Source: a virus
Lineage: Duplodnaviria > Heunggongvirae > Uroviricota > Caudoviricetes
Length of the DNA stretch: 41,265 bases
Reading direction: 5' to 3' (one strand)
Virus record (IMG/VR): IMGVR_UViG_2521172717_000006
The notes under the pieces are model-generated. The model searched no databases. It was not told the origin of the DNA and saw nothing but the letters and a program-made list of their open reading frames with translations. The translations under genes were made by a program, and so were the position numbers. Shown here piece by piece: positions 1 through 41,265 of this stretch; within the stretch, counting starts at the first letter, position 1, and the number at the start of each line of letters is the position of its first letter.

Positions 1-1158
1 ATGCTCACCGTTAAGCAGATTGAAGCAGCAAAGCCGAAAGAAAAACCATACCGCCTACTCGATGGTAATGGACTGTACCTTTATGTCCCTGTGTCAGGGA
101 AAAAGGTATGGCAGCTTCGCTACAAGATTGACGGTAAGGAGAAAATCCTGACCGTAGGAAAATACCCGCTTATGACTTTGCAAGAGGCAAGGGATAAAGC
201 ATGGACTGCGAGGAAAGACATCTCGGTCGGAATCGATCCGGTAAAAGCGAAAAAGGCTTCGTCTAACAACAATTCCTTTAGCGCCATTTACAAGGAATGG
301 TACGAGCACAAGAAGCAAGTCTGGTCTGTAGGGTATGCGACTGAACTTGCCAAAATGTTTGACGACGACATTTTACCTATCATTGGCGGCCTTGAAATTC
401 AGGATATTGAGCCGATGCAACTGCTGGAAGTAATCCGCAGGTTTGAAGATCGCGGTGCAATGGAGCGAGCCAACAAAGCCCGCAGAAGATGCGGCGAGGT
501 TTTCCGTTACGCTATTGTCACTGGTAGGGCTAAATATAACCCGGCACCTGACCTTGCTGACGCCATGAAGGGATACCGCAAGAAGAACTTCCCGTTTTTA
601 CCTGCCGACCAGATCCCGGCATTCAACAAAGCACTTGCAACATTTTCAGGAAGTATCGTATCGCTCATTGCGACCAAAGTTTTACGCTACACAGCCCTAA
701 GAACGAAAGAGCTTCGTTCCATGCAATGGAAGAACGTCGATTTTGAAAACAGGATTATCACCATCGACGCCAGTGTGATGAAGGGACGCAAAATTCATGT
801 TGTCCCGATGTCAGACCAGGTGGTTGAACTTCTCACTACGCTAAGCTCAATCACTAAACCAGTATCAGAGTTTGTTTTTGCCGGGCGAAACGATAAGAAA
901 AAGCCAATCTGCGAGAACGCGGTATTGCTTGTGATCAAACAAATCGGCTATGAGGGTCTGGAAAGCGGTCACGGATTCAGGCATGAATTCAGCACGATTA
1001 TGAACGAGCACGAATGGCCTGCTGACGCTATTGAAGTGCAACTTGCACATGCCAACGGCGGATCTGTGCGCGGGATTTACAACCATGCTCAGTATCTAGA
1101 TAAGCGCAGAGAAATGATGCAGTGGTGGGCTGACTGGATTGATGAAAAGGTGGAGTGA
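1..1158 (+). CDS. intS: Tyrosine site-specific integrase (P4/IntS-type), 385 aa
   Basis: N-terminal MLTVKQIEAAKPKEKPYRLLDGNGLYLYV typical of P4-family integrases; C-terminal R...HxxR...Y catalytic motifs (HGFRHEF, RGIYNHAQY) present; ORF begins at window position 1. Confidence 0.9.
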   Translation: MLTVKQIEAAKPKEKPYRLLDGNGLYLYVPVSGKKVWQLRYKIDGKEKILTVGKYPLMTLQEARDKAWTARKDISVGIDPVKAKKASSNNNSFSAIYKEWYEHKKQVWSVGYATELAKMFDDDILPIIGGLEIQDIEPMQLLEVIRRFEDRGAMERANKARRRCGEVFRYAIVTGRAKYNPAPDLADAMKGYRKKNFPFLPADQIPAFNKALATFSGSIVSLIATKVLRYTALRTKELRSMQWKNVDFENRIITIDASVMKGRKIHVVPMSDQVVELLTTLSSITKPVSEFVFAGRNDKKKPICENAVLLVIKQIGYEGLESGHGFRHEFSTIMNEHEWPADAIEVQLAHANGGSVRGIYNHAQYLDKRREMMQWWADWIDEKVE

Positions 1159-1321
1159 TCGATCTTAACCACTATCGGATAGTACAAAGCTTTGTGTGCC
1201 TCGTTCATGCCTCACATTACCTGGCAATCATCAAATTCACCAGAACGTTCATAAATCGTCTTTGTGATCTGCTTCACTGTTAGACGTAATACTTTTTGCA
1301 GTTATTTTATAATCATAGAAA

Positions 1322-1336
1322 TGCTCATCATGAGCA
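1322..1336. promoter_or_regulatory. Perfect palindrome TGCTCAT-c-ATGAGCA upstream of acyltransferase promoter; possible operator
   Basis: 7-bp inverted arms around a single centre base, read directly from sequence about 30 bp upstream of the -10 element. Confidence 0.3.
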
Positions 1337-1364
1337 GTGAGTTGGTGATCTGCGCTGGTAGCCC

Positions 1365-1373
1365 TGCTATAAT
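1365..1373 (+). promoter_or_regulatory. Extended -10 promoter element TGcTATAAT for acyltransferase gene
   Basis: Consensus TATAAT hexamer preceded by TG one base upstream; no good -35, consistent with extended -10 class. Confidence 0.4.
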
Positions 1374-1391
1374 CCTTTGAAATTTTATCTC

Positions 1392-2531
1392 ATGGTGTGC
1401 ATTATGATCTTTGAGGCGCAAAGTCTTTATTTATATTTTTTGTCTCTTTTAGCCGTTGTGTTATGTATTACACTATTGACACGATATAACTATTTTTCTC
1501 ACATCAACTTTGCAAGTAACAGGTATTTCTTTATAGACGGATTGCGTGGGATAGCTGCGTTCAGCGTTCTTATTAATCACGGCGCTCATACAATTATTAC
1601 CAATGGAGTTCAGCCCATATTTATAGACTTCACAAAATACTCCATCACAGGGAATATGGGTAGCTTCGGTGTACAGATTTTCTTTTGCATTACAGGATTT
1701 TTGTTCTTTGATAAATTAATAAAAGGAAATAATACATTTGACTGGAATAAATTTTATGTTGCTCGGATAAAAAGACTCGTTCCTCTATATATGCTTACTG
1801 CGCTTTTGGTGGCAATTTTAGCTATTATATTATCCGGCAGTTCAGCAAGGCTTAACTTTGTTGATTTTTCAAGCTTCCTAAATTTTTTTGGGTTTGGATT
1901 TTTGGGCACAGAAATCTTCATTGGCTCTTTTAACGCATCAGGATTAAATGCGGTGATATGGACTCTACCGTATGAATGGAGGTTTTATTTAATTTTCCCT
2001 CTATTATCGATTGCCATCGCAAGCAAGAGATATGGTATGTTTGCCATTTCCGCAGTAATGTTACTTGCGGCAAGAGACTTTATGACAGAATTTGTTTTGT
2101 GGCCATATTTTATAGTTGGCGCCTTAGGTGCATATATATTCAATAAATCTTATGTTAACATTGATGATAAATATTGGATATTCTCATTCATTTCTTTCAT
2201 AGCTATTTTTGTTATCTTCTGCTCTTCCGCAGACAGCTATGGACGAATCAGATTTGCATGCATTTCATTACTATTTATAATGGTACTTATAACTAAACCA
2301 AAAATATTTAAAATAAAATCATTAGTTTATTTAGGTGAGGCAAGTTATAGTCTTTATTTGCTGCATTTGCCTATCATGGCTATAGTAATGAGAACAATAA
2401 ATAATTTCTATAACCTATCGAGCATGTCTACTGTGAATTACACAATTTTGATAGCCTTTATTGCATCTCTGTGTAGCGTTATTTCCTGTATCTGTTTTAA
2501 GAATTTTGAGTGGAGATTCATTAAAAAGTAA
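1392..2531 (+). CDS. Acyltransferase family 3 integral membrane protein, O-antigen acetyltransferase-like (serotype-conversion candidate)
   Basis: FIDGLRGIAAFSVLINH motif near N-terminus typical of acyltransferase_3; multi-pass hydrophobic profile; visibly AT-rich codon usage; track ORF starts at TTG 1377, first ATG is 1392 (1404 also possible). Confidence 0.8.
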   Translation: MVCIMIFEAQSLYLYFLSLLAVVLCITLLTRYNYFSHINFASNRYFFIDGLRGIAAFSVLINHGAHTIITNGVQPIFIDFTKYSITGNMGSFGVQIFFCITGFLFFDKLIKGNNTFDWNKFYVARIKRLVPLYMLTALLVAILAIILSGSSARLNFVDFSSFLNFFGFGFLGTEIFIGSFNASGLNAVIWTLPYEWRFYLIFPLLSIAIASKRYGMFAISAVMLLAARDFMTEFVLWPYFIVGALGAYIFNKSYVNIDDKYWIFSFISFIAIFVIFCSSADSYGRIRFACISLLFIMVLITKPKIFKIKSLVYLGEASYSLYLLHLPIMAIVMRTINNFYNLSSMSTVNYTILIAFIASLCSVISCICFKNFEWRFIKK

Positions 2532-2535
2532 CATT

Positions 2536-2553
2536 GCGGGGCGATGGCCCCGC
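2536..2553. terminator. Bidirectional hairpin terminator between convergent acyltransferase and tailspike genes
   Basis: GCGGGGC-gatg-GCCCCGC stem-loop with T-rich flank on both strands. Confidence 0.55.
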
Positions 2554-2563
2554 TTGATTTCCG

Positions 2564-4762
2564 CTACGCTATATTAAGATTACCATATGTATTGTTTCCA
2601 AGACCATACCATGCCCAGTTTGTTCCTGATGCAGGAGTACCTGCATTGTGAATCATATCGCCTATATTTATCAGCACTTTCCCAGGGTATGTTGTAGTAG
2701 GAGCAGTGTCTATTCCAGCAGACACATCGGCAAAACGCCAACCACAGGAAACCATATCTGCGTTATCTCTAAATTTCTTAATTGAAAACGTGTATCTGTT
2801 TCCTCTATATATCATTCCAGCAAAACTAGGCCAGTCAATAAGTTGATTTACTGGTGAGTTTAAAGTGTTACTAAACTCATTATTTTCAATAACTGGTTCA
2901 TCGATACGCACACCCGAAGTTGATACTAGATATGTAGAATCAAAGTCGTTGTCAGAAATAATTGGAGCATAACCACCAATTTCACAACCTGTATTGCCAT
3001 GAACAAAATATGACTTATTCCCTCGGTATATAGATTTTCTCCATGTGGGCATTGTTACTTTTACGGCATCAGTTCTATCAAACTGGTTGTTTTCAATCAC
3101 AAGTCCATAACAATATGCAGACATCTGAGTTTCAGCATAATCATTTATGGCATAACCACCGCCTTTAAATGTATTTTTTGTTATTTTAATTCCATTGAAT
3201 GATGTTGAGTAGTCATTACTACCATTCCAGATAATTAGAATATGAGATGAAAATGTGCCATCCTCGTTCTGATCCCCAATGCTTATATTGCTATCAATAA
3301 CAACATTCTGCGCTGCAACACCGTTAGATTCACCTCCTATCTCAACGAATATTCCTTGTCCTGTTTTGATGTTATTCGATATAACTGCACCACCAGTCAC
3401 CCCCCAAGGAGTAATCCTAGACTGAATACTTATAGGGCTTATAAAGTGATTTCTTTCTGCAATTAAATATTTTGTTCTTGCTGAGCACGCAAAATCTTCA
3501 CCAAAAGTATGCCATTTTCTGCCTGTTCTGTACGTTTGGCAGTCAATCATCTTAGCAATTCCATTAAGATTTTTAGTGAAAAATGTATAATTTGTTACCA
3601 AATCAGTCCTTACATTGCTAAGAGTTATATCCTCATTTGGTATAGCACCGTCACCATCAGCATCTGCCATTACAAAGATTCTTGCAGCCAATACGTCAAT
3701 ATCATTAATAGATCCACTACTCCCCTCAAGTGCGAAACCAAACCAATTCTCTTGAGGGGTAAACGTGGTATCTGAAGGTCCAGTTGAAAAATTTGTGCAT
3801 GACTGGTTTAACTTTATACCATTAAATTTAAAGTTTTTGCAGTTGAATAAACCAAAGCAAACACGCTCAGCCTCACCATTTCCATCTGTATTTATATTTA
3901 CATCATTATCTGCGTAAACAAATAAATTATTTTTACCATTAATTACAATTGCTGTTTTACGTATAACACCTGCAGAGTCATGATATTGCTGGCTGATTTG
4001 GTAATTAAACTTTATCTCACCGGCGCTAAAACGTATTGCTCTAACACCACCAAATTTTGATATACAAGCGTTAACCGATGCCGTTGAATCATGCACTCCG
4101 TTAATATCATGTCCAGCCCAAACTGTATGTATGCCATCGAGCACACAATTCGAACGGATCCAGCAACCAGAGCCACCACCATCACTCTCACCAGTTCCCG
4201 CAAGGAAAGCAGCGAGCTCAGCATACGAACCATCCCACGGAACTGTGGGGCTAAATATGGTGATACCGTTGTGCTGAGATTTAGGCATGCTGGCATCCCA
4301 GTAAAACTGCCCGCCGCCAAAGTTGGTTCCTGGTACGTATCCAATTACATTTAATGTGTGATTCCCAGCAGGCTCGCTCATTAAGGTATGGATGTCAGGA
4401 ACATTCTCCATTCGCTGGCTAAACTGATCGGGATCATACTTCAGCACATTGGGAAAATAGAACTGCTGCGAACCATACGCATCATATACAGCCATGGAAT
4501 GGCCTTGCACAGTTACGAACTTGGCAATCTGTCCGTTATATACCGGATATCCGGCAGCGTTAATGATTATTGGTTGCGAAACAGGAACGTGAGAGCCGTC
4601 TTCGTTCTCTATATAAACCTGAATCTGGTTTTCTGAATTTACGGGGTCAGCGTCAATTTTACCGATATAAATTTTGCCATTGGCTACGGCTTTAAAAGAA
4701 CGAGCCATAGTGAAGAGTTGCGAAGGCATGCTTACCACAACATTTGCGGTGATATCTGACAT
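2564..4762 (-). CDS. Tailspike protein: P22/HK620-type N-terminal head-binding domain plus divergent beta-helix receptor-binding domain
   Basis: N-terminus [42 protein letters not shown]...[10 protein letters not shown] matches remembered P22 gp9/HK620 tailspike head-binding domain; remainder Gly/Asn/Ser/Thr-rich; start taken at internal ATG (M17 of track ORF) with GGAG RBS. Confidence 0.9.
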
Positions 4763-4883
4763 TTCATTGCTCCAGACGAATGATATGATGCAACCATGAT
4801 GTGATTGCATACCGAAATGGTACTATTGAGTATTTATCCAGTAGGTTACGATGCCATTCCACCCAACTGGTGAGGCATCAAGG

Positions 4884-5144
4884 ATGTACAGCAAATACGA
4901 CGAGGCGCAGTTTCACTTGAGACTTCCGCATGAACTCCACGCGAAAATTAAGCAGCGTGCGAAGATGAATAACAGGTCGCTGAACTCAGAGATAATTGCA
5001 GCGATTGAAGAATCATTGGCTAAACAAAGCTCTGCATCTGTTTACATTGACGATGCAGAGCGTATGGCAGAACAACAATCTGATATGGTTAAGAAAATTG
5101 TCTTTGATACGCTCAAAGAGCTATATAAAAAAGACAGCAGCTAA
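4884..5144 (+). CDS. mnt: Mnt-like ribbon-helix-helix repressor
   Basis: FHLRLPHELHAKIKQRAKMNNRSLNSEIIAAIEESL and C-terminal AERMAEQQSDMVKKIVFDTLKELYKK resemble P22 Mnt from memory; start chosen at M12 of track ORF. Confidence 0.75.
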   Translation: MYSKYDEAQFHLRLPHELHAKIKQRAKMNNRSLNSEIIAAIEESLAKQSSASVYIDDAERMAEQQSDMVKKIVFDTLKELYKKDSS

Positions 5145-5164
5145 CCATCAGTTACGGAGGATTT

Positions 5165-5242
5165 ATGCAAAGAGATATGCTGAATATTGCGTTCTACATA
5201 TTTGGTTTTTGCACGTTCCTGGTGTTTGCGAAGCTATTCTGA
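5165..5242 (+). CDS. Candidate 25-aa hydrophobic peptide (MQRDMLNIAFYIFGFCTFLVFAKLF)
   Basis: ATG preceded by GGAGG about 4 nt upstream; single predicted TM helix; not in ORF track (too short); overlaps 3' end of ejection protein gene convergently. Confidence 0.3.
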   Translation: MQRDMLNIAFYIFGFCTFLVFAKLF

Positions 5243-7231
5243 CAATGCATCAGACTTGGCACCCTGAGTCAGGGCGTTAATGGCCTTTTGCGCCTGCTGC
5301 ATGGCTTTCTCAAACGCTGTTGATCCGCGTGGTGTGTTTGCCATTCGGAGCATTGCATTTCTGAATGGCTCGCTCTCATAGGCGCGAGTAAGAAGTCCGT
5401 AGCTTACCGCTGCGCCAGTTGTCGCCGGGTTCATTGCCGTCCCATACCCGATAATGAAAGGGATGGTTTGCTGCCCTGTTGGTGTTGTTACTGCCGCTTT
5501 TGCAGCCTGCTGCGTGGATTGCAGGTAGTTTTTCAATCCTTTCAGATAAGCGGCTTCCTGACCTTTAAATGTAATGCCAGTCTGGTTTTGCAGGATGTTA
5601 AGCTGCCGAAGGAACTGGTCAGGGGATCCGCCAGATTTCTCCATCGCCTTTCCAATGATGCCATTGCGCATTTGCGCCCTGCCAACACGACCAACTGAGT
5701 TATACAGCGTCTTAATTTCCGATTTGTTCTTGCTGAATAGCATGTTGTTGACAACTTCCGGCGTCAGGTCGCCTTTCATGAGAACATTCTTCAGCCTGGT
5801 ATTCTTTAGTTTCGCCGCTTCGTCAGCGTAGACGGCATTGGCCTGCTGATATTTACGGAGAGTATCGTTGCCAAGATTCTGACCAATGGCACCATTGATA
5901 TCGTCGGTCATCGCCTTGTAAACTCGCTGAATGGCAGCATCGGAACGGTTTGGTAACACTGGTCGCTCACCCTTCACGTCCATTCTGAACTGGCTGCGCA
6001 GATCGCTTAATTGCTTCAAATCCAGATTGACCGGACCATCAGGACCAGCATTGCGAACGAGCTCATCACGATATGACTGAAGTTTTGAAATAGTCTCGTT
6101 ATCAGCAACCTTACCAAGCTTCTGCAGGTTAGATATTTCTGTATCAATCTGCTGAATTGCTCGCGCAGGCTGAATGTTTACTCCAGCCATAGCATTCTGA
6201 ACCTGCTCCAGTCGATTACCGGCGGCACGACGAATTCCTGATGTTTTCGCTTTAAGGCTGTCAATAACAACCGCTGGATCATACTCACCGAATTTATCAG
6301 CAAATCTCTGAACCAACTGGCTTCTCGCTTCCTGTTGCGTTGCTCTCATTCCGCTTGTGCCAGCCAGGGGGATATTTTCCGCTGTCGTCTGCGCCATTTT
6401 CCCGACGCGGGAAGTGGGTTGTAACAGGTCTGTGGTGTGCAGAGGAACTCCTTCACGCTCTGCAAATCTGATAGCCTGCTGCGCTTCTGGCGCAATAGCA
6501 CCACGAACGCCACGATAAGCAGCACCTAATCCACGTCCGGCAGCGTTAATAGCACCGCCAGCCAGCACACCAACGCCTAAATCGGTGGCGAGTGCTTCCG
6601 CATCATCTTTCGCACTATTTGCAGCAAGTGATCCAACTGTGTTTTCAGCGAGAAGGCGAGTTGCCCCCTGAGCAATTCGACCAGCAAGTGTTGGTGCCTG
6701 TGCTGACGCTCTCTCAATGCCAGCAGGAGTGAGGTAAGGCAATGCCTCAGCAAATACCATGCCCTCTGTAGTTTGTGGAGTCAGCGCGCCTTTCTGAAGG
6801 CCAAAGTCCTGCTCTAATCCCTGCGTTGTTACTCGTGGCGCTGGTTGATATGTCCCATCGCCAATTCCGAGTTTACCGCCAGCCCAAGCCGCCGCGCTTG
6901 TTACAGCATCTGCAACTGATGCAGGTATGTTTGCCACGTTCACGCCCGCCTGCACCAGTCCGCGACCAGTCTCTTTTACTGCTTCACCAAGATCAGACAT
7001 AAATCCACTTTGCTGTGGTTGTTGCTGTGCTACTGGTTGCTGTGTCTCCACTGGCTGCACAGATGGCAATGGATAGGCAGCATAGAAAGCTTGCTTAGCC
7101 TGCTCTGCATTTTCTCCGGCTTGCGGGGCCACGACTTCATTGAAGTATTGCTCCTGAGCCTGCGCTTTTTGTTCTGGTGCTAACGCCTGATACTGTGGAG
7201 AGGCGATAACATCTTTCCATGCTTTAGCCAT
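5234..7231 (-). CDS. Ejection (injection) protein, P22 gp16-like
   Basis: Position last in the gp7-gp20-gp16 ejection protein series; Ala/Gln-rich 665-aa protein; stop of upstream gene overlaps start (TAATG). Confidence 0.8.
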   Translation of the reverse strand: MAKAWKDVIASPQYQALAPEQKAQAQEQYFNEVVAPQAGENAEQAKQAFYAAYPLPSVQPVETQQPVAQQQPQQSGFMSDLGEAVKETGRGLVQAGVNVANIPASVADAVTSAAAWAGGKLGIGDGTYQPAPRVTTQGLEQDFGLQKGALTPQTTEGMVFAEALPYLTPAGIERASAQAPTLAGRIAQGATRLLAENTVGSLAANSAKDDAEALATDLGVGVLAGGAINAAGRGLGAAYRGVRGAIAPEAQQAIRFAEREGVPLHTTDLLQPTSRVGKMAQTTAENIPLAGTSGMRATQQEARSQLVQRFADKFGEYDPAVVIDSLKAKTSGIRRAAGNRLEQVQNAMAGVNIQPARAIQQIDTEISNLQKLGKVADNETISKLQSYRDELVRNAGPDGPVNLDLKQLSDLRSQFRMDVKGERPVLPNRSDAAIQRVYKAMTDDINGAIGQNLGNDTLRKYQQANAVYADEAAKLKNTRLKNVLMKGDLTPEVVNNMLFSKNKSEIKTLYNSVGRVGRAQMRNGIIGKAMEKSGGSPDQFLRQLNILQNQTGITFKGQEAAYLKGLKNYLQSTQQAAKAAVTTPTGQQTIPFIIGYGTAMNPATTGAAVSYGLLTRAYESEPFRNAMLRMANTPRGSTAFEKAMQQAQKAINALTQGAKSDALSE

Positions 7232-8619
7232 TAATCACCCCATAGTGAAGAAAAATTACTGCTGGCTGCTGGCTGTGATACCTGTGCAGGTTGAGATTGC
7301 TTCCGCTGTGATTTACCAACATTAACGTTATATTGTTGGTTGTAATTGTTTGTGTATTCCTGAATCTCACGAATCGACTGCTGCATAGCCTCCGGGCTTG
7401 AATAGTCAACCTGCGGCATCCCCTGAAAATACATCTTCGCTTCTGCAACGGTGTTAATACCACTGGCACCCATGTCCCTTGCTGCCGCCACGCCCTGATT
7501 CTGCATTCTTCCCTGAATACGTTGTGCTGAGTTATATAACTGGCGCTGCTCTTTTCCTGTTAATCGGCTGCGAACATCAGCACCAATTGCTGGATTACCT
7601 GCACCGCCTGTCATTCCTGTCATGAAATCGAGAGCAGAAGCGTCTGCATTTGCGATCGCGTCGATATCCTTCTTCATGGCATAGTTTTGTGCTGATGCAG
7701 ACGATGTTGCAGGCGCTGCGATTGAACTGGCAGGAACGCGAACCATATTCCCCTCGTTGTCGATGCCTTCGTAGAACGCATTAGCCCCAGCGCCATGAAG
7801 CTTCCCGCCGACAGTTACAGTTCTGCCATCTGATAACTGAACTGTACGCTCATCATTCCCAGCAGTTCCTCTTGTTGACGATCGCTGCATTGCCAAATCC
7901 TGACCGCGTCGTGCAGTAGAAGCAGATAAATCCTGACCGCGCATCGTGATGTTCTGACCACGCGCTGTTAGTGCTTCTCCAGCCTGATTGCTGCGGATTG
8001 TCTCTGCAAGTTTTCCGCGGTCAATCTCACGACCAACGATTCTGTCCTGAACATTGAAGTAGTCAATCGGACCGAGAGCAGCCATCCCAAGGTGATCAAC
8101 AAACTCACCAAATCCTGAAGGATTATGCTGATACATCTGAGCAACGTTGTTAGGGTCAACGCCGACGCGCGCCAGTTCCTTGGCGTTGTTTTGCAGCCAT
8201 GATTGCATTGCTTCTGGAGACGATGACGCAAGGTGTGCGCCAGCCGCTAAGGTGCCGATAGAATTACGCTGCTCTTCATCAATGAATCCCATGCCTTTAC
8301 GAACGGATTCAATCTGGTCTGGATATTGAGTAGCCAACTGACGCAAAGCACCGCGATCACCAGACGCATAAGCATTAGCGTATGCCTGCTGAAATTCTTT
8401 CTGCCGCTGAGCCTGCTTTTCCTGCTGAAACACCCCCGCAATACCTGAAAGGCCTTGCAAAGCAGTCAGCCCAACATTGTTAGCGCCTGAACGCTCAATA
8501 TCATTGTTCTGCCTGATAAGCTGAAGCGTATTGCCGATGTCATTTACGCTCGGAGCGTTTGAGTTGACGCCACCGATACCAGCCAACAATCCGCCGTTTG
8601 TTCCTTGCCAAGTAGCCAT
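7231..8619 (-). CDS. Ejection protein, P22 gp20-like
   Basis: 462 aa, synteny between gp7-like and gp16-like genes. Confidence 0.8.
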
Positions 8620-8628
8620 GATTACCCC

Positions 8629-9321
8629 TTAAAACAACGAGCCAAGCAATCCGATACCAGCACCAATGCCAGCGCCCCAAGGCGTTGATGTTCCCAAAAG
8701 GCTGGCAAGACCTGCACCGGCAATCGCACCAGACGTGCCACCGCTAATTGCAGTCTGAAGACTTGATGGTTTATTGGCATTAGCAGCGGCAAGTGCTGCA
8801 CTTTGCTGTGCAATGCTGCTCATGTTGTTGGCGTATGTCTGCCCAGCGTTTGCCTGACCTTGCAGCGCACCAAGCCCAACGTTTGCCAGATTATTGTAAT
8901 TGCTCATCTGGTTTGATAACCACGACTGACCGAGAGTCGGAGCAATCGTAGCCAGTTGATTGCTTGTAGCTGTCGAACCAAGTCCGCCAGTCGCCTCCGC
9001 AGCAGCAAGACTCTGGTAACGAGCCTGACCTGCAAGGTCTTTATACTGCTGAGAGTTGTAATACTGATTAAGTGCCTGCCCCTGACCTTCTAAACTGGAA
9101 AGGTTCTGAAGCTGGTTAACATACTGCTCCGCAAGAGGCGTGAACGGAGCAAGGTTTTTCATGATCGTCTGCCACTGCTGATTTTGCAGGTCTGCGGCAT
9201 ACTTCTGAGCTTCTGCTGCATACTTTGCGCTTTTATCAGAACTGCCACCTTTCCCGCCTTTTTCAGGGCAATAAGGTTCCTCACCGCGCAGTTTTCTGCC
9301 CAGTTTAAATGCATATAACAT
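8629..9321 (-). CDS. Ejection protein, P22 gp7-like
   Basis: N-terminus MLYAFKLGRKLRGEEPYCPEKGGKGGSS matches remembered P22 gp7; Gly/Ala/Ser/Gln-rich C-terminus. Confidence 0.85.
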   Translation of the reverse strand: MLYAFKLGRKLRGEEPYCPEKGGKGGSSDKSAKYAAEAQKYAADLQNQQWQTIMKNLAPFTPLAEQYVNQLQNLSSLEGQGQALNQYYNSQQYKDLAGQARYQSLAAAEATGGLGSTATSNQLATIAPTLGQSWLSNQMSNYNNLANVGLGALQGQANAGQTYANNMSSIAQQSAALAAANANKPSSLQTAISGGTSGAIAGAGLASLLGTSTPWGAGIGAGIGLLGSLF

Positions 9322-9323
9322 GG

Positions 9324-9779
9324 CTATCTCCCGTGATTCAGGAAGTCGATTAGTTCTTCGCGTGTGGCGCTGTAAAACGTCACGTCATCCACGCCTTTGA
9401 AGTATTTCTTGATGGTTCCTACTCGCTTAAGGCCAATCATTGCGCAGTACATCTGACCGTGGCGGAATTTGCGCGCAGCGAACGATGTGACGCACTGAAC
9501 GGTGGTGTTAGTCAGAATGTATCGCCAGAACGCCATCCCGATTTCCTTGCTGAATCCACGAACCTCTGGCAGGTACATGGCGTGGCAATCGAATGTCAGC
9601 GGCTGAATCTCCTGATAGTAAACAATGCCGCCAAACTGACCGTGCACGTTCACCTCAAAGTAACGGCATTCAGGCTTGTAGTCGTATCCATCACCGTTGT
9701 TGCTTCCGGCAATAATGTCAGGGTGATTTCCGACTGCTTCTATCAGGTCGATGTTTCGCGTTGGTTTGAACTGAATCAT
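9324..9779 (-). CDS. P22 gp14-like head-associated protein
   Basis: Synteny between tail needle and gp7 genes; track start is GTG, ATG one codon in; overlaps upstream stop (ATGA). Confidence 0.6.
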   Translation of the reverse strand: MIQFKPTRNIDLIEAVGNHPDIIAGSNNGDGYDYKPECRYFEVNVHGQFGGIVYYQEIQPLTFDCHAMYLPEVRGFSKEIGMAFWRYILTNTTVQCVTSFAARKFRHGQMYCAMIGLKRVGTIKKYFKGVDDVTFYSATREELIDFLNHGR

Positions 9780-10627
9780 CACTGCTCCGCGATTATCTTG
9801 ATGGTTGTGGCAGTAAACGCCGCACCATTTGACTGGATGGTTAACGTACTGCCATTTGTGGCAAGAAAGCCGTCTTTATCCACGCTGAAAAACGTAGCTA
9901 ACAGGATGTTATCGGTTGTTGTCGCTGCATTACGACTGCTGACCAACGTGTCAGGAACAGAGCCGGAAAAGGTTAGCTGCATTGACCTGTTGGCGGTTCC
10001 GCTGGGCCACGTCCCGACGATCGACAGCTTGAAGAACAAGGTTTTGTTCTCGTTGAACACAACCATCTTGTTGTTAACAGTGTCGAAGAATGGTGCCAAC
10101 GTCCCAGATGACGGCGTGAGCGTTTTCAGCAGGATAACAAGGTTGGTCGGCGCTGTCGGGATGGTTACAGATACGCCAGAGTAAACAACCTCTGACTTCT
10201 TGCGAGTAGTGGCATACTCCAGAGCATCAATGCGCGATTCATGGTCTGAAACCTGCGATTCCAGCGACTGAACTCTGGTATCAAGCGACGCAATATCGCT
10301 TTCATTCTGAGCGATTCGCGTTTCATGTTCCTGGAGAGTTGATTCTGCCTGGCTGATTCGCTCCTCATGATTAACAAGCGTTGCTTCCGCAGCAGAAATT
10401 CGCTGCTCATGGTCAGCGAGAATCACATCCTGCTCATCGTTCCTGACCTGTGCATCATAAGCGCCCTGTCCGGCCTCGTTGGCCTTGTTAGCCACGTTAC
10501 CAACATCAGTGCTCTGTGCGATAACGTAAAGCAGATACGACTGCGAGAAGATATTGCGTGGAAGGACTGATGTGTCGAGCCGTGTAGCCTGAATGATTAC
10601 CGGCACATTGAGATTCGAATCCGCCAT
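9779..10627 (-). CDS. Tail needle protein (P22 gp26-like) with extended C-terminal knob
   Basis: N-terminus [38 protein letters not shown] matches P22 gp26; heptad coiled-coil middle; 282 aa suggests Sf6/HK620-type knob. Confidence 0.85.
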
Positions 10628-12045
10628 TACTCAATCCTTATCTGAGCGCCAGACAGAGTGACAGGTGACTTCGTGATAACGCGCAATTTGAAGCCGACAT
10701 TTTTCCTGATACGCCCGACTCGCTTCCACAAAACACGTTTGTCATAAACGAACGGTTCATTCTGCTCAATCATCTGCTCACGACCGTAATTTATGCCGTC
10801 AGTGGTTGCAGAGAGGAACAGGCGGTCAGCATACTGAGCAACGCCAGTTGACGATTCAACCTCAAGGTCGAACACTCTGGCGTTATCCGCTTTGAACAGC
10901 GGAGTAAACAGAAGATGTTCCTGTTGCTTGTCGTACTGGCTGCTGATATCGAACTGCAGTTTCCCTGTTATCGATTCAAGCTTATCGCCGCACGTTATTT
11001 GGTTGCCTTCGTAAATGAAGTCGATAGCGCGGTACACATCGTCATACAGGCCTGTTTTCAGCACACACCATTGCGGACCATTGGCGCTTGAAGATGCGTC
11101 GTACACCAGAACATGGCGCGGAAGATGGATAATCAGCAACTCATGCGCATCAAACCGCAGCGATTCCATCACGCCATCAGCCAGTTCATCAGCAGTGTAG
11201 GAGCGGAGAATTTTCTCAATGCTCGCGCTGGCGATTGGTGATACCTGACCGGAACCGATGATGTATACAGACGGCGCACCTGTTGCCGGATTGCTGATGA
11301 ACGCATAAGAATCAGCGAATGGCGTTTTGCAGTAAGTTCCGGCGATGCCTTTTTGCACCATCAGTGATGGCTGCGCGACATACAAAGCAGCACCAACGGT
11401 GGTTGCGCCAGTAAGGGAGAAATATTCAATAGTCGATGAACCAAAGCAGACGATGAAGTCTCGCCATGTCCCGATACCGATGATGCCGTCCGGCTGAGAC
11501 TCGGCACGATATTGTGCGCTGTAGCGGTCAGGGTGCGATTCGTCTTCAAGGTCAGTGATAAACCATGAATCAGTACCGTCTTTTGACCACGCATAACGCC
11601 CACGTAAACGCGTAATGTCACGGACCGAACCTAACTCGTACTGTGTGAATCCGCTGTCTGTAGGCCAGTTTGAGACGGTTTTAACCGTGCCATCATAGCG
11701 ATACTCAACCAGTTGACCATTAACTCCTACAGCCTGTGATGTCCGGCCATGCGCCATTGATACACGACCACTTCCGGCGACATCACCGACTTCGCTTTCG
11801 CCTTTGTAGAGCTTGCCGCCACACACACGATAAACAGCATTCTGCGCCATGTTGTACTCGACACCGCGCGATATACCGTTCACATCAGAACGTTTGGTAA
11901 TGCCAGGGAATGAGCGAAGATATCCGCTGCTGTTCAGGATTTCTTTGGGTGTAGCCAGCATATTCACTGGCAGATAGTCGATATAGTCGGCATTTCGGAA
12001 GTCTTTGCCGACACCTTTCATGAGCGGAAGTTGCTGAATCGGCAT
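10627..12045 (-). CDS. Tail hub protein (P22 gp10-like)
   Basis: 472 aa, the P22 gp10 length as remembered; synteny between gp4 and gp26. Confidence 0.85.
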
Positions 12046-12522
12046 TATTCGCTCCCGTTATCGCAAGGTTCCTTTCGCTGGAAGTAATTCCAACCGTTCC
12101 ACTTCGCCAACTGATTACCGCTACCAACAGGCATACGGTTTGGATAACCGGACTTACATTTAGCGGCTTTTGCTCTGTCCATTGCAGACAGTTTGACGAG
12201 TCGCTCTTTCCCGTATCTGGCAGTGGTTATAAGTTTTGTAGACGCTTCCAGCGCATAATCCGGAGCAATGCGGCAGGCAAGGTTGAAAATGACGGCATTG
12301 ATAGCGTTATTTGATAAACCGTGCTCATCGCCCGGATCTGGAGCGACATCTGCATCAGCGAAAATGTAGCCAACGTTGATACCTGGTGACGCATCACCGC
12401 CAAGCCATTCAGCCATCATCATTTCAAGGTCGTTGACGCCGTCTTCCATAGACTGCGGTTCGACATCGGTTAACGTGGCATTTGATGCCACACCGAGCTT
12501 ACGTAATGCCGCAAGAACTAAA

Positions 12523-12545
<23 letters not shown>
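12045..12545 (-). CDS. Head-to-tail adaptor (P22 gp4-like), 166 aa
   Basis: Internal start [32 protein letters not shown] matches remembered P22 gp4 N-terminus; the longer track ORF N-terminus is out-of-frame readthrough of the upstream repeat. Confidence 0.85.
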
Positions 12546-12777
<232 letters not shown>

Positions 12778-12790
12778 GCTTGTCTCCAGA

Positions 12791-12813
12791 TAAAAAAGGG
12801 AGCCGAAGCTCCC
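12791..12813 (-). terminator. Rho-independent terminator downstream of coat gene
   Basis: Minus-strand GGGAGC-ttcg-GCTCCC hairpin followed by TTTTTTA. Confidence 0.6.
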
Positions 12814-12821
12814 TCTGGTTA

Positions 12822-14117
12822 TCACGCAGTCTGGTTAGGCAGACCAACACCAATTGCCTCTGGTCGTACAGCACATGCTGAATACCACACAGCAATACGG
12901 CACTTACCAGACAGGGTGTTGATATCTCCCTGCGTTGCGAAGATGCCGTTAACACCAATACCAGGAATGCTGAAGGAAGACGTTTTCATGCCAGCAAACA
13001 GTTCATGGGTTACCGGGATCGGCTGAGACAGCAGACGGATTGAGTCATCAGCCCAGAACACGTTAGCGGTGGTTGTTGCCACGTTCAGAACGTTTACCGG
13101 AGTGGTATCAGCAAGAGAGGTGTTTACGTTAGCGTAAGCCTTCTCTTCTTTTGTCAGTGAAGCGTCATCAAGCGCAATCGGCTTCGGCGTGATTTCTATG
13201 TGAGTACCATCGATCACACGGGTGATTGAGAAAGTAGCATCATCAGTCAGCACGTTCTTCGCCATCTGAGACAGGAATTTCACACCAGTGAAGCTGATTT
13301 TGTCGCCGCGCTTAAATCCGGTGGTTGAGGATACGGTCACCGTTGCAACACGGTTGTCGACGTTCTCTTTGTTACCATCGGTATCAAGGGTGTATGCCTG
13401 CGGCTTAAACTTCTGCGCACCAGAAACAGTTACACCAGTAGCGGTTGACTTGGTAACTGCCGGAAGTTTCGGTGAGCGAAGAATTTCATCAAAGCCAGCA
13501 ATCTGACGCTGAATAGTACCGTTACGATACGCTTCTTCAGGAACGCGCCCAAAGATGTCACCATCTACCAGGTTGCGGCCTGCTTTGCGGTAATCGTCAG
13601 GGTTCAGGAAGTAACTGATTCCCATGTCGCGGTTGAGTTCGCGGGAGAACATCAGTCGCTCTGCATCAGACACAAAATCCCAGCCAGACAGGCCAGTAGA
13701 TGGACCAATTGCGCGGGTATCGTGAACAACAAGTGAGCCCATTTCGGTTGCCTGTTTGGCAATTGCTGACTCAATGTTATTCGCCAATTTTTTGGCGGAT
13801 GCCTGGATGCGGCGACGGTAAGAACGCTCATCACGCAGGTCATCTGCACGAAGCTCGAAGAAATCGTTATCCGGATCGCCCATGTTGCATTTCACGGAGA
13901 GTTCCAGAATCCCGGTTGCTTTGCCAGTTAAATCCCAGCCAGTCTGGGTTGGCGCTTCCTGCTCAACAGGCATCCACACGGTGTTGCTTGAACGCTGCAT
14001 GGATTCTGCCGGAGGGGTGTATTTTGTCACTTTGGACGCCATTGGCGTCAGGTTCTGGACGGTTTCGATGATTTCATCCAGAGCATACGTGACCAGTTGA
14101 CCTTCATTTAATGCCAT
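12822..14117 (-). CDS. Major coat protein (P22 gp5-like)
   Basis: [54 protein letters not shown] closely matches remembered P22 coat; 431 aa. Confidence 0.95.
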
Positions 14118-15028
14118 TATCGAATTCCTTTATTCAGTTGCGCCTTGAGCTTGCGGTATGTCTCTACATCCCCTTTGTTTGCTGCCGCTTCCATCTGCTT
14201 TTCAATCGCAGAGATATTTGCAGCAACAGCGTGTCCCTGAATGGGTTCATCAGGTAACGGGGCTTCTGAAACAGGCTTGGCTCGAGGCTTGAGAGTTAAA
14301 CGTTCTGACAGTCGAGTGAGTTCAATCAGCGCGGATTGCCCGTCCATCGCCAGCAACTGGCGTGTTTTCTCAGGATTAGCACCAAGGTGATACATGAGAG
14401 CAGCGGATTTCTCCGGGAAGAGACGCATGATATCGGCACCGACTGCTGGCGGCACCAGTTGCATGAATGCATCCTCTTTCTCCTGATAGTCAGGGATGTT
14501 GAGCTTTTCCGCTGCGTCGTAGTGCTTACGGGCTGCCTCGACGTATTGCGCTGATTGCTGGGTGAACTCCTGAGTTTTTCGCCCCTGCTCGGCGACAGCC
14601 TGGCTTCGTGCGTCCATAGCCTTGATCTGCCATTCACTGTTTGCCTGCTGGAAGGCAGCCAGTGCGCGGCTCTGGTCATAGTCGTACTTAGCCAGTGCGT
14701 CTTCGGAAAGATAATCGTTAGGGTCTGGTTGTTTTGGTAACTCAGGACTCACCCGCAGGTGCTCCGGCAACTCTCCACGCTTAACCGCTTCCATCTGCTG
14801 CTCAAGCTCACGCTGGCGTTTGCGTTCGATGCGGCGACGGGCAAATTCAGCATTAGTTGCCGGGTCTTGTTTTGGTTTCTCATCGTCTTTCAGGACAATC
14901 TCGAAGCCTTCTTCCTGACCTGCGTTGTCGTTGGCATTATCGACAACTAAGCCATCAGCAGATGCCGCTGCATGATTGCCGGGCAGGGTTAATTCTTCAG
15001 AAGCCTGAATGTCGGTGGTTTGGTCCAT
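14117..15028 (-). CDS. Scaffolding protein (P22 gp8-like)
   Basis: 303 aa, acidic helical protein immediately upstream of coat gene with overlapping stop/start. Confidence 0.85.
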
Positions 15029-15041
15029 GATTAACTCTCTC

Positions 15042-17207
15042 TTATTGAGGTGTCTCGGCTACTCCGCCGGAGGGGATTTGAACTTGACGCATAAGATTCG
15101 CGAAATCCATGCGTTGTGAATGAGTCTGGTCTGCATCTTTAAGAAGCAGCTCAGCGTTAGCACGAGCATCTTTGCTGCGCTGTTGCTGGAATTGACCTAC
15201 GAGCTTGAGGTACTCACGCAGTTCTGCCTGCTTGTCGAGGTCCATATTGTTGAAGATTTCTGCAATCTTCGCGGCGTTGAGTTGGTTTTGGGCTTCAACC
15301 TTGGCGGCTTCAACCTGAATCTGCGCCTGTTGGTTCTCTGCCTTGAGCAATTCAGCCTGACCTTGCAGAAGGATACCCTGCGCCTGAATTTGCTCTGCTG
15401 ATGGCTGCTGCGGCTGTTGTTGTGCCTGCTGTACCATCTCCATCTCTTCAGGTGTTTCTGGTTTCTTCAGCCCCATCATCACCAGTTGCTTGTTCGCGTA
15501 CTCTCGCATCATCTCAACGCCTTTACCGTCAAGCAGCGTGAAGTATTGCAGCATCAGCATCTGGAACTCTGGAGTACCTTGAGGAACCTTGGTGAGTAAC
15601 TCCTGAATCTCTGCGCGGTTCTGTTCCTTCATGCTCTGGAAGGATGGCCCAACGTCCGTATAGCACTCATAGCGACCGCGAATGTCGTTGAGTGTGACCA
15701 CGTTGCCGGACTGGTAATCGACAACTTGCGCATAGAGTTGAACGTCTTTCTCGCTTCCATCTTCAAGTGTCAGCGTTACATGACGAGGAACGTCATAAAT
15801 ATCGTTGACCATTGAGGCATAAATCTCGCCATCACGTCGCATTGCGGTAGCCAGGTTATCCTGAAACACGTATGTCTCAAGGTCTGCCCGCATGTTCAGT
15901 TGATTGACGGTATCGAAAGCGACCTGAGAGCTTGCTGCCTGCGCATCCACGCCAAGACTAGCCACCTCTTTCACTGCGTTGGTGGCAGCCTCAAGCATGT
16001 AAGCGTTGGCTTGCGGCACTTCAGGGTTTTCCATGTAGGAGATTGGACCAATCGGCAGGTCGTTACCGTTTTCATCGGTCCTGTTCTGCAGATAGTACGG
16101 ATAGTCATCATTTCCACCGTACATGTATTCGTAGCCTTCGATTTGCTCAGGGAAGAAGGTCGGTTTCTTCTTCGGTGAACGAGCAACAATATCGGCGTTG
16201 AATGACATGATCATGTTACGAAGGCGTTGACCGTCTTTCGTCAGCCTTACCACTCCTTCGTAGCACTCCTTGTCACCAGCGAATGACCATTCGCCATACA
16301 CTGGAACGATTGGAATATGCTCTCCGGCTATCTTCTCGCGGTCTTTCAGTATCTGCGTGCAGGTGATGATCGACTTATACACACGCCGACGCTTCACCTT
16401 GCGCTCTGCTACCTTAATGAATCCACGATTAGCCAGGTCGTCGATGACGTCTTTGATATCCTGCTGGTAATAGCTGACCGGCTCACCTGTCAGCGGGTCG
16501 CGGTAGATGAAGACTTTCTCCTTCTTCTCTTCTACCTCGTAATACTCAGCGACGTAGACGACATCATTCGATACCCACGGAAACAGCCATGTGTCGTTCG
16601 GATTCTGGAAAGATGGCAGGGTGTCAGGATCAATACCGTAATCCTCTGCGAACTCTTTCCAGCCATTGCGTGACAAAGCGTTAATCACCGTGCAGTGCTT
16701 AGCGTCGCTCTTATCCATCTGCTTGCTGTTGGCGTCCCATATGACGTGTGAGCAGGCTTCATGGATTGGCAGGCGTCGGATTACCTGATTGTTGCTTGTT
16801 GGATCGTTGTCTTCGTACTGCGTGACCAGACGCCATGCACCAACGCCGGACTCTATCTGCTCACGAACGCCAACGTTAACGGCAATCTTTGCCGTGTTAT
16901 GGCGCATATCAGTACGGTACATCCCCATCAGCACATCAGCAGCATCAGGATTAGCTCCGTCTTTTGGTCTGAATAGAACGTCGATAGGGTTCCGGCGCAT
17001 CTCTGCGACCAGTTTCCTGACCACCGGGCGAACAACATCGAATTGTCCGCGATATTGCAGGGTGGTGTAGTTTGATAGCCAGTCATCCCATTGCGACACT
17101 CGGCTAAAATACAGGTCATTTGTCGCCTCGGTTCTGGCTTCATCGCTCGCCATCCAGTCCGCGTCAAACTTACACAGAATGGAATTGAGTCTGTTTTCGT
17201 CGGCCAT
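15042..17207 (-). CDS. Portal protein (P22 gp1-like)
   Basis: 721 aa; synteny between terminase large subunit and scaffold; Gln-rich C-terminal tail typical of P22 portal barrel. Confidence 0.9.
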
Positions 17208-18707
17208 TTAAGTTCTCCGTGCGATGGGCCTGATTGGGGCTGGTATCTTTTTCTCTTTTGGTTTTTTGATGTCGCGCATCATTTTGGCGAAGCGGCGCAT
17301 CATGTATGCATAGCGAACGGCTGATAGCACGTCGTCGTTAAGCTTGACGATCTTCCCGTTTTCATCACGGTGATAGAGGCGAAACTCCTCAAAGAATGGC
17401 TCACAGGTGTTGAATACTTTGAAGCGACCATCAAGCATCATGTCGCGCAATTCAGTGATTCCAGGCTCAACAGCATTACCGCCATCAGGCCATGTCGCAT
17501 GCTCCTGCAACATCATAAATCCAGCGTCTGCATACTGCCCTTTGAGCTGCTCACCGCCGCCCTTCTCGTGCTGGTTTCCGTCATGAGGCCATGCTGTTGG
17601 CACTTTATGCGCCCATGATTTAACGGCTCCCCACGCCTGAACGGCTGTTTTTTCTTTCGCCTTCCACACGCGTGAAACGTAGATTGTGTCTGCGTCTTTA
17701 TCCCACCAAAGCTGAACCTGCGCCTGCGGGTGATCCCATCCGAAATCCATCCCGCCAATTACGTAGAAGTGATCAGGACACTCGAACGGCTGACACTTAA
17801 TCGTCTCTTCCGGTATCTGGAAGATTCGACCACTACCCATCGTAGGAATACCGCGAGCTCGAGCCTCTCTCTCATGCTCTGGATAGGATGCGATGATTTG
17901 CTCTTTCTGCTCGTCGGTATAGTGCTCAGCGTCATAGATGGTCATGTTGACCACTTTCTGCGACTTGCTGGGATTCTTCAGGAACTTGGTAACAACGTCA
18001 GACATCCCCATCAGCGGGGTAAACGTCAGGATTGAGAATTGCCCGTATTTGTTGGTACGGGTAAGCCCTTCGCCATAAATGCTGTATGGTGGTTCTTCGT
18101 CAAACCACACGCCGTGGATTGTGTCACCCTGCCAGCGAGCGCGGCCTTGCGAGTATGGTTTGAAGTAGCAGATTGAAATGCCATCTTCAACGCCATCAGC
18201 CGTGTGATGCTTAACCAGAAGATGATCAACAAGGTTCGGAAAGAAAGGAGACTTCTTCCAGCTAATGATGTCTTCTTTAGGTATGGAACCGTAGCCTGGC
18301 TCATCATTCTCTTCGATACGACCACACAGGATGCGTTGAGTCGTTTTGGTTACAGTCTCGTTTGTCTCGCCGCCAATCCAGAAGACAACAGGCTCATAGA
18401 AACGCTTACCTTTCCACTCCCCACCATATTTACCATCAGCCGGATAGCCTTTTGTGCCCGGATAACGCCCGGTAAGGTGAAACGCGACTTCAGCAGCACC
18501 AGTAAATGACTTACCAAGCTGGTTACCAGCCATAAAACATCGCTCTGGATAGTCATGTCCGGCGTCGATGAACTCACGCTGTTTGCTGTATGGCGTAAAT
18601 TCATATAGCAGGTGTGTGTTCCGGTAGTTCTCTTCTTCTTCGAGTAGCTCGAGCAACTCGATTTGCTCTTCGTCGCTCAGGTTATCAAGAATCGCGTCCA
18701 GTTCCAC
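17208..18707 (-). CDS. terL: Terminase large subunit (P22 gp2-like)
   Basis: 499 aa; N-terminus [37 protein letters not shown] resembles P22 gp2; GTG start. Confidence 0.9.
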
Positions 18708-19173
18708 GGTTGAATAGCTCCTTGATACGAGAGCGTCGCTTATCGCGATCTCCCTTATCAGGTGTCACGTCTTCAACTTGCGACTGCTCTTTGAGGCCCA
18801 AATCACGGGCGATGATGTTAGCGTTGAGAAGGTCAGCGGCAGCGCCAGAGAATTTCTGGTCGTAGATGATGTCTTCCGCTCGTGATGTGACGTCAGAAAA
18901 ACCTTCCATTGACCGGAAGGTTCCCCATGTTTGCCTGGTGATATCAAGGAAGGTGCACAATCCTGAAATAGTCATGGCTCGCATCTTAGGGACATTAGCC
19001 TTAATTATTTTTCCCTGATATGAAAATACCTTACCCTCCCATAGCGGGTTATCATCAGCCCACTCGAAGTATTCACAACAAGCAGCCCACAGCGCCTCAG
19101 GCGATTCGAATTTAGGATTTCGCCCATGACTACTGCGGGCCTCCCAAAATCGGTTGCCCTTTGGTGCTGCCAT
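18685..19173 (-). CDS. terS: Terminase small subunit (P22 gp3-like)
   Basis: 162 aa, immediately upstream of and overlapping terL; the P22 gp3 length as remembered. Confidence 0.8.
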
Positions 19174-19252
19174 ATTGATTATTTCCCTTCTGCTTGCTTA
19201 TCCCATTCATCGCGGAATTTGGATGGGTTGTCGAAACCTTGAGTTGCCATGT

Positions 19253-19495
19253 TTACGCTCCGGTAGTGAACAGGTCTAACGATTCCTTCGATTTACGCAC
19301 CGCTTCGATAGTGCGGGTCGTGATATCCGAATTAGCGCCGCCTGACTGGAAGTGAATTTTGAATAGCTCAAGCTTCAGCTCGTCAGTACCAATGAACTGA
19401 AATGCTTCCTCTGCGGCTGCGTTCTGGTTCATGACCAGTTTGTAAATCTCTAACTGGAATTTCTGTTCTTCAGTCATGGGAATAATCTCTGCCAT
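19253..19495 (-). CDS. Hypothetical protein, 80 aa
   Basis: ATG with GGAG RBS; lies between moron gene and terminase small subunit. Confidence 0.5.
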   Translation of the reverse strand: MAEIIPMTEEQKFQLEIYKLVMNQNAAAEEAFQFIGTDELKLELFKIHFQSGGANSDITTRTIEAVRKSKESLDLFTTGA

Positions 19496-19743
19496 TGTTG
19501 GCTCCGTTTATCCGTTAAAAGGGATATCAGTTAAGTTATCCCGTGTAGGGTATAAGCCATTGTCGAGACCACTCATTGAATGGTCTCTGCAATAACCGAT
19601 GTCTTTCCATCAGTCCGCCACCACAAAGAATCTTTTTTTGCCATAAGGCAGGAGGTTCATCTTTCAGTGGCTGCCAGTGTTATTTCCCCACTTACTGGCT
19701 TGGGTTGTTTCGCGGTACTGCCGTTAATTGGTGAGTCCTGGGA

Positions 19744-20229
19744 TTATTTCAGTTCGTTACCAGGCATTTCTTTTAGCTCTTTCAAATGACAACGATTGAG
19801 ACTAAACCACTCCCCGTGCGACCTATAGTTGTAATATTTTTGGTGCAATTTGGTTTCAAGCTCTCTATCGGCCGGAATCTTTGCAATTAGATTTAGCTTC
19901 CCACCACTCATGCGAGATATCTCTGAAATCCGTTTATTAACCCTGCGACTAAACCCTATTTTTGTTAGCCCACTATCTTCAGCATGCAGAACGTACACAT
20001 ATGATTTTTGCGAAGCACTGGGTGCGACTTTGTTGTAATTAATCATGTCAAACATGAAGCCTTGCTTTAGCAAAGTTTCAAAAAAGATAGAATTAACACA
20101 CCCATTCCTTCTCAGCTCTGCACTTAGCTTGTCAATTTCCTCTATGATGTCGCCAGACCCCTTTCCACTTATAAGAAAATCTTGGTACATGCGACCAATT
20201 CTTGAGGTAATTTCAACAAAGTTATTCAT
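19744..20229 (-). CDS. T5orf172 (GIY-YIG-like) domain protein with unknown N-terminal domain; moron
   Basis: C-terminal half YVYVLHAEDSGLTKIGFSRRVNKRISEISRM...LETKLHQKYYNYRSHGEWFSL fits the T5orf172 pattern (YVY...KIG...R...E..LH...R...GEWF); AAGG RBS; AT-rich; occupies lambda bor-position after Rz. Confidence 0.7.
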   Translation of the reverse strand: MNNFVEITSRIGRMYQDFLISGKGSGDIIEEIDKLSAELRRNGCVNSIFFETLLKQGFMFDMINYNKVAPSASQKSYVYVLHAEDSGLTKIGFSRRVNKRISEISRMSGGKLNLIAKIPADRELETKLHQKYYNYRSHGEWFSLNRCHLKELKEMPGNELK

Positions 20230-20372
20230 AGCGTTTACCTTTTAGAAAGATGAGCCTGTTCGCACAGAAAAGCCGCCCCGAGATGGTCGCCACCATATAC
20301 GGCAGTTCTCAGGCTCAGCTTTCTGAAAGACTCGGGATTGTTACGCGCTGCGATGCGCGGTTTACTGCAGAT

Positions 20373-20398
20373 GTAAAAAAGCCCCGCGAATGCGAGGC
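20373..20398 (-). terminator. Putative rho-independent terminator between Rz and moron gene
   Basis: Minus-strand GCCTCGC-attc-GCGGGGC hairpin (one G-U pair) followed by TTTTTTA. Confidence 0.45.
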
Positions 20399-20572
20399 TA
20401 AATCCTGGTGTTTGTGATGACTGGCTCTTATCTCAACGCAGCCCCTTACCGCGCGCCAGATGCTCAATATCAAGCATCAGCAATGAGATGTTTAATCTGG
20501 ATTCACTCCAGAAGTGATCACCACCCTGTCTACAGAGCCAGATGTGAAGGATGATGAGTAAAATTATCGCTA

Positions 20573-21040
20573 TCATCGAAGGCATTGCGTCCTGATGTAT
20601 TCCTGAAGCGTTCTCAGTGATGTTTGGTCGCGTATAATTCCGTCCCGGACACCGAGAACGTTTCGTCCAGCAACTGGAGAGAGCTCGACGGTGGCATCAT
20701 TGCCCATGCCGGAGGCGCCGGAGGTTTCGGCTGAGGATGGCACAGGGCATTTTCCTTTGACGAGCACCCTGCCACCATTATCAAGCTTGCGCCGAAGAGC
20801 ATCATTTTCAGCTTTTGCATCAGCTAACTCCTTCGTGTATTTAGCATCGAGTGCATCAGCAGCACGCTGGCGTTGCTGCATGTCAGTAATGGTGGCGGTC
20901 GCCTGCTTCAGCTCACTGACTTTTTTATCGCGCTGCTCTTTGTAGGTAATGGCGTTATCACGGTAATGATTAACCGCCCATGACAGGCAGACGATGATGC
21001 AGATAACCAGAGCGGAGATAATCGCGGTTAATCTGCTCAT
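20573..21040 (-). CDS. Rz: Rz i-spanin
   Basis: [34 protein letters not shown] nearly identical to remembered lambda Rz N-terminus. Confidence 0.9.
20614..20820 (-). CDS. Rz1: Rz1 o-spanin lipoprotein embedded in Rz in alternate frame
   Basis: [21 protein letters not shown] lipobox and proline-rich [16 protein letters not shown] like lambda Rz1. Confidence 0.75.
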
Positions 21041-21513
21041 ACCTCAATCTCTCTTACCGTTCCGCCAGCTTCTTTGAATTTTGCAATCAGGCTGTCAGCC
21101 TTATGCTCGAACTGACCGTAACCAGCCCCCGGCAGTGAAGCCCAGATATTGCTGCAACGGTCGATAGCCTGACGGATATCACCGCGATCAATCATCGGTA
21201 AAGCGCCACGCTCTTTAATCTGTTGCAATGCCACAGCGTCCTGGCTTTTCGGAGAGAAGTCTTTCAGGCCAAGCTGCTTACGATAGGCATCCCACCAACG
21301 GGAAAGAAGCTGGTAACGTCCGGCTGCTGTTGATTTTAGTTTGGGGTTTAGCGTGACAAGTTTGCGAGGGTGATCGGAGTAATCAGTGAATAGCTCTCCG
21401 CCAACAATGACGTCATAACCATGATTTCTGGTTTTCTGTCGTCCGTTATCTGTTCCCTCTGACCACGCCAGCATATCGAGGAACGCCTTACGTTGATTAT
21501 TGATTTCCACCAT
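21037..21513 (-). CDS. R: Endolysin, lambda R-type lytic transglycosylase
   Basis: [53 protein letters not shown] essentially lambda R from memory. Confidence 0.95.
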
Positions 21514-21820
21514 CTTCTACTCCGGCTTTTTTAGCAGCGAAGCGTTTGATAAGCGAACCAATCGAGTCAGTACCGATGTAGCCGATGAACACGCTCGTTA
21601 TATAAGCGAGATTGCTACTTAGTCCGGCGAAGTCGAGAAGGTCACGAATGAACCAGGCGATAATGGCGCACATCGTTGCGTCGATTACTGTTTTTGTAAA
21701 CGCACCGCCATTATATCTGCCGCGAAGGTACGCCATTGCAAACGCAAGGATTGCCCCGATGCCTTGTTCCTTTGCCGCGAGAATGGCGGCTAACAGGTCA
21801 TGTTTTTCTGGCATCTTCAT
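21497..21820 (-). CDS. S: Holin, lambda S-type with dual start (MKM)
   Basis: [67 protein letters not shown] matches lambda S; 107 aa. Confidence 0.95.
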
Positions 21821-22111
21821 GTCTTACCCCCAATAAGGGGATTTGCTCTATTTAATTAGGAATAAGGTCGATTACTGATAGAACAAATCCAGGCTACTGT
21901 GTTTAGTAATCAGATTTGTTCGTGACCGATATGCACGGGCAAAACGGCAGGAGGTTGTTAGCGCAACCTCATGCCACCCGCTTTCACGAAGCCAGCCATT
22001 GCGCTGGTTTTCTTTTATGCAAAGCACACCGCACCGTAGCCACAGCGGATAAGGTGATTATTTTTGTCTGTCTGGTATTTGGTTTGATGTGCTTTCAGAA
22101 AGGTCGTGATT

Positions 22112-22147
22112 AAAACGCAAAAAGCCCCGAGCTATTAACTCAGGGCT
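22112..22147 (-). terminator. tR'-like terminator of short late leader transcript
   Basis: Minus-strand AGCCCTGAG-ttaatag-CTCGGGGCT hairpin followed by T-run, downstream of pR'-like promoter. Confidence 0.6.
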
Positions 22148-22182
22148 TTATTTAACGAGTGCATTTATCCATCGTTGGGTCA

Positions 22183-22211
22183 AATTTACCCAACTTTATT
22201 CAAAAAGTCAA
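22183..22211 (-). promoter_or_regulatory. Late promoter pR'-like (-35 TTGACT, 17-nt spacer, -10 TAAATT) with adjacent qut region
   Basis: Hexamers read on minus strand between Q stop and S start; arrangement as in lambda pR'. Confidence 0.6.
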
Positions 22212-22253
22212 TATCATGCCGTAAAGATGTTGCCATCCGTGGCAATCATGCTG

Positions 22254-22877
22254 CTAACGTGTGACCGCATTCAAAATGTTGTCTGCGATTGACTCTTCTT
22301 TGTGGCATTGCACCACCAGAGCGTCATACAGCGGCTTAACAGTGCGTGACCAGGTTGGTTGGGTAAGATTTGGGATTAGCATCGTCACAGCGCGATATGC
22401 GGCGCTTGCTGGCATCCTTGAATAGCCGACACCTTTGCATCTTCCGCACTCTTTCTCAACAACTCTCCCCCACTGCTCTGTTTTTGCTATATCAACCGCA
22501 CGGCCTGTACCGTGGCAATCTCTGCATCTTGCGCCCGGCGTCGCGGCACTACGGCAATAATCCGCATAAGCGAATGTTGCGAGCACTTGCAGTACCTTTG
22601 CCTTAGTATTTCCTTCAAGCTTTGCCACACCACGGTATTTCCCCGATACCTTGTGTGCAAATTGCATCAGATAGTTGATAGCCTTTTGTTTGTCGTTCTG
22701 GCTGAGTTCATGCTTACCGCAGAATGCAGCCATTCCGAATCCGGCTTGTGATTGCGCCATCCCCATAGCAGCCATCACATCAGTACCGGAAAGAGAGTCA
22801 GAAGCCGTAGCCCGTGGTGAGTCGCTCATCATCGGGCTTTTTGGCGAATGAAATTTAGCTACACTTTCGAGTCTCAT
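22254..22877 (-). CDS. Q: Late gene antiterminator Q (lambda-type)
   Basis: 207 aa, the lambda Q length as remembered, with Cys-rich zinc motif (CRDCHGTG...CGRCKGVG); position upstream of pR' and lysis genes. Confidence 0.9.
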   Translation of the reverse strand: MRLESVAKFHSPKSPMMSDSPRATASDSLSGTDVMAAMGMAQSQAGFGMAAFCGKHELSQNDKQKAINYLMQFAHKVSGKYRGVAKLEGNTKAKVLQVLATFAYADYCRSAATPGARCRDCHGTGRAVDIAKTEQWGRVVEKECGRCKGVGYSRMPASAAYRAVTMLIPNLTQPTWSRTVKPLYDALVVQCHKEESIADNILNAVTR

Positions 22878-23062
22878 GGTCTACCCCTCTTGCCCTGTTT
22901 GACCATCAGGACGCCGTTAACTATTACGTGACGCTCACCTTTGCTGTCTCGGTTGTACTTGAGCACTGTTCCTCTTGCACAGGAAAGCATCCTCGCCACC
23001 TCGGTCTGATTGCCTCGTGTCTGGATAAGAAGCTCTGGTATCGTTTGAATTGTGGCGTTCAT
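22874..23062 (-). CDS. ninH: NinH-like small DNA-binding protein
   Basis: 62 aa, position immediately upstream of Q; helix-turn-helix-like segment. Confidence 0.75.
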   Translation of the reverse strand: MNATIQTIPELLIQTRGNQTEVARMLSCARGTVLKYNRDSKGERHVIVNGVLMVKQGKRGRP

Positions 23063-23421
23063 GCGTTCTCCAGTTCGGTGATTTTTATTCCAAGCCGTCC
23101 GCCTGGTACTTTCACACCACGAATTACGCGAATGTCATCGAATTGCTCGTCGTCTTCCGCAAATCCGGCGTGGATAAGGGAATCGAGTAAACCTTTCAGG
23201 ATGTTATCGAGGTCGCGGCGGCGGGAGTCTGGAACGTCTGCGATGACTTTGATGCGGAGTCGTGATTTGGTGAAAATGTCTAACTTGAGTTGGCGGATGA
23301 TTTGCTGAACGTCTTTTCGGTATTTCTGGCCTTTATCGCTGATGTAGTATTGGCTTCCCCGTCTTCGCCAGTAGGTGTTCACCGACGGCGGGTATGGAAG
23401 CACAAACTGATATTCGTTCAT
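23059..23421 (-). CDS. rusA: RusA Holliday junction resolvase
   Basis: 120 aa; PYPPSVNTYW and DSRRRDLDNILKGLLDSL motifs match RusA family. Confidence 0.85.
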   Translation of the reverse strand: MNEYQFVLPYPPSVNTYWRRRGSQYYISDKGQKYRKDVQQIIRQLKLDIFTKSRLRIKVIADVPDSRRRDLDNILKGLLDSLIHAGFAEDDEQFDDIRVIRGVKVPGGRLGIKITELENA

Positions 23422-23708
23422 GGCTTAATCTTCCCCTCCTTCAGCAGTATCGCCTGCGTCCTGATCACGCCTTCCAGGTGGTAAAGTCTGGCGTCTTTGT
23501 TGTCGAGGTTATGGGTGCGTCGGTCGATTTCATCGTGACACGCGCTACAAGCCCATGCGCCGATCAGGTCGTCAGGTTTCATTCCCGTTCCGCAAATTCC
23601 AGCCATCCGGTAATGTGCCAGAACTGTAGTTTCAGGGTTGCCATTGCATACGCCGTAAATACGTACCTGGCATTCTCTGCCGCGTGCTTCTTTGCGTAGG
23701 TTAGCCAT
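23418..23708 (-). CDS. ybcO: YbcO-like (DUF1364) Cys-rich protein
   Basis: 96 aa with RGRECQVRIYGVCNGNPET...CSACHDEIDRR; position between antirepressor and rusA as in DLP12-type nin regions. Confidence 0.6.
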   Translation of the reverse strand: MANLRKEARGRECQVRIYGVCNGNPETTVLAHYRMAGICGTGMKPDDLIGAWACSACHDEIDRRTHNLDNKDARLYHLEGVIRTQAILLKEGKIKP

Positions 23709-24429
23709 TAAGCAGCCTCCCCGGTTACTTTCAGCATTCCGTTATCGAGCAGCTTTCTGGTCAGCCACTGTTGACCACGCCCGGTGATTTTTGTGGTGAA
23801 CGATATCTGTATTCCGTGATTTGTGTTGACCGCTGTTTCTTTCACTGTGAAATAGCCGCGATCCATATATTCCTGCATTGGCACATTGCGCCGGGAACCT
23901 GAAGCAATAAGGATTTTGTGATCGCGCATCCACGCAAACAGTTTGTTTGGACCAATACCAACAACCTTTGCAAAGTTTCCAATCAAAATTCCGCTGGCCT
24001 CGCCAACGCGATCGGCAAACTCAACTTTAGGTGCGGCAATTGCGAGCTGGTTTTCCAGTTGCATTTTCTGCTCAGCAAGATCAGCAGCAAGGCGCAACGC
24101 TTCCGGTAACGTTTTGGGATATTAACCGCAGTTTCTTCAAGCTCTCGCCAACGGTCAACAAGACGAGCGGTGAACTCTGGCGACAACTGGGCAACAACGA
24201 CAATACTGTCTCGCTTACCTTGTTCGCCCTCGAAGACGTAATGCTCGTACTGAACACTGAACCCTAAGTTATTGATTCTTTCGGAAACCTCAATTTGAGG
24301 AAGCCGGATAACACCATTTTTAGCCAGCGTTTCGATGGTACGTTTCACATTGTCATGACGCTTACCCACCAACTCAGCGATTTCAATGCTTGTCATTTTG
24401 ATGGCATTGCCATTTATTAACTCATTCAT
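23708..24429 (-). pseudogene. Rha / KilA-C antirepressor-like gene interrupted by a frameshift (two overlapping frames)
   Basis: N-terminal Rha domain ORF (24429 down to 23983) and C-terminal KilA-C-like ORF (from about 24120 down to 23708) overlap by about 115 nt in different frames; switch point lies in a CCCAAAAC run near 24113..24124; second frame has no ATG (track start is TTG). Confidence 0.55.
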
Positions 24430-24597
24430 CGTCTTCTTCCTCGTACATTGAGCTATTCGGATCGCTCATCAGCTCTGCGCAGCAATCGGAGCATACGTGA
24501 ACTTCCAGCACATGCAGTTTCTGACCGCAGTTAGCGCACGTTAAAGCTCGCTCGACGCTTTCTTTCTGGTATTGAAGGGATTGGGATGGGCTAAGCA

Positions 24598-24957
24598 TTA
24601 TTGGATTCTCTGCATCATGAGAAAGACAATCATGGCGGCGCGGAGGGGATTTTCATGTATAGCTCGCTTAGATTTACAGTAGGCCACACCGCGTGCACCC
24701 CACTCGTCTTCATCGAGATTGATAATGCTAATCCTGTATTTTTCAATAATCGGCCATGCGTCTGCTGGGTTTGCGCATGGGTTAAAGGAACCGCGCTCAA
24801 CTTCTACTTCAACTGCGTCTCCGTTTACAATGTCTCCCTCAAATGAGACAAACACCATATCGCCATTCTCACCTTCTTTGTAATCCGGTGATCCGTTATG
24901 AATAGCTTCGAATACAGCCACGTTAATTTCAAAATCACTTAACTGTGAATAATCCAT
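24598..24957 (-). CDS. Hypothetical acidic nin-region protein, about 119 aa
   Basis: ATG with AGGAA RBS overlapping ninE stop; function not recognisable. Confidence 0.5.
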   Translation of the reverse strand: MDYSQLSDFEINVAVFEAIHNGSPDYKEGENGDMVFVSFEGDIVNGDAVEVEVERGSFNPCANPADAWPIIEKYRISIINLDEDEWGARGVAYCKSKRAIHENPLRAAMIVFLMMQRIQ

Positions 24958-24959
24958 TG

Positions 24960-25136
24960 TCATTTCCTCGCACGATGTCTTAGCCACCGGATATCCCACA
25001 GGTGAGCCGTGTAGTTGAAGGTTTTTACGTCAGATTCTTTTGGGATTGGCTTGCGTTTATTTCTGGAGCGTTTCGTTGGAAGGTATTTGCAGTTTTCGCA
25101 GATGATGTCGGTGATACTTCGTCGCTGTCGTCTCAT
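24960..25136 (-). CDS. ninE: NinE
   Basis: [58 protein letters not shown] matches remembered lambda NinE; start at M31 of track ORF. Confidence 0.8.
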
Positions 25137-25660
25137 GCTGCCCTCCTGACGCCCTGCCCGATCGCCATCAATGCCGCTTTGGATACGGTAGTAAACATCC
25201 GTCGAGGACTGATGAACGGTCGCCAAATCAGCAGCATGGAGCCTTTGCTGTTTCCCTTCTTCTCCAGCCCTGTCGATGGTTCGATAAAATTAATCCGTCC
25301 ATCAGTGATAATGCGAACTTCGTCGACACTCTCCAGAGCCTTGCTGAACCATCCGACTGACATATCCTCTGGAACAAGCATAACTACCGTCTGTCGCTGT
25401 TGTATGCACTGCTCAGCGGCTTTTTCCACCCACGGCCTGATATTGCTGTACGGTGGGTTATTCCAGATTGCACCGTGGCTTATCCACTCAGAATTTAGCG
25501 CGTCGTCAGCCTCAGTTAGCCAGTGAGCGCACAGAGCATTTTTGTCGCTAGCTGCCGAATCCAGCCAGAATCCAAACTCAATATCCAGTGCATCAAAAAG
25601 CCAAAGCGGCGTTTGCCAGCAGTCCTTGTCGTGTGCTGGCGTATTTGATTTGATAGTCAT
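25133..25660 (-). CDS. Phage-type DNA N6-adenine methyltransferase (orphan)
   Basis: NPPY catalytic motif ([10 protein letters not shown]) and overall size typical of phage Dam-like methyltransferases; no adjacent restriction gene. Confidence 0.8.
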
Positions 25661-26103
25661 GCAGCCCTACCTTTTCGTTGTGACCATTCATACTCTCGCC
25701 GGGAGTCATCACTCCACCGCACGTTGCGCTCTGAGCCGAACCAAAACATGATTTCGATAAGCTCAGTCATGCTGGCCTTTCGCATTTTGCTGGTACGCAC
25801 GCCAAGCATGACAACGCCACCGTCGATACCAGGCACACTTCGTTGCTCCAGTTTTTTGGTCTTAAGCCACAGGGCAGTAAACAGGTCTTTCCAGTCCTCC
25901 GGCGCAAGTCTCTGTCCATGCCAAAGCACCTGACGTGATACGTCCTGCAATAACGCCCACATAAGGCGGTTTTGAGGATTGCTCCGCTTGGGTTCTTTAA
26001 CGTGGACTTCGTGAGGTGACTTGTCGTCGATCGGAAGTGAGAGTATTGCGTCTATGGCGTTGTTTCTGATTGCTTCGTTGCGAAGCATATATATTTGCTT
26101 CAT
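25657..26103 (-). CDS. ninB: NinB (Orf-family recombination mediator)
   Basis: QNRLMWALLQDVSRQVLWHGQRL and C-terminal RNVRWSDDSRREYEW...RAA resemble lambda NinB. Confidence 0.85.
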   Translation of the reverse strand: MKQIYMLRNEAIRNNAIDAILSLPIDDKSPHEVHVKEPKRSNPQNRLMWALLQDVSRQVLWHGQRLAPEDWKDLFTALWLKTKKLEQRSVPGIDGGVVMLGVRTSKMRKASMTELIEIMFWFGSERNVRWSDDSRREYEWSQRKGRAA

Positions 26104-26143
26104 CGTTACTCCTTCACTTTGACTCCATCAGCGTGCTGGGGTG

Positions 26144-26347
26144 TTAAGCGTCGTCGCCCTGAACCATCACGTACTGACCGCATGAGTCGCAGCAGTACTC
26201 ATTCATGTTTCTTCCATCATCTGTCCAGTTATCGCTTCCGCATTTGTTGCAAAGGAGTTTTCTAAACTGCGGCGGAGTTATTCTTACCTTTCCGAAATTA
26301 GTTACCCATTGAGTTGCATCGTCGAATCTATAACTATTAACTTTCAT
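26144..26347 (-). CDS. Small Cys-rich hypothetical protein, 67 aa
   Basis: ATG after GGGGGG RBS (M23 of track ORF); CNKCGSD...CCDSCG zinc-ribbon-like. Confidence 0.5.
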   Translation of the reverse strand: MKVNSYRFDDATQWVTNFGKVRITPPQFRKLLCNKCGSDNWTDDGRNMNEYCCDSCGQYVMVQGDDA

Positions 26348-26440
26348 TTTTCTGTGCCCCCCAATAAACCTATATTTTAAATAAAGGTCAGGAGACATAA
26401 TCGGCTCGCTCACACTCTCACCTCTCGCTTCCGGTCCAAT

Positions 26441-26468
26441 AAAAAAGGGCTACTGTGTAAATAGCCCC
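26441..26468 (-). terminator. Rho-independent terminator downstream of helicase gene (tR2-like position)
   Basis: Minus-strand GGGCTA-tttacacag-TAGCCC hairpin followed by TTTTTT. Confidence 0.6.
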
Positions 26469-26497
26469 TGTTATTAGCTCAGTGATGTAGATGGTCA

Positions 26498-27934
26498 TCA
26501 GAATCCTCCTTTCTTCTTGGACTGCGGTTCCTCGCGTTCACGGCGGCGAATTTCAGCAGACTGTTGGTCTGTGTCATAAATAGCGCCATTTGCCTGAATG
26601 CAATACACCGTACCGGTATTGCCATGACGATTGAGGCGAAGGATTAGTTCGGTTTCACCAGGAGGAACGCTGTCATCAAAAGCGCCTTCACGATGGATCC
26701 CGACCCAATAATCGCAATCCTGTTCAATCTGCCCTGTATCGCGCGAGTCACTTGGTAATGGGCGTTTATTGGTTCGGCTTTCCAATGCGCGGTTAAGCTG
26801 TGTCAGAAGCACAACAACGCAATCAAGCTCTTTGGCAAGGTTCTTCAGTCCTTTGGTGATCATGCCGTAAGCAAGGTCGTTGCGATCGGCCTTCTCAGCG
26901 GTCATTAGTGTCAGGTAATCGACCAGAATCATGCCAACACATCCTTTTTCTCGTTTGATTCGACGGCTTTCGCTGACGATTTGAGCCAGAGATAATCCCG
27001 GCGTGTCGTCGATGTAAAGCAGGTCGATTTCACTCAAGCGATTGGCTGTTTCGATCGCCCTGTTGAAGTCACCATCGTAATCACCCTGATAGCCGTCATC
27101 AGCGTCATTTGTCGCCGGAAGGTAAAAAATATTCGGGTTAACACCTGACTTCTGTCCCACCAGTTTTTCCAGTATCTGGTCACCTGGCATTTCAAGGCTG
27201 AACATCAGAGCGGGCTTTTTCTCATGCACTGCGCAGTTGATTGCCATCTGGCTGTATAGCGTCGTTTTCCCCATCTTAGGGCGAGCGCCAATGACAAACA
27301 GAGAGCCTTTCACCAGACCTTTCGGTGACAGCATCCTGTCCAGCGATGGGATCCCTGTGCTCATTCCTCGTTGTTCGCCTGACGGGTCAAATCGCTTCTC
27401 AAGGTCGCTAACCCAGTCTTCCATGACCTCACCAAATGAGCGAAGGCCGCGACGCGATCCGGTTTTTGCATGGTCTGTCAGTTGCGTGAAAATCGACTGA
27501 ATAGCTTCGTACTTCTGCGTTGCAGTCATTCCGTTGCGGGAATAGAGCAATTCCGTCGCTTCAGTCATGCGGTTGATGGCGTAGCGTTCCATTGCGGTTT
27601 CACGAACCTGCATTGCATAGGCAACGATGTTTGCTGCGCTTGGCGTGTTCTTTGCGATCTCAGCGATATAAGCAAAACCGCCAACAGACGCCGTTAACGA
27701 TTTACGCTCCAGTTCATCGAAAAGCGTCAGGCCATCTACTTGCTTTTGCTCCCGGTGCATTCTGGTTATTTCTTCGAAAAGAATTTTGTGTGGTCGGCTG
27801 TAAAATGAATCAGGCTTCAGCATCGCCAGAACTTTCTGGACGCGCTCACTGCTGTCATCATCCAGAAGCAATCCACCAATCACCGCCTGCTCTGCCTCGA
27901 TGCTATGGGGTGGCGCATAAAAATTATCGGTCAT
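26498..27934 (-). CDS. Replicative DNA helicase, DnaB family (P22 gene 12-like)
   Basis: N-terminal PHSIEAEQAVIGGLLLD DnaB signature; Walker A GARPKMGKT; start at ATG (M6 of track ORF) with GAGG RBS. Confidence 0.9.
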   Translation of the reverse strand: MTDNFYAPPHSIEAEQAVIGGLLLDDDSSERVQKVLAMLKPDSFYSRPHKILFEEITRMHREQKQVDGLTLFDELERKSLTASVGGFAYIAEIAKNTPSAANIVAYAMQVRETAMERYAINRMTEATELLYSRNGMTATQKYEAIQSIFTQLTDHAKTGSRRGLRSFGEVMEDWVSDLEKRFDPSGEQRGMSTGIPSLDRMLSPKGLVKGSLFVIGARPKMGKTTLYSQMAINCAVHEKKPALMFSLEMPGDQILEKLVGQKSGVNPNIFYLPATNDADDGYQGDYDGDFNRAIETANRLSEIDLLYIDDTPGLSLAQIVSESRRIKREKGCVGMILVDYLTLMTAEKADRNDLAYGMITKGLKNLAKELDCVVVLLTQLNRALESRTNKRPLPSDSRDTGQIEQDCDYWVGIHREGAFDDSVPPGETELILRLNRHGNTGTVYCIQANGAIYDTDQQSAEIRRREREEPQSKKKGGF

Positions 27935-28823
27935 CGTGTTCACCCTCACGAACTTTCAGGTAGGTATTGTCGTTAAGCAGGAAATCAAATCCCTTTTTGT
28001 GCCAGACGGTTCCGCGTTGATGGTTTGGGCGTTCTTCGAACATCCATCGGCAATTTTCGCCTACGTAGCTCAAATAATTTCTCCAGTCCTGCATCGTGAA
28101 CCCATGCCCGTCAAGCTGGCGGGTTATCACTCCGGCTTTGCGCCAGAACGTTCGGATCTGGTTTTTACGCTTGTCATTCAGTGCGCGGATTCTTGGCGCT
28201 TCAGGAAGGATTTCGTGGTAAGCATCGACAACATCCTGACAGCTGACGGAAGGTTTTTTCTTGTCAGACTTTTTGTCTGCTGCGGTACTCTCTAATACGT
28301 CAGTATTAGAGATAATATTATTATATTCTTTATCTGTGGTAATTTGCTGGTAATCTGCTGGTACAGTATTGCTTGCAGGCATTGGTATTGCTGGCTTTGA
28401 GGTGGTAATTTGCTGGTAATCTGCTGGTACAAAATTTGACTGATAATCGTCATATTTCTCTACCGAGAAAACTGAGAATTTACCGTGTGAAACCCAGTCA
28501 ATCATGCCGAGTTTTTTGAACTTTCTAAGCAGGTACTGAACGCGATCTGGTTTGAGTCCTGTTTCAAACGCCAGAGAGTTTCTACCGCCAAGTAGCTTCC
28601 CTCTGCCTACCAGAATTTCTCCTGCGTCAGTCATTACATACTCAGGCGTATGCTTTGCTTTGAGGATTAAGTGAACCCACAGATGCGCTGCTTCTGCGTT
28701 CTTGTAAAACGGCACATCCATAATTTTACGGTGCAGCAAGGCATACCCCTTACCGCTGCTTTGATGCGGTTGCTGGAGCCTTCTGGCCTCTCTGGCTTCG
28801 GCTAGATTAGATATGTTACTCAT
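27924..28823 (-). CDS. Replication initiation protein (O-like / P22 gene 18-like) containing origin iterons
   Basis: Position between cII and helicase; internal direct repeats encoding [10 protein letters not shown] twice; overlaps helicase start. Confidence 0.8.
28338..28431. repeat. Origin-type iterons: 28-bp direct repeat GGTAATTTGCTGGTAATCTGCTGGTACA x2 (with internal GCTGGTAAT sub-repeats), followed by AT-rich tract
   Basis: Two identical 28-mers about 66 bp apart inside the initiator gene, read directly. Confidence 0.6.
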
Positions 28824-28962
28824 GACCTTTCTCCTTCTGCATCAGCTTCACTTTTTCCAACTCAGCCCGGAATCGACCAGGCTGCTTGAAGCTGGACAGG
28901 AAGCGATCACGTAGTATGTGTTTGTGAATTTTGTCCTGGTAAGGACTGAGTTGTTTTGTCAT
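28816..28962 (-). CDS. Candidate 48-aa basic protein between cII and replication initiator
   Basis: ATG preceded by AGGAG RBS; stop overlaps initiator start; not in ORF track (under 60 aa). Confidence 0.3.
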
Positions 28963-28971
28963 AATTACTCC

Positions 28972-29048
28972 TGTGGATTGATCCAGTAATGACCTCAGAA
29001 TTCCATCTGGATTTGTTCAGAACGCTCGGTTGCCGCCGGGCGTTTTTT
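28972..29048 (+). ncRNA. oop: OOP-like antisense RNA overlapping the 3' end of cII
   Basis: Plus-strand terminator CGCTCGG-ttgccg-CCGGGCG followed by TTTTTTATT matches remembered lambda tO; 5' end estimated from lambda OOP length, promoter not resolved. Confidence 0.5.
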
Positions 29049-29291
29049 ATTGGTGAGTCCATCAAGCGCATACTTAAAAGCCCTGCTAATCGGACTGATG
29101 TCTGATGCCATTCCGAAAGCACACAAGACCGAAGCAATAAATCTCCAGTCCGTTCTGCTTATCTTCGATTCATGACAGCCAATCATCTTTGCCAGACCGC
29201 GCTGGGTAAGCGTTGACAGGTTGATAAGTAAATCTGTTTCTGCGCGATCAACGTCGCGCTGTGATAGTTTGCTGTAACTTGTTTGTTCCAT
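28995..29291 (-). CDS. cII: CII transcriptional activator
   Basis: C-terminus [19 protein letters not shown] identical to remembered lambda CII; 98 aa. Confidence 0.85.
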
Positions 29292-29356
29292 TTCTTATGA
29301 TTTCCATAGGTAAATAATCACTAATACTCATCTTTCGATGAGCGATTAATTAGTTA

Positions 29357-29390
29357 CCGCGTTGTCGGCGGTGCAGATTGATAAAGAGCG
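29357..29390 (-). promoter_or_regulatory. nutR-like site (boxA CGCTCTTTA; boxB hairpin CCGC-cgacaac-GCGG)
   Basis: Read on minus strand between cro stop and cII; order boxA then boxB. Confidence 0.4.
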
Positions 29391-29400
29391 GATCCGCTTA

Positions 29401-29616
29401 TTAAGCGGCTTTGTGTTCCGGCGGGAACACGTCATCAAGACTGACTTTTGCGCCTAACTTGTTTAGGCACGCAACAAGAGCACGGCATGTTTTAAGGTCT
29501 GGGAAGCGACGACCAGATTCCCAATGTCCGATAGCTCCCTGTGTGCATCCAACCGCCTTAGCAAGTGTTGTTTGAGAGATATTCAGTGACTCTCGATATT
29601 TTCGTAGGTTGCTCAT
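29401..29616 (-). CDS. cro: Cro-like HTH repressor, 71 aa
   Basis: Start at M58 of track ORF with GGAGG RBS; HTH segment SQTTLAKAVGCTQGAIGHWESGRR; divergent from cI. Confidence 0.8.
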   Translation of the reverse strand: MSNLRKYRESLNISQTTLAKAVGCTQGAIGHWESGRRFPDLKTCRALVACLNKLGAKVSLDDVFPPEHKAA

Positions 29617-29733
29617 ATGCCCTCCATAGTAACCATGAAACAATAATACGATATGTACTTTTGGAATGCAAACAAAAAATACATCTTGTGCATGGATGGT
29701 TTTAGTACATAGCGTAATAATAAGGATATGAAA
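29617..29733. promoter_or_regulatory. OR operator / pR-pRM region between cro and cI
   Basis: Minus-strand pR candidate (-35 TTGCAT, 17 nt, -10 TATTAT); two 15-bp sites fitting AGTAC-N5-GTACT with one mismatch each at about 29645..29659 and 29704..29718. Confidence 0.55.
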
Positions 29734-30387
29734 ATGAAATGGTATGAACTGGCTAGATCCAGAATGAAAGAGCTCGGCATAACTCAAGAGAAGTTAGCTG
29801 AAGAGCTTGGTATGACGCAGGGTGGAATTGGTCACTGGTTGCGCGGATCTCGTCATCCATCTCTTGACGAGATTGGTGTGGTGTTTAAATACCTTGGTAT
29901 TGATAACGTCTCATTCAACCACGACGGTACATTTTCACCTGCTGGCGAATACTCATCTGCCCCCGTTAAAAAACAATATGAGTACCCTGTTTTTTCTCAT
30001 GTTCAGGCCGGGATGTTCTCGCCTGAGCTTAGAACCTTTACCAAAGGTGATGCGGAGAGATGGGTCAGCACAACCAAAAAAGCCAGTGATTGTGCGTTTT
30101 GGCTTGAAGTTGAAGGTAATTCCATGACCGCACCAACAGGATCCAAGCCAAGCTTTCCTGACGGAATGTTAATTCTCGTTGACCCTGAGCAGGCTGTTGA
30201 GCCAGGAGATTTCTGCATAGCCAGACTTGGCGGTGACGAGTTTACCTTCAAGAAACTGATCAGGGATAGCGGTCAGGTGTTCCTACAACCACTAAACCCG
30301 CAATATCCAATGATCCCATGCAATGATAGCTGTTCCGTAGTAGGGAAAGTTATCGCCAGCCAGTGGCCTGAAGAGACATTTAGTTAA
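29734..30387 (+). CDS. cI: CI repressor: distinct N-terminal HTH domain with lambda-type C-terminal (LexA-like) domain
   Basis: C-terminal region [73 protein letters not shown] matches remembered lambda CI; N-terminal domain differs. Confidence 0.9.
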
Positions 30388-30418
30388 CAGCCTCACCACT
30401 CTAAAACACACAACAATA

Positions 30419-30447
30419 ACCCGACCTTAGCGTCGGGTTTTCTTTTT
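30419..30447 (+). terminator. Rho-independent terminator downstream of cI
   Basis: ACCCGAC-cttagc-GTCGGGT hairpin followed by TTTTCTTTTT. Confidence 0.6.
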
Positions 30448-30512
30448 CCAAAATATAAATCAATAAAATACAAAGTGTTATAAAAAACCAACCACATTTA
30501 GAACATTTTGTA

Positions 30513-30541
30513 TTGACTCAATAAAGTACACATCGTACTAT
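30513..30541 (+). promoter_or_regulatory. pL-like promoter (-35 TTGACT, 17-nt spacer, -10 TACTAT) overlapped by OL operator AGTACacatcGTACT
   Basis: Hexamers and perfect 15-bp palindrome read directly; same half-site as OR candidates. Confidence 0.6.
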
Positions 30542-30587
30542 TTAGCCATCAGCAGGAAGCTGGAAGCCAAACGGAACAGATTGGCAG

Positions 30588-30621
30588 GCTCTTTAACTTC
30601 GATGGGGCGCTGACAAAGCGC
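30588..30621 (+). promoter_or_regulatory. nutL (boxA GCTCTTTAA; boxB GCGCTGACAAAGCGC)
   Basis: boxB hairpin sequence matches remembered P22-type boxB; located between pL and N. Confidence 0.6.
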
Positions 30622-30740
30622 AAACAGATACCAAACGAGATGGGTTTGGCGGTGATGTGAATTGCAGCTGCAACGACAGCAACCAGAAGATCAGCACCTG
30701 GCGCATCACCACCAAAGCCATTTCACATGAGGAAAATATC

Positions 30741-31049
30741 ATGACGGTAATTGTGTACGGAAAATCAACATTTGCAGGAAATGCCAAAACTCGCCGTCAT
30801 GAGCGGCGCAGAAAGCTGGCTATCGAGCGTGATGCTATATGCAACATCATCGATTCGATCTTCGGCACAGACAGTGAGGAACCTGTTCAGGAAGCCCCGA
30901 GAAAGCGTTTAAGCATTTCTGAAAAAGCAATATCACTCGGCATCATTAGCAAATCAAATACAGATGCGAATAGCGGAAGCGTTTGTTTGCCTGAAGTCGC
31001 ACTGTATGCTGCTGGTTACAGAAGGCAAAAACTAATTACAGCGAGGTAA
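30741..31049 (+). CDS. N: Antiterminator N (P22 gene 24-like)
   Basis: MTVIVYGKSTFAGNAKTRRHERRRKLAIERD arginine-rich motif matches remembered P22 gp24; start at M29 of track ORF. Confidence 0.85.
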   Translation: MTVIVYGKSTFAGNAKTRRHERRRKLAIERDAICNIIDSIFGTDSEEPVQEAPRKRLSISEKAISLGIISKSNTDANSGSVCLPEVALYAAGYRRQKLITAR

Positions 31050-31051
31050 AA

Positions 31052-31330
31052 ATGAAGCCTAGCATAACAATCAAGCCAGCGAGAGATAATATCAGGAACC
31101 GCCGCAGAGAGGCCAGGAAGGCAGAAAGAGCAGAGAAGGAAAACAAGAGCCGGGAGGAGAGAAAGGCAGAGATTTTGGAAAAAGGAGGATTGGCTGCCGT
31201 GAGGGGTGAAAAAGCAGCTGAATTAGCAGTAGCTCACGAAAAGACAGAGATTGACAATAATTCTGGTGGAGATGCAATGTTTAAAGTTGTCAATCACGCC
31301 CATCAACGAAACCCCAAAAAGAAATGGTAA
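31052..31330 (+). CDS. Hypothetical highly charged protein, 92 aa
   Basis: K/R/E-rich helical-looking sequence; first gene after N. Confidence 0.5.
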   Translation: MKPSITIKPARDNIRNRRREARKAERAEKENKSREERKAEILEKGGLAAVRGEKAAELAVAHEKTEIDNNSGGDAMFKVVNHAHQRNPKKKW

Positions 31331-31333
31331 TCA

Positions 31334-31357
31334 ACCCGTCCAAGACGGGTTTTTTAT
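31334..31357 (+). terminator. Rho-independent terminator (tL1-like)
   Basis: ACCCGTC-caa-GACGGGT hairpin followed by TTTTTTAT. Confidence 0.6.
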
Positions 31358-31387
31358 TGCAAGCAAACCACTTATTTGAGATGAGAT

Positions 31388-31753
31388 ATGGAAGAACAAG
31401 CAAACAAGATTCTCGTAGAACTACTGCAAAAAGCCAGTAATGGAATAGACGCGGCTGTTTCATTTAGCCAGGCACAGATTCCTGATGTCATCCATCAGCT
31501 TTTGATGTGGCACGCCGTATCATCAGCTGGAATTCAGGCTATCTGTGTATTGGTGATTATAGCGTGTGTTTATCTGATGATTTTTGCATGGAATAAAGGA
31601 GATGATGCAGATATTGTTCTTTTATCACTACTTGTCACATCAGGAATAGAGATTACTTCTATTGTTGTTTTCTTCAATTATTTCGACTGGCTGAAAATTT
31701 GGCTTGCTCCAAAACTTTACCTTATCGAATATGCAGCATCATTGGTTAAGTAA
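31388..31753 (+). CDS. Small integral membrane protein (two predicted TM segments), 121 aa
   Basis: Hydrophobic stretches AGIQAICVLVIIACVYLMIFAW and IVLLSLLVTSGIEITSIVVFF; AT-rich; position of superinfection-exclusion genes in lambdoid phages. Confidence 0.6.
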   Translation: MEEQANKILVELLQKASNGIDAAVSFSQAQIPDVIHQLLMWHAVSSAGIQAICVLVIIACVYLMIFAWNKGDDADIVLLSLLVTSGIEITSIVVFFNYFDWLKIWLAPKLYLIEYAASLVK

Positions 31754-31757
31754 TCTC

Positions 31758-31785
31758 AGGCCGCATAGTCGGCCTTTATTTTTGG
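31758..31785 (+). terminator. Rho-independent terminator
   Basis: AGGCCG-catagt-CGGCCT hairpin followed by TTATTTTT. Confidence 0.55.
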
Positions 31786-31805
31786 CATAAACAACAGAGG
31801 CGAAG

Positions 31806-32135
31806 ATGAAAGAGTTTAATGGCACTCCTGGTAAATGGAGTTTTTCTCACAGCAGCGCAAGTGACGCAAGCGTAGCTTGCATAGAAATTAATTCATCTGA
31901 GTCACTGCATGAAATTGCATATCTCCAGAGCACTCCTTCAATAATTGGAGGATACAATCAGACTTCTTTCGATAAAACAATCGCTAATGCCCATCTAATA
32001 GCGGCAGCACCAGACCTTTTAAATGCCCTGCAAGCGATGCTAAACAAGGCATACAAGCAAAACTGGAACGACCATTATCCTGATGAAGTATCGAAAGCAC
32101 AGTCAGCAATTAGCAAAGCTCTTGGAGATGAGTAA
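31806..32135 (+). CDS. Hypothetical protein, 109 aa
   Basis: ATG with AGAGG RBS; AT-rich; no recognisable motif. Confidence 0.5.
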   Translation: MKEFNGTPGKWSFSHSSASDASVACIEINSSESLHEIAYLQSTPSIIGGYNQTSFDKTIANAHLIAAAPDLLNALQAMLNKAYKQNWNDHYPDEVSKAQSAISKALGDE

Positions 32136-32323
32136 TGAAAGTAAAAATAACTGCTTCCAATACCAGTTTTGTTAGTGTTGGTGATATTACAGAAGTAATA
32201 ACAAACCATGATGGAACACAAGTTATGTGGTCTGATTTTTGTAAAAGATATGAGCGAGTCACTTGGTGTAAACTCGTATGGGGAGTCGAATACGAAGAAT
32301 TACCTGAAATGCATGACGAATAA
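32135..32323 (+). CDS. Hypothetical protein, 62 aa, translationally coupled to upstream gene
   Basis: Start overlaps upstream stop (TAATG); Trp/Cys-containing small protein. Confidence 0.5.
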   Translation: MKVKITASNTSFVSVGDITEVITNHDGTQVMWSDFCKRYERVTWCKLVWGVEYEELPEMHDE

Positions 32324-32418
32324 GCACTGTGTATTCATTCCAACGAGTGAATACACGGAGCAATGTCGCTCGTAACTAAACAGGAGCCGACTTGTTCTGA
32401 TTATTGGAAATCTTCTTT

Positions 32419-32444
32419 GCCCTCCAGTGTGAGGGCCTTTTTAT
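32419..32444 (+). terminator. Rho-independent terminator
   Basis: GCCCTC-cagtgt-GAGGGC hairpin followed by CTTTTTAT. Confidence 0.5.
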
Positions 32445-32508
32445 ATGCATACCAATAACGCTTCACTTGAGGCGTTTTCGTTATGCAATCAAATAGAAGG
32501 AGCATCCT

Positions 32509-32679
32509 ATGCAACAGTTCGCTATTGCAGGGGCGGCATCGGTTCGCCCTTTCAACCCGATTTTATCGGTGCAGCATTCACGAAAAAACATTTTAACCGG
32601 AGCAGACTTTAAACAACCAAAAATGAAAAGTTTGCTCGAAAAGCTTTGGGATATTTTGAAACAACAAGGCCGTCCATGA
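32509..32679 (+). CDS. cIII: CIII-like protease inhibitor, 56 aa
   Basis: MQQFAIAG... and LLEKLWDILKQQGRP resemble remembered lambda CIII (MQYAIAG...LIDILNQPGVP); GAAGGAG RBS; not in ORF track (under 60 aa). Confidence 0.55.
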   Translation: MQQFAIAGAASVRPFNPILSVQHSRKNILTGADFKQPKMKSLLEKLWDILKQQGRP

Positions 32680-32834
32680 GTTTTACAGATAACTGGTCAG
32701 ACGAAGAATTCATTCGTCAGATGAAAGAATTAATCGGTAACGAAGGAGATATTCATGTCACTTGCAACCACAGTGAAGGAGAGCAAGTTACAGAGACGCA
32801 TGTACACGCAGAAAGCTCTCTGGTATCGCCATAA
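32676..32834 (+). CDS. Hypothetical acidic protein, 52 aa
   Basis: ATG overlapping cIII stop (ATGA); M11 of track ORF. Confidence 0.4.
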   Translation: MSFTDNWSDEEFIRQMKELIGNEGDIHVTCNHSEGEQVTETHVHAESSLVSP

Positions 32835-32933
32835 TGGTGACCGCGAAGGAATGCGGGTATGCCTTAATTTGTCCCGAGTCGAAGTATTAAATCAGCGTTA
32901 TTTCCTTGGGCCGTGTCCATTCTGAGGTGAATT

Positions 32934-33641
32934 ATGGATTTGAATAAATTCGATGAGCCATTCAGCCCTGAAGATATCGAATGGCGAATACAGCAAAGCG
33001 GTAAAACACGCGATGGCAAAGTGTGGGCTATGGTGCTGGCTTATGTCACGAACCGGGCAATCATGAAGCGCCTGGACGATGTTTGCGGCAAAGCAGGATG
33101 GCGCAATGAATACCGCGATATTCCCAACAACGGCGGCGTTGAATGCGGCATATCAATAAAGATTGATTCCGAATGGGTAACCAAATGGGATGCTGCTGAA
33201 AACACGCAGGTAGAAGCCGTCAAAGGTGGTCGTTCCGGTGCAATGAAGCGCGCTGCCGTTCAGTGGGGAATCGGTCGGTATCTGTATAACCTTGAGGAAG
33301 GTTTCGCACAAACATCTCTCGATAAAAAGCAGGGGTGGCACAGGGCAAAACTGAAGGATGGGACAGGATTTTACTGGCTCCCTCCATCGCTGCCGGGATG
33401 GGCAATCCCAGCATCAGATAACAAACCATCACCAGAAAATACCAACCAGAAATCTCCATCGGTTGACTGCGAACAAATCCTGAAAGACTTCAGCGATTAT
33501 GCAGCGACAGAAACTGACAAGAAAAAACTCATCGAGCGTTATCAGCATGACTGGCAATTAATGGCTGGAAACGAGGAGGCGCAGGCTAAATGCGTTCAGG
33601 TAATGAACATCAGAGTTAACGAGCTAAAACAGGCGGCATAA
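32934..33641 (+). CDS. Single-strand annealing recombinase (Rad52/Sak-like core; C-terminal region resembling P22 Erf C-terminus)
   Basis: AVQWGIGRYLYNL motif typical of Rad52-family annealases; C-terminal ...YAATETDKKKLIERYQHDWQL...CVQVMNIRVNELKQAA recalled as Erf-like; position upstream of ssb. Confidence 0.7.
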   Translation: MDLNKFDEPFSPEDIEWRIQQSGKTRDGKVWAMVLAYVTNRAIMKRLDDVCGKAGWRNEYRDIPNNGGVECGISIKIDSEWVTKWDAAENTQVEAVKGGRSGAMKRAAVQWGIGRYLYNLEEGFAQTSLDKKQGWHRAKLKDGTGFYWLPPSLPGWAIPASDNKPSPENTNQKSPSVDCEQILKDFSDYAATETDKKKLIERYQHDWQLMAGNEEAQAKCVQVMNIRVNELKQAA

Positions 33642-34157
33642 ATGGCAAGCAGAGGCGTAAATAAGGTGATCATTATTGGTCGCCTTGGGCATGATCCAGA
33701 AATCAGATATTCACCATCAGGAACGGCATTTGCAAACCTTACCGTTGCTACGTCAGAACAATGGCGTGATAAGAAAACTGGAGAGCAAAAGGAGCAGACG
33801 GAGTGGCACCGCGTGGTAATGAGCTGGAAACTGGCAGAAATTGCCAGCGAATATCTGCGAAAAGGCTCTGAGGTTTATCTTGAAGGCAAATTGCGGACAA
33901 GAAAATGGCAGGATCAAAGCGGACAGGATCGGTTCACTACCGAAGTCATCGTGGGCGTTGGTGGAACCATGCAAATGCTTGGTGGCAAGCAAGGAGGCAA
34001 TGAACAGTCTTCACCTCAGCGAAATAATGGTCAGCAACAAAGACAGCAACCTCAGCAGCAGGGAAATCACAGCGAACCACCTATGGATTTTGACGACGAT
34101 ATCCCCTTTGCACCAGTAACTCTCCCCTTCCCTCGTCACGCTATTCACGCAATTTAA
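33642..34157 (+). CDS. ssb: Single-stranded DNA-binding protein with C-terminal extension past the DDDIPF tip
   Basis: OB-fold N-terminus [41 protein letters not shown]; Gly/Gln-rich linker; acidic DFDDDIPF followed by 14 extra residues [15 protein letters not shown]. Confidence 0.9.
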
Positions 34158-34165
34158 GGACTTAC

Positions 34166-34714
34166 ATGAATCACTTGATGGTTGACCTTGAAACAATGGG
34201 CAACGGGCCATACGCGCCAGTTATTTCTATTGGGTCGGTATTCTTTGACCCGAATACCGGAGAAACAGGAGAAGAGTTCTCGGTAAATATCTCGCTTGAA
34301 TCATCAATGCGATATCGAGCGCGTCCTGACGCTTCAACGATTTTATGGTGGCTGGAACAGAGTGAAGAAGCCAGAAAATCGCTAACCAGCAACACTCAGG
34401 AGCTTTCAACGGCTCTTTCATGGTTATCTGAATTCATCATAAAGAACGCTAACCACAAATTCGTTCAGGTTTGGGGGAATGGAGCATCATTTGACTGCGT
34501 TATTCTCCGCAACAGTTATTCGCTGACAGGGCAGCCAGTTCCGTGGCAGTGGTGGAATGACCGCGACGTAAGAACAATCGTCGAGCTTGGAAAGGTAATA
34601 GGATTCGACCCTAAGCGAGATATGCCATTCAAAGGAACTCGCCACAACGCGCTTGATGATGCCATCCACCAAGCCAAATACGTTTCAGCGATCTGGAAAA
34701 AGTTAGCTAAATAA
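34166..34714 (+). CDS. DEDD-family 3'-5' exonuclease
   Basis: MVDLETMG (Exo I motif D-x-E) and C-terminal HNALDDA (Exo III) motifs. Confidence 0.7.
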   Translation: MNHLMVDLETMGNGPYAPVISIGSVFFDPNTGETGEEFSVNISLESSMRYRARPDASTILWWLEQSEEARKSLTSNTQELSTALSWLSEFIIKNANHKFVQVWGNGASFDCVILRNSYSLTGQPVPWQWWNDRDVRTIVELGKVIGFDPKRDMPFKGTRHNALDDAIHQAKYVSAIWKKLAK

Positions 34715-34730
34715 TCAACCGGAGAAAAAC

Positions 34731-35024
34731 ATGCCAGCGCCTTTGTATGGTGCGGATGACGCGCGCCGCTGTTCCGGCAATTCCGTATCGGAGGTGCTGG
34801 ATAAATTCAGAAAAAACTACGATCGGATAATGTCGCTACCGCAGGAAACGAAAGAGGAAAAGGAATTTCGCCATTGTATATGGCTTGCAGAGAAAGAAGA
34901 ACGCGAGCGAATTTACCAGACATCAATCCGACCATTCCGCAAAGCCACATATACCCACTTCCCTGAAATTGACCCGCGCCTGCGTAATTACCGCTCACGC
35001 TATGGCGCTATCAGTAATGACTGA
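34731..35024 (+). CDS. Hypothetical protein, 97 aa
   Basis: ATG with GGAGA RBS. Confidence 0.5.
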
Positions 35025-35034
35025 GGAATTTACC

Positions 35035-35199
35035 ATGAGAGGACTTGCATACAATCCCGGCATTCTTCCGGCAGAAATGATTATTCGCCAACGCGTAAAG
35101 CCAATGCCATCGAGAGAGGAATTGCTTAAGAGAAATTCTTTTCCATCAGTGAATCAAAACAAATATCTGAATGCGATGTTGCGGAGTGGGAAGAAATGA
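35035..35199 (+). CDS. Hypothetical protein, 54 aa
   Basis: ATG (M51 of track ORF) with GAGGAA RBS. Confidence 0.4.
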
Positions 35200-35714
35200 A
35201 ACAAATGTCACTAATTGAGATGGATGGTTTTCTGAAAGGTAAATGCATCCCACGAGATTTAAAGGTTAACGAAACAAACGCTGAATATCTGGTGCGTAAA
35301 TTTGCTGAAGCGGAGGCCAAGTGCGCGGCGCTAGCAGCGGAGAATGCGGGGCTGAAGTCTGGCGATATGGACGAAATCAATGTTATCAACCGTGGAGGGC
35401 AGGCATATTGCGTAAAAGATGGAGTGCAAGTTAATCCCATGTATGCAAGAGGGTGGAATGACTATCGCGCAAAGTCTCTGCAATCAGACACCCCAGCCAC
35501 CGATGCTTTCCTGGCTGAAGTCCGGGCGCAGGGGGTGGATGCTGCTATTGAAGCTGCAAAAAATCTGGTGGCCCAAGAATATGAGTGTAAGGATTTCAAA
35601 GCGGCGCAGAGTGATTGCTGTATGCACCCTGGTTCAGACCTGGTAGGGAAGGTTGAAATGACTGAGTGGTTAGTTGACTTTGCTGCCCAGCTTCGCAAAG
35701 GAGGCAGCCAGTGA
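35196..35714 (+). CDS. Hypothetical protein, 172 aa
   Basis: ATG overlapping upstream stop; no recognisable motif. Confidence 0.5.
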
Positions 35715-36355
35715 ATAACCGCTTTTACATGATGTGCTTGCGTGAAACTGTGGGTAATAACGCTTCATTCCATTGCCATAACGGCAATGGTTACAGTTCT
35801 AATATCGATCGCGCTCATGTTTACACGCTGGAAGAAGCCCAAAAAGCCTGGAATTGTGGTCGAGATATCGATCAGCCTGTTTGCGCTGATAGCGTGGATG
35901 CAATGGCTGTATGGCACGTTGATTGCCAGTACATCCCTACAGAAAGCCTGATTGAGTCAGATTGCACTGCGTATGTGGCCTACAAAAAAGGTAGCTGGAA
36001 CGGCAACGATGTTTACTGGCTTCAACACGGTGGATTGCCAACCGATGACTTCAGTAAAGCGACCATCTTTTGCGTCGCCAACAAAAACGAACCAGGAATA
36101 GTTTGGTTGCCATTTTCCATTGCTGATGCAGTAAAGCGCCGGACGTTCAATATCAATAACTTTAACCGCAGAACAATGGTTCAGGGCGCAGGTTTGGTCA
36201 TGCCTGACTGGTTGAAAAAGCAGAACAGAAGAAAGAAGTCGCGAAGCGGGAAGGTGCGTTGGAATTGTCCGCATTGCGGAAAAATCACCTGGCAGTACAG
36301 CCCATATGATTTTGAAGGCTGTAGTGATTACAACTGTGAAGGATGGCGAGAATGA
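35711..36355 (+). CDS. Hypothetical protein with C-terminal Cys-rich (zinc-ribbon-like) region, 214 aa
   Basis: GTG start after GGAGG RBS; C-terminus CPHCGKITW...CSDYNCEGW. Confidence 0.5.
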   Translation: MNNRFYMMCLRETVGNNASFHCHNGNGYSSNIDRAHVYTLEEAQKAWNCGRDIDQPVCADSVDAMAVWHVDCQYIPTESLIESDCTAYVAYKKGSWNGNDVYWLQHGGLPTDDFSKATIFCVANKNEPGIVWLPFSIADAVKRRTFNINNFNRRTMVQGAGLVMPDWLKKQNRRKKSRSGKVRWNCPHCGKITWQYSPYDFEGCSDYNCEGWRE

Positions 36356-36951
36356 CAATTGACTATCAGGCACTGCGTGAGGCAGCAGAACGTGCAATTC
36401 CAGCAATGGAACGCCTGTTAATGTTGCCAGTTGATGATGATTTGTTAAGTGAACAGGAACTTAAAGATTACGGTGTGGATATTGATGCGCTCAACGCCTT
36501 CAAATTTCTGACCGGACCAGAAACCGTGCTGGCACTACTGGATGAACGGGAAAGAAACCAGCAATACATCAAACGCCGCGACCAGGAGAACGAGGATATT
36601 GCGCTAACGGTAGGGAAGCTGCGTGTTGAGCTGGAAGGCAAAGACAAGCTGATTGCAGAGCTTGGAAAACAATGCGCCGAATGGGAGCGAAAAGCATTAA
36701 GCAACTTTGAAGAGTGTGCTGCGATGGCTGAACGTATCGAAGAGATGAGTAAGCAAAGTTGCGAAGCCCGGGAGCGTGATTTGTTTGAATCATGGGTAAT
36801 GCATTCAATTTGTATCTCCAAATCGACGCTTGAAGGATTGCGTACTGAAACTGGATACCGTAACGCAACCTTATCAGGCACAGACTTCAACCGAATGTGG
36901 AAACAATGGAAATCTATCCGCGCCGCTGGCATTCGCATTAAAGGAGAGTGA
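36352..36951 (+). CDS. Hypothetical coiled-coil protein (Ead/Ea22-like accessory protein)
   Basis: ATG overlapping upstream stop (ATGA); helical, charged sequence. Confidence 0.45.
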   Translation: MTIDYQALREAAERAIPAMERLLMLPVDDDLLSEQELKDYGVDIDALNAFKFLTGPETVLALLDERERNQQYIKRRDQENEDIALTVGKLRVELEGKDKLIAELGKQCAEWERKALSNFEECAAMAERIEEMSKQSCEARERDLFESWVMHSICISKSTLEGLRTETGYRNATLSGTDFNRMWKQWKSIRAAGIRIKGE

Positions 36952-36952
36952 T

Positions 36953-37642
36953 ATGACCACTTTCACCGACAAAGAACTGATTAAAGAAATCAAAGAGCGT
37001 ATCAGCAGCCTGGACGTTCGAGACAATATTGAACGCCGGGCTTATGAAATTGCACTGGCATCGCTGGAAGCAGATCCAGTTGCTTATATTTTCAAACATC
37101 CGGCCGGGAAATTATTCTGGGCTTTAACGGATGAAAGCAATAAAGAGCAACCGGACGTTATTCCTGTTTATGCTGCCGCGCCTGCGTCGGTTGTGCCGGA
37201 TAATGCATCAGAGCCTCTTGCTTATGCTTACAAAGAGCTTACGCCTGAGATTATGCGCAACCAGGCTGCCGAATCCAATCGCGGTAATGAGTGGACCGGC
37301 AATCCTGATATTGATAACGCCATCATCATGCTCGACCGCATAGATACGCTGGAAAATTGCGATGATGACCGTATTGAGGCTGTTAAGGCTGTTTTGCGTA
37401 GACTGGCTGGCAACTCTCCGGTAACTCCGGATGGTTGGATAAGCTGTAGTGAGCGAATGCCGGATGACGGTCAGCACGTAATTATTTTATGTGATGGCGC
37501 ATTCGTTCTTTATGCGCAATATCGAGACGGTGAGTTTTTTGATGTAGTCCGTGATGGTGATGAATTTTTCGAAACACAGAGCCGCAATGTAACCGACTGG
37601 ATGCCGCTACCGGAACCGCCGCAGGGGGTTAACCGTGGCTAA
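36953..37642 (+). CDS. Hypothetical protein with DUF551-like C-terminal domain
   Basis: C-terminal DGWISCSERMPDDGQHVII...WMPLPEPP resembles the DUF551 pattern common in phage accessory proteins; start at M42 of track ORF with GGAGAG RBS. Confidence 0.5.
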   Translation: MTTFTDKELIKEIKERISSLDVRDNIERRAYEIALASLEADPVAYIFKHPAGKLFWALTDESNKEQPDVIPVYAAAPASVVPDNASEPLAYAYKELTPEIMRNQAAESNRGNEWTGNPDIDNAIIMLDRIDTLENCDDDRIEAVKAVLRRLAGNSPVTPDGWISCSERMPDDGQHVIILCDGAFVLYAQYRDGEFFDVVRDGDEFFETQSRNVTDWMPLPEPPQGVNRG

Positions 37643-37919
37643 CCTGCAACTTGCCGTCAAAGGTGAATACTTCGATGCCATAATTCGCGGGGAGAAAACG
37701 GAAGAGTATCGCCTGTGTAATGACTACTGGAATAAGCGCCTCGTTAACCGTAAGTATGACCGCCTGATTATCACAAGGGGATATCCGAAGCGCGACGACT
37801 CCAGTCGCAGAATTAACGTCCCGTATGACGGATATGAAATCAAGACAATCACACATCCGCACTTCGGCGATAAACCGGTAAAGGTGTTCGCGATAAAGGT
37901 GAATATCGGCAATGAATGA
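37635..37919 (+). CDS. ASCH/PUA-like domain protein, 94 aa
   Basis: GEYFDAIIRGEKTEEYR fits the ASCH GxKxxExR motif; GTG start. Confidence 0.45.
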   Translation: MANLQLAVKGEYFDAIIRGEKTEEYRLCNDYWNKRLVNRKYDRLIITRGYPKRDDSSRRINVPYDGYEIKTITHPHFGDKPVKVFAIKVNIGNE

Positions 37920-37961
37920 CAATCCTCGCACTCGCGGGGATTTCTTTTATATGGGGATAAT

Positions 37962-38762
37962 ATGACCATCCACTTTCACGGCAGCCCAATATGGGGGGAT
38001 GAGCATGCCCCTACAGATATGCTGATTAAAGCCCTTTACCGTGATGGTGGGGCTTTTGTTTCATTTGCCAGACCAGAGCAGATGAAAAAGATTGCCATGT
38101 TCCCTTGTGATATACGCCTTGATAACGGTGCTTTTAGCGACTGGATGAAAGCATTAAAGAAAGGCACTCCGGTAGACTGGAGTAAGAGACGAGCAAAATT
38201 CTACGACTTTGTTGGGAAGTGGTTCAGCAGAATTGAATGGTTTCTTATACCTGACGTTATCGAAGGGACAGAGGCAGAAAACGACGAGCAGATTGAGTTG
38301 GTTCCTGATTGGCTAAAATCAAAAGCGGTTCCGGTCTGGCATACCGACGAATCAATTGAACGTCTTTTACGCCTTTCTGGCAAATTTAAATGGGTGGCGA
38401 TTGGATGCTGCGGCCCACACAGGCACATACGCTCTAAATGGTGGGAACAGAGAATGGATGAAGTTTTCACTGAGCTTTATATCAATCGTAATTTGAAAGT
38501 GAAAATTCATGGTCTTCGAATGCTCGACGTGAGAGTTCTTGGTATGTATCCGTTCGCCAGTGCGGATTCTACTAATGTTGCTGTTAACGTACCGAAGACA
38601 GAGAAGCGATTTCCTGAGATTACCGACAAACTGGCACGTACAGCTGTACTTCGCGCAGCTATTGAAAAGGTGCACCCACCATCGATATCAGCATGGGTAG
38701 ACAGAAAGATGAGAGAGCCGGCGCAAGCCGGTTTTTTATTTGAATTCACCGACGCCGCTTAA
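37962..38762 (+). CDS. Hypothetical protein, 266 aa (function not recognised)
   Basis: ATG with RBS; conserved-looking Trp/His/Cys positions (IGCCGPHRH) but no family assignable by eye. Confidence 0.5.
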   Translation: MTIHFHGSPIWGDEHAPTDMLIKALYRDGGAFVSFARPEQMKKIAMFPCDIRLDNGAFSDWMKALKKGTPVDWSKRRAKFYDFVGKWFSRIEWFLIPDVIEGTEAENDEQIELVPDWLKSKAVPVWHTDESIERLLRLSGKFKWVAIGCCGPHRHIRSKWWEQRMDEVFTELYINRNLKVKIHGLRMLDVRVLGMYPFASADSTNVAVNVPKTEKRFPEITDKLARTAVLRAAIEKVHPPSISAWVDRKMREPAQAGFLFEFTDAA

Positions 38763-38819
38763 TGCGGGTTTCTTTTATCTGAACTCGCTACGGCGAGTTT
38801 TGTTTTATGGAGACAAGAA

Positions 38820-39164
38820 ATGTCAGATTTGGCTATGAAGATTTTGAAATGGCAATCGACTGGCGATGTCGGCATCAGTAGCGCAACTCTTGCATCGATC
38901 GCATGTGGACTGAAAAAGAATATCTATGGTCATTACTTCGGCGCTCCACATGACGCAGCAGACTTCCGGCGATGCGTTACACTTGTCGAGCAGATTCCAG
39001 AAATCAGAGATTCATTCGACAAGGTTGCAAAGCGCGCTCCGGCATTCAAAGGAATCCTCAACGAATGGGATTCTCTCGTTGCTCTGTTGAAGTCTGAAAT
39101 GAAGATACACGGAAACAAAGCACCAGAGACTTACAGAAGAATCAGCGAGCTACGCAATGACTAA
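38820..39164 (+). CDS. Hypothetical protein, 114 aa
   Basis: ATG with GGAGA RBS; last gene of pL operon before terminators. Confidence 0.5.
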   Translation: MSDLAMKILKWQSTGDVGISSATLASIACGLKKNIYGHYFGAPHDAADFRRCVTLVEQIPEIRDSFDKVAKRAPAFKGILNEWDSLVALLKSEMKIHGNKAPETYRRISELRND

Positions 39165-39167
39165 CCC

Positions 39168-39197
39168 GCCTCACACTCGATGAGGCATTTTCATTTA
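39168..39197 (+). terminator. Putative rho-independent terminator
   Basis: GCCTCA-cactcga-TGAGGC hairpin followed by T-rich ATTTTCATTTAT. Confidence 0.4.
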
Positions 39198-39221
39198 TCA
39201 AGATATCCAGACCTACCATCG

Positions 39222-39242
39222 CCGCATCAATGCGGTTTTTTT
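39222..39242 (+). terminator. Rho-independent terminator upstream of excisionase gene
   Basis: CCGCA-tcaa-TGCGG hairpin followed by seven T. Confidence 0.6.
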
Positions 39243-39252
39243 ATTACCTGAT

Positions 39253-39268
39253 TTGCAGGTTCGATTCC
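39253..39268 (+). other. tRNA T-arm-like fragment TTGCAGGTTCGATTCC in excisionase promoter region
   Basis: 16-nt match to the canonical GGTTCGATTCC T-loop context (as recalled for argW). Confidence 0.45.
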
Positions 39269-39287
39269 CTATTCGGAGATAGCACTC

Positions 39288-39488
39288 ATGCAACACGAAC
39301 TACAGCCTGATTCCCTGGTTGATTTGAAATTCATCATGGCTGATACTGGCTTCGGTAAAACCTTCATCTATGACCGGATTAAGTCCGGCGACCTGCCAAA
39401 AGCCAAAGTTATCCACGGGCGAGCAAGATGGTTATATCGTGACCATTGTGAATTCAAAAATAAGCTCTTAAGCCGCGCTAATGGGTAA
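39288..39488 (+). CDS. torI: Excisionase / recombination directionality factor, TorI-type (66 aa)
   Basis: Sequence MQHELQPDSLVDLKFIMADTGFGKTFIYDRIKSGDLPKAKVIHGRARWLYRDHCEFKNKLLSRANG recognised as TorI/AlpA-family winged-helix Xis. Confidence 0.9.
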   Translation: MQHELQPDSLVDLKFIMADTGFGKTFIYDRIKSGDLPKAKVIHGRARWLYRDHCEFKNKLLSRANG

Positions 39489-39561
39489 ATTAGCGGGTAA
39501 AATATTTCTCACATCTAAAAAATACCATTCTAATCAATCCCCTGCTGCCTCAAGTAGATGT

Positions 39562-39576
39562 CTGCAGGGGACACCA
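39562..39576 (+). other. Probable attR core: tRNA 3' acceptor end CTGCAGGGGACACCA
   Basis: 15-nt sequence ending in the characteristic ...GGGGACACCA tRNA 3' end, about 75 bp downstream of excisionase gene. Confidence 0.55.
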
Positions 39577-39964
39577 GATACCCTTCAAACGAAATCTACC
39601 TTCACCCCGTAAAAGATGGGTTTGGCAGCACACTTGCCTTATATCTACTCATTTTTACTGCAACAGGTTGAAATCTCAGCACTGTCAGAAAGCGCTGATG
39701 ACTAAACAGCCCTGGGCCGGGCGATGTAACCATCACACAGAATCCTGATAGCGAAATATGGCGTGACTCGATACTTCACTCCGCAATGCATTCCTTGATG
39801 AATTCGCAGGACCGTGATACACGGGACAGGTCACTGAATGACGACAATGTCCTGGAAATCAGCGAACCGCGCATCTGAAGTACATTTGAGCGACTGTACC
39901 AGAACATGAATGAGGCGTTTGGATTAGGCGATTATTAGCAGGGCTAAGCATTTTACTATTATTA

Positions 39965-40008
39965 TTTTCCGGTTGAGGGATATAGAGCTATCGACAACAA
40001 CCGGAAAA
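39965..40008. repeat. Perfect 11-bp inverted repeat TTTTCCGGTTG ... CAACCGGAAAA with 22-nt spacer, just downstream of permease gene
   Basis: Read directly; no T-run, so not a canonical intrinsic terminator. Confidence 0.4.
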
Positions 40009-40017
40009 AGTTTACGT

Positions 40018-41265
40018 CTATATTGCTGAAGGTACAGGCGTTTCCATAACTATTTGCTCGCGTTTTTTACTCAAGAAGAAAATGCCAAATAGCAACATCA
40101 GGCAGACAATACCCGAAATTGCGAAGAAAACTGTCTGGTAGCCTGCGTGGTCAAAGAGTATCCCAGTCGGCGTTGAAAGCAGCACAATCCCAAGCGAACT
40201 GGCAATTTGAAAACCAATCAGAAAGATCGTCGACGACAGGCGCTTATCAAAGTTTGCCACGCTGTATTTGAAGACGGATATGACACAAAGTGGAACCTCA
40301 ATGGCATGTAACAACTTCACTAATGAAATAATCCAGGGGTTAACGAACAGCGCGCAGGAAAGGATACGCAACGCCATAATCACAACTCCGATAAGTAATG
40401 CATTTTTTGGCCCTACCCGATTCACAAAGAAAGGAATAATCGCCATGCACAGCGCTTCGAGTACCACCTGGAATGAGTTGAGATAACCATACAGGCGCGT
40501 TCCTACATCGTGTGATTCGAATAAACCTGAATAAAAGACAGGAAAAAGTTGTTGATCAAAAATGTTATAGAAAGACCACGTCCCCACAATAAATATGACG
40601 AAAACCCAGAAGTTTCGATCCTTGAAAACTGCGATAAAATCCTCTTTTTTTACCCCTCCCGCATCTGCCGCTACGCACTGGTGATCCTTATCTTTAAAAC
40701 GCATGTTGATCATCATAAATACAGCGCCAAATAGCGAGACCAACCAGAAGTTGATATGGGGACTGATACTAAAAAATATGCCGGCAAAGAACGCGCCAAT
40801 AGCATAGCCAAAAGATCCCCAGGCGCGCGCTGTTCCATATTCGAAATGAAAATTTCGCGCCATTTTTTCGGTGAAGCTATCAAGCAAACCGCATCCCGCC
40901 AGATACCCCAAGCCAAAAAATAGCGCCCCCAGAATTAGACCTACAGAAAAATTGCTTTGCAGTAACGGTTCATAAACGTAAATCATAAACGGTCCGGTCA
41001 AGACCAGGATGAAACTCATACACCAGATGAGCGGTTTCTTCAGACCGAGTTTATCCTGAACGATGCCGTAGAACATCATAAATAGAATGCTGGTAAACTG
41101 GTTGACCGAATAAAGTGTACCTAATTCCGTCCCTGTCAACCCTAGATGTCCTTTCAGCCAAATAGCGTATAACGACCACCACAGCGACCAGGAAATAAAA
41201 AAGAGAAATGAGTAACTGGATGCAAAACGATAGTACGCATTTCTGAATGGAATATTCAGTGCCAT
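40018..41265 (-). CDS. cscB: LacY-family oligosaccharide:H+ symporter, sucrose permease CscB-like (chromosomal)
   Basis: 415 aa; N-terminus MALNIPFRNAYYRFASSYSFLFFISWSLWWSLYAIWLKGHLGL recognised as CscB / LacY-like 12-TM permease; ORF start coincides with window end. Confidence 0.85.
   Translation of the reverse strand: MALNIPFRNAYYRFASSYSFLFFISWSLWWSLYAIWLKGHLGLTGTELGTLYSVNQFTSILFMMFYGIVQDKLGLKKPLIWCMSFILVLTGPFMIYVYEPLLQSNFSVGLILGALFFGLGYLAGCGLLDSFTEKMARNFHFEYGTARAWGSFGYAIGAFFAGIFFSISPHINFWLVSLFGAVFMMINMRFKDKDHQCVAADAGGVKKEDFIAVFKDRNFWVFVIFIVGTWSFYNIFDQQLFPVFYSGLFESHDVGTRLYGYLNSFQVVLEALCMAIIPFFVNRVGPKNALLIGVVIMALRILSCALFVNPWIISLVKLLHAIEVPLCVISVFKYSVANFDKRLSSTIFLIGFQIASSLGIVLLSTPTGILFDHAGYQTVFFAISGIVCLMLLFGIFFLSKKREQIVMETPVPSAI

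Follow-up and report, generated by a model that had tools for sequence, protein, structure and literature searches.

The 41,265-nt stretch of DNA analyzed here (the window) matches positions 2,618,292-2,659,556 of the Escherichia coli W chromosome (NC_017635.1) exactly, with 100% identity, and the annotated gene order around it is yfdC-argW-intS...torI-cscBKAR-'dsdX-dsdA. The window carries phage genes for integration and excision, virion assembly, lysis, replication and regulation, followed by a sucrose permease gene of the host (Table 1). The prophage itself is already known and is of little weight as a discovery: the genome is published, the element is catalogued as Argw*W, with the position of csc, by Archer et al. 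2011 (PMC3032704), and it is an ordinary textbook mosaic of known phage modules. The recombination module, lambdoid/P22 mosaicism and the argW-csc-dsd hotspot are likewise each in the literature, where csc, dsd and lambdoid phages are all assigned to the argW hotspot (PMC11251922).

Table 1. Features of the window in order of position (+ and -, strand; a dot, no single strand).
Position	Strand	Feature	Basis
1..1158	+	intS, tyrosine integrase	99% aa to K-12 IntS, HK620 Int and Sf6 Int; PGAP name intS
1404..2531	+	Acyl_transf_3 family acyltransferase, low GC (about 36-38%), in the position of Sf6 oac; putative O-antigen-modifying conversion gene	Pfam PF01757, E 8e-33
2564..4762	-	Tailspike (gene 9 equivalent): P22-type head-binding domain and divergent receptor-binding part	PF09008, E 6.7e-66, residues 1-113
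4884..5144	+	Mnt-like ribbon-helix-helix repressor, an immI remnant with neither arc nor ant alongside	Pfam Arc and Repressor_Mnt; 98% aa to IME10
5234..12045	-	Ejection proteins gp16, gp20, gp7, then gp14, tail needle gp26 with knob, gp10	Mostly Sf6-type
12045..19173	-	P22-type head module: gp4, small ORF, coat gp5, scaffold gp8, portal gp1, terminase gp2 and gp3	
19253..20585	-	Accessory ORFs between packaging and lysis genes: DUF2560, GIY-YIG/T5orf172 nuclease-like ORF (19744-20229), 50-aa ORF	Pfam MUG113/T5orf172
20573..21820	-	Lysis cassette: S holin (21497-21820), R transglycosylase (21037-21513), Rz (20573-21040), embedded Rz1 (20614-20820)	
22254..22877	-	Q late-gene antiterminator	100% aa, 97-100% nt to lambda Q
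22874..26103	-	nin region: ninH, rusA, DUF1364, roi pseudogene (23708-24429), ninF, ninX, ninE, N6-adenine methyltransferase, ninB	
26498..28962	-	Replication genes: DnaB-type helicase (P), O initiator, DUF2740	98-99% aa to HK620
28995..30387	.	Immunity region: cII (-), cro (-), cI (+, 29764-30387)	94% nt to siphophages ev207, ev017, PhiR57_1
30741..31049	+	P22 gp24-type N antiterminator	67% aa to P22 gp24, ARM identical
31052..31330	+	Nun-like ORF, 92 aa, directly after N	phrog_5632, E 3e-29; C-terminus resembling the HK022 Nun motif
31388..39164	+	Early-left operon: cIII, erf, ssb, 3'-5' exonuclease, abc2, ea22-like, DUF551 and ASCH ORFs, DpdA homologue (37962-38762), small ORFs	PHROG and Pfam matches
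39288..39488	+	torI, recombination directionality factor (excisionase)	100% aa to K-12 TorI, HK620 and Sf6 homologues
39489..39576	+	attR: P arm and 15-bp core CTGCAGGGGACACCA (39562-39576); prophage right end	
39577..40017	.	Chromosomal spacer of csc segment; 30-codon DUF4942 gene remnant (39786-39875)	Joined directly to argW where the prophage is absent; CP042969 annotates a DUF4942 pseudogene
40018..41265	-	cscB, sucrose:H+ symporter, 415 aa; host DNA, outside the prophage	Pfam LacY_symp, E 1.7e-193; TIGR00882; Archer 2011 (PMC3032704)

The integration module defines both ends of the prophage. As anticipated from the letters of the window, a tRNA-Arg gene (argW) lies upstream of position 1 in the E. 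coli W chromosome, 160 bp from the integrase gene; there is no tRNA gene inside the window, argW and the attL arm being located just outside, and the 176 bp directly upstream comprise attL and the intS promoter and overlap the argW 3' end. The 15-bp att core is repeated exactly at the 3' end of argW and at the right end of the prophage, the 2 copies being the only ones in 50 kb (0.04 expected), and coincides with the published core, CTGCAGGGGACACCA(T), which overlaps the argW 3' end (PMC2951348). The left end reads argW (+), 160 bp, intS (+), and the right end torI (+), 73 bp, attR core. Compared with K-12 KplE1, attL is identical at 172/176 positions and attR at 84/88, and the reconstructed attP is identical to that of HK620 at 240/249; in modules of this kind such arms bear the IntS, TorI and IHF sites together with the intS promoter. 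The assignment of int/xis to the KplE1/CPS-53 type was thereby confirmed, IntS and TorI sharing 99% and 100% aa identity, respectively, with the K-12 proteins. The integrase and directionality factor genes stand at opposite prophage ends, int at attL, co-directional with the tRNA gene, and torI at attR, which is the defining arrangement of the KplE1/HK620/Sf6 recombination module (PMC2951348), a point absent from the original prediction. TorI-dependent excision and negative autoregulation of intS were established experimentally for KplE1 (PMC2951348), and near identity to that element suggests that both would operate in the W prophage. Entry was by IntS-catalysed site-specific recombination between the phage attP and the argW 3' end; attP lies between torI and intS in the circular form, so that integration placed intS at attL and torI at attR.

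The corresponding empty junction, consisting of argW, the spacer and cscB, was found, 100% identical at a coverage of 80% or more, in 1,410 of 5,426 E. coli genomes. This bears on a different reading, in which the window would be a circularly permuted free phage genome with the cscB-like permease lying between xis and int as a moron. The raw window, where int sits at position 1 and shares its strand with xis at 39.3 kb, resembles a circular P22-type map broken by the permease, and 41,265 bp is within the size range of the P22-like genomes compared. However, the window is an interior part of the E. coli W chromosome, preceded by argW and followed by cscKAR; the attR core separates torI from cscB, and cscB is joined to argW without a prophage in all 1,410 genomes; chromosome context, attR core and empty site together refute the free-phage reading, to which we assign a vanishingly small probability.

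The permease had been predicted to be CscB-like and part of a csc island near argW. The chromosome agrees: the LacY-family ORF is followed by cscK, cscA, cscR and a truncated dsdX, and the csc genes are clustered between argW and dsd. Homology to K-12 stops exactly at the att core and restarts inside dsdX 5.56 kb further on, and the csc segment therefore abuts the argW core. The 5.56-kb segment is an independent acquisition that took the place of dsdC and the 5' portion of dsdX, and the prophage sits precisely between argW and the csc segment, as seen from the empty site; the notion of 2 acquired elements sharing one tRNA locus is hence upheld. We also considered whether the csc segment had itself entered as an island by site-specific integration. 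No third att-core copy bracketing it was found in 50 kb when up to 2 mismatches were allowed, and its ends are the argW core and a position inside dsdX, so this candidate was rejected.

Within the prophage, the minus-strand gene order 3-2-1-8-5-4-10-26-14-7-20-16-(mnt)-9, established from annotation and tblastn comparisons with P22 genes, equals that of P22. The structural genes had been predicted to follow P22 in both order and sequence; the order does, whereas the sequence does so only in part, at about 78-81% nt identity across the virion genes. The head module has about 78% nt identity to P22, and its proteins are 73-93% identical (aa) to those of P22, except gp4 (59%), with coat at 73%, portal at 78%, TerL at 93% and TerS at 81%, each over 100% of its length, and 98-100% identical to those of IME10; neither coat nor terminase has a match in HK620 or Sf6. 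Further along the operon, gp16, gp7, gp26 and gp10 share 98%, 99%, 97% and 99% aa identity with the Sf6 proteins, and gp20 is internally mosaic, matching P22 at 66% identity along its whole length and Sf6 at 92% along half of it. By sequence comparison, P22 itself is not the nearest kin of the virion genes: the head genes are closest to IME10, and the needle gene and most of the injection genes to Sf6. The GIY-YIG ORF downstream of the packaging genes is absent from all 6 reference genomes, and a PADLOC defense-system screen of 10 unannotated ORFs returned one marginal match, that of the GIY-YIG ORF to PDC-S57 (E 4e-4).

The lysis and late-regulation genes had been read as nearly lambda-identical. 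This holds for Q and for S and R, the latter two sharing 99% aa identity with the lambda proteins; in 100-bp steps, Q and S-R are 93-100% identical to lambda at the nt level. It does not hold for Rz, which is lambda-like in its first half only (96/156 residues, 62% aa, versus 91% to HK620), or for Rz1 (27/70 to lambda); Rz1 and the C-terminal half of Rz are of HK620 type. The lambda breakpoint falls inside Rz, near 20860-20960, and the Q-S spacer diverges from lambda and is HK620-like. The nin region is also HK620-type, with 97% nt identity at 22.9-24.5 kb. The frameshifted antirepressor of the original prediction belongs here: relative to HK620 roi, 1 bp is missing from a C run near 24118, a deletion found in 4 W-lineage assemblies. 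The frameshift is real, but the gene is the nin-region Roi/KilAC accessory gene and not the immI Ant.

Among the regulatory and early genes, cI is a hybrid, with a foreign N-domain (19/92 identical to lambda) and a lambda C-domain (133/145) that retains the Ala-Gly site and the Ser/Lys residues. In the early-left operon, erf and ssb are 99% and 96% identical (aa) to those of Sf6.

The isolated E. coli P22-like podophage IME10 (NC_019501) is the best overall phage match, at 96% nt over 68% of window positions 1-25000. It shares the head and terminase proteins, IntS, TorI and the lambda-type S, R and Q with the W prophage but differs in the tailspike receptor-binding domain, the needle (51% aa), the O initiator, the immunity region and several early-left genes, and has no match to the acyltransferase, GIY-YIG, DpdA or Nun-like ORFs. 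HK620, Sf6 and KplE1 have in common with the W prophage argW integration, IntS and TorI at 99-100% aa, and int and the directionality factor on opposite sides of attP. The nin, replication and Rz/Rz1 genes are HK620-type, and the ejection, needle, erf and ssb genes are Sf6-type, as is the placement of a conversion gene between int and tailspike (compare Sf6 oac), whereas coat, scaffold, portal and terminase type (no match or 27-39% aa), immunity regions and tailspike specificity of HK620 and Sf6 are different; KplE1, a 10-kb remnant, has only int, torI and att in common. P22 shares the virion gene order, the coat/portal/terminase lineage, the N ARM, abc2, the mnt-like gene and the tailspike head-binding domain, but possesses another int/xis and att site, a full immI (mnt-arc-ant), sieA, an endolysin of another kind (gene 19, with R finding no match in P22) and gtrABC instead of an acyltransferase. 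Lambda shares Q, S, R, the first half of Rz, ninE/ninF and the oligomerization and cleavage domain of cI, but none of its virion, int/xis, replication or recombination genes, the C-terminal half of Rz and Rz1 having diverged and the Q-S spacer having been partly replaced.

The proposed module breakpoints were sharp in per-gene and per-500-bp identity profiling against lambda, P22, HK620, Sf6, IME10 and CPS-53. The mosaic arose as lambdoid phages recombined with one another, both homologously and illegitimately, and some of the joints fall within genes (cI, Rz, gp20 and tailspike). An assembly chimera of several W prophages could also yield a mosaic: W has other lambdoid prophages, its original assembly was built from 454 reads, and collapsed repeats were reported for 2 P2-like prophages (PMC3032704). 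We give this explanation next to no chance. The W-lineage records NC_017635, CP118014 (B-766), CP026085 and CM135829, which may not have been independently sequenced, are identical over window positions 1-25000 in one ungapped 25-kb piece and also at the right junction, and related prophages with the same module order occur in many other genomes. We are highly confident that the window comprises a complete temperate P22-like (Lederbergvirus-type) prophage of about 39.7 kb and one flanking host gene, cscB, and in the account as a whole, including the integration route, the mosaic origin and the separate acquisition of csc.

Alongside the directly observed module identities, att core repeat, empty site and ORF intactness, the known biology of the parent modules suggests how the prophage might operate. 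The hybrid cI would keep it repressed, and RecA-stimulated cleavage of the lambda-type cI C-terminal domain would derepress PL and PR. The P22-type N would antiterminate early transcription, reaching torI at the end of the PL operon, and the genome would leave the chromosome through the action of TorI, IntS and IHF. Lambda-type Q would turn on the late operon, the P22-type terminase would carry out headful packaging into a P22-type capsid closed by the Sf6-type needle, and lysis would be effected by the lambda S holin and R transglycosylase with the HK620-type Rz/Rz1 spanin. A lifestyle like the one proposed here is that of Kapi1, a temperate E. coli podophage that integrates at argW and modifies the host O-antigen (PMC8787464).

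Inducibility of the prophage, judged from its genes, is plausible. All morphogenesis and lysis ORFs had been called full length, and indeed the virion, lysis, replication and regulatory ORFs each align over about 100% of their length with a homologue from an isolated phage (IME10, Sf6, HK620, lambda or P22). The alternative is a cryptic prophage, structurally complete and non-inducible, that yields no plaque-forming phage, which we consider possible but unlikely. It would accord with the frameshifted roi/KilAC of the 4 W-lineage assemblies and with the literature, where we found no report of induction of, or particle production by, the W prophage; Archer 2011 states that no W mobile element encodes genes of note and gives no induction data (PMC3032704). 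Against it stand full-length copies of all essential P22-type genes and of the genes for lysis, Q, N, O/P, cI/cro/cII, int and torI, as well as 2 complete att sites, all 97-100% identical to their counterparts in isolated phages; moreover, cI keeps its cleavage site and catalytic residues. Because P22, Sf6 and IME10 do without roi, the gene is dispensable in this phage type, and its frameshift probably has no bearing on inducibility.

The acyltransferase/tailspike cassette is rare. Comparison of its DNA with 50,697 phage records returned nothing useful; the acyltransferase DNA was found only in W-lineage genomes, and the protein is 22% identical (aa) to Sf6 Oac. The N-terminal 16% of the tailspike shares 89-91% aa identity with HK620, Sf6 and IME10, and the receptor-binding part, about 39% identical to siphophage tailspikes, was seen in a single further E. 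coli genome. Judged by the position of its genes and by distant homology, this low-GC cassette most likely sets the O-antigen specificity of the phage and modifies the O-antigen of the lysogen. Hosts of related phages presumably belong to serotype O6. The O-antigen of E. coli W is O6 according to Archer 2011 (PMC3032704). A more far-reaching reading, possible but rather unlikely, is that of a live inducible phage specific for the O-antigen of its W host that could also carry 2 little-studied accessory functions, a Nun-type transcription-arrest exclusion protein forming a conserved pair with its own N, and a 'DpdA-only' enzyme. If so, the enzyme would put host-made 7-deazaguanine into phage DNA, and one would have to ask how a phage with both N and Nun escapes arrest of its own transcription.

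E. coli W is an industrial sucrose-utilizing chassis, and a structurally intact prophage directly beside the csc genes, probably SOS-inducible and of the generalized-transducing type, has a bearing on how stable the strain is and on curing it of the prophage, whose scarless deletion the exact att junctions would permit.

Two accessory ORFs deserve description. HK022 Nun occupies the position that N has in lambda. The Nun-like ORF of the W prophage, for which tblastn against the phage collection gave nothing at E<1e-3, has an Arg-rich N-terminus and an overall identity of 34/114 to Nun. The published Nun C-terminal motif is ...HxH...KKW, of which K106/K107 and W108 are required (PMC4124055). 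The homologue of DpdA, a 7-deazaguanine DNA transglycosylase, shows no TGT-family signature in Pfam, NCBIfam or PDB sequence matches, and we found no paper on DpdA in HK106. It is 98.5% identical (aa) to HK106 YP_007151699 and about 58% to YP_004782407 of phage 7-11, both of which are classed as DpdA in the Hutinet 2019 supplement. The C-terminal sequence of the Nun-like ORF is VVNHAHQRNPKKKW, versus VVNHAHQRNPNKKWS in Nun, the tryptophan being the last residue in the former and the penultimate one in HK022 Nun.

The window matches the chromosome of Escherichia coli W (annotated region 2,618,292-2,659,556) and holds a P22-like prophage followed by a host gene. In megablast searches of complete E. 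coli genomes, its right end was 100% identical to W (NC_017635.1) and to 3 further W-lineage records. The order at the locus is yfdC, tRNA-Arg (argW), intS, prophage genes, torI, cscB, cscK, cscA, cscR, truncated dsdX, and dsdA. ARAGORN detected no tRNA within the window because its edges are the start codons of intS and cscB; the 3' end of argW lies 160 bp upstream of window position 1. A tRNA gene beside the integrase gene and csc genes beyond the window, both expected by the original prediction, are thus present, and the predicted CscB-like permease is a 415-aa LacY-family protein, cscB of the W csc regulon (Archer et al. 2011, PMC3032704), with the other csc genes continuing after it.

At 15 bp, CTGCAGGGGACACCA is the longest sequence shared exactly by the argW region and the torI-cscB spacer, with one copy at the argW 3' end and the other in the spacer. 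This core has just two copies in the 50-kb locus, even with up to 2 mismatches allowed (chance expectation 0.04), and is the same as the KplE1 att core in the literature, CTGCAGGGGACACCAT (PMC2951348). A synthetic empty site, made of 400 bp up to the argW 3' end and 700 bp after the attR core, gave full-length matches at 100% identity to many E. coli genomes and was covered at 80% or more in one place in 1,410 of the 5,426 E. coli genomes. Therefore, the prophage is ~39.7 kb long and occupies attB exactly, with argW on one side and, on the other, a csc-bearing flank that was there before it. Compared with K-12 KplE1, attL is identical at 172 of 176 positions and attR at 84 of 88, and the reconstructed attP matches that of HK620 at 240 of 249. 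A circular phage genome carrying cscB as a moron was also considered and was dropped, the location of int and xis at opposite ends being the defining layout of the KplE1/HK620/Sf6/CUS-3 module. In that module, attP separates the RDF gene from int, so that after integration intS, with a promoter overlapping attL, and the separately transcribed torI at attR come to lie at opposite prophage ends (PMC2951348); the annotations of HK620 and Sf6 have the same int/RDF layout as the W prophage.

To describe the composition of the prophage, lambda, P22, HK620, Sf6, IME10 (NC_019501), and the K-12 CPS-53 region served as references, to which the window was compared per 500 bp and per protein. The identities per module confirm the mosaic, and the interpretation given to it in the original prediction is supported with corrections. 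The integrase and excisionase are indeed of the KplE1/CPS-53 type, and the head genes belong to the P22 lineage, but at only ~78% nt identity to P22; coat and terminase have no match in HK620 or Sf6. The near identity to lambda claimed for the lysis genes and Q holds for S, R, and Q but not for Rz and Rz1. Fine mapping revealed joints within both Rz and cI: Rz is ~95% identical to lambda in nucleotide sequence over about the first 85 codons and divergent beyond (whole protein, 62% aa identity to lambda and 91% to HK620), and only 27 of 70 residues of the embedded Rz1 are identical to lambda. The cI product, in which lambda sequence had not been foreseen, combines an N-terminal DNA-binding domain unrelated to lambda (19/92) with a C-terminal domain identical to that of lambda at 133 of 145 positions, which still has the Ala-Gly cleavage site and the catalytic Ser/Lys residues.

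Features and modules of the W prophage and its right flank, with window positions (strand) and closest relationships
Feature	Position	Description
IntS		99% aa to K-12, HK620, Sf6, IME10
Acyltransferase and tailspike receptor-binding part	1404-4400	GC 36-38%; no DNA match in any reference over ~1.2-4.4 kb
Tailspike head-binding domain		89-91% aa to HK620, Sf6, IME10
Mnt-like repressor gene	4884-5144 (+)	Pfam Arc and Repressor_Mnt
gp16, gp7, gp26, gp10		97-99% aa to Sf6
gp20		Mosaic: 66% to P22 over full length, 92% to Sf6 over half of length
gp4, coat, scaffold, portal, terminase		P22 lineage: 59-93% aa (coat 73%, TerL 93%) and ~78% nt to P22; 98-100% aa to IME10
GIY-YIG/T5orf172 nuclease-like ORF	19744-20229 (-)	161 aa
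S and R		99% aa to lambda
Q		100% aa to lambda
roi pseudogene	23708-24429	97% to HK620 roi; 1-bp deletion in C run near 24118
nin region and replication genes		HK620-type, 97-99%
cII-cro-cI		94% nt to lambdoid siphophages ev207, ev017, PhiR57_1
cI	29764-30387 (+)	Intragenic hybrid
N	30741-31049	P22-type ARM
Nun-like ORF	31052-31330 (+)	92 aa; 2 bp after N
erf, ssb		Sf6-type
DpdA homologue	37962-38762 (+)	266 aa; early-left ORF
TorI		100% aa to K-12, HK620, Sf6, IME10
Right copy of att core	39562-39576	15 bp
DUF4942 gene remnant	39786-39875 (+)	N-terminal 30 codons

Virion and lysis ORFs are full length, as predicted, and so are those for late control, replication, immunity, and recombination, each aligning nearly end to end with its homologue in an isolated phage; attL and attR are both intact. 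We found no induction data for the W prophage in the published literature. The gene taken for a frameshifted antirepressor does carry a frameshift, but it is roi of the nin region, distinct from the immI antirepressor. The 4 W-lineage records match window positions 1-25000 in a single ungapped piece with the bit score of the self-match, so the deletion is reproducible across these records. Since P22, Sf6, and IME10 have no roi equivalent in the reference comparison, roi is very likely dispensable. The immI region is cut down to the Mnt-like repressor gene. This gene is flanked by gene 16 and the tailspike gene, and neither arc nor ant adjoins it.

Three further features, the host-range cassette, the Nun-like ORF, and the DpdA homologue, are modest leads that leave the main verdict unaffected. 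The low-GC cassette encodes an Acyl_transf_3 acyltransferase, the DNA of which is confined to the W lineage among the 5,426 E. coli genomes, and the receptor-binding part of the tailspike, found as DNA in one other genome of the same set; the cassette has no DNA relatives among 50,697 phage records. At the protein level, this tailspike part is ~39% identical to tailspikes of siphophages that have CFT073 and ATCC 25922, both O6 strains, among their listed hosts. As W is itself of serotype O6 (Archer et al. 2011), O6 is a reasonable guess for the tailspike specificity.

The Nun-like ORF is rich in Arg at its N-terminus, and its C-terminus, VVNHAHQRNPKKKW, differs little from the one in the transcription-arrest protein Nun of HK022, sharing with it the Lys-Lys-Trp residues that Nun requires for arrest (PMC4124055). 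Its family is small (9 clusters in a 5.8-billion-protein database), with no match in phage records at E < 1e-3. Two diverged members, each also paired with N, lie in otherwise different lambdoid prophages (L013 and L014, both at 3636-4279) with different immunity regions.

The DpdA homologue had no match in Pfam, NCBIfam, or, by sequence, PDB, but is 98.5% identical to HK106 YP_007151699 and ~58% identical to Salmonella phage 7-11 YP_004782407, both classed by Hutinet et al. (2019) as DpdA (7-deazaguanine DNA transglycosylase) of the "DpdA-only" group. Only trace dADG was present in phage 7-11 DNA. The W prophage has no preQ0 synthesis genes, and the homologue would therefore rely on the host pathway. 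The GIY-YIG ORF, inserted between the lysis cassette and the gene for DUF2560, is absent from lambda, P22, HK620, Sf6, and IME10, has a single marginal PADLOC match (PDC-S57, E 4e-4), and could be a homing-endonuclease-like moron.

On the csc side, homology to K-12 breaks off precisely where the att core ends and restarts 5.56 kb further on, inside dsdX. The csc segment thus directly adjoins the argW core and has taken the place of dsdC and the 5' portion of dsdX. No further copy of the att core brackets the segment in the 50-kb locus (up to 2 mismatches). The 441-bp attR-cscB spacer contains the DUF4942 remnant, which in genomes lacking the prophage (e.g., CP042969) is an annotated pseudogene at the same position and may be a relic of an older, decayed island at argW. 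The argW region has been described as a recombination hotspot with csc or dsd genes, often targeted by lambdoid phages (PMC11251922).

The W prophage is a known, catalogued element; its type is well understood, and the metabolic island next to it is well known. Archer et al. (2011) listed it as "Argw*W (lambda)" at argW, opposite K-12 CPS-53, and ascribed no genes of particular note to the W mobile elements. Its exact mosaic was found only in the 4 W-lineage records among 5,426 complete E. coli genomes, and related P22-like prophages occur in many others (72-82% coverage, 95-97% identity). Two records labelled "strain DH5alpha" (NZ_CP026085.1 and NZ_CM135829.1) are identical to W over window positions 1-25000 and 38800-41265, the regions queried, which take in the torI-cscB junction and the greater part of the prophage. 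Because the argW locus of K-12 MG1655 is occupied instead by the CPS-53 remnant and dsdC, both records are probably mislabelled W derivatives.

Follow-up and report, generated by a model that had tools for sequence, protein, structure and literature searches.

The window analyzed here, a 41,265-nt stretch of DNA, is the P22-like argW prophage of E. coli W, and the gene located between its integrase and tailspike genes is best explained as a self-contained moron. It is predicted to encode an inner-membrane, acyltransferase-3 (AT3)-only enzyme that would acylate the O6 O-antigen of the host and thereby mask the receptor of the phage's own tailspike. We put the probability of this reading at roughly 0.68. 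The features that bear on it are listed in table 1.

Table 1. Features at the integrase end of the E. coli W argW prophage (positions are those of the window)
Feature	Position	Strand	Basis or remark
Tyrosine integrase (int), IntS type	1–1158	+	Pfam Phage_integrase, Phage_int_M, Arm-DNA-bind_3
Low-GC (36.6%) cassette of ~3 kb: promoter region, AT3 gene, terminator, tailspike receptor-binding domain	1250–4290		Identity profile against related locus L002
Perfect palindrome TGCTCAT-c-ATGAGCA	1322–1336		Real; probably fortuitous
-35-like hexamer GTGATC, 3/6 matches to TTGACA	1345–1350	+	17 bp upstream of -10
Predicted extended -10 TGcTATAAT (TGCTATAAT)	1365–1373	+	Sole match in window; position conserved in relatives
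AT3-only membrane acyltransferase, 375 aa	1404–2531	+	Pfam PF01757, PHROG 3333, invariant motifs, AF2 model, dN/dS
GC-rich hairpin GCGGGGC-GATG-GCCCCGC	2536–2553		Between convergent stop codons; terminator scan matches on both strands
Tailspike gene, convergent with AT3 gene	2564–4810	-	Pfam Head_binding, E = 7e-66; RefSeq start 4762

The prophage backbone is 96% identical to phage IME10. In the RefSeq order for E. coli W, argW, intS, the acyltransferase gene, and the tailspike gene are contiguous in the chromosome; attL, in argW, precedes int, 161 bp leftward of window position 1, and the core of attR, CTGCAGGGGACACCA, spans 39562–39576. This arrangement led us to reject the possibility that the spacer between int and the AT3 gene, palindrome included, is attP in the fashion of P22. 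No tRNA (ARAGORN) and no known RNA (Rfam gathering scan) was found in the region. As stated in an initial annotation of this DNA, the acyltransferase gene adjoins the integrase gene and is AT-rich. The two genes are on the same strand, with the ATG at 1404 lying 245 bp past the int stop codon, and GC content is 33.2% for the gene vs. 48.4% for the remaining prophage. IME10, HK620, and other relatives lack the AT3 gene, and the sequence they have in common with this region is the end of int only.

On sequence grounds, the window protein is a member of the AT3 family. The Pfam Acyl_transf_3 profile matches it with an E value of 8.8e-33 and 114.2 bits (cut-off of 31) over profile positions 3–320 of 326, and the best phage-family match is PHROG 3333, annotated as O-acetyltransferase (E = 8e-44). 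The family proposed in the initial annotation therefore stands, but the length of 379 aa proposed with it probably does not. The ORF spans positions 1377–2531 of the plus strand and has an in-frame ATG at 1392 that yields 379 aa. The ATG at 1404, yielding 375 aa, is the likelier start because it is the RefSeq start, yields a protein as long as six of its seven closest homologs (P0002–P0007), and is the sole start kept as ATG across all six close loci, whereas position 1392 is GTG in L009 and the four extra residues are not conserved.

Across an alignment of 31 sequences with 30–89% identity to the window protein, R48-X10-H59, FFCIT97G, R121xxR124, WxLxxE191, and SYxxYLxH321 are invariant. The R/K-X10-H motif of the first core helix and the FFxISG-type and RXXR motifs have been defined for the family (PMC7448272), and R-X10-H, FFxI(S/T)G, and RXXR are essential in OafA, Oac, and OacB (PMC7448272, PMC8952252). 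The FFxISG-type motif is F93-F94-C-I-T97-G98 in the window protein, with Thr replacing Ser, and RXXR is R121-I-K-R124. The AF2 model (pLDDT of 88.3 and pTM of 0.88) has the polytopic, all-helical fold of ~10 helices that characterizes AT3 proteins, with one extra N-terminal helix. No AT3 homolog with a solved structure was detectable by sequence, and Foldseek comparisons to the PDB yielded weak matches to HGSNAT only (probabilities of 0.5–0.7, E above 0.1), a likeness in fold that agrees with the published TmAT superfamily link (PMC12423673). Estimates of dN/dS are 0.08–0.11, indicating that purifying selection on the acyltransferase is strong. In sequence comparisons, the protein is in a clade separate from OacA, OacB, OacC, and OacD and is not an ortholog of a characterized enzyme. 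Its identity to Sf6 Oac (22%) and OacB (27%) is low, so the acceptor sugar and position are not transferable by homology.

The gene was also proposed to have its own TGcTATAAT promoter, and comparisons among relatives bear this out. TGCTATAAT is the only TGNTATAAT in the window, and the -10 motif alone is at chance level (one found vs. 1.25 expected in shuffles). The site is raised above chance by the conservation of its position in relatives amid diverged spacer sequence. Six loci encoding proteins that are 70–100% identical have either TGCTATAAT or TGATACAAT at -39 to -41 relative to the start codon, and the gene of a 41% identical homolog has TGCTAACAT at -39. Likewise, GTGAyC or ATGACC is present at a fixed 17-bp spacing in strain W, L002, L006, L009, L020, and L021, with an intervening spacer that has diverged. 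An extended -10 promoter is thus supported by phylogenetic footprinting, and transcription is predicted to start at ~1380. A generic promoter scan missed the site because its -35 matches at only three of six positions; the scan is itself uninformative here since it reports fewer promoter-like sites in the window than in shuffles.

The -35-like hexamer includes a GATC Dam site and is part of GTGATCTGC, which occurs twice, at 1264–1272 and 1345–1353, with a GATC in each copy. Phase variation of the Dam/OxyR type, as in gtr and oafB, was considered and set aside; even L002 lacks conservation of the copy at 1264–1272, and the copy at 1345–1353 has disappeared from L006, L020, and L021.

At the other end of the gene, a GC-rich hairpin follows the acyltransferase stop codon in all six close loci, and hairpins that differ in sequence are at the same place in L006, L009, L020, L021, and L010. 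The hairpin of the window has a dG of -17.1 kcal/mol and probably acts as an intrinsic terminator in both directions, serving the AT3 and tailspike genes alike. The predicted promoter and terminator, the deviant GC content, and the patchy presence among related phages mark the gene as a prophage moron.

H-NS often silences AT-rich DNA, and in E. coli W the gene could be unexpressed or decaying cargo that has no phenotype, with a promoter that is turned off (e.g., by H-NS) or with transcription limited to read-through upon induction. Low GC content (33%) and a weak -35 are in keeping with this explanation, as is the terminator scan, which predicted no intrinsic terminator between int and the acyltransferase gene and hence allows for read-through from int. 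The cassette is also rare: among 5426 complete E. coli genomes, four have it, each of them W or apparently W-derived. Derivatives of W grow without the prophage; the tailspike and AT3 genes are missing from LY180 and KO11FL, and argW is empty in LY180. Nevertheless, we regard silent cargo as quite unlikely because the reading frame is intact and has every invariant residue of the family, the gene is under strong purifying selection, and its promoter and terminator are kept across diverged relatives.

The initial annotation also noted a perfect palindrome about 30 bp upstream of the promoter and suggested it to be an operator. The palindrome exists, 28 bp before the TG of the extended -10, but the suggested function finds no support. 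A perfect 7+1+7 dyad this close to a promoter could be an operator or a site for an activator, or could form a 5' RNA hairpin controlling expression of the acyltransferase; a transcript from a second TATAAT at 1308–1313, if made, would carry it at its 5' end. It is, however, located upstream of the -35, at about -58 to -44 relative to the predicted transcription start, without overlapping core promoter elements, and its hairpin has a dG of only -6.5 kcal/mol. The palindrome is identical in L002, which is uninformative because the whole stretch is ~100% identical there, and is absent from L006, L009, L020, and L021, relatives of 70–75% that all keep the promoter. Perfect palindromes with 7-bp arms are not enriched in the window (8 vs. 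11.8 ± 3.9 in shuffles), and the probability of at least one occurring within the 245-bp spacer is ~0.07. A site for a phage repressor was rejected given that no second copy is present at two or fewer mismatches in the 41-kb window, immunity regions included. By eye, the palindrome also shows no clear likeness to the Arc and Mnt operators of P22. Based on its lack of conservation, single occurrence, position, and chance frequency, the palindrome is probably fortuitous, and control of the acyltransferase promoter through it is very improbable.

The tailspike encoded by the convergent gene has an N-terminal head-binding domain of the P22 type and a receptor-binding domain encoded by low-GC DNA (about 2564–4290), and its matches in the PDB are to the N-terminal domains of the Sf6 and P22 tailspikes only. 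Identity between the window and L002 is ~50% outside the cassette and 92–100% inside, except for a patch of 77–80% at 1680–2220. Residues 134–748 of the tailspike are 96% identical to that of L002, and the N-terminus of the L002 tailspike is 77–78% identical to those of epsilon15, phiV10, and Tyrion; the prophages of both L002 and L006 have tailspike N-termini of the epsilon15/phiV10 type. The cassette is common, in nearly identical form, to this P22-like prophage and epsilon15-like prophages, and would have moved between them.

Linkage of AT3 and tail genes extends to other relatives. In seven of eight relatives examined, the AT3 gene is convergent with a tailspike or tail-fiber gene or within ~2 kb of one (the loci listed for this linkage are L002, L006, L009, L010, L012, L013/14, L020, and L021). 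The exception is L011, which is chromosomal and next to a transposase gene; the 11 kb examined at this locus had no called tail gene. Strict codivergence of the AT3 protein and tailspike was rejected; the association is only loose, with L020 as an exception (71% identity for AT3 and 38% for the tailspike domain). We tentatively suggest, at somewhat below even odds, that the acyltransferase gene and the receptor-binding domain of the tailspike are a coinherited "recognise-and-mask" cassette that is transferred whole between unrelated genera of podophages (P22-like and epsilon15-like) and that would give rise to an undescribed O-acylated O6 in E. coli W.

The substrate of the acyltransferase was originally considered to be beyond what could be told from sequence. 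Genomic context now points to the O6 O-antigen of the host, which we infer to be the most likely acceptor because of the linkage to the tailspike receptor-binding domain, the occurrence in another strain of gtrABC next to this tailspike domain, and the O-antigen genes of the host. In E. coli E423, the tailspike domain is 98.3% identical in nucleotides and gtrA-gtrB-gtrC fill the slot of the AT3 gene; the O6 status of E423 is an indirect result of BLAST at two places. More distant relatives of the tailspike domain (35–42% amino acid identity) are in lytic phages with recorded hosts that include CFT073 and ATCC 25922, both of them O6 strains. E. coli W itself carries wzx and wzy of the O6 family (PMC3032704).

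Adjacency to the tailspike could, alternatively, reflect the usual cargo slot and nothing more, with the enzyme acting on another envelope glycan (ECA, osmoregulated periplasmic glucans, colanic acid, LPS core, or peptidoglycan) or transferring a nonacetyl group, such as succinyl. AT3-only proteins have many acceptors and donors, as exemplified by WecH, MdoC/OpgC, ExoH, and IcaC (PMC9558356), identity to proven O-antigen acetylases is low, and L011 is a relative that lies apart from any called tail gene. We consider this alternative unlikely. The gene cotravels with a tailspike receptor-binding domain in two phage genera, gtrABC, a dedicated modifier of O-antigen, replaces AT3 beside the same tailspike domain, and the best phage-family match of the protein is an O-acetyltransferase. 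No model of any kind in NCBIfam, a library that may or may not include WecH and OpgC, matches the protein at E ≤ 0.01.

In the reading proposed here, sigma-70 RNA polymerase in the lysogen would start at ~1380 from the extended -10 and weak GTGATC -35, and the transcript would end at the hairpin downstream of the gene. The enzyme would carry an acyl group across the membrane, with acetyl from acetyl-CoA of the cytoplasm being the likeliest, and a sugar hydroxyl of the O6 O-antigen repeat would be esterified on the periplasmic face; succinyl and other acyl groups are also within the reach of AT3 enzymes (PMC9558356). The resulting change in epitope would keep the phage's own tailspike, and others with the same receptor-binding domain, from binding or cleaving the O-antigen. 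Predicted outcomes are receptor masking, superinfection exclusion, and serotype modification, like those of Sf6 Oac and BTP1 GtrC/OafB. The AT3 gene and receptor-binding domain would travel between P22-like and epsilon15-like podophages as one low-GC cassette of ~3 kb. A search of the literature found no report of an O-acetylated O6 antigen and nothing specific on this prophage acyltransferase.

E. coli W is in wide use as a "safe" strain in industry and the laboratory, and serogroup O6 is common among commensal and uropathogenic E. coli. Prophage-encoded O-acylation of O6, if true, would alter the epitope and phage susceptibility of such strains and be relevant to O-antigen glycoconjugate vaccines and to phage therapy of O6 strains. 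The cassette would represent recognition and masking of a receptor inherited together across phage genera, and suggests a simple rule for uncharacterized AT3 genes of prophages, in which the adjacent tailspike predicts the target. The gene was previously uncharacterized, yet is of a kind that specialists expect at that position of a P22-like prophage.

The epsilon15-like podophages phiV10 and Tyrion carry an AT3 conversion gene, the products being Oac homologs (PMC9558356), but tblastn with the window protein detected neither at E ≤ 1e-5, and their homologs are thus predicted to be in a different AT3 clade. The gtrABC genes of P22, epsilon34, and E. coli prophages occupy the same slot as the AT3 gene, and such cassettes are highly mobile and exchanged between phage types (PMC2629481). 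They differ in using three genes rather than one and in glucosylating through Und-P-Glc. In the Salmonella prophage BTP1, an acetyltransferase gene also adjoins the tailspike gene, and modification by GtrC/OafB is described as shielding the O-antigen of the lysogen from the phage's own tailspike (PMC4413052, PMC9558356). But OafB of BTP1 is an AT3-SGNH fusion and phase-variable, whereas the window protein is AT3-only and its gene has no conserved pair of Dam sites that we could find.

Further parallels are in phages of Shigella. OacB of Sf101 (390 aa, with a predicted topology of 11 helices; PMC8952252) is the best match among sequenced phages, aligning over 98% of length, and its critical residues R47, H58, R116, and R119 correspond to R48, H59, R121, and R124 of the window protein. 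The two proteins are similar in length and encoded in the same slot, convergent with the tailspike gene, but Sf101 has int on the opposite strand, a small intervening ORF, and a different O-antigen and backbone, and the identity is low. Oac (OacA) of Sf6 is an O-antigen O-acetyltransferase that, according to a review of AT3 proteins, hides the receptor used by the endorhamnosidase tailspike of its own phage (PMC9558356). It is likewise AT3-only, and its gene immediately follows int, with the same orientation, in a P22-like phage that integrates at argW. Oac differs in its low identity (pairwise E of 2e-9), in its length of 333 aa without the extra N-terminal helix (residues 5–27 of the window protein), in its S. 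flexneri rather than O6 host O-antigen, and in an upstream region that is unrelated past the end of int. The initial annotation had compared the locus with that of Sf6, and an AT3 gene between the int and tailspike genes of a P22-like prophage, as for oac of Sf6 and oacB of Sf101, is indeed what the window contains. As in the Oac/OacB type, the protein is AT3-only, with a single domain of 375 aa, encoded by a temperate phage in the int-tailspike cargo slot. We infer that the gene belongs with the known O-antigen O-acetyltransferase morons of phages, with the O6 O-antigen as its probable substrate.

The membrane acyltransferase gene (AT3 gene; PF01757) of the P22-like argW prophage of Escherichia coli W is linked to the neighboring tailspike gene. 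In seven of eight relatives, a tailspike or tail-fibre gene either converges with the AT3 gene at a prophage end or lies ≤∼2 kb from it; the exception, locus L011, adjoins a transposase. The closest relative (89% identity; L002–L005) is in another type of prophage, with its AT3 gene flanked by lysis genes. The N-terminal domain of its tailspike is 77–78% identical to those of epsilon15, phiV10, and Tyrion, and the tailspike from residue 134 to the end is 96% identical to that of the window. A nucleotide profile against L002 identifies a single block, from ∼1250 to ∼4290, at 92–100% identity with flanks at ∼50% and one internal exception, a patch of 77–80% at 1680–2220. One shared block in dissimilar flanks argues that promoter, AT3 gene, terminator, and tailspike receptor-binding domain form one cassette, which, judging from these alignments, has been exchanged between P22-like and epsilon15-like podophages. 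Identities of AT3 and tailspike domain fall together in L002 (89% and 96%), L006 (75.5% and 90%), and L009 (70% and 63%) but not in L021 (70% and 81%) or L020 (71% and 38%).

Features of the prophage, its flank, and the corresponding region of E. coli E423
Feature	Coordinates	Strand	Description
int	1-1158	+	same strand as AT3 gene
Cassette	~1250-4290		promoter, AT3 gene, terminator, and tailspike receptor-binding domain; GC 36.6%
AT3 ORF	1377-2531	+	ATG 1392 gives 379 aa
GC hairpin	2536-2553		7-bp stem; dG -17.1; between convergent AT3 and tailspike stops
AlpA/Xis-like ORF	starts ~39289		stops just short of attR
attR core	39562-39576		CTGCAGGGGACACCA; 3' end of argW
Host DNA, cscB side	39577-41265		window runs beyond prophage
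E423 tailspike and gtrABC region (L015)	2927-9270		positions in locus L015, from NZ_CM173464.1

The patch at 1680–2220 is within the AT3 gene. Relative to L002, its dS is ∼1.4 versus 0.16 outside, and its divergence from L002 is about equal to that from the 75% relative L006; the pattern indicates recombination with a third allele. The mechanical ORF of the tailspike starts at ATG 4810 (748 aa; Head_binding domain from residue 17) and RefSeq places the start at 4762 (732 aa, MSDITANV...); the RefSeq form is probably correct. Divergent from the tailspike gene, 4851–5144 encodes one protein in which Arc-like and Mnt C-terminal domains are combined. The ORF list around it has no evident antirepressor gene, suggesting that the immI region is reduced. 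The PHROGs label for the family of this protein, 'partition protein ATPase', looks like a misannotation.

All features noted in the initial annotation were found where it placed them. The AT3 gene is indeed AT-rich DNA next to the integrase gene (GC of 33.2% versus 48.4% for the remainder of the prophage), and membership in the acyltransferase_3 family is confirmed (Pfam Acyl_transf_3, 114 bits; cut-off of 31). The proposed 379-aa frame exists, but ATG 1404 (375 aa) is the likelier start. This codon is the RefSeq start, is ATG in six of six close loci, and matches six of the seven closest homologues in protein length. One locus has GTG in place of ATG 1392, the four residues added by that start are not conserved, and a GG kept between the two codons fits a Shine-Dalgarno element for 1404. 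Protein searches recovered a tight cluster of 375-aa relatives with 70–89% identity, beyond which identity is ≤43%, in many Enterobacterales and Pseudomonas. Among AT3 relatives, dN/dS is ∼0.1, and the gene is therefore kept under selection.

Motif residues are conserved. Across an alignment of 31 sequences with 30–89% identity to the window protein, R48 and H59 (R-X10-H), F93/F94/T97/G98 (a Thr variant of the FFxISG-type motif), and R121 and R124 (RXXR) are invariant, as are W186/L188/E191, S314/Y315/Y318/L319/H321, and E369. The first three motifs were defined for characterized AT3 acetyltransferases and are essential in OafA, Oac, and OacB (PMC7448272, PMC8952252). The AlphaFold model is confident (pLDDT 88.3, pTM 0.88) and all-helical, with an additional N-terminal helix ahead of the core that resembles the 11-helix prediction for OacB (PMC8952252). 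Sequence searches found no relative with a solved structure. A fold search gave weak matches to human HGSNAT, which accord with the published proposal of a TmAT superfamily (PMC12423673) and are no evidence by themselves. In PHROGs, the protein falls in an 'O-acetyltransferase' family (E of 8e-44); a search of NCBIfam gave no match to any model.

Conservation across loci supports the claim that the gene has its own promoter. The extended −10 element, TGCTATAAT at 1365–1373, is the sole TGNTATAAT in the window; the motif alone is not above chance (one match versus 1.25 expected in dinucleotide shuffles), and a generic promoter scan missed the site because its −35 is poor. We retrieved loci of five close relatives (L002, L006, L009, L020, and L021) and of more distant ones. 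In six of six close loci, the element sits 39–41 nt 5' of the start codon, as TGCTATAAT in five and TGATACAAT in one, and a GTGAyC or ATGACC hexamer is located exactly 17 bp 5' of it, while the spacer and more upstream sequence have almost wholly diverged. A 41% homologue has TGCTAACAT at −39. The conserved −10 and −35 positions are, on this comparison, a phylogenetic footprint of a promoter. Directly 3' of the stop at each locus is a GC-rich hairpin that varies in sequence, and we accept the predicted promoter and terminator. Because no terminator is predicted between int and the AT3 gene, transcription could also occur by read-through from int.

Other elements are located in the int–AT3 spacer. 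A second perfect TATAAT (1308–1313), 5' of the palindrome described below, lacks a usable −35 and is conserved in L002 only; its transcript would carry the palindrome as a 5' hairpin. A direct repeat, GTGATCTGC, occurs at 1264–1272 and 1345–1353, 81 bp apart. Each has a GATC Dam site, and the copy at 1345–1353 supplies the −35-like hexamer. Conservation of the upstream copy does not extend to L002, and the GATC of the −35 is retained in L002 and L009 and gone in L006, L020, and L021. Given this patchy conservation, Dam-dependent phase variation is unsupported.

The palindrome TGCTCAT-c-ATGAGCA is present at 1322–1336, but its proposed role as an operator is rejected because comparative and statistical evidence give it no support. 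Perfect palindromes with 7-bp arms and 0–3 nt spacers number eight in the window versus 11.8 ± 3.9 in shuffles, and the 245-bp spacer would contain one or more by chance with a probability of ∼0.07. Its identity in L002 is uninformative because the entire region there is ∼100% identical, and it is not present in L006, L009, L020, or L021. No second copy was found across the 41 kb at ≤2 mismatches. The palindrome is 5' of the −35, at about −58 to −44 relative to the predicted transcription start, and its fold is weak (−6.5 kcal/mol). Just 3' of the int stop, short palindromes ACTATC-g-GATAGT (1171–1183) and ACAAAGCTTTGT (1184–1195) are within an ∼45-bp stretch conserved with HK620, CUS-3, and many IntS-type prophages. 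The annotated excision-transcript terminator of HK620 is slightly 3' of their counterpart, and they may be an int processing or retroregulation signal.

The E. coli W chromosome (NC_017635.1) contains positions 1100–2600 uninterrupted and at 100% identity. Three further records carry the identical stretch and are apparently of this strain: B-766 and two under the label DH5alpha. In E. coli W, RefSeq orders tRNA-Arg (argW), intS, an 'acyltransferase family protein', the tailspike ('phage head-binding domain-containing protein'), an Arc-family protein, and P22-type ejection and needle genes. The structural genes are ∼96% identical to those of the P22-like phage IME10. The element is prophage Argw*W of Archer et al., who give the strain as O6 (PMC3032704), and RefSeq annotates wzx and wzy of E. 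coli W as 'O6 family'. Comparison with LY180, a derivative of E. coli W, sets the right prophage boundary at 39576. Since csc genes directly follow argW in LY180, its attachment site is empty and the prophage absent, so the prophage may be capable of excision. A reading of the int–AT3 spacer as attP is ruled out because attL is 5' of int, outside the window, with attR at the far end. The tailspike segment is unmatched in LY180 and KO11FL, another derivative; both retain the O6 wzy gene and neither is among genomes holding the cassette. Naturally 'cured' relatives are therefore already at hand for the LPS and adsorption tests proposed initially.

Evidence from the tailspike points to the acceptor. 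In E. coli E423, gtrA-gtrB-gtrC are in the same convergent position beside a tailspike domain with 98.3% nucleotide identity; thus, the alternative occupant of the slot is a dedicated O-antigen modifier. An indirectly identified second match of E423 to a chimeric query containing an O6 wzy segment suggests that E423 may be O6. Its tailspike gene is broken near the 5' end by ISApl1 and adjoining ejection-protein genes are pseudogenes; the prophage is, from its annotation, decaying. Five more E. coli (VE-F10, LR-64-2, JKHS016, AST198, and OZ121069) have a gtrC with 91% identity to the E423 gene, IntS ends 94% identical, head-binding-type tailspikes, and each a second match to a chimeric query with the O6 wzy segment; O6 strains may often carry P22-like prophages with gtrABC. 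The tailspike domain also has more distant relatives (35–42% aa identity) in lytic phages with recorded hosts including CFT073 and ATCC 25922, and in phage 536P11; these two hosts and the strain behind 536P11 are O6. Linkage to the tailspike, gtrABC in the same slot, the O6 host, and these phages together point to the O6 O-antigen as the probable tailspike receptor and AT3 acceptor. Our literature search found no report of an O-acylated O6 antigen.

Comparative analysis demonstrates, at the level of sequence, an intact AT3-only enzyme gene under selection with a conserved predicted promoter and terminator. Transcription in the lysogen would start at ∼1380. The enzyme would pass an acyl group, probably acetyl donated by acetyl-CoA, through the AT3 pore and attach it to an O6-repeat hydroxyl at the periplasmic face. 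The altered epitope would hinder binding or cleavage by tailspikes of the same specificity, behavior described for Sf6 Oac and BTP1 GtrC/OafB (PMC9558356, PMC4413052).

Sf6 and Sf101 provide the textbook precedent for this arrangement. As the initial annotation recognized, int is followed by oac in Sf6 as it is by the AT3 gene here, and oacB of Sf101 is likewise convergent with its tailspike gene. The window protein is only 22% identical to Sf6 Oac and 27% to Sf101 OacB, the sole phage match by tblastn, and by these values is an orthologue of no characterized Oac. Earlier work described how phage types trade gtr conversion cassettes and how tailspikes swap C-terminal domains at the head-binding junction (PMC2629481). 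Joint transfer of a masking gene and a recognition domain as one block is thus a neat illustration of a principle already known.

What the first reader, a model, noticed from the sequence alone, without database searches (positions are those of the whole stretch)
2564..4762. Mosaic tailspike: conserved head-binding domain fused to a divergent receptor-binding domain
The first roughly 110 residues match the P22/HK620-type head-binding domain almost residue for residue (from memory), then the sequence departs completely into a Gly/Asn/Ser/Thr-rich region typical of beta-helix glycanases. It does not match the P22 or HK620 receptor domains as I recall them. The 3' part is also AT-rich, like the adjacent acyltransferase, suggesting the receptor-recognition and receptor-modification functions were acquired together as one host-range/conversion cassette.
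Basis: partly seen in the sequence, partly recalled or inferred. Interest (0 to 1): 0.5.

Follow-up and report, generated by a model that had tools for sequence, protein, structure and literature searches.

The report
Mosaic O6-type tailspike with linked acetyltransferase
This is the tailspike gene of a P22/Sf6-like prophage of E. coli W, in which a standard virus-attachment head is joined to an uncharacterised beta-helix receptor domain that most likely recognises the O6 surface sugar, and which has travelled between unrelated phage types together with the neighbouring sugar-acetylating gene.

Summary
Window 2564-4762 (minus strand) encodes a 732-aa tailspike. Residues 1-113 are a P22-type head-binding domain (Pfam E=7e-66, about 90% identical to Sf6). 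The rest matches no solved or deposited P22-like receptor domain and is G/N/S/T-rich and AT-rich.

The window is the argW prophage of E. coli W (100% match). All four hosts checked that carry this tailspike or a neck-sharing relative have the O6 gene cluster (2.8% background). A 38%-identical homologue belongs to phage phiEB49, which experimentally needs O6 antigen. O6 specificity is inferred, not shown.

The cassette idea gains real support. A contiguous 3,090-bp block (1253-4342: acyltransferase, spacer, receptor domain) is 94% identical in epsilon15/phiV10-like prophages, and it fills the segment that differs from Sf6. Acyltransferase and receptor domain also co-diverge in four contexts. 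The link is not obligatory, because the same receptor domain also sits beside gtrABC.

Verdict: a new, uncharacterised member of a known kind. Moderate interest.

The parts
2564..4762 (-). Tailspike CDS, 732 aa plus stop (RefSeq WP_001280400.1, 'phage head-binding domain-containing protein')
   Evidence: ORF list; 100% identical to E. coli W NC_017635
4770..4773 (-). GGAG ribosome-binding site 7 nt upstream of the ATG at 4762. It supports this start over the upstream ATG at 4810.
   Evidence: Sequence read; RefSeq start
4424..4762 (-). Head-binding (virion-attachment) domain, aa 1-113, 43.7% GC
   Evidence: Pfam PF09008 E=6.7e-66; PDB matches to Sf6/P22 aa 1-117; 88% nt identity to Sf6
4148..4423 (-). 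Neck / helical-cap module, aa 114-205, about 50% GC. It holds most of the family's invariant residues (G145, G149-151, W155, H164, N165, C200, W201 and others).
   Evidence: Alignment A1 invariants. Shared at ~100% nt with other P22-like tailspikes that have different beta-helices. Weak match to the WceF head+neck region, 6tgf (PMC7949094). Model secondary structure.
4193..4282 (-). About 90-nt segment (gene nt 481-570, aa 161-190, [30 protein letters not shown]). It is near-identical in P22-like and epsilon15-like tailspikes and is the inferred crossover site.
   Evidence: Nucleotide alignment of W, L010, L016, L006 and L007
2564..4147 (-). Right-handed parallel beta-helix plus small C-terminal beta domain, aa 206-732, 37% GC (GC3 26%). 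Predicted O6-antigen-binding and hydrolysing part. Invariant acidic residues are D219, D262, E299, E338, D367, E422 and E474.
2532..2563 (.). 32-nt spacer between the convergent genes, with a perfect 7-bp G+C hairpin (2536-2553, GCGGGGC-GATG-GCCCCGC). It looks like a bidirectional terminator.
   Evidence: Terminator scan; 96.9% identical in epsilon15-like loci with the same spacing
1404..2531 (+). Oac-type integral-membrane acyltransferase (375 aa), 33% GC. Predicted O-antigen O-acetylase for lysogenic conversion.
   Evidence: Pfam Acyl_transf_3 E=6e-33; PHROG O-acetyltransferase E=8e-44; 22% identical to Sf6 Oac, E=4e-9; same position as Sf6 oac
1253..4342 (.). Cassette block shared with epsilon15/phiV10-like prophages: upstream region of the acyltransferase, the acyltransferase, the spacer and the receptor domain
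   Evidence: blastn 94.3% over 3,090 nt; per-segment identities; lies inside the 1152-4421 gap in Sf6 homology

Best explanation
The gene encodes the tailspike of an Sf6/P22-like (Lederbergvirus-type) prophage integrated at argW in E. coli W.

Residues 1-113 dock the trimer to the tail hub. Residues 114-205 form a conserved neck and cap. Residues 206-732 form a right-handed beta-helix. I infer that this beta-helix binds the O6 O-antigen of the host and cleaves it hydrolytically, bringing the virion to the outer membrane.

The convergent downstream gene encodes an Oac-type membrane acyltransferase. I infer that it O-acetylates the same O-antigen in the lysogen, so that phages carrying this spike can no longer adsorb.

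The receptor domain and the acyltransferase form a roughly 3.1-kb unit. This unit has moved between P22-like and epsilon15/phiV10-like prophages. One crossover lies in a ~90-nt neck segment that is near-identical in both tailspike types.

Shown here: domain architecture, fold, genomic identity, the shared block and its junctions, and the O6 genotype of the hosts. Inferred: O6 as the receptor, glycosidase activity, acetylation of O6, and superinfection exclusion.
For: Architecture and fold.

Prophage identity and Sf6-like backbone: the ejection-protein gene is 97% and the integrase 96% identical to Sf6, with the same order tailspike -> <- oac <- intS.

O6 link:
- E. coli W carries O6 wzx/wzy and is reported as O6 (PMC3032704).
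- E423, the only other lineage among 5,426 complete genomes with this receptor domain, is also O6.
- JKHS016 and 2017-02-2CC carry P22-like spikes with the same neck and ~40%-identical beta-helices. Both are O6.
- O6 wzy occurs in only 153 of 5,426 genomes.
- The receptor domain is 38% identical over 99% of its length to gp24 of phiEB49. That phage cannot infect waaL, waaG or wzy mutants of CFT073, and the K2 capsule is not its receptor (PMC12488582).
- Other homologues come from phages of O6 strains such as ATCC 25922 (PMC11148006).

Cassette:
- Window 1253-4342 is 94.3% identical to epsilon15-like prophage loci. The receptor domain is 99.8%, the spacer 96.9% and the acyltransferase 87.5% identical.
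- phiV10 has the same layout, with an oac annotated as acetylating the O-antigen for superinfection immunity.
- Identities to W for acyltransferase / receptor domain are 89/96%, 75/90% and 70/~60% (63% over the whole spike) in the first three contexts. In the fourth, a 41%-identical acyltransferase sits beside an unrelated receptor domain.
Against: No biochemical or phage-infection data exist for this protein.

The O6 inference rests on three or four host lineages and on homologues only 35-42% identical. E423 and JKHS016 share many identical chromosomal proteins and may not be independent hosts.

Relatives with 90% (Citrobacter freundii) and 72% (Salmonella) identical receptor domains exist in hosts whose O-antigens I could not determine.

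A PHROG family that matches aa 1-562 carries the label 'colanic acid degradation activity'.

The cassette is not an obligate unit. The same receptor domain pairs with gtrABC, with the junction about 34 nt before the stop codon. The acyltransferase has a divergent central patch of ~78% identity, which shows recombination inside the block.

No O-acetyl group on O6 is known to me, and none was found in the papers searched.
Confidence: 0.65

Rival explanations
1. The receptor domain and the acyltransferase were acquired independently. Their adjacency and shared AT-richness only reflect a common insertion hotspot between the tailspike and int, and the low GC typical of O-antigen-related genes.
For: The identical receptor domain sits beside gtrABC in E423 and three other assemblies, with homology ending at the stop codon. 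gtrC is equally AT-rich at 31%. Within the shared block the acyltransferase is 87.5% identical and the receptor domain 99.8%, so the two halves have different histories.
Against: A contiguous 3,090-bp block spans both genes and the spacer in a different phage genus. It fills the gap in Sf6 homology almost exactly. The same 32-nt spacer and hairpin are kept. The two genes show graded co-divergence in L016 and L024.
Confidence: 0.12
2. The beta-helix targets a glycan other than O6 O-antigen, for example colanic acid, the enterobacterial common antigen or a capsule.
For: PHROG phrog_8280, labelled 'tail spike protein with colonic acid degradation activity', matches aa 1-562 at E=4e-102. The N-terminal part resembles WceF, an exopolysaccharide hydrolase. 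Close receptor-domain relatives occur in Citrobacter and Salmonella.
Confidence: 0.12
3. The spike binds O6 antigen but does not cleave it, or modifies it in some other way, so it acts as an adhesin rather than an endoglycosidase.
Against: The P22-like tailspikes I know to have been characterised on O-antigen are endoglycosidases: P22 and Sf6 are endorhamnosidases (Sf6 annotation; P22 molecule name) and HK620 is an endoglycosidase (title cited). Seven acidic residues are invariant across 56 homologues down to 27% identity. The top structural neighbours are GH110 and GH87 hydrolases.
Confidence: 0.15
4. The gene is a decaying remnant in a defective prophage and has no current function.
For: In E423 the homologous gene is interrupted by ISApl1 and the prophage is degraded. 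The 2017-02-2CC prophage is heavily deleted.
Against: In W the ORF is intact with a good ribosome-binding site. The neighbouring tail, needle and ejection genes are intact. The receptor domain is 99.7-99.8% identical across three different phage backbones, which indicates recent transfer of a functional module.
Confidence: 0.05

Closest known systems
Shigella phage Sf6 tailspike gp14 with its Oac O-antigen acetylase (Lederbergvirus)
   Same: Head-binding domain about 90% identical in protein and 88% in nucleotides. Identical gene order: ejection protein, tailspike, terminator, convergent oac, intS. The flanking ejection-protein gene is 97% and the integrase 96% identical.
   Different: There is no detectable sequence similarity after aa ~117. 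The Sf6 spike is 623 aa, an endorhamnosidase for S. flexneri Y O-antigen, and has no comparable neck. The acyltransferase is only 22% identical to Sf6 Oac.
Escherichia phage phiV10 tailspike plus Oac (Uetakevirus), and the epsilon15-like prophages L010-L016
   Same: Same convergent tailspike/oac arrangement. phiV10 oac is annotated as acetylating the host O-antigen for superinfection immunity. The epsilon15-like prophages carry the very same receptor domain and acyltransferase block as W.
   Different: The N-terminal anchor is of the epsilon15 type, ~195 aa and 77% identical to phiV10, not a P22 head-binding domain. phiV10's own receptor domain (O157) and Oac are unrelated to those of W.
gp24 of siphophage phiEB49 and the 939-aa tail fibres of Kagunavirus-type phages (phrog_24092)
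   Same: Homologous neck plus beta-helix, 35-42% identity over 97-100% of aa 115-732. phiEB49 depends on O6 antigen experimentally.
   Different: Long siphovirus-type N-terminal anchors, lytic phages, low identity, and no adjacent O-antigen modification gene examined.
HK620 and P22 tailspike receptor domains; GH110/GH87 beta-helix glycosidases
   Different: Only 9-18% identity and no sequence-level match. Catalytic residues could not be compared.
Pantoea stewartii WceF (PDB 6tgf)
   Same: A P22-like head domain followed by a neck domain before the beta-helix. Sequence match of aa 7-167 to WceF 47-217, E=1e-9.

Membership tests
P22-like (Lederbergvirus) tailspike | N-terminal head-binding domain (Pfam PF09008) | tested here: met
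   aa 1-113 covers the full-length profile, E=6.7e-66. PDB matches to Sf6 and P22 N-termini.
P22-like (Lederbergvirus) tailspike | Position at the end of the virion gene block, after the gp7/gp20/gp16-type ejection proteins and next to the conversion/int region | tested here: met
   RefSeq annotation of E. coli W. Synteny and 96-97% nucleotide identity with Sf6 on both flanks.
P22-like (Lederbergvirus) tailspike | C-terminal right-handed parallel beta-helix receptor domain | tested here: met
P22-like (Lederbergvirus) tailspike | Homotrimer with endoglycosidase activity on the host O-antigen | not testable with these tools
   Only a monomer was modelled. No biochemical data were found.
Sf6, P22 or HK620 receptor-domain families (known specificities) | Sequence similarity of the receptor domain beyond the head-binding domain | tested here: not met
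   All PDB matches to full-length Sf6 and P22 chains end at aa 116-117. Megablast to these phages ends at gene nt 341-352.
Pfam PF27114 'Phage_tail_beta' | Match to the family profile | tested here: met
   Precomputed hit on the identical protein P0001 and on P0002. The local Pfam copy lacks this model, so it did not appear.
O6-antigen-dependent receptor-binding proteins (phiEB49 gp24 type) | Homology to the receptor-binding protein of a phage shown to require O6 antigen | tested here: met
   38% identity over 99% of aa 115-732 to P0048, phiEB49 gp24. O6 dependence of phiEB49 is in PMC12488582. That gp24 itself is the O6-binding protein of phiEB49 is assumed, not shown.
O6-antigen-dependent receptor-binding proteins (phiEB49 gp24 type) | Carried by phages or prophages of O6 hosts | tested here: met
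   W, E423, JKHS016 and 2017-02-2CC all carry O6 wzx/wzy, against 153 of 5,426 genomes overall.
O6-antigen-dependent receptor-binding proteins (phiEB49 gp24 type) | Direct binding or cleavage of O6 polysaccharide | not testable with these tools
   Needs purified protein and LPS.
Oac-type O-antigen acetyltransferase (neighbouring gene 1404-2531) | Acyl_transf_3 membrane domain without an SGNH extension, with the R-x10-H and FFxISG-type motifs | tested here: met
   PF01757 E=6e-33; phrog_3333 O-acetyltransferase. The alignment to Sf6 Oac shows LRGIAAFSVLINH and FFCITGFL aligned to the Sf6 motifs. That these motifs define the family is from memory.
Oac-type O-antigen acetyltransferase (neighbouring gene 1404-2531) | O-acetylation of the host O-antigen and block of superinfection | not testable with these tools
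   Inferred from position and from the Sf6 and phiV10 annotations.
Glycoside hydrolase family 110 | Sequence membership and conserved catalytic residues | not tested

The most novel reading that the evidence does not exclude
The O6 antigen is the target of a modular arms race. At least three different beta-helix receptor domains (~40% identical to each other) are grafted onto one near-identical neck in P22-like prophages of O6 strains. Each is paired with a different O-antigen modifier: a 375-aa Oac, gtrABC, a 367-aa acyltransferase plus gtrABC, or a 653-aa OafA-like acyltransferase. On this reading each spike variant recognises a differently decorated O6 (plain, acetylated or glucosylated). 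The spike-plus-modifier pairs then move as 'key-and-lock-changer' cassettes across phage genera, through a conserved ~90-nt recombination site in the neck.
Probability: 0.3. Interest if true: 0.55.

Novelty: new member of a known kind. Interest (0 to 1): 0.35.

Why it matters
O6 is one of the commonest serogroups of uropathogenic E. coli (CFT073, 536). It is also the serogroup of the probiotic Nissle 1917, the reference strain ATCC 25922 and the industrial strain W.

No O6-specific tailspike appears in the solved-structure or phage collections searched. A published survey of O-antigen-specific receptor-binding proteins did not list an O6 subtype (PMC10408124).

A defined O6-recognising and probably O6-cleaving domain would be useful for typing, for engineered phages or tailocins, and for removing O-antigen.

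The window also gives a clean example of a receptor domain and the gene that modifies the same receptor moving together between two unrelated temperate phage genera, with the junctions mapped to within a few tens of bases. This makes the co-evolution of host range and lysogenic conversion directly testable.

For E. coli W as a production strain, the prophage's acyltransferase may mean that its O6 LPS is chemically modified.

Tried and rejected
- The local Pfam scan found nothing beyond the head-binding domain. The family PF27114 is known only from precomputed annotations.
- Rfam found no RNA family in 1-8000.
- The repeat search found no convincing repeats delimiting the cassette. The 21-nt, 81% complementary pair at 1195-1215 and 4870-4890 looks like chance.
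- The promoter-like scan was no better than shuffled sequence.
- I could not determine the O-type of the hosts of the epsilon15-like loci (L010-L016), of the gtrABC loci L003-L005, or of the Citrobacter and Salmonella relatives. Only +/-10 kb of those contigs can be reached.
- Searches for the protein accession and for an O6-specific tailspike in the literature found no characterisation. A review of E. coli O-antigens did not yield the O6 structure in searchable text, so the composition comes from PMC11148006.
- The 'colanic acid' PHROG label was considered and judged weak (see rivals).
- The short ORFs on the opposite strand inside the gene (3509-3775, 4091-4354, 4388-4636) have no support and were not pursued.

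Full report
**What is at the coordinates**

The minus strand of window 2564-4810 holds one long ORF. The functional start is the ATG at 4762. It has a GGAG seven bases upstream and is the start used in RefSeq, giving 732 aa.

The window is the argW prophage of E. coli W. The receptor-domain DNA is 100% identical to NC_017635 and to three other assemblies of what is evidently the same strain (B-766 and two records labelled DH5alpha). It is 98.4% identical in one unrelated genome, E423. RefSeq calls the protein only 'phage head-binding domain-containing protein'. The genome paper lists the element as 'Argw*W (lambda)' and says none of W's mobile elements carries genes of particular note (PMC3032704).

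**Checking the observation**

- Pfam Head_binding covers aa 1-113 end to end, E=6.7e-66.
- Against all PDB sequences, the full-length Sf6 and P22 tailspike chains match only aa 1-117. Nothing matches further on, apart from a weak hit of aa 7-167 to WceF.
- Megablast against 50,697 phage genomes matches only gene nt 1-352, at 88-94% identity, in Sf6, HK620, CUS-3, Sf101 and relatives.
- The rest of the protein is 36% G+N+S+T, against 24% in the head-binding domain.
- GC is 43.7% for aa 1-113, 49.8% for aa 114-192 and 37.3% for aa 193-732 (GC3 26%). The acyltransferase is 33.2% and the remainder of the window 48.2%.

The one correction is that the AT-rich part begins about 100 residues after the head-binding domain, at aa ~210-225.

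**Anatomy: three modules and three nested junctions**

A 56-sequence alignment (A1) places most invariant residues in aa 145-203. AlphaFold2 on this alignment gave pLDDT 80.7 overall. Most of aa 210-720 scored about 90 or above. The N-terminus was unfolded because the homologues carry different anchors.

The WceF paper describes the same order: P22-like head domain, neck domain, helical cap, beta-helix (PMC7949094).

The three junctions are:
- Homology to Sf6 and HK620 ends at aa 114-117.
- P22-like tailspikes of strains JKHS016 and 2017-02-2CC are essentially identical to W through aa ~190, then fall to ~40%.
- Tailspikes with an epsilon15-type anchor become identical to W from gene nt ~481 (aa 161) onward.

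The ~90-nt overlap, nt 481-570 (window 4193-4282), is near-identical in all of them. I infer that it is the crossover site.

The beta-helix itself belongs to a narrow family. Only 23 clusters among 1.84 billion representative proteins match aa 193-732 at E<=1e-3.

**What it probably recognises**

By tblastn the receptor domain is 35-42% identical over 96-97% of its length to tail proteins of small siphophages. These include phiEB49 (host CFT073), UALMA_PCEc3 (host ATCC 25922) and a Kagunavirus named 536P11. The PHROG family of these 939-aa fibres matches aa 117-732 at E=2e-129.

phiEB49 has been shown to require O6 antigen. CFT073 waaL, waaG and wzy mutants are resistant, complementation restores infection, and the K2 capsule is not the receptor (PMC12488582). 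ATCC 25922 carries the O6 unit of 892 Da, which is three hexoses plus two N-acetylhexosamines (PMC11148006).

E. coli W carries 'O6 family' wzx and wzy and is reported as O6 with no K antigen. I located the O-antigen clusters of the other hosts:
- E423, with the same receptor domain, is O6 and has glycosyltransferases identical to those of W.
- JKHS016 and 2017-02-2CC, which share the neck but have different beta-helices, are also O6.

O6 wzy is present in 153 of 5,426 complete genomes, or 2.8%. Four of four is therefore far from chance, although E423 and JKHS016 may be related strains.

A temperate phage must adsorb to the strain it lysogenises. The correlation between Lederbergvirus prophage spikes and host O-type is documented (PMC10408124). 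I therefore infer O6 O-antigen as the receptor, with probability about 0.7. The O6 unit has no uronic acid, so a lyase mechanism is unlikely. Hydrolysis by some of the invariant carboxylates (E299, E338, D367, E422, E474) is the likely chemistry. This is inference only.

**The neighbour and the cassette question**

The convergent gene 1404-2531 encodes a 375-aa Acyl_transf_3 protein. It falls in the PHROG O-acetyltransferase family. It is 22% identical to Sf6 Oac and 27% to Sf101 OacB. It sits exactly where Sf6 keeps oac, between the tailspike and intS. The 32-nt spacer holds a perfect 7-bp G+C hairpin.

At first the cassette idea looked wrong:
- In E423 and in three other assemblies, the same tailspike gene (98.1% nt) lies beside gtrABC. 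Homology to W covers only the gene itself, 4776..2565.
- Of the 40 differences, 25 lie in nt 1-399 and 10 in the last 34 nt. The core is 99.7% identical, so the downstream junction in those phages lies just inside the 3' end.
- gtrC is as AT-rich as the acyltransferase, at 31%, so base composition cannot decide the matter.

Tracing the acyltransferase reversed that view:
- Its closest relatives, 89% and 75% identical, lie convergent to an 811-aa tailspike with the same 32-nt spacing. On the other side are holin, endolysin and spanin genes.
- The first 162 residues of that tailspike are 77-78% identical to the spikes of epsilon15 and phiV10.
- phiV10 has the same layout, with an oac annotated as acetylating the O-antigen for superinfection immunity.
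- Window 1253-4342 aligns to these loci as one 3,090-bp block at 94.3%. By segment the identities are: upstream region 90.7%, acyltransferase 87.5% (with a ~78% patch at 1700-2200), spacer 96.9%, beta-helix 99.8%.
- Against Sf6, W is 97% identical up to 5164, 88% over 4778-4422 and 96% over 1151-1, with nothing in between. The block shared with the epsilon15-like prophages therefore nearly fills the segment in which W differs from Sf6.
- The two genes co-diverge. Identities to W for acyltransferase / receptor domain are 89/96% (L010), 75/90% (L016, also epsilon15-like) and 70/~60% (63% over the whole spike) in L024, another P22-like prophage. A 41%-identical acyltransferase accompanies an unrelated receptor domain in L025.

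I conclude that the receptor domain and this acyltransferase lineage are a linked, mobile unit exchanged across phage genera. The unit can still be broken and re-paired.

**Comparison with what is known**

The closest known system is Sf6 (tailspike plus oac plus intS), with the same backbone and layout but both cassette genes replaced. The phiV10 pair is the functional analogue in the other genus.

Modular exchange of receptor domains between Lederberg-, Uetake-, Kaguna- and other viruses is established. So is the presence of O-antigen modification genes behind the spike (PMC10408124). That study did not define an O6 subtype. It reported conserved recombination motifs only in lytic genera.

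No paper holds this protein's accession. No solved structure or deposited phage carries a receptor domain more than 42% identical.

**Verdict**

This is an uncharacterised member of a known kind of protein. It comes with a well-supported, testable prediction of O6 specificity and a neatly mapped cross-genus 'receptor domain plus receptor modifier' cassette. Interest is moderate.

Noticed in passing
window 4851-5144 (+): A 97-aa protein with an Arc-like ribbon-helix-helix domain and a Mnt C-terminal domain lies divergent from the tailspike. There is no arc or ant gene between it and the spike, and this ~390-bp region is absent from Sf6. It may be a reduced immI region.
   Followed up: partly
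L006 (JKHS016), L007 (2017-02-2CC), L002 (E423) and the window: P22-like prophages of O6 strains carry at least three different beta-helices on the same neck. Each is followed by a different O-antigen modifier: a 375-aa Oac, gtrABC, a 367-aa acyltransferase plus gtrABC, or a 653-aa acyltransferase.
   Followed up: partly
E. coli genomes NC_017660 (KO11FL) and NC_022364 (LY180): From memory, both strains are W derivatives. Both have the W-identical O6 wzy but are not among the genomes holding the tailspike or the acyltransferase. This suggests the prophage was lost and may be excision-competent.
   Followed up: no
NZ_CP026085 and NZ_CM135829: Two assemblies labelled 'DH5alpha' carry the W prophage tailspike and acyltransferase at 100% identity. 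NZ_CP026085 also appears among the listed 100%-identical O6 wzy matches. They look like mislabelled E. coli W.
   Followed up: no
L002 6587-7670: In E423 an ISApl1 (IS30-family) element is inserted in the head-binding part of the homologous tailspike, and the prophage is degraded.
   Followed up: no
L013 and L014, 6200-7480: In some epsilon15-like prophages an IS (DDE_Tnp_1) sits exactly in the spacer between the acyltransferase and the tailspike. The cassette can therefore be physically split there.
   Followed up: no
window 1700-2200: The central third of the acyltransferase is only ~77-82% identical to the epsilon15-like allele, while its flanks are 94-98%. This is a mosaic patch inside the gene.
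   Followed up: partly
proteins P0003-P0010 (Citrobacter freundii) and P0011 (Salmonella enterica): Receptor domains 76-90% identical (Citrobacter, most with a PF18668-type anchor) and 72% identical (Salmonella, with a P22-type anchor) exist outside E. coli. This implies O6-like O-antigens in those hosts, or a shift of specificity.
   Followed up: no
window 4763-4810: An in-frame ATG at 4810 would add 16 residues ([16 protein letters not shown]). It has no support from homologues or from the RefSeq annotation.
   Followed up: yes
L019/L020 (JKHS016): The JKHS016 P22-like prophage appears to be inserted beside dacD, roughly 40-45 kb from the O6 gene cluster. That estimate assumes a ~40-kb prophage; the stretch from ~870 kb to ~902 kb of the record was not fetched.
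   Followed up: no

Follow-up and report, generated by a model that had tools for sequence, protein, structure and literature searches.

A lone mnt homologue that diverges from the tailspike gene in a P22-like prophage, with its predicted operator and its specificity class

The Mnt and Arc repressors are textbook models of DNA recognition by a beta-sheet, and the immI region is a model of antirepressor control. In phage P22 this region is composed of mnt, the overlapping promoters Pmnt and Pant with the operators Oarc and Omnt, arc, sar, ant and a terminator, which are followed by gene 9; the layout agrees with the original prediction, which had described immI as mnt plus arc-ant. The interval between genes 16 and 9 has been named the 'ant moron', and it contains only mnt in ST64T, ST104 and Para1 (Villafane et al. 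2008, PMC2629481). The mnt-only arrangement has also been described for phage L (PMC8022706), next to the reports on ST64T and ST104 (PMC2629481). Because the literature records it in ST64T, ST104, Para1 and phage L, the arrangement is already known. Phage BTP1 is without any immI. The mnt genes that occur without ant in many P22-like phages are viewed as either remnants or genes with a new function (PMC2629481, PMC8022706). The literature that we searched contains no binding, transcription, phenotype or transcription-start data for a tailspike-linked or orphan Mnt.

Here we analyzed a stretch of DNA of 41,265 nucleotides (the window), which as a whole is a P22-like (Lederbergvirus-type) prophage of E. 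coli W. A 701-bp query across the tailspike-mnt-gene 16 junction (4600-5300) was 100% identical to E. coli W NC_017635.1; the E. coli W locus at the extrapolated coordinates has equal length and its RefSeq genes match the ORFs of the window. The first genes are intS (1-1158, plus strand) and a gene of the O-antigen acyltransferase family (1404-2531, plus strand). They are followed by the tailspike gene (2564-4762, minus strand, 732 aa), which was recognized from the RefSeq annotation and from the Pfam family Head_binding. The N-terminal head-binding domain is conserved (residues 1-113, 6.7e-66), and the Pfam search gave no match for the receptor-binding part of the protein. The tailspike start codon is the ATG at 4762-4760, preceded by a Shine-Dalgarno sequence GGAG (complement of 4770-4773). 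The mnt homologue (4884-5144, plus strand) encodes 86 aa. On its far side lies the last late gene ahead of the cassette, which encodes a gene 16-type DNA-ejection protein (5234-7231, minus strand) according to its annotation and its synteny with gene 13 of Sf6 and gene 16 of P22. The ejection-protein, head and terminase genes beyond mnt are all on the minus strand.

The mnt and tailspike genes are divergent and their start codons are 121 bp apart (4763-4883), in agreement with the RefSeq coordinates of E. coli W and with the distance of about 120 bp given by the original prediction. Phage Sf6 lacks mnt, and in a comparison with it the cassette shows up as a clean indel of 385 bp (4779-5163). 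The window fits a mnt-only 'ant moron', with the gene order 16, mnt, 9 and an insert that contains neither arc nor ant; many P22-like phages have this cassette in the interval from gene 16 to gene 9.

The identity of the 86-aa product is clear from searches of Pfam and the PDB. It matched the Pfam families Arc (PF03869; 7.5e-15, residues 7-49) and Repressor_Mnt (PF11423; 3.4e-14, residues 57-82), and the PDB entries 1mnt (Mnt N-domain; 3.4e-19, residues 6-79) and 1qey (Mnt tetramerisation domain; 1.7e-8). These matches settle the Mnt fold and confirm that a Mnt-like ribbon-helix-helix gene is present: the sequence has an Arc-like ribbon-helix-helix N-domain, with the recognition strand AQFHLRL, and a C-terminal Mnt tetramerisation helix. 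The identity to P22 Mnt is 48.8%. The protein would act as a dimer of ribbon-helix-helix dimers joined by the Mnt C-terminal helix. The RefSeq entry (WP_000287053.1) is labeled 'Arc family DNA-binding protein'. The homologue in phage Sf101, gp14, is annotated as 'partition protein ATPase / chromosome segregation ATPase', a propagated error that is corrected here, and the homologue in IME10 is unannotated. The Sf101 paper does not discuss gp14. A longer ORF could start at the upstream ATG at 4851. Use of this start is unlikely since the codon overlaps the inferred -10 element of the mnt promoter, the Shine-Dalgarno sequence GAGG (4872-4875) serves the ATG at 4884, and the upstream ATG in the class of L and Gally runs into a stop.

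Neither arc nor ant was detected. A tblastn search of the whole window with Arc from P22, Kapi1 and L130 and with Ant from P22 returned no significant match, as expected from the original prediction of a mnt gene without these partners. The sole near-match was weak (E 0.12); it falls within an antirepressor-like KilAC pseudogene of the nin region (23708-24429), which carries a frameshift. This pseudogene was ruled out as a distal target of Mnt, as it has no operator nearby. The window has no counterpart of the arc-ant junction in which P22 encodes sar, and an Rfam search found no RNA family in the window. Compared with a P22-type immI, the window thus lacks arc and ant divergent from mnt, a strong Pant, and sar. 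The Mnt of the window would control no antirepressor in cis.

The 121-bp spacer was compared with the corresponding spacers of P22, epsilon34, L, Gally, VSe13 and JEP4, which were aligned with mnt reading rightward. In P22 the annotated operator Omnt, AGGTCCACGGTGGACCT, abuts the motif ATTGAG, the -35 region of Pmnt. The sequence at the same position is AGACCAC-N-GTGGTCT in L and Gally, and in the window it is ATACCGAAATGGTAC (4809-4823), which reads ATACC-GAAAT-GGTAC with the core TACC-N5-GGTA and, like P22 Omnt, lies directly upstream of the conserved ATTGAG. The sites of P22, L/Gally and the window share the geometry xxxCC-N5-GGxxx. We therefore predict that ATACCGAAATGGTAC is the Mnt operator. 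The candidate site is self-complementary at 8 of 15 positions, i.e. its symmetry is partial, and its centre is 54 bp from the tailspike ATG and about 43 bp upstream of the inferred start of mnt transcription.

Next we asked how widely this pairing of protein and site holds. The Mnt proteins of P22, L, Gally and the window, as well as the operator pattern, served as queries to fetch loci, of which 254 remained once identical ones had been removed. Three features were used to class each mnt: the recognition strand in its N-terminal part, the gene that diverges from it, and the sequence found at the site of the operator. This analysis gave three types. The P22 type has the strand PHFNFRM, arc as neighbour in 69/69 loci and the arms GGTCC..GGACC. 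The L type has PQFNLR[LI], the tailspike gene as neighbour in 60/60 loci and the arms [AC]GACC..GGTCT. The window type has A[QK]FHLRL and the arms ATACC..GGTAC; its neighbour is the tailspike gene in 116/116 loci and arc in none. The exclusive linkage to the tailspike gene could also be the inheritance of one ancestral junction instead of a functional coupling. Recognition strand, operator arms and neighbour gene thus map one-to-one across the 254 non-identical loci. The specificity of Arc and Mnt is attributed to N-terminal residues in the work of Knight & Sauer (1989), as it is cited in PMC3413123. This correspondence gives good grounds to regard 4809-4823 as the putative cognate operator of the window Mnt.

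The variation within the classes is in line with this assignment. In the window class the arms are invariant in 113/118 loci, a figure that partly reflects the 96-100% overall identity of the region among close relatives; two loci have an arm change, and otherwise only the central 5 bp vary. All four bases occur at the central position of the L class, which is what one expects of a centre that is not contacted. The site ATACC-N5-GGTAC also accompanies the Mnt of the JEP4/VSe13 type, which has only 63-68% overall identity to the window protein; the N-domain is common to both, and the distal spacer and the C-terminal helix differ.

The window, Sf101 and phage L each have a single copy of their respective predicted operator. 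A search for a second site with up to 3 mismatches, as would be found in a regulon, gave no match in phage L, and the matches in the window and Sf101 were at chance level. A bare TACC-N5-GGTA in the coat gene (13095) looks fortuitous. We also scanned IMG/VR for the operator pattern beside any neighbour. All matches that are linked to P22-like genes adjoin the tailspike gene; the other 67 have no P22-like genes nearby and belong to unrelated contigs. Five IMG/VR loci with two operator copies 515 bp apart were rejected as candidates, because they represent a repeated intergenic element in a different type of phage and not antirepressor genes.

These scans bear on the idea that Mnt from the prophage acts in trans, silencing the antirepressor promoter of superinfecting relatives and so preventing induction. 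Such trans-immunity is the classical function of immI in P22 (PMC2629481, PMC8022706). The mntB of phage CUS-3 is of the P22 type, and no operator of that type lies within 7.2 kb of it; this hints at a Mnt that works only in trans, and trans-acting Mnt genes may therefore exist in general. However, arc or ant stands at the operator in 0/176 non-identical loci of the window type or L type, and together with the IMG/VR scan this means that no target population was found for a trans-acting Mnt of this specificity. We consider this explanation very improbable.

The cassette is not rare. The operator together with mnt was found in 255 of 5,426 complete E. coli genomes (4.7%) and the whole 701-bp junction in 134. 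IMG/VR yielded 228 relatives. The junction of IME10 is 94.8% identical, and mnt is divergent from the tailspike gene, with other alleles, in phages L, ST160, Gally, VSe13 and JEP4. In some relatives a window-type mnt beside the tailspike gene coexists with a complete arc-ant module; the fact that both are present indicates that the tailspike-linked mnt is not redundant with immI.

The mnt gene is under purifying selection. The pN/pS ratio is 0.14 for the full-length gene (52 distinct 86-aa alleles) and 0.11 for the N-domain, with a pS of 0.31 (50 alleles), and the ORF is intact in 130/132 loci. These values argue strongly against a decaying relic. The original prediction had offered a relic of an immI deletion as one explanation for the lone gene, and a non-functional remnant that drifts to loss would agree with the missing arc, ant and Pant; the possibility was raised for phage L by Zaworski et al. 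(PMC8022706). The low pN/pS at a pS of up to 0.31 and the intact ORFs speak against a recent or decaying truncation, as do the operator-like site, whose arms are conserved and change together with the recognition strand, and the presence of the cassette in 4.7% of complete E. coli genomes. The comparison with relatives that was proposed as a check was negative for an intact mnt-arc-ant cluster in close relatives: all 116 non-identical loci with the same recognition strand adjoin the tailspike gene and none has arc. We find the relic explanation hardly credible. Taken together the comparative data favour a function, in that there appear to be two old, selected specificity classes with co-varying operators which lie beside the tailspike gene and never beside arc. 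The tailspike-adjacent lineage would be old and stably inherited, with a DNA specificity unlike that of P22 Mnt.

A repressor in this position could act on its own gene, on the tailspike gene or on both. By positional homology to P22 Pmnt, which is annotated as TTGAGA-17-TATCAT, the mnt promoter of the window would consist of the -35 element TTGAGT (4826-4831) and the -10 element TACGAT (4847-4852) with a 15-bp spacer (4826-4852, plus strand). It is a weak match to the consensus, and a simple scan misses it because of the short spacer. The poor consensus and the 15-bp spacer make the mode of mnt transcription uncertain. An alternative extended -10 element, TGGTACTAT (4818-4826), overlaps the predicted operator and is not conserved in the other classes. 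The mRNA leader is predicted to fold a stem from CACC (4860-4863) and GGTG (4869-4872), followed by the Shine-Dalgarno sequence GAGG (4860-4875 in all, plus strand). P22 has CACT/AGTG and L has CACTT/AAGTG as counterparts of this stem; in the window the fold energy alone is not significant. We propose that Mnt binds ATACCGAAATGGTAC at 4809-4823 and regulates its own weak promoter.

Another inverted repeat in the spacer is a 23-bp palindrome, ATGCAACCA-N5-TGATTGCAT (4788-4810, minus strand), which is unique in the window, lies in the tailspike leader and overlaps the predicted operator by two bases. It was rejected as the Mnt operator for several reasons. The palindrome is missing from a 136-bp variant of the spacer that has the same DNA-binding domain; its arms, TGCAA/TTGCA, are also found upstream of the tailspike gene of Sf6, which has no mnt; and it pairs better as minus-strand RNA. 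In IME10 and others a C4794T variant makes the palindrome perfect; with the base of the window, a G.U pair can form in the minus-strand RNA only. The repeat is probably an RNA stem-loop of the late/tailspike transcript and not a Mnt site, with a folding z of -1.4 that is not significant. The z values of the two window hairpins are -1.4 and 0.1, neither of them significant, and the tailspike leaders of L and Sf6 reach significant values of -3.3 and -3.6.

An unannotated ORF of 25 hydrophobic residues, MQRDMLNIAFYIFGFCTFLVFAKLF (5165-5242, plus strand), starts 20 bp 3' of mnt with the Shine-Dalgarno sequence GGAGG (5156-5160). The ORF is conserved in Sf6, Gally and 110 fetched loci, with 6/3/12 variable sites at codon positions 1/2/3. 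It lies directly downstream of mnt in 67/117 window-type loci and is absent in 47. No terminator is predicted between the two genes, and for this reason they may be co-transcribed. An operon or a toxin-antitoxin pair of mnt and the 25-aa ORF was rejected, because the ORF follows the gene 16 allele and not mnt. A type II pair needs an obligately linked toxin; the 25-aa peptide matches no family and is also present in Sf6, which lacks mnt.

Repression of the tailspike gene or of late read-through had been suggested by the original prediction. One form of this idea assumes that the 121-bp spacer contains a tailspike promoter of its own that Mnt represses, a surviving Pant that became fused to gene 9; in P22 gene 9 is located downstream of Pant and ant. 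On the minus strand a residual Pant-homologous match, ATGGCA-17-AATACT (4857-4829), would indeed start transcription at the operator. However, its agreement with the consensus at 8/12 positions is no better than chance (shuffled mean 7.9), and neither the 136-bp variant of the window Mnt class nor the L class conserves it. In arc-linked loci Pant, with 11/12 consensus positions on the arc-directed strand, is present in 61/62 cases. On the tailspike-directed strand the best sigma-70 score out of 12 is 7.9 for the window type and 7.4 for the L type, against 7.9 for shuffled spacers. A promoter scan found no minus-strand promoter near the cassette, and scans for consensus promoters and terminators over 2400-7400 gave nothing above chance there.

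Furthermore, in about 1/6 of the loci the operator is separated from the true tailspike start by an insert of 290-650 bp, either a homing-endonuclease gene of the HNH/AP2 type or an AT-rich sequence of about 290 bp. A precise geometry between operator and tailspike gene is therefore not required. Since the P22-type Pant has been lost, classical repression of a tailspike promoter by Mnt is not supported; the leftward sigma-70 score, the comparison with the Pant of the P22-type loci and the tolerated inserts give the proposed repression of the tailspike gene no support. A dedicated tailspike promoter under Mnt control seems improbable.

The reading that we prefer is that the orphan Mnt is a functional repressor in an autoregulated cassette with one operator, and that it belongs to an old and stable lineage and is not a recent truncation. 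Judged from the sequence comparisons, this is on balance probable, if only by a modest degree. Since a gene that only regulates itself has no obvious selective value, some selected output must exist. Late transcription offers a candidate. To reach the tailspike gene it has to cross mnt in antisense, and the transcripts meet the predicted operator 46 bp ahead of the tailspike start codon. For the stretch from gene 16 to the tailspike gene (5234 to 4762), the scans gave no predicted terminator on the minus strand. Our preferred guess for the output, and the most speculative step of the mechanism, is that operator-bound Mnt and the outward-firing mnt promoter modulate or insulate the transcription that crosses the gene 16-tailspike junction.

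In its stronger version this idea states that a Mnt roadblock and polymerases that fire outward from Pmnt and meet late transcription head-on together set how much transcription from the late or ant operon reaches the tailspike gene. Such control of read-through may tune the dose of tailspike or silence the tailspike gene in the lysogen. In its favour are the antisense course of late transcription over mnt without a predicted terminator, the invariant linkage of L-type and window-type Mnt to the tailspike gene, and the place of the cassette between an antirepressor operon and the tailspike gene in L130, JEP4 and VSe13. Antiterminated late polymerases are expected to resist roadblocks, which counts against it. 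So does the fact that Sf6 and HK620 manage without mnt, and phage L has a terminator at the junction, meaning that the architecture is not uniform. An effect of the P22 ant moron and its repressors on read-through into gene 9 has been proposed before (Villafane et al., PMC2629481). On these data read-through control is possible but rather unlikely.

The same caution applies to a broader proposal, namely that the tailspike-adjacent Mnt proteins of the window type and of the L/ST64T type form a functional class apart from immI Mnt, which gates transcription into the tailspike gene. We regard it as tentative and doubtful. If it were true, roadblock and convergent promoter would insulate gene 9 from non-late transcription or set the tailspike dose, and antirepressor control would play no part. 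It would also explain why these genes persist under purifying selection both without ant and beside complete ant modules.

New in this analysis are the predicted operator, the one-to-one mapping of the classes, the purifying selection on mnt, the absence of Pant and the lack of a tailspike-directed promoter score above chance. The three classes provide natural pairs of recognition strand and operator, PHFNFRM-GGTCCAC, PQFNLRL-AGACCAC and AQFHLRL-[A/G]TACC, for work on the specificity of ribbon-helix-helix proteins. The role of the orphan Mnt becomes a small and directly testable question in tractable hosts, either in E. coli W or with phage L or ST64T in Salmonella.

Compared with the described systems, the locus shares with P22 the two-domain protein, composed of an Arc-like ribbon-helix-helix domain and a Mnt tetramerisation helix, and the slot between gene 16 and gene 9. 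It differs from P22 immI in that arc, ant, sar, Oarc and Pant are missing and the tailspike gene is the divergent neighbour. The specificity is also different: P22 Mnt combines PHFNFRM with GGTCC/GGACC and the window Mnt combines AQFHLRL with ATACC/GGTAC. With P22 Arc the window protein shares the fold and the 4-N5-4 geometry of the operator (TAGA-N5-TCTA in the case of Arc), and its strand, of the form QF(H/N)LR(L/W)P, is nearer to that of Arc (PQFNLRWP) than to that of P22 Mnt. In contrast, Arc has 53 aa, lacks the C-terminal tetramerisation helix and is co-transcribed with ant.

The closest described relatives are phages with the same or a similar cassette. Sf101 gp14 and the IME10 homologue are 97.7-98.8% identical to the window Mnt (Sf101 98.8%) and lie in the same cassette. 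The 121-bp intergenic region of Sf101 is identical to that of the window; Sf101 differs in the allele of gene 16 and in the absence of the 25-aa ORF. JEP4, VSe13 and L130-like phages (CUS-3-related) share the N-domain, the operator ATACC-N5-GGTAC and the place beside the tailspike gene. They differ in the C-terminal helix, with the overall identity of 63-68%, and they have separate upstream antirepressor modules (arc-ant, or Rha/KilA with a c2-like repressor) that are convergent with mnt.

The mnt-only ant morons of L, ST64T and ST104, and also of ST160/SE1 and Gally, likewise contain a lone mnt divergent from the tailspike gene. In this group the distance to the tailspike gene is 135-147 bp, the operator is retained and Pant has degenerated. 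This group differs from the window in its specificity (PQFNLRL with AGACCAC-N-GTGGTCT), in its protein sequence (about 49-59% identity) and in its tailspike leader; phage L, unlike the window, has a bidirectional terminator after mnt. The orphan Mnt cassette of the window hence represents a different specificity class within an arrangement that has been described before, and not a new kind of system.

The tailspike leader contains a 23-bp palindrome (window 4788-4810), the arms of which are also present in Sf6. The C4794T polymorphism within it preserves pairing solely in the tailspike-sense RNA (G.U versus A-U). The leader hairpins of phage L (z -3.3) and Sf6 (z -3.6) are stronger than this palindrome. 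The mnt leader has its own inner stem, CACC/GGTG, within window 4850-4879; P22 has CACT/AGTG at the equivalent place and L has CACTT/AAGTG, a pattern suggestive of compensatory change. The window and L classes have in common an outer inverted repeat, GATGCC/GGCATC (4850-4855 and 4874-4879), and its arms enclose the -10 element and the Shine-Dalgarno sequence.

A second exact copy of the operator core TACC-N5-GGTA, TACCGGAGTGGTA, is located inside the coat protein gene (13095-13107). Since its centre and flanks are unlike those of the predicted Mnt operator, this copy is probably a chance occurrence. The sole antirepressor-like sequence in the prophage is a frameshifted pseudogene with a KilAC domain in the nin region (23708-24429, minus strand), and no predicted Mnt operator was found near it.

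CUS-3-related phages have multiple ribbon-helix-helix repressors (7309-10417 in the related locus L130; 3211-3740 in CUS-3 itself). They carry a tandem of mntA, with recognition strand PQVNLRL, and a second Mnt-like gene, which is divergent from arc-ant; L130 additionally has a KilAC-like gene, together with an mnt of the window type that adjoins the tailspike gene. The recognition strand of CUS-3 mntB is that of P22, and there is no P22-type operator within 7.2 kb of this gene. In RefSeq and PHROGs, Mnt homologues are named 'partition protein ATPase' or 'chromosome segregation ATPase', a misnomer that conceals them; examples are Sf101 (NC_027398.1, 14284-14577), P22 mnt (NC_002371.2) and phrog_795. 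The homologue in IME10 has no annotation at all.

The head-binding domain of the tailspike is 87-100% conserved across loci and the remainder is freely swapped; the receptor-binding part in the window (residues ~120-732; 2564-4400, minus strand) has no Pfam match. Three relatives (L014, ~2255-2880; L063; L044) carry an HNH/AP2-type homing-endonuclease gene on the mnt strand exactly at the tailspike 5' end, at a point corresponding to window 4762/4763. This insertion has left the first five tailspike codons as a duplicated stub beside an intact 121-bp spacer. At the same point JEP4, the related locus L069 and about 20 L-type loci have an AT-rich insert of ~290 bp. A GIY-YIG nuclease gene, possibly a further case of homing-endonuclease insertion, lies between the lysis and DNA-packaging genes of the window (19744-20229, minus strand), where Sf101 has a Rha-like regulator instead. 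The nuclease gene is separated from that of the terminase small subunit by a small DUF2560 gene (19253-19495).

Downstream of mnt is an unannotated ORF for 25 hydrophobic residues, MQRDMLNIAFYIFGFCTFLVFAKLF (5165-5242, plus strand), which is preceded by a strong Shine-Dalgarno sequence, GGAGG (5156-5160), and overlaps the 3' terminus of gene 16, which is encoded on the opposite strand. The ORF has no PHROG match; Sf6 and Gally keep it, as do 110 retrieved loci, and its variation is in excess at third codon positions (6/3/12 for positions 1/2/3). The product may be a small membrane peptide or serve in exclusion. In the window this ORF sits in the slot that sieA occupies in P22.

Follow-up and report, generated by a model that had tools for sequence, protein, structure and literature searches.

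The roi gene of the prophage at argW in the laboratory strain Escherichia coli W is, in all likelihood, an ordinary strain-specific pseudogene that arose by the recent deletion of a single A and whose loss was probably neutral; nothing was found that contradicts this reading. The frameshift is already recorded in public annotation, where RefSeq describes the gene as 'frameshifted', and is in that respect ordinary and known. In the course of events that we propose, one A was lost from a run of five (CCCAAAAAC becoming CCCAAAAC), thereby inactivating roi: translation from the normal ATG (24429) would yield a 148-aa protein made up of the complete Rha-type DNA-binding domain and a 42-residue out-of-frame tail, the KilAC/ANT domain would remain essentially untranslated, the rest of the prophage has stayed intact, and the loss would have become fixed in the W lineage by neutral decay or drift.

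The roi gene and its surroundings in the W prophage

The window, by which we mean the whole stretch of DNA that was analysed (41,265 nt), corresponds to positions 2618292-2659556 of NC_017635.1 (E. coli W). It is base-for-base identical to that record from 20650 to 27480, its identity to W outside this segment resting on gene coordinates and on strain B-766 (1 mismatch in 37.6 kb), and all of its ORF coordinates match the RefSeq annotation of the same stretch. It holds a complete P22/HK620-like prophage, located at argW and adjoining the csc sucrose genes of W, that runs in the order integrase, acyltransferase, tailspike, head and packaging genes, lysis genes, Q, nin region, helicase, cII/cro/cI, recombination genes and torI/xis; in Archer et al. 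it appears as 'Argw*W', a lambdoid prophage at argW (PMC3032704). Within the nin region, roi is placed between ninF and the series formed by a DUF1364 gene, rusA, ninH and Q, an order that is identical in W, STEC384 and HK620 (Table 1). Since ribosomes reading the deletion allele would stop at 23983, that is, 275 nt early, translational coupling to the downstream DUF1364 gene, if there is any, would be lost.

Table 1. Positions in the window of roi, its reading frames and lesion, its neighbours and other features mentioned in the text
Feature	Position	Strand	Remarks
intS	1-1158	+	
Acyltransferase gene	1404-2531	+	accessory, moron-like
GIY-YIG/T5orf172 nuclease gene	19744-20229	-	accessory, moron-like
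DUF1364/YbcO-family gene, downstream neighbour of roi	23418..23708	-	start ATG shares 1 nt with the stop codon of roi (TAATG)
roi pseudogene (Rha N-domain and KilAC/ANT C-domain), 722 nt	23708..24429	-	RefSeq ECW_RS13170, 'frameshifted'
Open stretch of the -1 frame	23708..24121	-	interdomain linker and complete KilAC/ANT domain
Zero-frame ORF, 148 aa	23983..24429	-	residues 1-106 are authentic Roi, including the whole Rha domain (12-99)
Terminator-like hairpin and T-rich stretch	23992-24008	-	inside the C-terminal coding part of roi
Site of the 1-nt deletion	24112..24118	-	placed by alignments to intact alleles; C CCA AAA (C3A4) in the window
ninF, upstream neighbour of roi	24422..24598	-	8-nt overlap with the roi start
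torI excisionase gene	39288-39488	+	

Some further observations concern the prophage at large. The integrase and excisionase genes, intS and torI, lie at its opposite ends, so that the phage genome must have attP between int and xis, the arrangement described for KplE1/CPS-53, HK620 and Sf6; as the window begins at the intS ATG, attL and argW fall outside it. The acyltransferase gene lies between integrase and tailspike, which in Sf6 and P22-like phages is the slot of the O-antigen modification genes, and the GIY-YIG/T5orf172 nuclease gene has the lysis genes on one side and the small terminase gene on the other. A tRNA scan found 0 genes, comparison of the whole window with Rfam gave 0 matches, and a promoter scan around roi returned 0 sites. 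A terminator-like hairpin, CGTTGGCGAGGCCAGCG, with a T-rich stretch following it, occurs just before the shifted-frame stop; it is also present in intact alleles and hence is probably coincidental.

The roi span leaves a remainder of 2 when its length is divided by three, and its two domains are read in different frames. The zero-frame product starts with MNELINGNAIK, reaches ...ETAVNIPK and continues as RYRKRCALLLILLSRKCNW...; what follows residue 106 is an out-of-frame tail of 42 aa (tail peptide RYRKRCALLLILLSRK...), after which comes a stop codon. The Phage_pRha domain (Pfam PF09669) covers residues 12-99 of this ORF, with an E value of 3e-9 and 37.8 bits against a cut-off of 29.9. In the -1 frame, where the preceding stop is a TAA at 24124-24122, the sequence from 24121 to 23708 encodes ...LRLAADLAEQKMQLENQLAIAAPKVEF... 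up to the stop codon and includes a complete ANT/KilAC domain (Pfam PF03374, residues 126-228, E 1.9e-33); counted from a TTG at 24097, this C-terminal frame (24097..23708, minus strand) comprises 129 aa, (M/L)RLAADLAEQKMQLENQLAIAAPKVEF.... The initial annotation had described a Rha frame and a KilA-C-like frame overlapping by about 115 nt, the former running on into nonsense and the latter encoding a well-formed domain, with a switch near 24113..24124 at which a single-base indel would restore a protein of about 240 aa, and in all of this it was accurate: the ORFs overlap over 115 nt (23983..24097, minus strand), the tail and the domain are as given above, and the lesion and its repair are those set out below. 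It erred in holding that the C-terminal frame has no ATG, for one occurs in frame at 24064 (the Met of EQKMQLEN) in addition to the TTG at 24097. No convincing Shine-Dalgarno sequence stands upstream of either of these two candidate starts, gene callers left the C-terminal stretch uncalled in public contigs, and this part of the gene has no credible start of its own.

The deletion lies in a CCCAAAA(A)C run (CCCAAAAC; TTTTGGG on the plus strand at 24112-24118), which corresponds to codons 105-107 and belongs to the linker joining Rha to ANT. The run is C3A4 in the window, C3A5 in the nearest intact allele, that of STEC384, and C4A4 in the HK620 roi, the aligned sequences being ATCCC-AAAACG, ATCCCAAAAACG and ATCCCCAAAACG, respectively. 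Between the window and STEC384 there is one gap and not a single substitution across 832 columns, and insertion of one A produces a 240-aa ORF that is identical at 240/240 positions to WP_001003991.1 of STEC384; since the gap is the only difference and its repair restores the protein entirely, the lesion is the very recent loss of one base from an A5 run. Once repaired, the protein aligns with phrog_63 over residues 1-239 (E 1.1e-98), while a sequence search of intact Roi against PDB gave 0 matches and an NCBIfam search 0 families. Each half of the gene is a 100% match to the corresponding half of one known single protein, which takes the case for a split gene far beyond chance. With its pRha domain, its ANT/KilAC domain and its nin-region position, the window copy has what is expected of the Roi family except that it is not one unbroken ORF of about 240 codons, the domains lying in different frames, and since it departs from the family in this respect only, it is to be classed as a pseudogene copy of a Roi/Rha-KilAC family member. 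As is expected of an indel pseudogene, one indel restores the intact ORF, and the lesion is both independently reproducible and restricted to one lineage.

Occurrence of the deletion among genomes

A query of 831 nt across roi found 100% matches in four complete genomes, namely W, B-766 and two that are labelled DH5alpha, and matches of 95-99.9% in hundreds of further genomes, in which every record examined, PSJ-36 excepted, carries one extra base. With an 81-nt core as query, these four were again the only ones at 100% among the 465 complete genomes that matched. Sixty records, evenly spread down the ranking, were sampled from the 466 complete-genome records that matched, and the extra base was present in all 60 except one W-lineage record and PSJ-36; no other deletion at the C3A4 site was seen among these 60. 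An intact roi of 723 nt is the norm: at least 80% of the query is covered in 214 phage records and in 967 E. coli genomes, and HK620, HK022, CUS-3 and Stx phages are among the phages that carry it; a search for natively split homologues with an equal overlap was negative, the homologues being single 723-nt ORFs. Among the records examined, the deletion is thus confined to the W-type prophage. In the RefSeq annotations of W, B-766 and CP026085 the CDS is marked as a frameshifted pseudogene, and in B-766 and CP026085, the two whose surroundings were examined, the W-type prophage adjoins the csc sucrose genes of W, both being of the W lineage.

The two records labelled 'DH5alpha' (NZ_CP026085.1 and NZ_CM135829.1; 4.83 Mb) match the roi query at 100%, including the deletion. 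Because CP026085 has the csc genes as well as the W-type prophage, it belongs to the W lineage, and it would seem to be an E. coli W derivative under a wrong label and not the K-12 strain DH5alpha; CM135829 is probably a mislabelled W derivative too.

The roi of PSJ-36 (NZ_AP027648.1, positions 1228-1949 of the extract) is itself frameshifted, independently, and is annotated so. Its lesion is a 1-nt deletion that turns GAGAG into GAGA and is located 24 nt upstream of the one in W; the C4A4 run is unaffected, and over the 81-nt core its allele is 93.9% identical to the window. Furthermore, IS629 insertions interrupt roi in the Stx2a phage types PST1-3 and PST1-6 (PMC4587872). Repeated and different lesions in a dispensable nin-region gene bear the signature of ordinary decay. 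Two special explanations for the site were also considered. A mutational hotspot at the run is not supported, the only other frameshift found, that of PSJ-36, being located elsewhere; nor does the site resemble a phase-variable homopolymer locus, for which a tract of about 7 nt or more and coexisting on and off lengths are expected, since the tract is only A4 and has the same length in all four complete assemblies that bear the allele and in the 24 contigs that were read.

Competing readings of the two frames

The initial annotation had left the choice between an inactivating mutation in an otherwise intact prophage, a sequencing error at a homopolymer and programmed slippage. Only the first agrees with the evidence, roi being the sole pseudogene among the 59 annotated features of the region; the second is at odds with the recurrence of the allele in four complete assemblies, with Illumina validation and with 262 contigs, and the third with homologues that are single ORFs and with the lack of a stimulatory structure.

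As roi lies in the dispensable nin region and has been disrupted independently in other phages, neutral decay or drift is the most likely reason for its loss, and nothing suggests that roi is needed in the phage life cycle of wild-type hosts. The fate of the truncated protein, the level of leakage and the neutrality of the loss are what we infer here, and the 148-aa Rha-domain protein, or full-length Roi made in traces, may keep some residual function. The W argW prophage offers one more instance of the repeated loss of a dispensable nin-region gene, which matters very little in itself and is chiefly of use as a clean check on annotation.

Selection rather than decay might be invoked if the split were functional, that is, if a Rha-only protein, possibly together with a separately initiated KilAC fragment, were useful and the deletion had been favored, for instance because full-length Roi hampers the phage or its host. 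Roi is a DNA-binding protein to which inhibition of lytic growth in IHF mutants is attributed (Clerget and Boccard 1996, cited by PMC3430580 and PMC4587872), the frameshift falls within the linker, at codon 107, Rha occupying residues 12-99 and ANT residues 126-228, so that the N-terminal domain is left whole, and half-only PHROG families exist, such as phrog_9438, with a profile of 121 positions, and phrog_4936. Against this stand the C-terminal frame, which lacks a convincing start or ribosome-binding site and is skipped by gene callers, the 42-aa tail, which is simply out-of-frame sequence, and the distribution of the allele, there being no sign that a split arrangement is kept in diverged lineages, and one very recent mutation in one lineage carrying no signal of selection. 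We therefore regard a selected truncation as very unlikely, albeit the least unlikely of the alternatives to decay.

The deletion has left behind a motif that is a minor curiosity. In ATC CCA AAA CGT, an in-frame X_XXY_YYZ heptamer, C_CCA_AAA, remains at 24118..24112 (minus strand), and a -1 slip on it continues as ACG TTA CCG... and reads I-P-K-T-L-P-E, which is exactly the wild-type sequence; the junction peptide to be expected of full-length Roi made from the W allele is ...ETAVNIPKTLPEALR. In reporter assays in E. coli, CCCAAAA without a stimulator gave 0.192% of -1 frameshifting, against a background of about 0.055% in the absence of both motif and stimulator, and the level on CCCAAAA reached 0.44% when IS911 stimulators were present and 16.9% in the case of the IS3 pseudoknot (Sharma et al., PMC4066793). 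Searches for stimulators around the roi heptamer were negative: neither the 70 nt nor the 120 nt that follow it fold more stably than dinucleotide-shuffled sequence (z of +0.64 and +0.69, respectively), and inspection of the 8-15 nt upstream showed no Shine-Dalgarno-like element (GGAGG/AGGA). With the heptamer still in frame, a -1 slip by about 0.2% of ribosomes may yield Roi of wild-type sequence, and since there is neither a stimulatory fold nor a Shine-Dalgarno-like element, an incidental leak of about 0.2% is our best estimate, one that draws on reporter data from a different sequence context and denotes leakage that is not programmed. The W allele could in this respect serve as a natural test of the amount of full-length protein that an unstimulated C_CCA_AAA rescues. 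That the heptamer acts, by accident, as a working low-level recoding site, so that mostly Rha-only protein and a little full-length Roi, in amounts that are regulated or depend on context, alter induction or lytic growth, seems to us very unlikely, and more so than a selected truncation.

More doubtful again, and indeed highly improbable, is programmed -1 frameshifting, whereby the W allele would be decoded by design into two products, a Rha-only protein of 148 aa and, through tandem slippage on the heptamer, a Rha-KilAC fusion of 240 aa. It is true that C_CCA_AAA is a proper zero-frame X_XXY_YYZ motif placed in the ORF overlap, that a -1 slip on it restores the wild-type sequence and that CCCAAAA is measurably shift-prone in E. 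coli (PMC4066793). Of the features of a programmed -1 site, however, the heptamer in the overlap is present whereas stimulator and conservation are not: the region downstream of the heptamer has no fold better than shuffles and the region upstream no Shine-Dalgarno-like element, the two-frame arrangement is found in the W-type prophage only, as opposed to hundreds of single-ORF homologues, and a single base separates the W allele from the intact one, which leaves no room for a co-evolved recoding signal. Moreover, the independent frameshift of PSJ-36 has a different location, and the sequence there is not slippery.

Scarcely credible, finally, and the least probable reading of all, is a sequencing or assembly error in a gene that is in reality intact, for even though the indel falls in a short homopolymer and the first W genome was obtained by Roche/454, which is prone to homopolymer miscalls (PMC3032704), the run is just 4-5 nt long, that genome was validated against independent Illumina GAII data (PMC3032704), the base count is identical in three other complete assemblies, and gene calls on 262 contigs (376 index blocks of public assemblies) give precisely this truncated protein, among them many Logan assemblies built from separate SRA runs. 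The deletion is likewise present in B-766, whose assembly was deposited separately and departs from the window at 1 SNP in 37.6 kb; the gene neighbourhood is identical in all 24 of the longest contigs that were read out of the 262; a Logan contig, SRR32004608, shows full identity with the window across 12.4 kb; and a large protein collection names the 148-aa product 'Phage regulatory protein, Rha-like protein [Escherichia coli W]'. Taken together, these sequence records show that the deletion is a real mutation and not a sequencing error. The B-766 SNP is a G>T at 26150, in the gap between ninB and the helicase gene (26104-26497), where some annotations place a hypothetical ORF of 270 nt and RefSeq W has none.

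Comparison with related genes and recoding sites

The slippery sequence of the W allele shares with dnaX (A_AAA_AAG) and with the transposase sites of IS911 and IS3 an in-frame X_XXY_YYZ heptamer that joins two overlapping frames. Unlike those sites, it has no hairpin, pseudoknot or upstream Shine-Dalgarno element, its arrangement is not conserved, and a frameshifting level of only about 0.2% would be expected of it.

Among intact relatives, the roi of HK620 (AAK28878.1, 'DNA-binding protein Roi') has 98.6% DNA identity to the 831-nt query, which comprises roi and its flanks, and that of HK022 91.5%. The Roi proteins of both phages share the Rha and KilAC architecture, and in HK620 the gene likewise lies between ninF and the DUF1364 gene and rusA. 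The HK620 roi is a single ORF of 723 nt, whereas the window copy, at 722 nt, has one base fewer and as a result cannot encode the 240-aa protein in one frame. The intact copy of STEC384, WP_001003991.1, is a 240-aa 'phage antirepressor KilAC domain-containing protein', and it resides in a differently assembled mosaic prophage whose replication module is another one and which lacks a Dam methylase gene. The nearest parallels to the W allele itself are the independently inactivated roi genes of PSJ-36 and of the Stx2a phage types PST1-3 and PST1-6, where, as in W, the prophages are otherwise retained; they differ from W in the kind of lesion, which is the shortening of GAGAG to GAGA in PSJ-36 and the insertion of an insertion sequence in the Stx2a phages.

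Follow-up and report, generated by a model that had tools for sequence, protein, structure and literature searches.

A predicted Nun-family gene directly behind N in the accessory part of the pL operon in a lambdoid Escherichia coli W prophage

Nun of phage HK022 is a small basic protein of 109-112 aa with an arginine-rich motif (ARM) at its N terminus and a C-terminal VVNHAHQRNPxKKW tail. The nun gene is located downstream of nutL within the pL operon and takes the place of N, which HK022 lacks. In work on the nun promoters by King and colleagues in 2000, expression from a repressed prophage is said to be the way in which HK022 Nun excludes lambda. Through decades of study Nun has been a singular case. 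A 2015 review called its exclusion specificity unique and noted no other function (PMC4496710).

The interval between N and cIII of lambdoid phages contains accessory (moron) segments, among them ral/sieB/git in lambda, ral/17 in P22 and hkaQ/hkaP in HK620. They consist of small genes set among tL terminators that are overridden by N, and show high turnover between otherwise identical prophages.

We analysed such an interval in a lambdoid prophage of E. coli W, contained in a window of 41,265 nt. The island occupies the same position as the segments above and resembles them in both respects. It differs from them in gene content, as it has no ral, sieB or kil; in their stead stand one gene related to nun and three that encode, in this order, a membrane protein of phrog_3054, a member of PF27050 and a member of phrog_10407 (Table 1). 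All four open reading frames of the initial annotation are present between N and cIII, and the RefSeq annotation of E. coli W contains the identical four CDS. Their families had been given as unrecognised, but each protein matched at least one known family. The absence of ral, sieB and kil, also stated earlier, is upheld at the level of Pfam: none of the four proteins matched Ral (PF11058) or Lambda_Kil (PF06301) at E<=1, and the membrane protein did not match SieB (PF14163). The region had further been described as AT-rich. Its GC content, 0.409 as against 0.473 for the window, is indeed lower, but only modestly so (8th percentile among windows of equal size), and that of gene 1 is 0.459.

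Table 1. Features of the cI-cIII region of the E. coli W prophage (positions in the 41,265-nt window)
Feature	Position	Strand	Evidence and remarks
Terminator-like hairpin between cI and pL, tIMM-like	30418-30439	+	8-bp stem, 5 GC pairs, U-rich tail; -12.4 kcal/mol, z -4.3
pL-like promoter	30513-30541	+	TTGACT, 17 nt, TACTAT; position agrees with annotated pL of HK620
nutL	30588-30621	+	boxA GCTCTTTAA (30588-30596) and P22-type boxB GCGCTGACAAAGCGC (30607-30621, GACAA loop)
N antiterminator, P22 gp24 type	30741-31049	+	Pfam N_peptide 1.9e-38; phrog_271 2e-35
Gene 1, predicted Nun-family transcription-arrest factor, 92 aa	31052-31330	+	phrog_5632, 6alg_N, alignment, family search, motif counts
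Intrinsic terminator, tL1-equivalent	31333-31358	+	AACCCGTCCAAGACGGGTT followed by U6; hairpin 31333-31351, -14 kcal/mol, z -3.3
Gene 2, putative early membrane protein, 121 aa	31388-31753	+	phrog_3054 1.4e-46; hydropathy
Weaker terminator-like hairpin behind gene 2	31758-31783	+	AGGCCG..CGGCCT followed by UUUAUUUUU; hairpin 31758-31775, -9.7 kcal/mol, z only -1.7, U-rich tail
Gene 3, 109 aa	31806-32135	+	Pfam PF27050 (Phage_P22_Y8K6), phrog_1273
Gene 4, 62 aa	32135-32323	+	phrog_10407
Perfect 14-bp hairpin behind gene 4	32324-32361 (stem 32327-32358)	+	-21.7 kcal/mol, z -7.4; no U-tract
Two tandem U-tract hairpins upstream of cIII, tL2-like	32419-32476 (32419-32436, 32457-32476)	+	pair -27.6 kcal/mol, z -5.4
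cIII	32509-32679		phrog_550

The order of elements is pL, nutL, N, gene 1, terminator. Gene 1 starts 2 nt past N and ahead of the first terminator, and should thus be part of the immediate-early pL transcript. Three hairpin terminators had been reported in the island. The hairpins behind gene 1 and, in weaker form, behind gene 2 were recovered as such. The hairpin behind gene 4 lacks a U-tract and thus is no classical terminator; it has no Rfam family, and may be a mosaic boundary or an RNA-processing site. The Rfam scan of positions 29300-33000 produced nothing noteworthy at E<1. The tandem hairpins upstream of cIII were absent from the initial annotation. Terminators within an antiterminated operon had been considered unusual and a sign of modular acquisition. 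However, they are usual in pL operons under N antitermination: the HK620 record annotates tL1, tL2A, tL2B and tL2C in the same interval, and conservation of the hairpin behind gene 1 goes along with that of nun itself.

The interval as a whole is probably best explained as a mosaic accessory segment of the pL operon consisting of three independent modules, not of one system. The first module is gene 1 with its terminator, the second is gene 2, and the third comprises genes 3 and 4.

Sequence comparisons identify gene 1 as a member of the Nun family and a relative of HK022 Nun. Like Nun, its product is small and basic, and the high charge noted earlier is borne out by its composition (24 K+R, 15 D+E, pI 10.2). 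It matches phrog_5632, 'Nun-like transcription termination factor', across residues 1-92 (3.4e-29), and chain N of PDB entry 6alg, HK022 Nun in an RNAP elongation complex (8.8e-5). Gene 1 is shorter than HK022 Nun, and only the last ~40 residues can be aligned, with 45% identity. The final 17 residues (MFKVVNHAHQRNPKKKW) align with the RNAP-arresting tail of HK022 Nun, and the predicted arrest tail of gene 1 spans residues 74-92 (DAMFKVVNHAHQRNPKKKW). In this alignment N81, H82, H84, Q85, R86, N87, K90, K91 and W92 correspond to N97, H98, H100, Q101, R102, N103, K106, K107 and W108 of Nun. In Nun these residues either are in contact with RNA, with template DNA and with the beta' rudder, or cause loss of arrest when mutated (PMC5386594; PMC4496710). 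Nun residues with demonstrated contacts in the W108 pocket, at the beta' rudder or to the RNA-DNA hybrid are all retained in gene 1. Its departures from HK022 Nun are F77 for H93, K78 for R94 and the missing S109. W92 is the final residue, and the tail therefore lies at the extreme C terminus, as elsewhere in the Nun family: D-[AVI]-M-x-[RK]-V-V-N-H-A-H-Q-R-x-P-x-K-K-W hardly varies among about 93 members and is C-terminal without exception. By comparison with N families, gene 1 did not match Pfam N_peptide (PF25694) at E<=1 and matched phrog_271 only weakly (0.003), in its N-terminal part.

The conservation extends to the DNA. In an alignment of the E. coli W DNA with HK022 nun and four other loci, the terminator after gene 1 and the 3' end of the nun genes form a conserved DNA module, in which both HK022 nun and gene 1 are followed by an AACCCG..CGGGTT terminator. 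The alignment contains synonymous differences, and these show that the protein is under selection. Gene 1 has been annotated as a 'hypothetical protein', which is present in 32 of the 5426 complete E. coli genomes, E. coli W included; assignment to the Nun family corrects this annotation.

The ARM-like stretch of gene 1 occupies approximately residues 10-30 (RDNIRNRRREARKAERAEK) and is of another class than that of HK022 Nun (RDNIRNRRREARK vs SRDRRRIARWEKRIAY). Where Nun has Y39 and lambda N has W18, it lacks an aromatic residue. A profile was built from the first 60 residues of the 92-aa class and searched against 1.84 billion proteins with HMMER. With E values between 1e-10 and 1e-5 it found proteins that are genuine N by their match to Pfam N_peptide, and the nearest of these bear LADDNARNRRRARRQAQREQ, the motif of N from HK620 and CUS-3, which also occurs in N of HK140, HK630, mEp213, ECP1 and some Stx phages. 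N proteins of HK620 and phi21 type were picked up, those of P22 and H-19B type were not. By profile, then, the 92-aa class shares homology in its N-terminal half with N of the HK620/CUS-3/phi21 clade (PF25694; E down to 1e-10), and the two have in common an MxxIIxK start, a DN(A/S)RNRRR ARM and an LERK/LARK..L.G stretch. They differ at the C terminus, where gene 1 lacks the RNAP-binding region of N (CLPEVALYAAGYR...TAR or ...GRQKxKLxSKPLI) and has the Nun arrest tail instead, so that arrest rather than antitermination would be expected from it.

Pairwise BLASTP of gene 1 with HK620 N was not significant (E 14), and with the prophage's own N it produced no alignment; the ARM assignment therefore rests on the class profile. 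The link between gene 1 and HK620 N consists of this profile and a 10/18 match in the ARM, where all ARMs are Arg-rich and partly alike. After the ARM, gene 1 is the most divergent member of its class. A tblastn search of phages with the ARM half as query gave nothing at E<=10, presumably through the masking of low-complexity sequence. Taken at the level of sequence, the ARM of gene 1 does not fit its own P22-type N or boxB, and resembles the ARM of HK620/CUS-3/HK140-type N. The ARM of the prophage's own N is GNAKTRRHERRRKLAIERD. The boxB of HK620 nutL is TCCCGCCGAAATGCGGGA, whereas the boxBs of the window have GACAA loops, including that of nutR on the opposite strand (CCGCCGACAACGCGG), and no HK620-type boxB was found within the window. 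The same Nun-like class, with an almost constant ARM, occurs behind the P22-type N here and behind an H-19B-type N (boxB AGGCTGAAAAGCCT) in three other prophages; as far as these sequences go, the Nun-like ARM does not follow the type of the partner N. We infer that gene 1 would arrest transcription of rival phages with HK620-type nut sites.

One alternative is that gene 1 acts on its own phage, as a brake on N antitermination that competes with N at its own nut sites and tunes early transcription or favours lysogeny, without exclusion of rivals. With a spacing of 2 nt, gene 1 is almost translationally coupled to N, with which it is co-transcribed, and the window ARM and P22 N share an RR-E-R pattern with 5 of 14 positions identical by manual comparison. 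In two other elements the Nun-like ARM resembles that of N from the same element: in Pocitis76, a Hafnia phage, the second Nun-like ARM (KGRRRLRRLE) is similar to that of the phage's own N (KQRCKLRRLE), and in Klebsiella L019 the Nun-like ARM matches a second N gene of the same prophage. Because of these two cases, a rule that the proteins are always directed at foreign nut sites would be unsafe. However, gene 1 does not align with its own N, one ARM class goes with two different N and boxB types, the class profile passes over P22- and H-19B-type N, and HK022 nun mutants show normal growth and lysogenisation (PMC4496710). Thus we consider a role as an own-phage brake unlikely.

The pairing of N with a Nun-like gene is not limited to E. 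coli W. The tandem of N followed by a Nun-like gene recurs in prophages of Enterobacter, Klebsiella, Providencia and Hafnia. Phage Kapi1 has an N of phi21 type, and 2 nt behind it stands the canonical Nun allele of HK022, which excludes lambda. Among the about 93 family proteins, one tail is joined to at least 10 ARM classes, including the lambda N36 ARM (Pfam PF11438, 1.5e-11). Klebsiella phage phiKp_30, the best DNA match, was considered and discarded, as the gene behind its N encodes an unrelated Cys/His-rich 97-aa protein and no Nun relative. The literature search found no relevant paper under 'Nun-like' and no paper on Nun homologues with other ARMs.

These observations would be consistent with Nun being no peculiarity of HK022 but the prototype of a modular exclusion system ('anti-N'), although we advance this only tentatively, at somewhat under even odds. 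Across the Enterobacterales, lambdoid phages would time and again have joined a rival's N ARM to one invariant RNAP-jamming tail, with the chimeric gene set immediately behind N of the phage itself. For the E. coli W allele this would mean a new specificity, against HK620/CUS-3-type nut, and use as an immediate-early weapon in co-infection or in co-induction of resident prophages, not only as a form of prophage-state immunity. If so, each phage would possess the key to its nut sites along with a competitor's key in poisoned form. If the at least 10 Nun ARM classes mirror N ARM classes and usually stand behind N, the diversity of Nut and N in lambdoid phages could be interpreted as the outcome of an arms race against such mimics. 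The sequence of a Nun-like allele would then predict its target range, which simple plating and reporter assays could test, and the family would supply RNA polymerase arrest factors of natural origin that are tethered to RNA and programmable.

Under the rival-directed reading of gene 1, the protein would be made from pL together with N as an immediate-early product. As has been demonstrated with HK022 Nun, its tail would wedge into the elongation complex of RNAP and thereby prevent translocation, and the protein would arrest early transcription of competing lambdoid phages with HK620-type nut, either superinfecting or co-induced. The N-modified transcription of the prophage itself would continue meanwhile. 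Gene 1 differs from HK022 nun in standing behind a functional N, in being parted by a terminator from cI, and in its predicted target, which is not lambda. No terminator-like hairpin was found in the cI-nun interval of HK022. In the E. coli W lysogen, read-through of the repressor transcript into N and gene 1 would be limited by the tIMM-like hairpin. The search within N revealed no site resembling a promoter. Given this hairpin and the lack of such a site, expression of gene 1 in the repressed prophage is doubtful.

Another possibility is that gene 1 is a general shut-off factor, abundant from pL early in lytic growth, which arrests host and foreign elongation complexes non-specifically while its own complexes are shielded by N on an overlapping RNAP site. 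Overproduced Nun is toxic to E. coli and the protein works in vitro without nut sites (PMC4496710); its Kd for a non-specific elongation complex is ~300 nM (PMC5386594). The position of gene 1 in an immediate-early transcript behind a strong promoter, parted by a terminator from the repressor transcript, also agrees with such a role. On the other hand, the ARMs are highly diversified and mirror specific N classes, which would be hard to explain if RNA tethering were irrelevant. We regard general shut-off as improbable, too, and retain arrest of rivals with HK620-type nut as the function suggested for gene 1.

Genes 2-4 belong, by sequence similarity, to common and uncharacterised phage families that are found in virulent phages as well. 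Scans of all four proteins against Pfam (a collection without PF27050), NCBIfam and PADLOC gave nothing usable. The two transmembrane helices reported for gene 2 agree with two hydrophobic segments, at about residues 41-68 and 76-99 (Kyte-Doolittle 19-residue means up to 2.8), and its orientation is likely N-in/C-in. The single-sequence AF2 model (pLDDT 53) was left unused. The phrog_3054 family comprises 181 phage records, both temperate and virulent (N4-like, phi92-like, Vibrio, Ralstonia jumbo). In the virulent phages the homologues occur in early or DNA-metabolism neighbourhoods and not in lysis cassettes, and the idea that gene 2 encodes a holin was rejected for this reason. It probably encodes an early inner-membrane protein.

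Gene 3 contains a conserved LIAAAPDLL motif. Its PF27050 assignment comes from the precomputed annotation of 98-99% identical proteins and of all 120 homologues listed. The predicted fold consists of three beta strands and a helical hairpin (AF2 pLDDT 88.6), and a fold search with this model had no informative match. The start of gene 4 overlaps the stop of gene 3 by one base (TAATG, GAGTAATGAAA at 32131-32141), as had been noted earlier. In other prophages gene 4 stands behind three different upstream genes (109, 96 and 44 aa), all ending ...ALGD(E/K), and in RB49-like virulent phages its domain is part of a larger protein. Relatives of gene 3 are found without gene 4. Genes 3 and 4 probably encode a pair of small soluble early proteins.

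The initial annotation proposed a role in superinfection exclusion for gene 2, and regarded genes 3 and 4 as a possible toxin-antitoxin pair or another module of two components. Gene 2 does lie at the sieB position of its relatives, and in SPLA1b sieB is followed by a gene 2 homologue. It has two transmembrane helices, and the PADLOC scan gave faint, non-significant matches to generic 2TM effector models (E 0.11-0.15). The one-base overlap could likewise reflect a functional pair. However, the gene 2 family is shared with virulent phages, beside DNA-metabolism genes, and no toxin-antitoxin family was matched by the pair in these scans. Moreover, gene 4 changes partners and gene 3 occurs by itself, and start/stop overlaps are common among small early phage genes. 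This model is quite unlikely. Thus the earlier observations are confirmed and their interpretation is partly supported: superinfection exclusion is plausibly encoded in the segment, by gene 1 and not by the gene or the mechanism then proposed.

The suggestion that the locus is a variable cargo site has proved correct. Of the 5426 complete E. coli genomes, only 5 contain at least 80% of the region 30400-32950. Other prophages that share its cI and N have other gene sets at this locus (among them ral, a gene of 322 aa and small ORFs unlike those here), and it is thus a cargo site of high turnover.

Gene 1, the first of four small genes between N and cIII, belongs by sequence to the family of Nun, the phage HK022 protein that arrests RNA polymerase on rival phage. 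It falls in phrog_5632, labelled 'Nun-like transcription termination factor' in PHROGs (3.4e-29 across the full length), and its sole significant match among solved structures is 6ALG chain N (8.8e-5), which is HK022 Nun in complex with an elongating E. coli RNA polymerase. The similarity is centred on the final 17 residues, MFKVVNHAHQRNPKKKW in gene 1 and MHRVVNHAHQRNPNKKWS in Nun. By cryo-EM, Nun residues N97, H98 and H100 touch RNA, the template strand and the beta' rudder, and Q101-S109 touch beta', RNA and DNA, with W108 occupying a pocket formed in part by beta' D329 (PMC5386594). The classical loss-of-function alleles are H98A, K106A/K107A and W108A (PMC5386594; PMC4496710). In the alignment, contact and loss-of-function residues are kept in gene 1 as N81, H82, H84, Q85, R86, K90, K91 and W92, whereas H93 and R94 are replaced by F77 and K78, and S109 is missing.

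The window is 100% identical to a prophage of E. coli W (NC_017635.1), pL being directed along the + strand. RefSeq predicts the identical four CDS, each labelled 'hypothetical protein'. The initial annotation was right on these ORFs, on the 121-aa protein's pair of hydrophobic segments, on the TAATG overlap and on the hairpins. The island, there called AT-rich, is modestly so (GC 0.409 versus 0.473), and gene 1 is not part of this bias. The cIII gene is followed by small kil-region ORFs, Erf and SSB. The cIII homologue is labelled merely 'hypothetical protein' in RefSeq E. coli W, and some assemblies leave N unlabelled too. The hairpin directly 3' of gene 4 had no Rfam match and might serve in RNA processing or mark a mosaic boundary.

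Features of the pL early region in the window
Feature	Coordinates	Strand	Details
cI	29728-30387		
Terminator-like hairpin between cI and pL	30418-30439	+	-12.4 kcal/mol, z -4.3
pL-like promoter	30513-30541	+	
nutL	30607-30621 (boxB)	+	boxA GCTCTTTAA; P22-type boxB GCGCTGACAAAGCGC
N	30741-31049	+	P22 gp24 type; Pfam N_peptide 1.9e-38
Gene 1	31052-31330	+	92 aa
Gene 2	31388-31753	+	121 aa
Gene 3	31806-32135	+	109 aa
Gene 4	32135-32323	+	62 aa
Hairpin 3' of gene 4	32324-32361		perfect 14 bp; -21.7 kcal/mol, z -7.4; no U-tract
cIII	32509-32679		phrog_550, 6e-23

Published work suggests a smaller and less modular Nun family than the one seen here. A profile of gene 1, three relatives, HK022 Nun and two Hafnia phage proteins was used to search for the family. 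The 98 proteins recovered are from Escherichia, Enterobacter, Hafnia, Yersinia, Citrobacter, Klebsiella, Raoultella, Pantoea, Cronobacter, Providencia, Proteus and Photorhabdus. Of these, 93 have a near-invariant tail, D-[AVI]-M-x-[RK]-V-V-N-H-A-H-Q-R-x-P-x-K-K-W(-S), and in 85 of the 93, those that also fit a stricter whole-tail pattern, W stands at the last or penultimate position with a single exception. The N-terminal halves represent at least 10 classes of arginine-rich motif (ARM), including the HK022 type (SRDRRRIARWEKRIAY), a lambda-N type passing Pfam N36 (PF11438, 1.5e-11), phi21-like SKSRYK, GRRRLRR types, and that of gene 1, (A/G)RDN(S/A)RNRRRE.R. The 3' coding end of nun and the terminator AACCCG..CGGGTT(T)n are conserved in DNA in HK022 nun, the window and three other loci, with synonymous differences in the coding part; thus the first of the three hairpins noted initially belongs to the nun module. 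Gene 1 DNA is present in 32 of 5426 complete E. coli genomes. The 'Nun-like' label already exists in PHROGs. In the literature searched (subscription journals outside coverage) no account was found of an N-Nun tandem, nor of any Nun relative bearing a different ARM, and a review calls the specificity of Nun unique (PMC4496710). An earlier description may exist; gene 1 appears to be a Nun-type protein of a variant not previously described in that literature.

The ARM profile was built from 11 proteins of the 92-aa class (close relatives of gene 1), using residues 1-60 of each, and searched with HMMER against 1.84 billion representative proteins. Matches beyond the class are genuine N proteins (E 1e-10 to 1e-4); those checked pass Pfam N_peptide and have the usual tails CLPEVALYAAGYR..TAR or ..GRQKxKLxSKPLI. 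The nearest bear LADDNARNRRRARRQAQREQ, found in N of HK620, CUS-3, HK140, HK630, mEp213, mEpX2, ECP1 and some Stx phages. The gene 1 ARM, ARDNIRNRRREARKAERAE, is identical to HK620 N at 10 of 18 positions (manual count), and other class members are closer (database protein P0052, 48% identity over 44 residues). Pairwise BLASTP of the ARM segments, short and compositionally biased, against HK620 N was not significant, so the HK620-type assignment holds at the class level. The HK620 nutL boxB is TCCCGCCGAAATGCGGGA. No HK620-type boxB was found in the window, the boxBs at nutL and nutR both being of the GACAA-loop type, and gene 1 did not align with N of its own prophage.

In four independent prophage backgrounds, a gene of the 92-aa class follows N at a distance of 2-8 nt. 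The upstream N is of the P22 type in the window and of the H-19B/933W type, with boxB AGGCTGAAAAGCCT, in Enterobacter-type contigs L005 and L009; the same order is seen in E. coli contig L006. The ARM is near-constant although the partner N and boxB vary, which argues against its being tuned to the nut site of the partner. The tandem also occurs in Klebsiella (L019) and Providencia (L020) loci, in Hafnia phage Pocitis76 (described below) and in an isolated phage, Kapi1 (Escherichia phage vB_EcoP_Kapi1, MT813197.1, L021 1280-1926), where the canonical HK022 Nun allele lies 2 nt behind a phi21-type N with boxB CTCTCAACCTAACCGTTGAGA. This allele targets lambda nut, so an experimentally characterised Nun already provides a case of a phage pairing its own N with a Nun directed at a different nut type. 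Both Kapi1 genes are labelled 'hypothetical protein'.

Gene 1 has a Nun-homologous tail, an ARM of the above class and a place in a pL-nutL-N-gene 1-terminator unit. Its product would be made together with N, as an immediate-early protein. Together with Nus factors, the ARM would tether it to nascent pL and pR transcripts of a competitor at their HK620-type boxB RNA, and the tail, by analogy with HK022 Nun, would enter the elongation complex and block translocation. HK022 has no hairpin between cI and nun, whereas the window has a good terminator-like one between cI and pL. King et al. are said to have reported in 2000 that HK022 Nun is expressed constitutively from the repressed prophage. Expression of gene 1 from the repressed prophage is uncertain, and it may instead be active during co-infection or co-induction. 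Another, improbable, role is host shut-off with the phage's own transcription protected by N, considered because overproduced Nun is toxic (PMC4496710) and Nun binds non-specific complexes with Kd ~300 nM (PMC5386594).

Besides action on a competitor, autoregulation, in which gene 1 acts on its own phage, stays a candidate, if an unlikely one, because Nun-like ARMs resemble an N of the same element in Hafnia phage Pocitis76 and in L019. In Pocitis76 (OL512804.1, L004 2018-3060), tRNA-Gly lies between nutL and N, and two Nun-like genes labelled 'transcriptional regulator' follow, one with a lambda-N36-type ARM and the other with KGRRRLRRLE, akin to KQRCKLRRLE of the phage's own N. In L019 (2132-3298, Klebsiella sp. 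P1CD1 chromosome CP033631.1), an H-19B-type N is followed by a Nun-like gene and then a terminator. Beyond the terminator lie a second nut-like stretch, accompanied by a tRNA-like sequence, and a second N-family gene (84 aa) whose ARM, RRYLKRGELMAKRRAE, is close to that of the Nun-like protein, RRYKQRGELMAKRKAE. The arrangement may be left over from mosaic recombination; otherwise, a Nun-like protein would be able to target its own element's nut site.

All four genes had been assigned to no recognised family. Gene 1 is in phrog_5632, and the others are ordinary members of uncharacterised phage families: phrog_3054 (gene 2, 1.4e-46), Pfam PF27050 Phage_P22_Y8K6 (gene 3) and phrog_10407 (gene 4). 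Homologues of gene 2 were found in 181 phage records, at 99% identity in P22-like Salmonella and E. coli phages and at 30-40% in virulent N4-like, phi92-like, Vibrio, Pseudomonas and Ralstonia jumbo phages; in virulent phages they neighbour early or DNA-metabolism genes, not lysis genes. The proposed exclusion function of this two-TM protein gained no support, as no similarity to SieB or defence models was observed. Gene 3 has a conserved LIAAAPDLL motif, and in its AF2 model (pLDDT 88.6, confident) a helical hairpin accompanies three strands. Gene 4 has homologues in RB49-like virulent phages, and phrog_16117 (144 aa) is a further match, through its C-terminal part. Elsewhere it overlaps other upstream genes, of 96 and 44 aa, which like gene 3 end in ...ALGD(E/K); this points to a recombination junction, not an obligate pair. 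Nothing favoured the suggested toxin-antitoxin pair, the 62-aa gene having varied upstream partners. At the junctions in the window (32100-32137) and loci L011 and L012, three different genes end in ...(S/N)(K/A)ALGD(E/K) followed by the overlapping ATG. By sequence, this looks like a conserved linker where modules are exchanged.

At least 80% of region 30400-32950 is held by only 5 of the 5426 genomes. Prophages with identical cI and N carry N, a nun-like gene, gene 2 and the 44/62-aa genes; N, a nun-like gene, ral, the 96/62-aa genes and a 322-aa gene; or N and two unrelated small genes. The locus is thus a variable cargo site, as had been supposed. Its terminators, thought unusual, are ordinary: HK620 is annotated with tL1, tL2A, tL2B and tL2C in the same interval. 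Overriding such terminators is the role of N.

In database protein P0235, compared with window 34731-35024, the first ~45 residues of a phi21-type N are fused to the C-terminal part of the Abc2 anti-RecBCD protein (Pfam PF11043, 6e-21), which looks like a prophage deletion spanning all of the pL early region. The E. coli W prophage region is also present, 100% identical, in two assemblies named 'E. coli DH5alpha' (NZ_CP026085.1, NZ_CM135829.1), whose chromosomes are of W-like size (~4.83 Mb); they are probably mislabelled strains.

What the first reader, a model, noticed from the sequence alone, without database searches (positions are those of the whole stretch)
33642..34157. Phage SSB with the conserved acidic tip buried under a 14-residue C-terminal extension
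Bacterial and most phage SSBs end exactly at the acidic tip ...DDDIPF, whose terminal residues dock partner proteins. Here the ORF continues [15 protein letters not shown] beyond DFDDDIPF. If real, the prophage SSB could not engage the host SSB interactome in the usual way and might act as a competitor or a specialised recombination cofactor for the adjacent annealase. It could also be a stop-codon loss or a sequencing artefact.
Basis: partly seen in the sequence, partly recalled or inferred. Interest (0 to 1): 0.45.

Follow-up and report, generated by a model that had tools for sequence, protein, structure and literature searches.

The report
Conserved cap on mobile-element SSB tip
The prophage single-stranded-DNA-binding protein really does carry 15 extra residues after the normally terminal docking motif, and this "cap" is not an error: it is a conserved, selected and apparently undescribed feature of SSBs encoded by many prophages, some conjugative plasmids and integrative elements.

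Summary
ORF 33642..34157 encodes a 171-aa bacterial-type SSB ending ...[26 protein letters not shown]. The extension is 15 residues, not 14.

It is not a stop-codon loss or a sequencing artefact.
- The contiguous tip+tail is present in 299 of 5,426 complete E. coli genomes and in viable phages (mEp235, HK75, epsilon34, ECP1).
- Variants occur in Klebsiella, Citrobacter, Salmonella, Enterobacter and Providencia prophages, in IncN-type conjugative plasmids, in TopB- or DUF3577-linked plasmid/ICE SSBs and on a Vibrio megaplasmid.
- The consensus is A-P-[VI]-[TG]-L-[PQ]-[FY]-P-[RK]-H-[AT]-I-[HY]-[AV]-[IL].
- It evolves under purifying selection: pN/pS is 0.17, like the OB fold at 0.18, against 0.48 for the linker.

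Tail-less relatives such as Sf6 and Huey differ by a mobile HNH-endonuclease cassette. It replaces the tip codons with a recoded tip plus stop, and its own ORF then reads into the tail.

Function is untested. The best inference is that the cap masks the Phe α-carboxylate that host partners need, making an element-private SSB. Annealase-specific docking is unlikely: the tail occurs beside four annealase families and beside none. No paper in the searchable library mentions the tail.

The parts
33642..34157 (+). ssb gene, 171 codons plus TAA
   Evidence: ORF list and sequence. Pfam SSB E=6.5e-37. Identical PGAP CDS WP_000168259.1.
33657..33956 (+). OB-fold ssDNA-binding/tetramerisation domain (residues 6-105)
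   Evidence: PF00436 match covers residues 6-105. pN/pS is 0.18 over residues 1-113.
33981..34076 (+). Gln/Pro-rich disordered linker (about residues 114-145)
   Evidence: Variable in alignment A1. pN/pS 0.48. pLDDT about 30.
34077..34109 (+). Canonical acidic tip [11 protein letters not shown] (residues 146-156), here internal
   Evidence: Identical to the E. coli SSB C-terminus in PDB 1eqq/4mz9. pN/pS 0.024 with pS 0.54 among tail-bearing genes.
34110..34154 (+). 15-residue cap [15 protein letters not shown] (residues 157-171); stop codon at 34155..34157
   Evidence: Lies beyond all curated SSB models. Conserved consensus from 35 distinct 15-aa tails. pN/pS 0.17. DNA is 100% identical to the tail of a 74%-identical ssb lineage. 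The same DNA is the 3' end of Sf6 gp26.
34086..34112 (+). Empty site of the HNH cassette: codons D149-A157, replaced in Sf6/Huey-type relatives by a recoded tip, a stop and the HNH ORF
   Evidence: Window and Sf6 are 97.5% identical over codons 1-148, diverge abruptly at D149 and become identical again at the tail. HK75 and Huey are 99.5% and 97.8% identical on the two sides.
32934..33641 (+). Rad52/Rad22-type single-strand annealing protein (annotated Erf-like in Sf6), upstream neighbour
   Evidence: PF04098 E=5e-26. Its stop codon abuts the ssb start.
34166..34714 (+). DnaQ-like 3'-5' exonuclease (Rv2179c-like), downstream neighbour
   Evidence: PF16473 E=2.4e-72. Present after tail-bearing ssb in 22 of 54 IMG/VR relatives; the others go straight to abc2.
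34731..35024 (+). Abc2 anti-RecBCD protein; end of the recombination module
   Evidence: PF11043 E=5.6e-63.
33825..33827 (+). Codon 62 TGG (Trp) where Gly is otherwise invariant
   Evidence: W in 2 of 273 SSBs examined: the window and the identical assembly copy. G62 is nearly invariant in A1.

Best explanation
Shown: the 15 residues after IPF are a genuine, translated and evolutionarily maintained C-terminal module of a class of SSBs carried by mobile elements. These include lambdoid and P22-like prophage recombination modules, IncN-type conjugative plasmids, TopB/DUF3577-linked plasmid and ICE modules, and a P1-like phage-plasmid. No host chromosomal SSB in the sample carries it. Tip and tail travel together on different OB-fold bodies.

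Inferred mechanism: the tail acts as a cap on the SSB-Ct. It converts the terminal Phe α-carboxylate into a peptide bond, which should abolish or greatly weaken the canonical pocket docking used by host partners such as ExoI, RecQ, PriA, the chi subunit and DnaG. The element's SSB would then coat its ssDNA (recombination intermediates, or a transferred strand) without recruiting host nucleases and helicases. The strictly conserved acidic tip and the conserved ...[RK]H[AT]I[HY]A[IL]-COOH end would remain available for intramolecular regulation, or for a still unidentified partner common to Enterobacterales hosts.

Shown: in relatives such as Sf6, IME10 and Huey, a mobile HNH (ββα-Me) endonuclease cassette has replaced exactly the tip codons. 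It supplies a recoded tip plus stop, giving an uncapped SSB, and its own ORF runs into the tail.
For: Reality and spread.

Selection:
- pN/pS is 0.167 for the tail, 0.184 for the OB fold, 0.48 for the linker and 0.024 for the tip.
- Tails with 7-8 synonymous and 0-1 non-synonymous changes exist (L241, L290).
- The consensus comes from 35 distinct tails.

Portability: tip+tail is found on unrelated N-terminal bodies (P0203, P0205) and on SSBs next to four annealase families or none.

Host copies lack it.

Capping disables docking:
- SSB-C-term-GFP keeps ssDNA binding but has no detectable ExoI binding and is dominant-negative (PMC7293020).
- A carboxylate salt bridge forms in the SSB-Ct pocket (PMC5872125).

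HNH cassette:
- Searches show the insertion and its boundaries.
- Native HNH homologues end at ...NKPIY(x) with unrelated ends.
- 0 of 54 tail-bearing versus 15 of 19 tail-less SSBs have an HNH gene directly downstream, Fisher p=2.7e-12.
Against: - No experiment on any tail-bearing SSB was found. The Genome Research 2025 survey says lambdoid SSB-1 proteins have not been studied (PMC12315714).
- If the aim were only to disable the tip, deleting it would be simpler. The tip's extreme conservation (pN/pS 0.024) argues that it still does something, which the cap model explains only loosely.
- A 15-residue peptide is much smaller than GFP, so residual binding of an internal DDDIPF cannot be excluded.
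- Phages with uncapped SSB (Sf6, ES18) are viable, so the cap is dispensable in some contexts.
- The AlphaFold model of the SSB was poor (pLDDT 51, tail about 25) and says nothing about docking.
- Synonymous diversity in the tail is low (pS 0.15 versus 0.54), so part of the apparent conservation in E. coli and Salmonella phages reflects recent spread or gene conversion rather than selection.
Confidence: 0.45

Rival explanations
1. The tail is a C-terminal degradation tag. Its apolar end (...AIHAI, AIYAI, AIHAL), preceded by basic residues, would target the element's SSB, and the HNH nuclease that borrows the same tail, to a host AAA+ protease such as ClpXP or FtsH. This would keep a potentially toxic second SSB short-lived.
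For: - The most conserved part across distant classes is the last five to seven residues, [RK]x[AT]I[HY][AV][IL]-COOH.
- A host protease would explain independence from the annealase type and presence on phages, plasmids and ICEs alike.
- The tail is predicted disordered both in the SSB and in the HNH protein.
- From memory, not tested here: apolar C-terminal pentapeptides destabilise proteins in E. coli, and the MuA end RRKKAI is a ClpX signal.
Against: - No motif match was tested computationally or experimentally.
- Residues 157-165 (APVTLPFPR) are also conserved, which is more than a five-residue degron needs.
- It does not explain why the tail always follows an intact acidic tip.
Confidence: 0.17
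2. One reading: the tail is a private docking peptide for the adjacent annealase, or for another protein of the recombination module, making the SSB a dedicated recombination cofactor.
For: - Precedent: the last six residues of the phage HK620 SSB are needed to load its cognate Sak4 annealase (PMC5928155).
- In prophages the tail-bearing ssb always lies directly after an annealase gene and before abc2 or the exonuclease.
Against: - The tail is essentially the same next to Rad52-like, ERF, AAA_24/Sak4 and RecT annealases.
- It also occurs on IncN, TopB-linked and DUF3577-linked SSBs with no annealase nearby.
- Sf6 and ES18 carry a same-length (235-aa) Erf-like annealase in the same position next to a tail-less SSB; the annealases were not aligned.
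- The downstream partner varies: exonuclease, Abc2, Abc2-like, or an unknown 97-aa protein.
Confidence: 0.1
3. The peptide has no function of its own. The 45 bp are conserved as DNA: a mosaic boundary or homology arm at the right edge of the ssb slot, and/or part of the homing site of the HNH cassette. They simply happen to be open in the ssb frame.
For: - Tail DNA is 100% identical between ssb lineages that are 29% diverged in the OB domain. The chance of 0 differences in 48 nt is 6e-8.
- pS is 0.15 in the tail against 0.54 elsewhere.
- The same DNA ends either ssb or the HNH ORF, and precedes either the exonuclease or abc2.
- HK75 and Huey are isogenic apart from the cassette.
Against: - Outside E. 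coli and Salmonella phages the DNA does diverge while the peptide is kept (L241, L290, L288, L297, L274), giving pN/pS 0.17.
- Distant tails on plasmids and ICEs keep the length and the C-terminal motif with unrelated DNA and no HNH gene.
- No frameshifted or prematurely stopped tails turned up among 79 unique genes, apart from one frameshift that lies in the tip.
Confidence: 0.1
4. Stop-codon loss, a decaying pseudogene or a sequencing/assembly error private to this prophage.
For: The window allele has one private, possibly damaging substitution, G62W.
Against: An identical or near-identical tail is found in hundreds of independent complete genomes, in sequenced viable phages and in plasmids, and it is under purifying selection.
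Confidence: 0.01

Closest known systems
E. coli chromosomal SSB and its SSB-Ct interaction hub
   Same: About 60% identical OB fold, a Gln/Pro-rich disordered linker and an identical 11-residue tip [11 protein letters not shown].
   Different: The tip is not C-terminal; 15 conserved residues follow it. The residue equivalent to E. coli F60 is Ser in this lineage (VVMSGKL), and the window copy has G62W.
Lambdoid recombination-module 'SSB-1' (Sf6 gp27, ES18 gp48; Casjens et al., PMC12315714)
   Same: Same gene slot (annealase, ssb, optional nuclease, abc2). The first 444 nt are 97.5% identical to Sf6 gp27.
   Different: The named prototypes are the uncapped forms, with recoded tips NFDDSDIPF* or NFDDEIPF** followed by an HNH gene. 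The capped form in the window is the more common one in the sample (54 versus 19), and the tail is not mentioned in the paper's SSB passages.
Phage HK620 SSB (HkaK) with C-terminal NDYPPF required for Sak4 loading (PMC5928155)
   Same: A phage recombination-module SSB whose extreme C-terminus determines partner use.
   Different: A different, non-homologous SSB family. Its acidic-like motif is terminal and there is no cap.
Engineered SSB with GFP fused to the C-terminus (PMC7293020)
   Same: The tip is followed by additional polypeptide; ssDNA binding is retained.
   Different: An artificial, large folded domain shown to lose ExoI binding. The natural cap is a 15-residue conserved disordered peptide whose effect has not been measured.
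Conjugative-plasmid SSBs (F/pED208 leading-region SSB) and phage P1 SSB
   Same: A second, element-encoded bacterial-type SSB alongside the host copy. [quoted passage not shown]
   Different: P1 SSB ends at DDDIPF. Only a minority of plasmids carry the cap: 69 of 72,556 records matched the IncN-type tip+tail, and a few more have class-2 tails.
Free-standing HNH homing endonucleases of phages (comparison for the Sf6 gp26 cassette)
   Same: Presence/absence polymorphism between otherwise isogenic phages, insertion next to a highly conserved coding sequence, a recoded target in carrier alleles, and decayed copies and deletion fusions.

Membership tests
Bacterial-type homotetrameric SSB (Pfam PF00436 / TIGR00621) | OB-fold domain matching the family model above its cut-off | tested here: met
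   PF00436 scores 126 bits against a cut-off of 26. TIGR00621 scores 183 bits against a cut-off of 54.
Bacterial-type homotetrameric SSB (Pfam PF00436 / TIGR00621) | Disordered linker followed by an acidic D-D-D-I-P-F motif | tested here: met
   Residues 114-145 are variable and Gln/Pro-rich. Residues 146-156 are [11 protein letters not shown].
Bacterial-type homotetrameric SSB (Pfam PF00436 / TIGR00621) | ssDNA binding and tetramer formation | not testable with these tools
   Only inferred from homology. The AF2 monomer model is poor (pLDDT 51). The private G62W change is of unknown effect.
SSB-Ct protein-interaction hub (canonical docking of host partners) | The IPF motif is at the extreme C-terminus with a free Phe α-carboxylate | tested here: not met
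   Fifteen residues follow F156. All curated models end at residue 156.
SSB-Ct protein-interaction hub (canonical docking of host partners) | Binding to ExoI, chi, PriA, RecQ and other partners | not testable with these tools
   Literature precedent only: the C-terminal GFP fusion loses ExoI binding (PMC7293020).
Capped mobile-element SSB (class proposed here) | 14-16 residues after IPF ending [RK]-x-[AT]-I-[HY]-[AVS]-[ILV], optionally followed by S or C | tested here: met
   The window tail [15 protein letters not shown] fits the consensus of 35 distinct tails. Distant members are shown.
Capped mobile-element SSB (class proposed here) | Purifying selection on the tail in the ssb reading frame | tested here: met
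   pN/pS is 0.167 over 79 unique genes. Caveat: the pairwise counts are not corrected for phylogeny, and the sample is dominated by E. coli and Salmonella phages.
Capped mobile-element SSB (class proposed here) | Encoded on a mobile element rather than at the chromosomal ssb locus | tested here: met
   The window is a P22/Sf6-like prophage. Other members lie on prophages, IncN plasmids, TopB/DUF3577 modules and a phage-plasmid. In the genome scan that returned mostly host ssb genes, 74 of 80 lack it.
Free-standing HNH homing-endonuclease cassette (absent from the window, present in relatives) | Presence/absence polymorphism with near-identical flanks | tested here: met
   HK75 versus Huey: 99.5% and 97.8% identical flanks. 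Window versus Sf6: 97.5%.
Free-standing HNH homing-endonuclease cassette (absent from the window, present in relatives) | ββα-Me/HNH catalytic fold and motif | tested here: inconclusive
Free-standing HNH homing-endonuclease cassette (absent from the window, present in relatives) | Site-specific cleavage of the cassette-free allele, with immunity of the recoded allele | not testable with these tools
   Only the recoding is seen: NFDDSDIPF, NFDDEIPF and DFDD[SQ]DIPF in all 42 HNH-linked alleles, against DFDDDIPF in capped alleles.
Beta-clamp-binding motif (QL[SD]LF / QLxLxL), considered for PVTLPF | Gln at position 1 and the hydrophobic pattern of the consensus | tested here: not met
   Position 1 is Pro, Lys or Gly in all tails. 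Only the x-hydrophobic-x-L-x-[FY] pattern resembles it. The resemblance is recalled from memory and was not modelled.
ClpX C-terminal recognition signal (MuA-like RRKKAI) or apolar C-terminal degron | Protease-dependent instability conferred by the tail | not tested
   There is only a sequence resemblance, [RK]H-A-I...A-I-COOH. No tool was available to test it.

The most novel reading that the evidence does not exclude
A portable tip+cap module defines an unrecognised class of mobile-element SSBs, found in prophage recombination modules, IncN-type conjugative plasmids and ICEs. In this class the universal SSB-Ct docking motif is deliberately made internal. The SSB would be reprogrammed from a hub for host genome-maintenance enzymes into an element-private shield or recruiter for its own ssDNA. 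A homing-type HNH cassette that targets the tip-coding DNA would toggle the SSB between capped and uncapped states in natural phage populations.
Probability: 0.35. Interest if true: 0.75.

Novelty: new variant of a known kind. Interest (0 to 1): 0.6.

Why it matters
The rule that bacterial SSBs work through a C-terminal ...DDDIPF-COOH tip is central to how replication, repair and recombination enzymes are thought to be recruited to ssDNA. It is now also used to predict the portability of recombineering systems.

A conserved, selected cap on that tip is present in about 5% of complete E. coli genomes, and on resistance plasmids of the IncN type. This suggests that mobile elements have a standard way of running a second SSB that does not behave like the host's. 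If the cap blocks recruitment of host nucleases and helicases, or recruits something else, that bears on several things:
- phage recombination efficiency;
- establishment of conjugative DNA;
- SOS control;
- the design of recombineering modules.

Capped and uncapped alleles exist in otherwise isogenic phages (HK75 and Huey; the window and Sf6). That is a ready-made natural experiment.

Tried and rejected
1. AlphaFold2 of the window SSB with a 24-sequence alignment gave pLDDT 51 and a tail pLDDT of about 25. It is uninformative about tail docking. Complex prediction with candidate partners is not possible with the tools.
2. My first idea was that the HNH C-terminus (HNKPIYPDEE) is a decayed copy of the ssb tip ([11 protein letters not shown]). 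I rejected it because ...WHKHNKPIY is native to HNH homologues at other loci.
3. I considered that the tail derives from the HNH gene through deletion of the cassette. I rejected this for three reasons:
   - native HNH homologues lack the tail;
   - capped alleles carry a canonical, not a recoded, tip;
   - capped SSBs exist on plasmids and ICEs without any HNH gene.
4. The genome-contig scan returned mostly host chromosomal ssb genes. It was useful only as a negative control and for six distant capped SSBs.
5. The representative-library search with the 31-aa C-terminus returned only 11 fragment clusters, because full-length capped SSBs cluster with canonical ones at 50% identity.
6. A short-peptide tblastn against phages found nothing, presumably because of low-complexity masking.
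7. I checked phage P1 SSB, which is experimentally characterised, as a possible capped example. It ends at IPF.
8. I looked for the tail motif on other proteins in 285 loci. Every ORF ending with it matched the SSB/HNH test, which cannot tell the two apart; none fell outside.
9. I considered programmed frameshifting at the tip/tail junction and rejected it from the sequence: there is no conserved slippery heptamer, and the wobble positions vary.
10. Literature searches for [16 protein letters not shown] and SSB C-terminal extensions found no description of the tail.

Full report
**What is in the window**

ORF 33642..34157 (+) encodes 171 residues. Residues 6-105 match the Pfam SSB family (E=6.5e-37). 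A Gln/Pro-rich linker follows. Residues 146-156 are [11 protein letters not shown], identical to the C-terminus of E. coli SSB in the PDB. The frame then continues for 15 codons, [15 protein letters not shown], to a TAA at 34155..34157.

Every curated NCBIfam SSB model aligns end-to-end and stops at residue 156. The gene lies in the recombination module of a P22/Sf6-like prophage. The module order is a Rad52/22-type annealase (32934..33641), ssb, a DnaQ-like exonuclease (34166..34714) and Abc2 (34731..35024).

**It is not an artefact**

- The 524-bp region is 100% identical in a complete E. coli assembly, where PGAP calls the same 171-aa CDS.
- A 72-nt probe spanning tip plus tail is contiguous in 299 of 5,426 complete E. 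coli genomes. About 107 further genomes have the tail alone.
- Viable sequenced phages carry it: HZ41, ECP1, mEp235, mEpX2, HK75, epsilon34 and g341c.
- Of the 120 best relatives in the protein collection, 115 carry a tail. Variants occur in Klebsiella, Citrobacter, Salmonella and Enterobacter.

**The tail is selected as a peptide**

I ran Nei-Gojobori counts on 79 unique tail-bearing genes.

| Region | pN/pS |
|---|---|
| OB fold | 0.18 |
| Linker | 0.48 |
| Tip | 0.024 |
| Tail | 0.167 |

Individual lineages show the same thing. L241 has seven synonymous and no non-synonymous changes in the tail, and L290 has eight synonymous and one non-synonymous. The consensus of 35 distinct 15-residue tails is A-P-[VI]-[TG]-L-[PQ]-[FY]-P-[RK]-H-[AT]-I-[HY]-[AV]-[IL].

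There is a caveat. Synonymous diversity in the tail is low (pS 0.15 against 0.54). Within E. coli and Salmonella phages the 48 nt are 100% identical between ssb lineages that differ at 29% of OB-domain positions. The tail DNA therefore also behaves as a recently spread or homogenised mosaic junction.

**The class is wider than prophages**

Distant capped SSBs turned up in several element types.

| Element | Tail |
|---|---|
| DUF3577-linked ICE-type modules in Chimaeribacter, Enterobacter and Brenneria | IPF-IGFGYGVPKSAIHAL; LGFGYGVCRKAIYAIS |
| Providencia RecE-like / RecT / SSB module | APIGLPYPRHAIYVI |
| IncN-type conjugative plasmids such as pKPC-SMH (69 plasmid records, 58 conjugative) | ...[23 protein letters not shown] |
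| TopB-linked SSBs of a Pantoea plasmid and a Salmonella IncFIC plasmid | LGHCYGICRKAIYAIS; IGHGYGVCRKAIYAIS |
| Vibrio megaplasmid | APLCLQYRSLMHAV |
| DarA-carrying P1-like phage-plasmid | ATIGLQYGKHRIYAL |

Fragments in the representative library show tip+tail attached to unrelated N-terminal bodies. In the species-wide genome scan that returned mostly host ssb genes, 74 of 80 end at IPF, and so does phage P1 SSB. The most conserved element across all classes is the extreme end, [RK]-x-[AT]-I-[HY]-[AVS]-[ILV].

**Why some close relatives are tail-less**

In Sf6, gp27 (ssb) ends ...PPMNFDDSDIPF-TAG. It is followed after 9 nt by gp26, a 159-aa protein whose last 14 residues are [14 protein letters not shown], encoded by DNA identical to the window tail. 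The Sf6 annotators had noted the 14-residue identity to 'E. coli SSB'.

The boundaries are sharp:
- The window and Sf6 are 97.5% identical over codons 1-148. They diverge abruptly at D149, where the tip is recoded with an extra codon, and become identical again at the tail.
- HK75 (capped) and Huey (HNH-bearing) are 99.5% identical over the first 432 nt and 97.8% identical over 400 nt from the tail onward.

Homologues of gp26 at other loci end natively at ...WHKHNKPIY followed by unrelated short ends. Two of them (Cronobacter and an unnamed contig) again sit directly after an ssb whose tip is recoded, DFDDSDIPF* and DFDDQDIPF*. The tail therefore belongs to the ssb locus and not to the HNH family.

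In an SSB-selected IMG/VR sample, 0 of 54 capped SSBs have an HNH gene immediately downstream, against 15 of 19 uncapped ones (Fisher p=2.7e-12). Thirteen of the fifteen are gp26-type and two are ES18 gp47-type.

Decay products exist. Klebsiella phage phiKp_30 carries an internally deleted remnant, and the database holds SSB-HNH and HNH-exonuclease fusion proteins.

The simplest reading is a free-standing homing-type HNH cassette whose target is the highly conserved tip-coding DNA. Homing itself has not been shown. A recent survey treats such genes as possible recombination-module nucleases (PMC12315714).

**What the cap does**

This part is inference. Partner pockets hold the Phe177 side chain and form a salt bridge to its α-carboxylate (PMC5872125). 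An SSB with GFP fused to the C-terminus keeps ssDNA binding, shows no detectable ExoI binding and is dominant-negative from a plasmid (PMC7293020). A natural 15-residue cap should likewise prevent canonical docking.

I consider it most likely (about 0.45) that the cap makes an element-private SSB. Such an SSB would coat phage recombination intermediates or transferred plasmid DNA without recruiting host nucleases and helicases. The tip and the conserved C-terminal motif would be kept for self-regulation or for an unknown, probably host-encoded, partner.

- the same tail occurs next to Rad52-like, ERF, Sak4/AAA_24 and RecT annealases;
- it occurs on plasmid and ICE SSBs with no annealase;
- Sf6, with a same-length (235-aa) Erf-like annealase in the same position, has an uncapped SSB; the two annealases were not aligned.

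A degron role (an apolar C-terminus preceded by basic residues) fits the pattern of conservation, and would also suit the HNH nuclease that borrows the tail. It rests only on resemblance. A purely DNA-level role is contradicted by peptide conservation over diverged DNA.

**Weaknesses**

- No capped SSB has been studied experimentally, as far as the searchable literature shows.
- The pN/pS estimate is pairwise, not phylogenetically corrected, and dominated by enterobacterial phages.
- The AlphaFold model of the SSB was poor and predicts the tail as disordered.
- The extreme conservation of a supposedly masked tip is not fully explained.
- The window's own allele carries a private G62W change at a near-invariant glycine. 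This particular copy may not be fully functional, although the class is.

**Verdict**

The feature is real and common. It is a new variant of a very well-known protein family, with a clean natural on/off polymorphism created by a mobile HNH cassette. Its function is open and directly testable.

Noticed in passing
window 33825..33827: Codon 62 is TGG (Trp) where 271 of 273 related SSBs, host and phage, have Gly. Only the window and the identical copy in assembly CP026085 have Trp. This may be a damaging private mutation in this prophage copy.
   Followed up: partly
L001 (Sf6) 1984..2463; L008 (Huey) 1978..2445; L007 (phiKp_30) about 1960..2150: An HNH-type endonuclease cassette sits exactly between the ssb tip and the tail, always with a recoded ssb tip (NFDDSDIPF, NFDDEIPF, DFDD[SQ]DIPF). 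Klebsiella phage phiKp_30 carries an internally deleted remnant. The protein database holds SSB-HNH and HNH-exonuclease fusion proteins (P0011, P0014, P0024, P0053, P0060, P0063). Together these look like the invasion, decay and loss cycle of a homing element.
   Followed up: yes
L003 (S135) and L302 (ES18) 2010..2531: A second, unrelated HNH endonuclease (Pfam HNH_3; annotated as similar to T7 gene 7.7) occupies the same position after a tail-less ssb that ends with a double stop. The ssb 3' end appears to be a recurrent landing site for endonuclease genes.
   Followed up: partly
window 33819..33824 (residues 60-61): The aromatic residue equivalent to E. coli SSB F60, which I recall as one of the ssDNA-stacking residues, is Ser in this phage lineage (VVMSGKL, or VVISGKL in Klebsiella). 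The host-like capped SSBs keep VVLFGKL.
   Followed up: no
L002 (NZ_CP026085.1, labelled E. coli DH5alpha): The ssb region is 100% identical to a 4.83-Mb assembly labelled DH5alpha. From memory, a K-12 derivative is not expected to carry a P22/Sf6-like prophage, so the strain label or the culture may be questionable.
   Followed up: no
L303 (IncN-type plasmid pKPC-SMH) 1904..2437: A carbapenemase-carrying conjugative plasmid family encodes a capped SSB (…[23 protein letters not shown]) next to antirestriction and SprT-like genes. 69 plasmid records share this C-terminus.
   Followed up: partly
L148 (Providencia stuartii) 3001..3540: This capped SSB has a degenerate tip (…NPDGEWIDDIPF) that lacks the usual PPMDF acidic run but keeps the tail (APIGLPYPRHAIYVI). 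It sits after a RecE-like/RecT pair. Here the tail is better conserved than the tip.
   Followed up: no
window 34110..34157 versus L004, L005, L006: The 48 nt of tail plus stop are 100% identical between ssb lineages that differ at 29% of OB-domain positions. They precede either the exonuclease gene or abc2. This is a sharply bounded mosaic junction, like the 'boundary sequences' annotated elsewhere in Sf6.
   Followed up: partly
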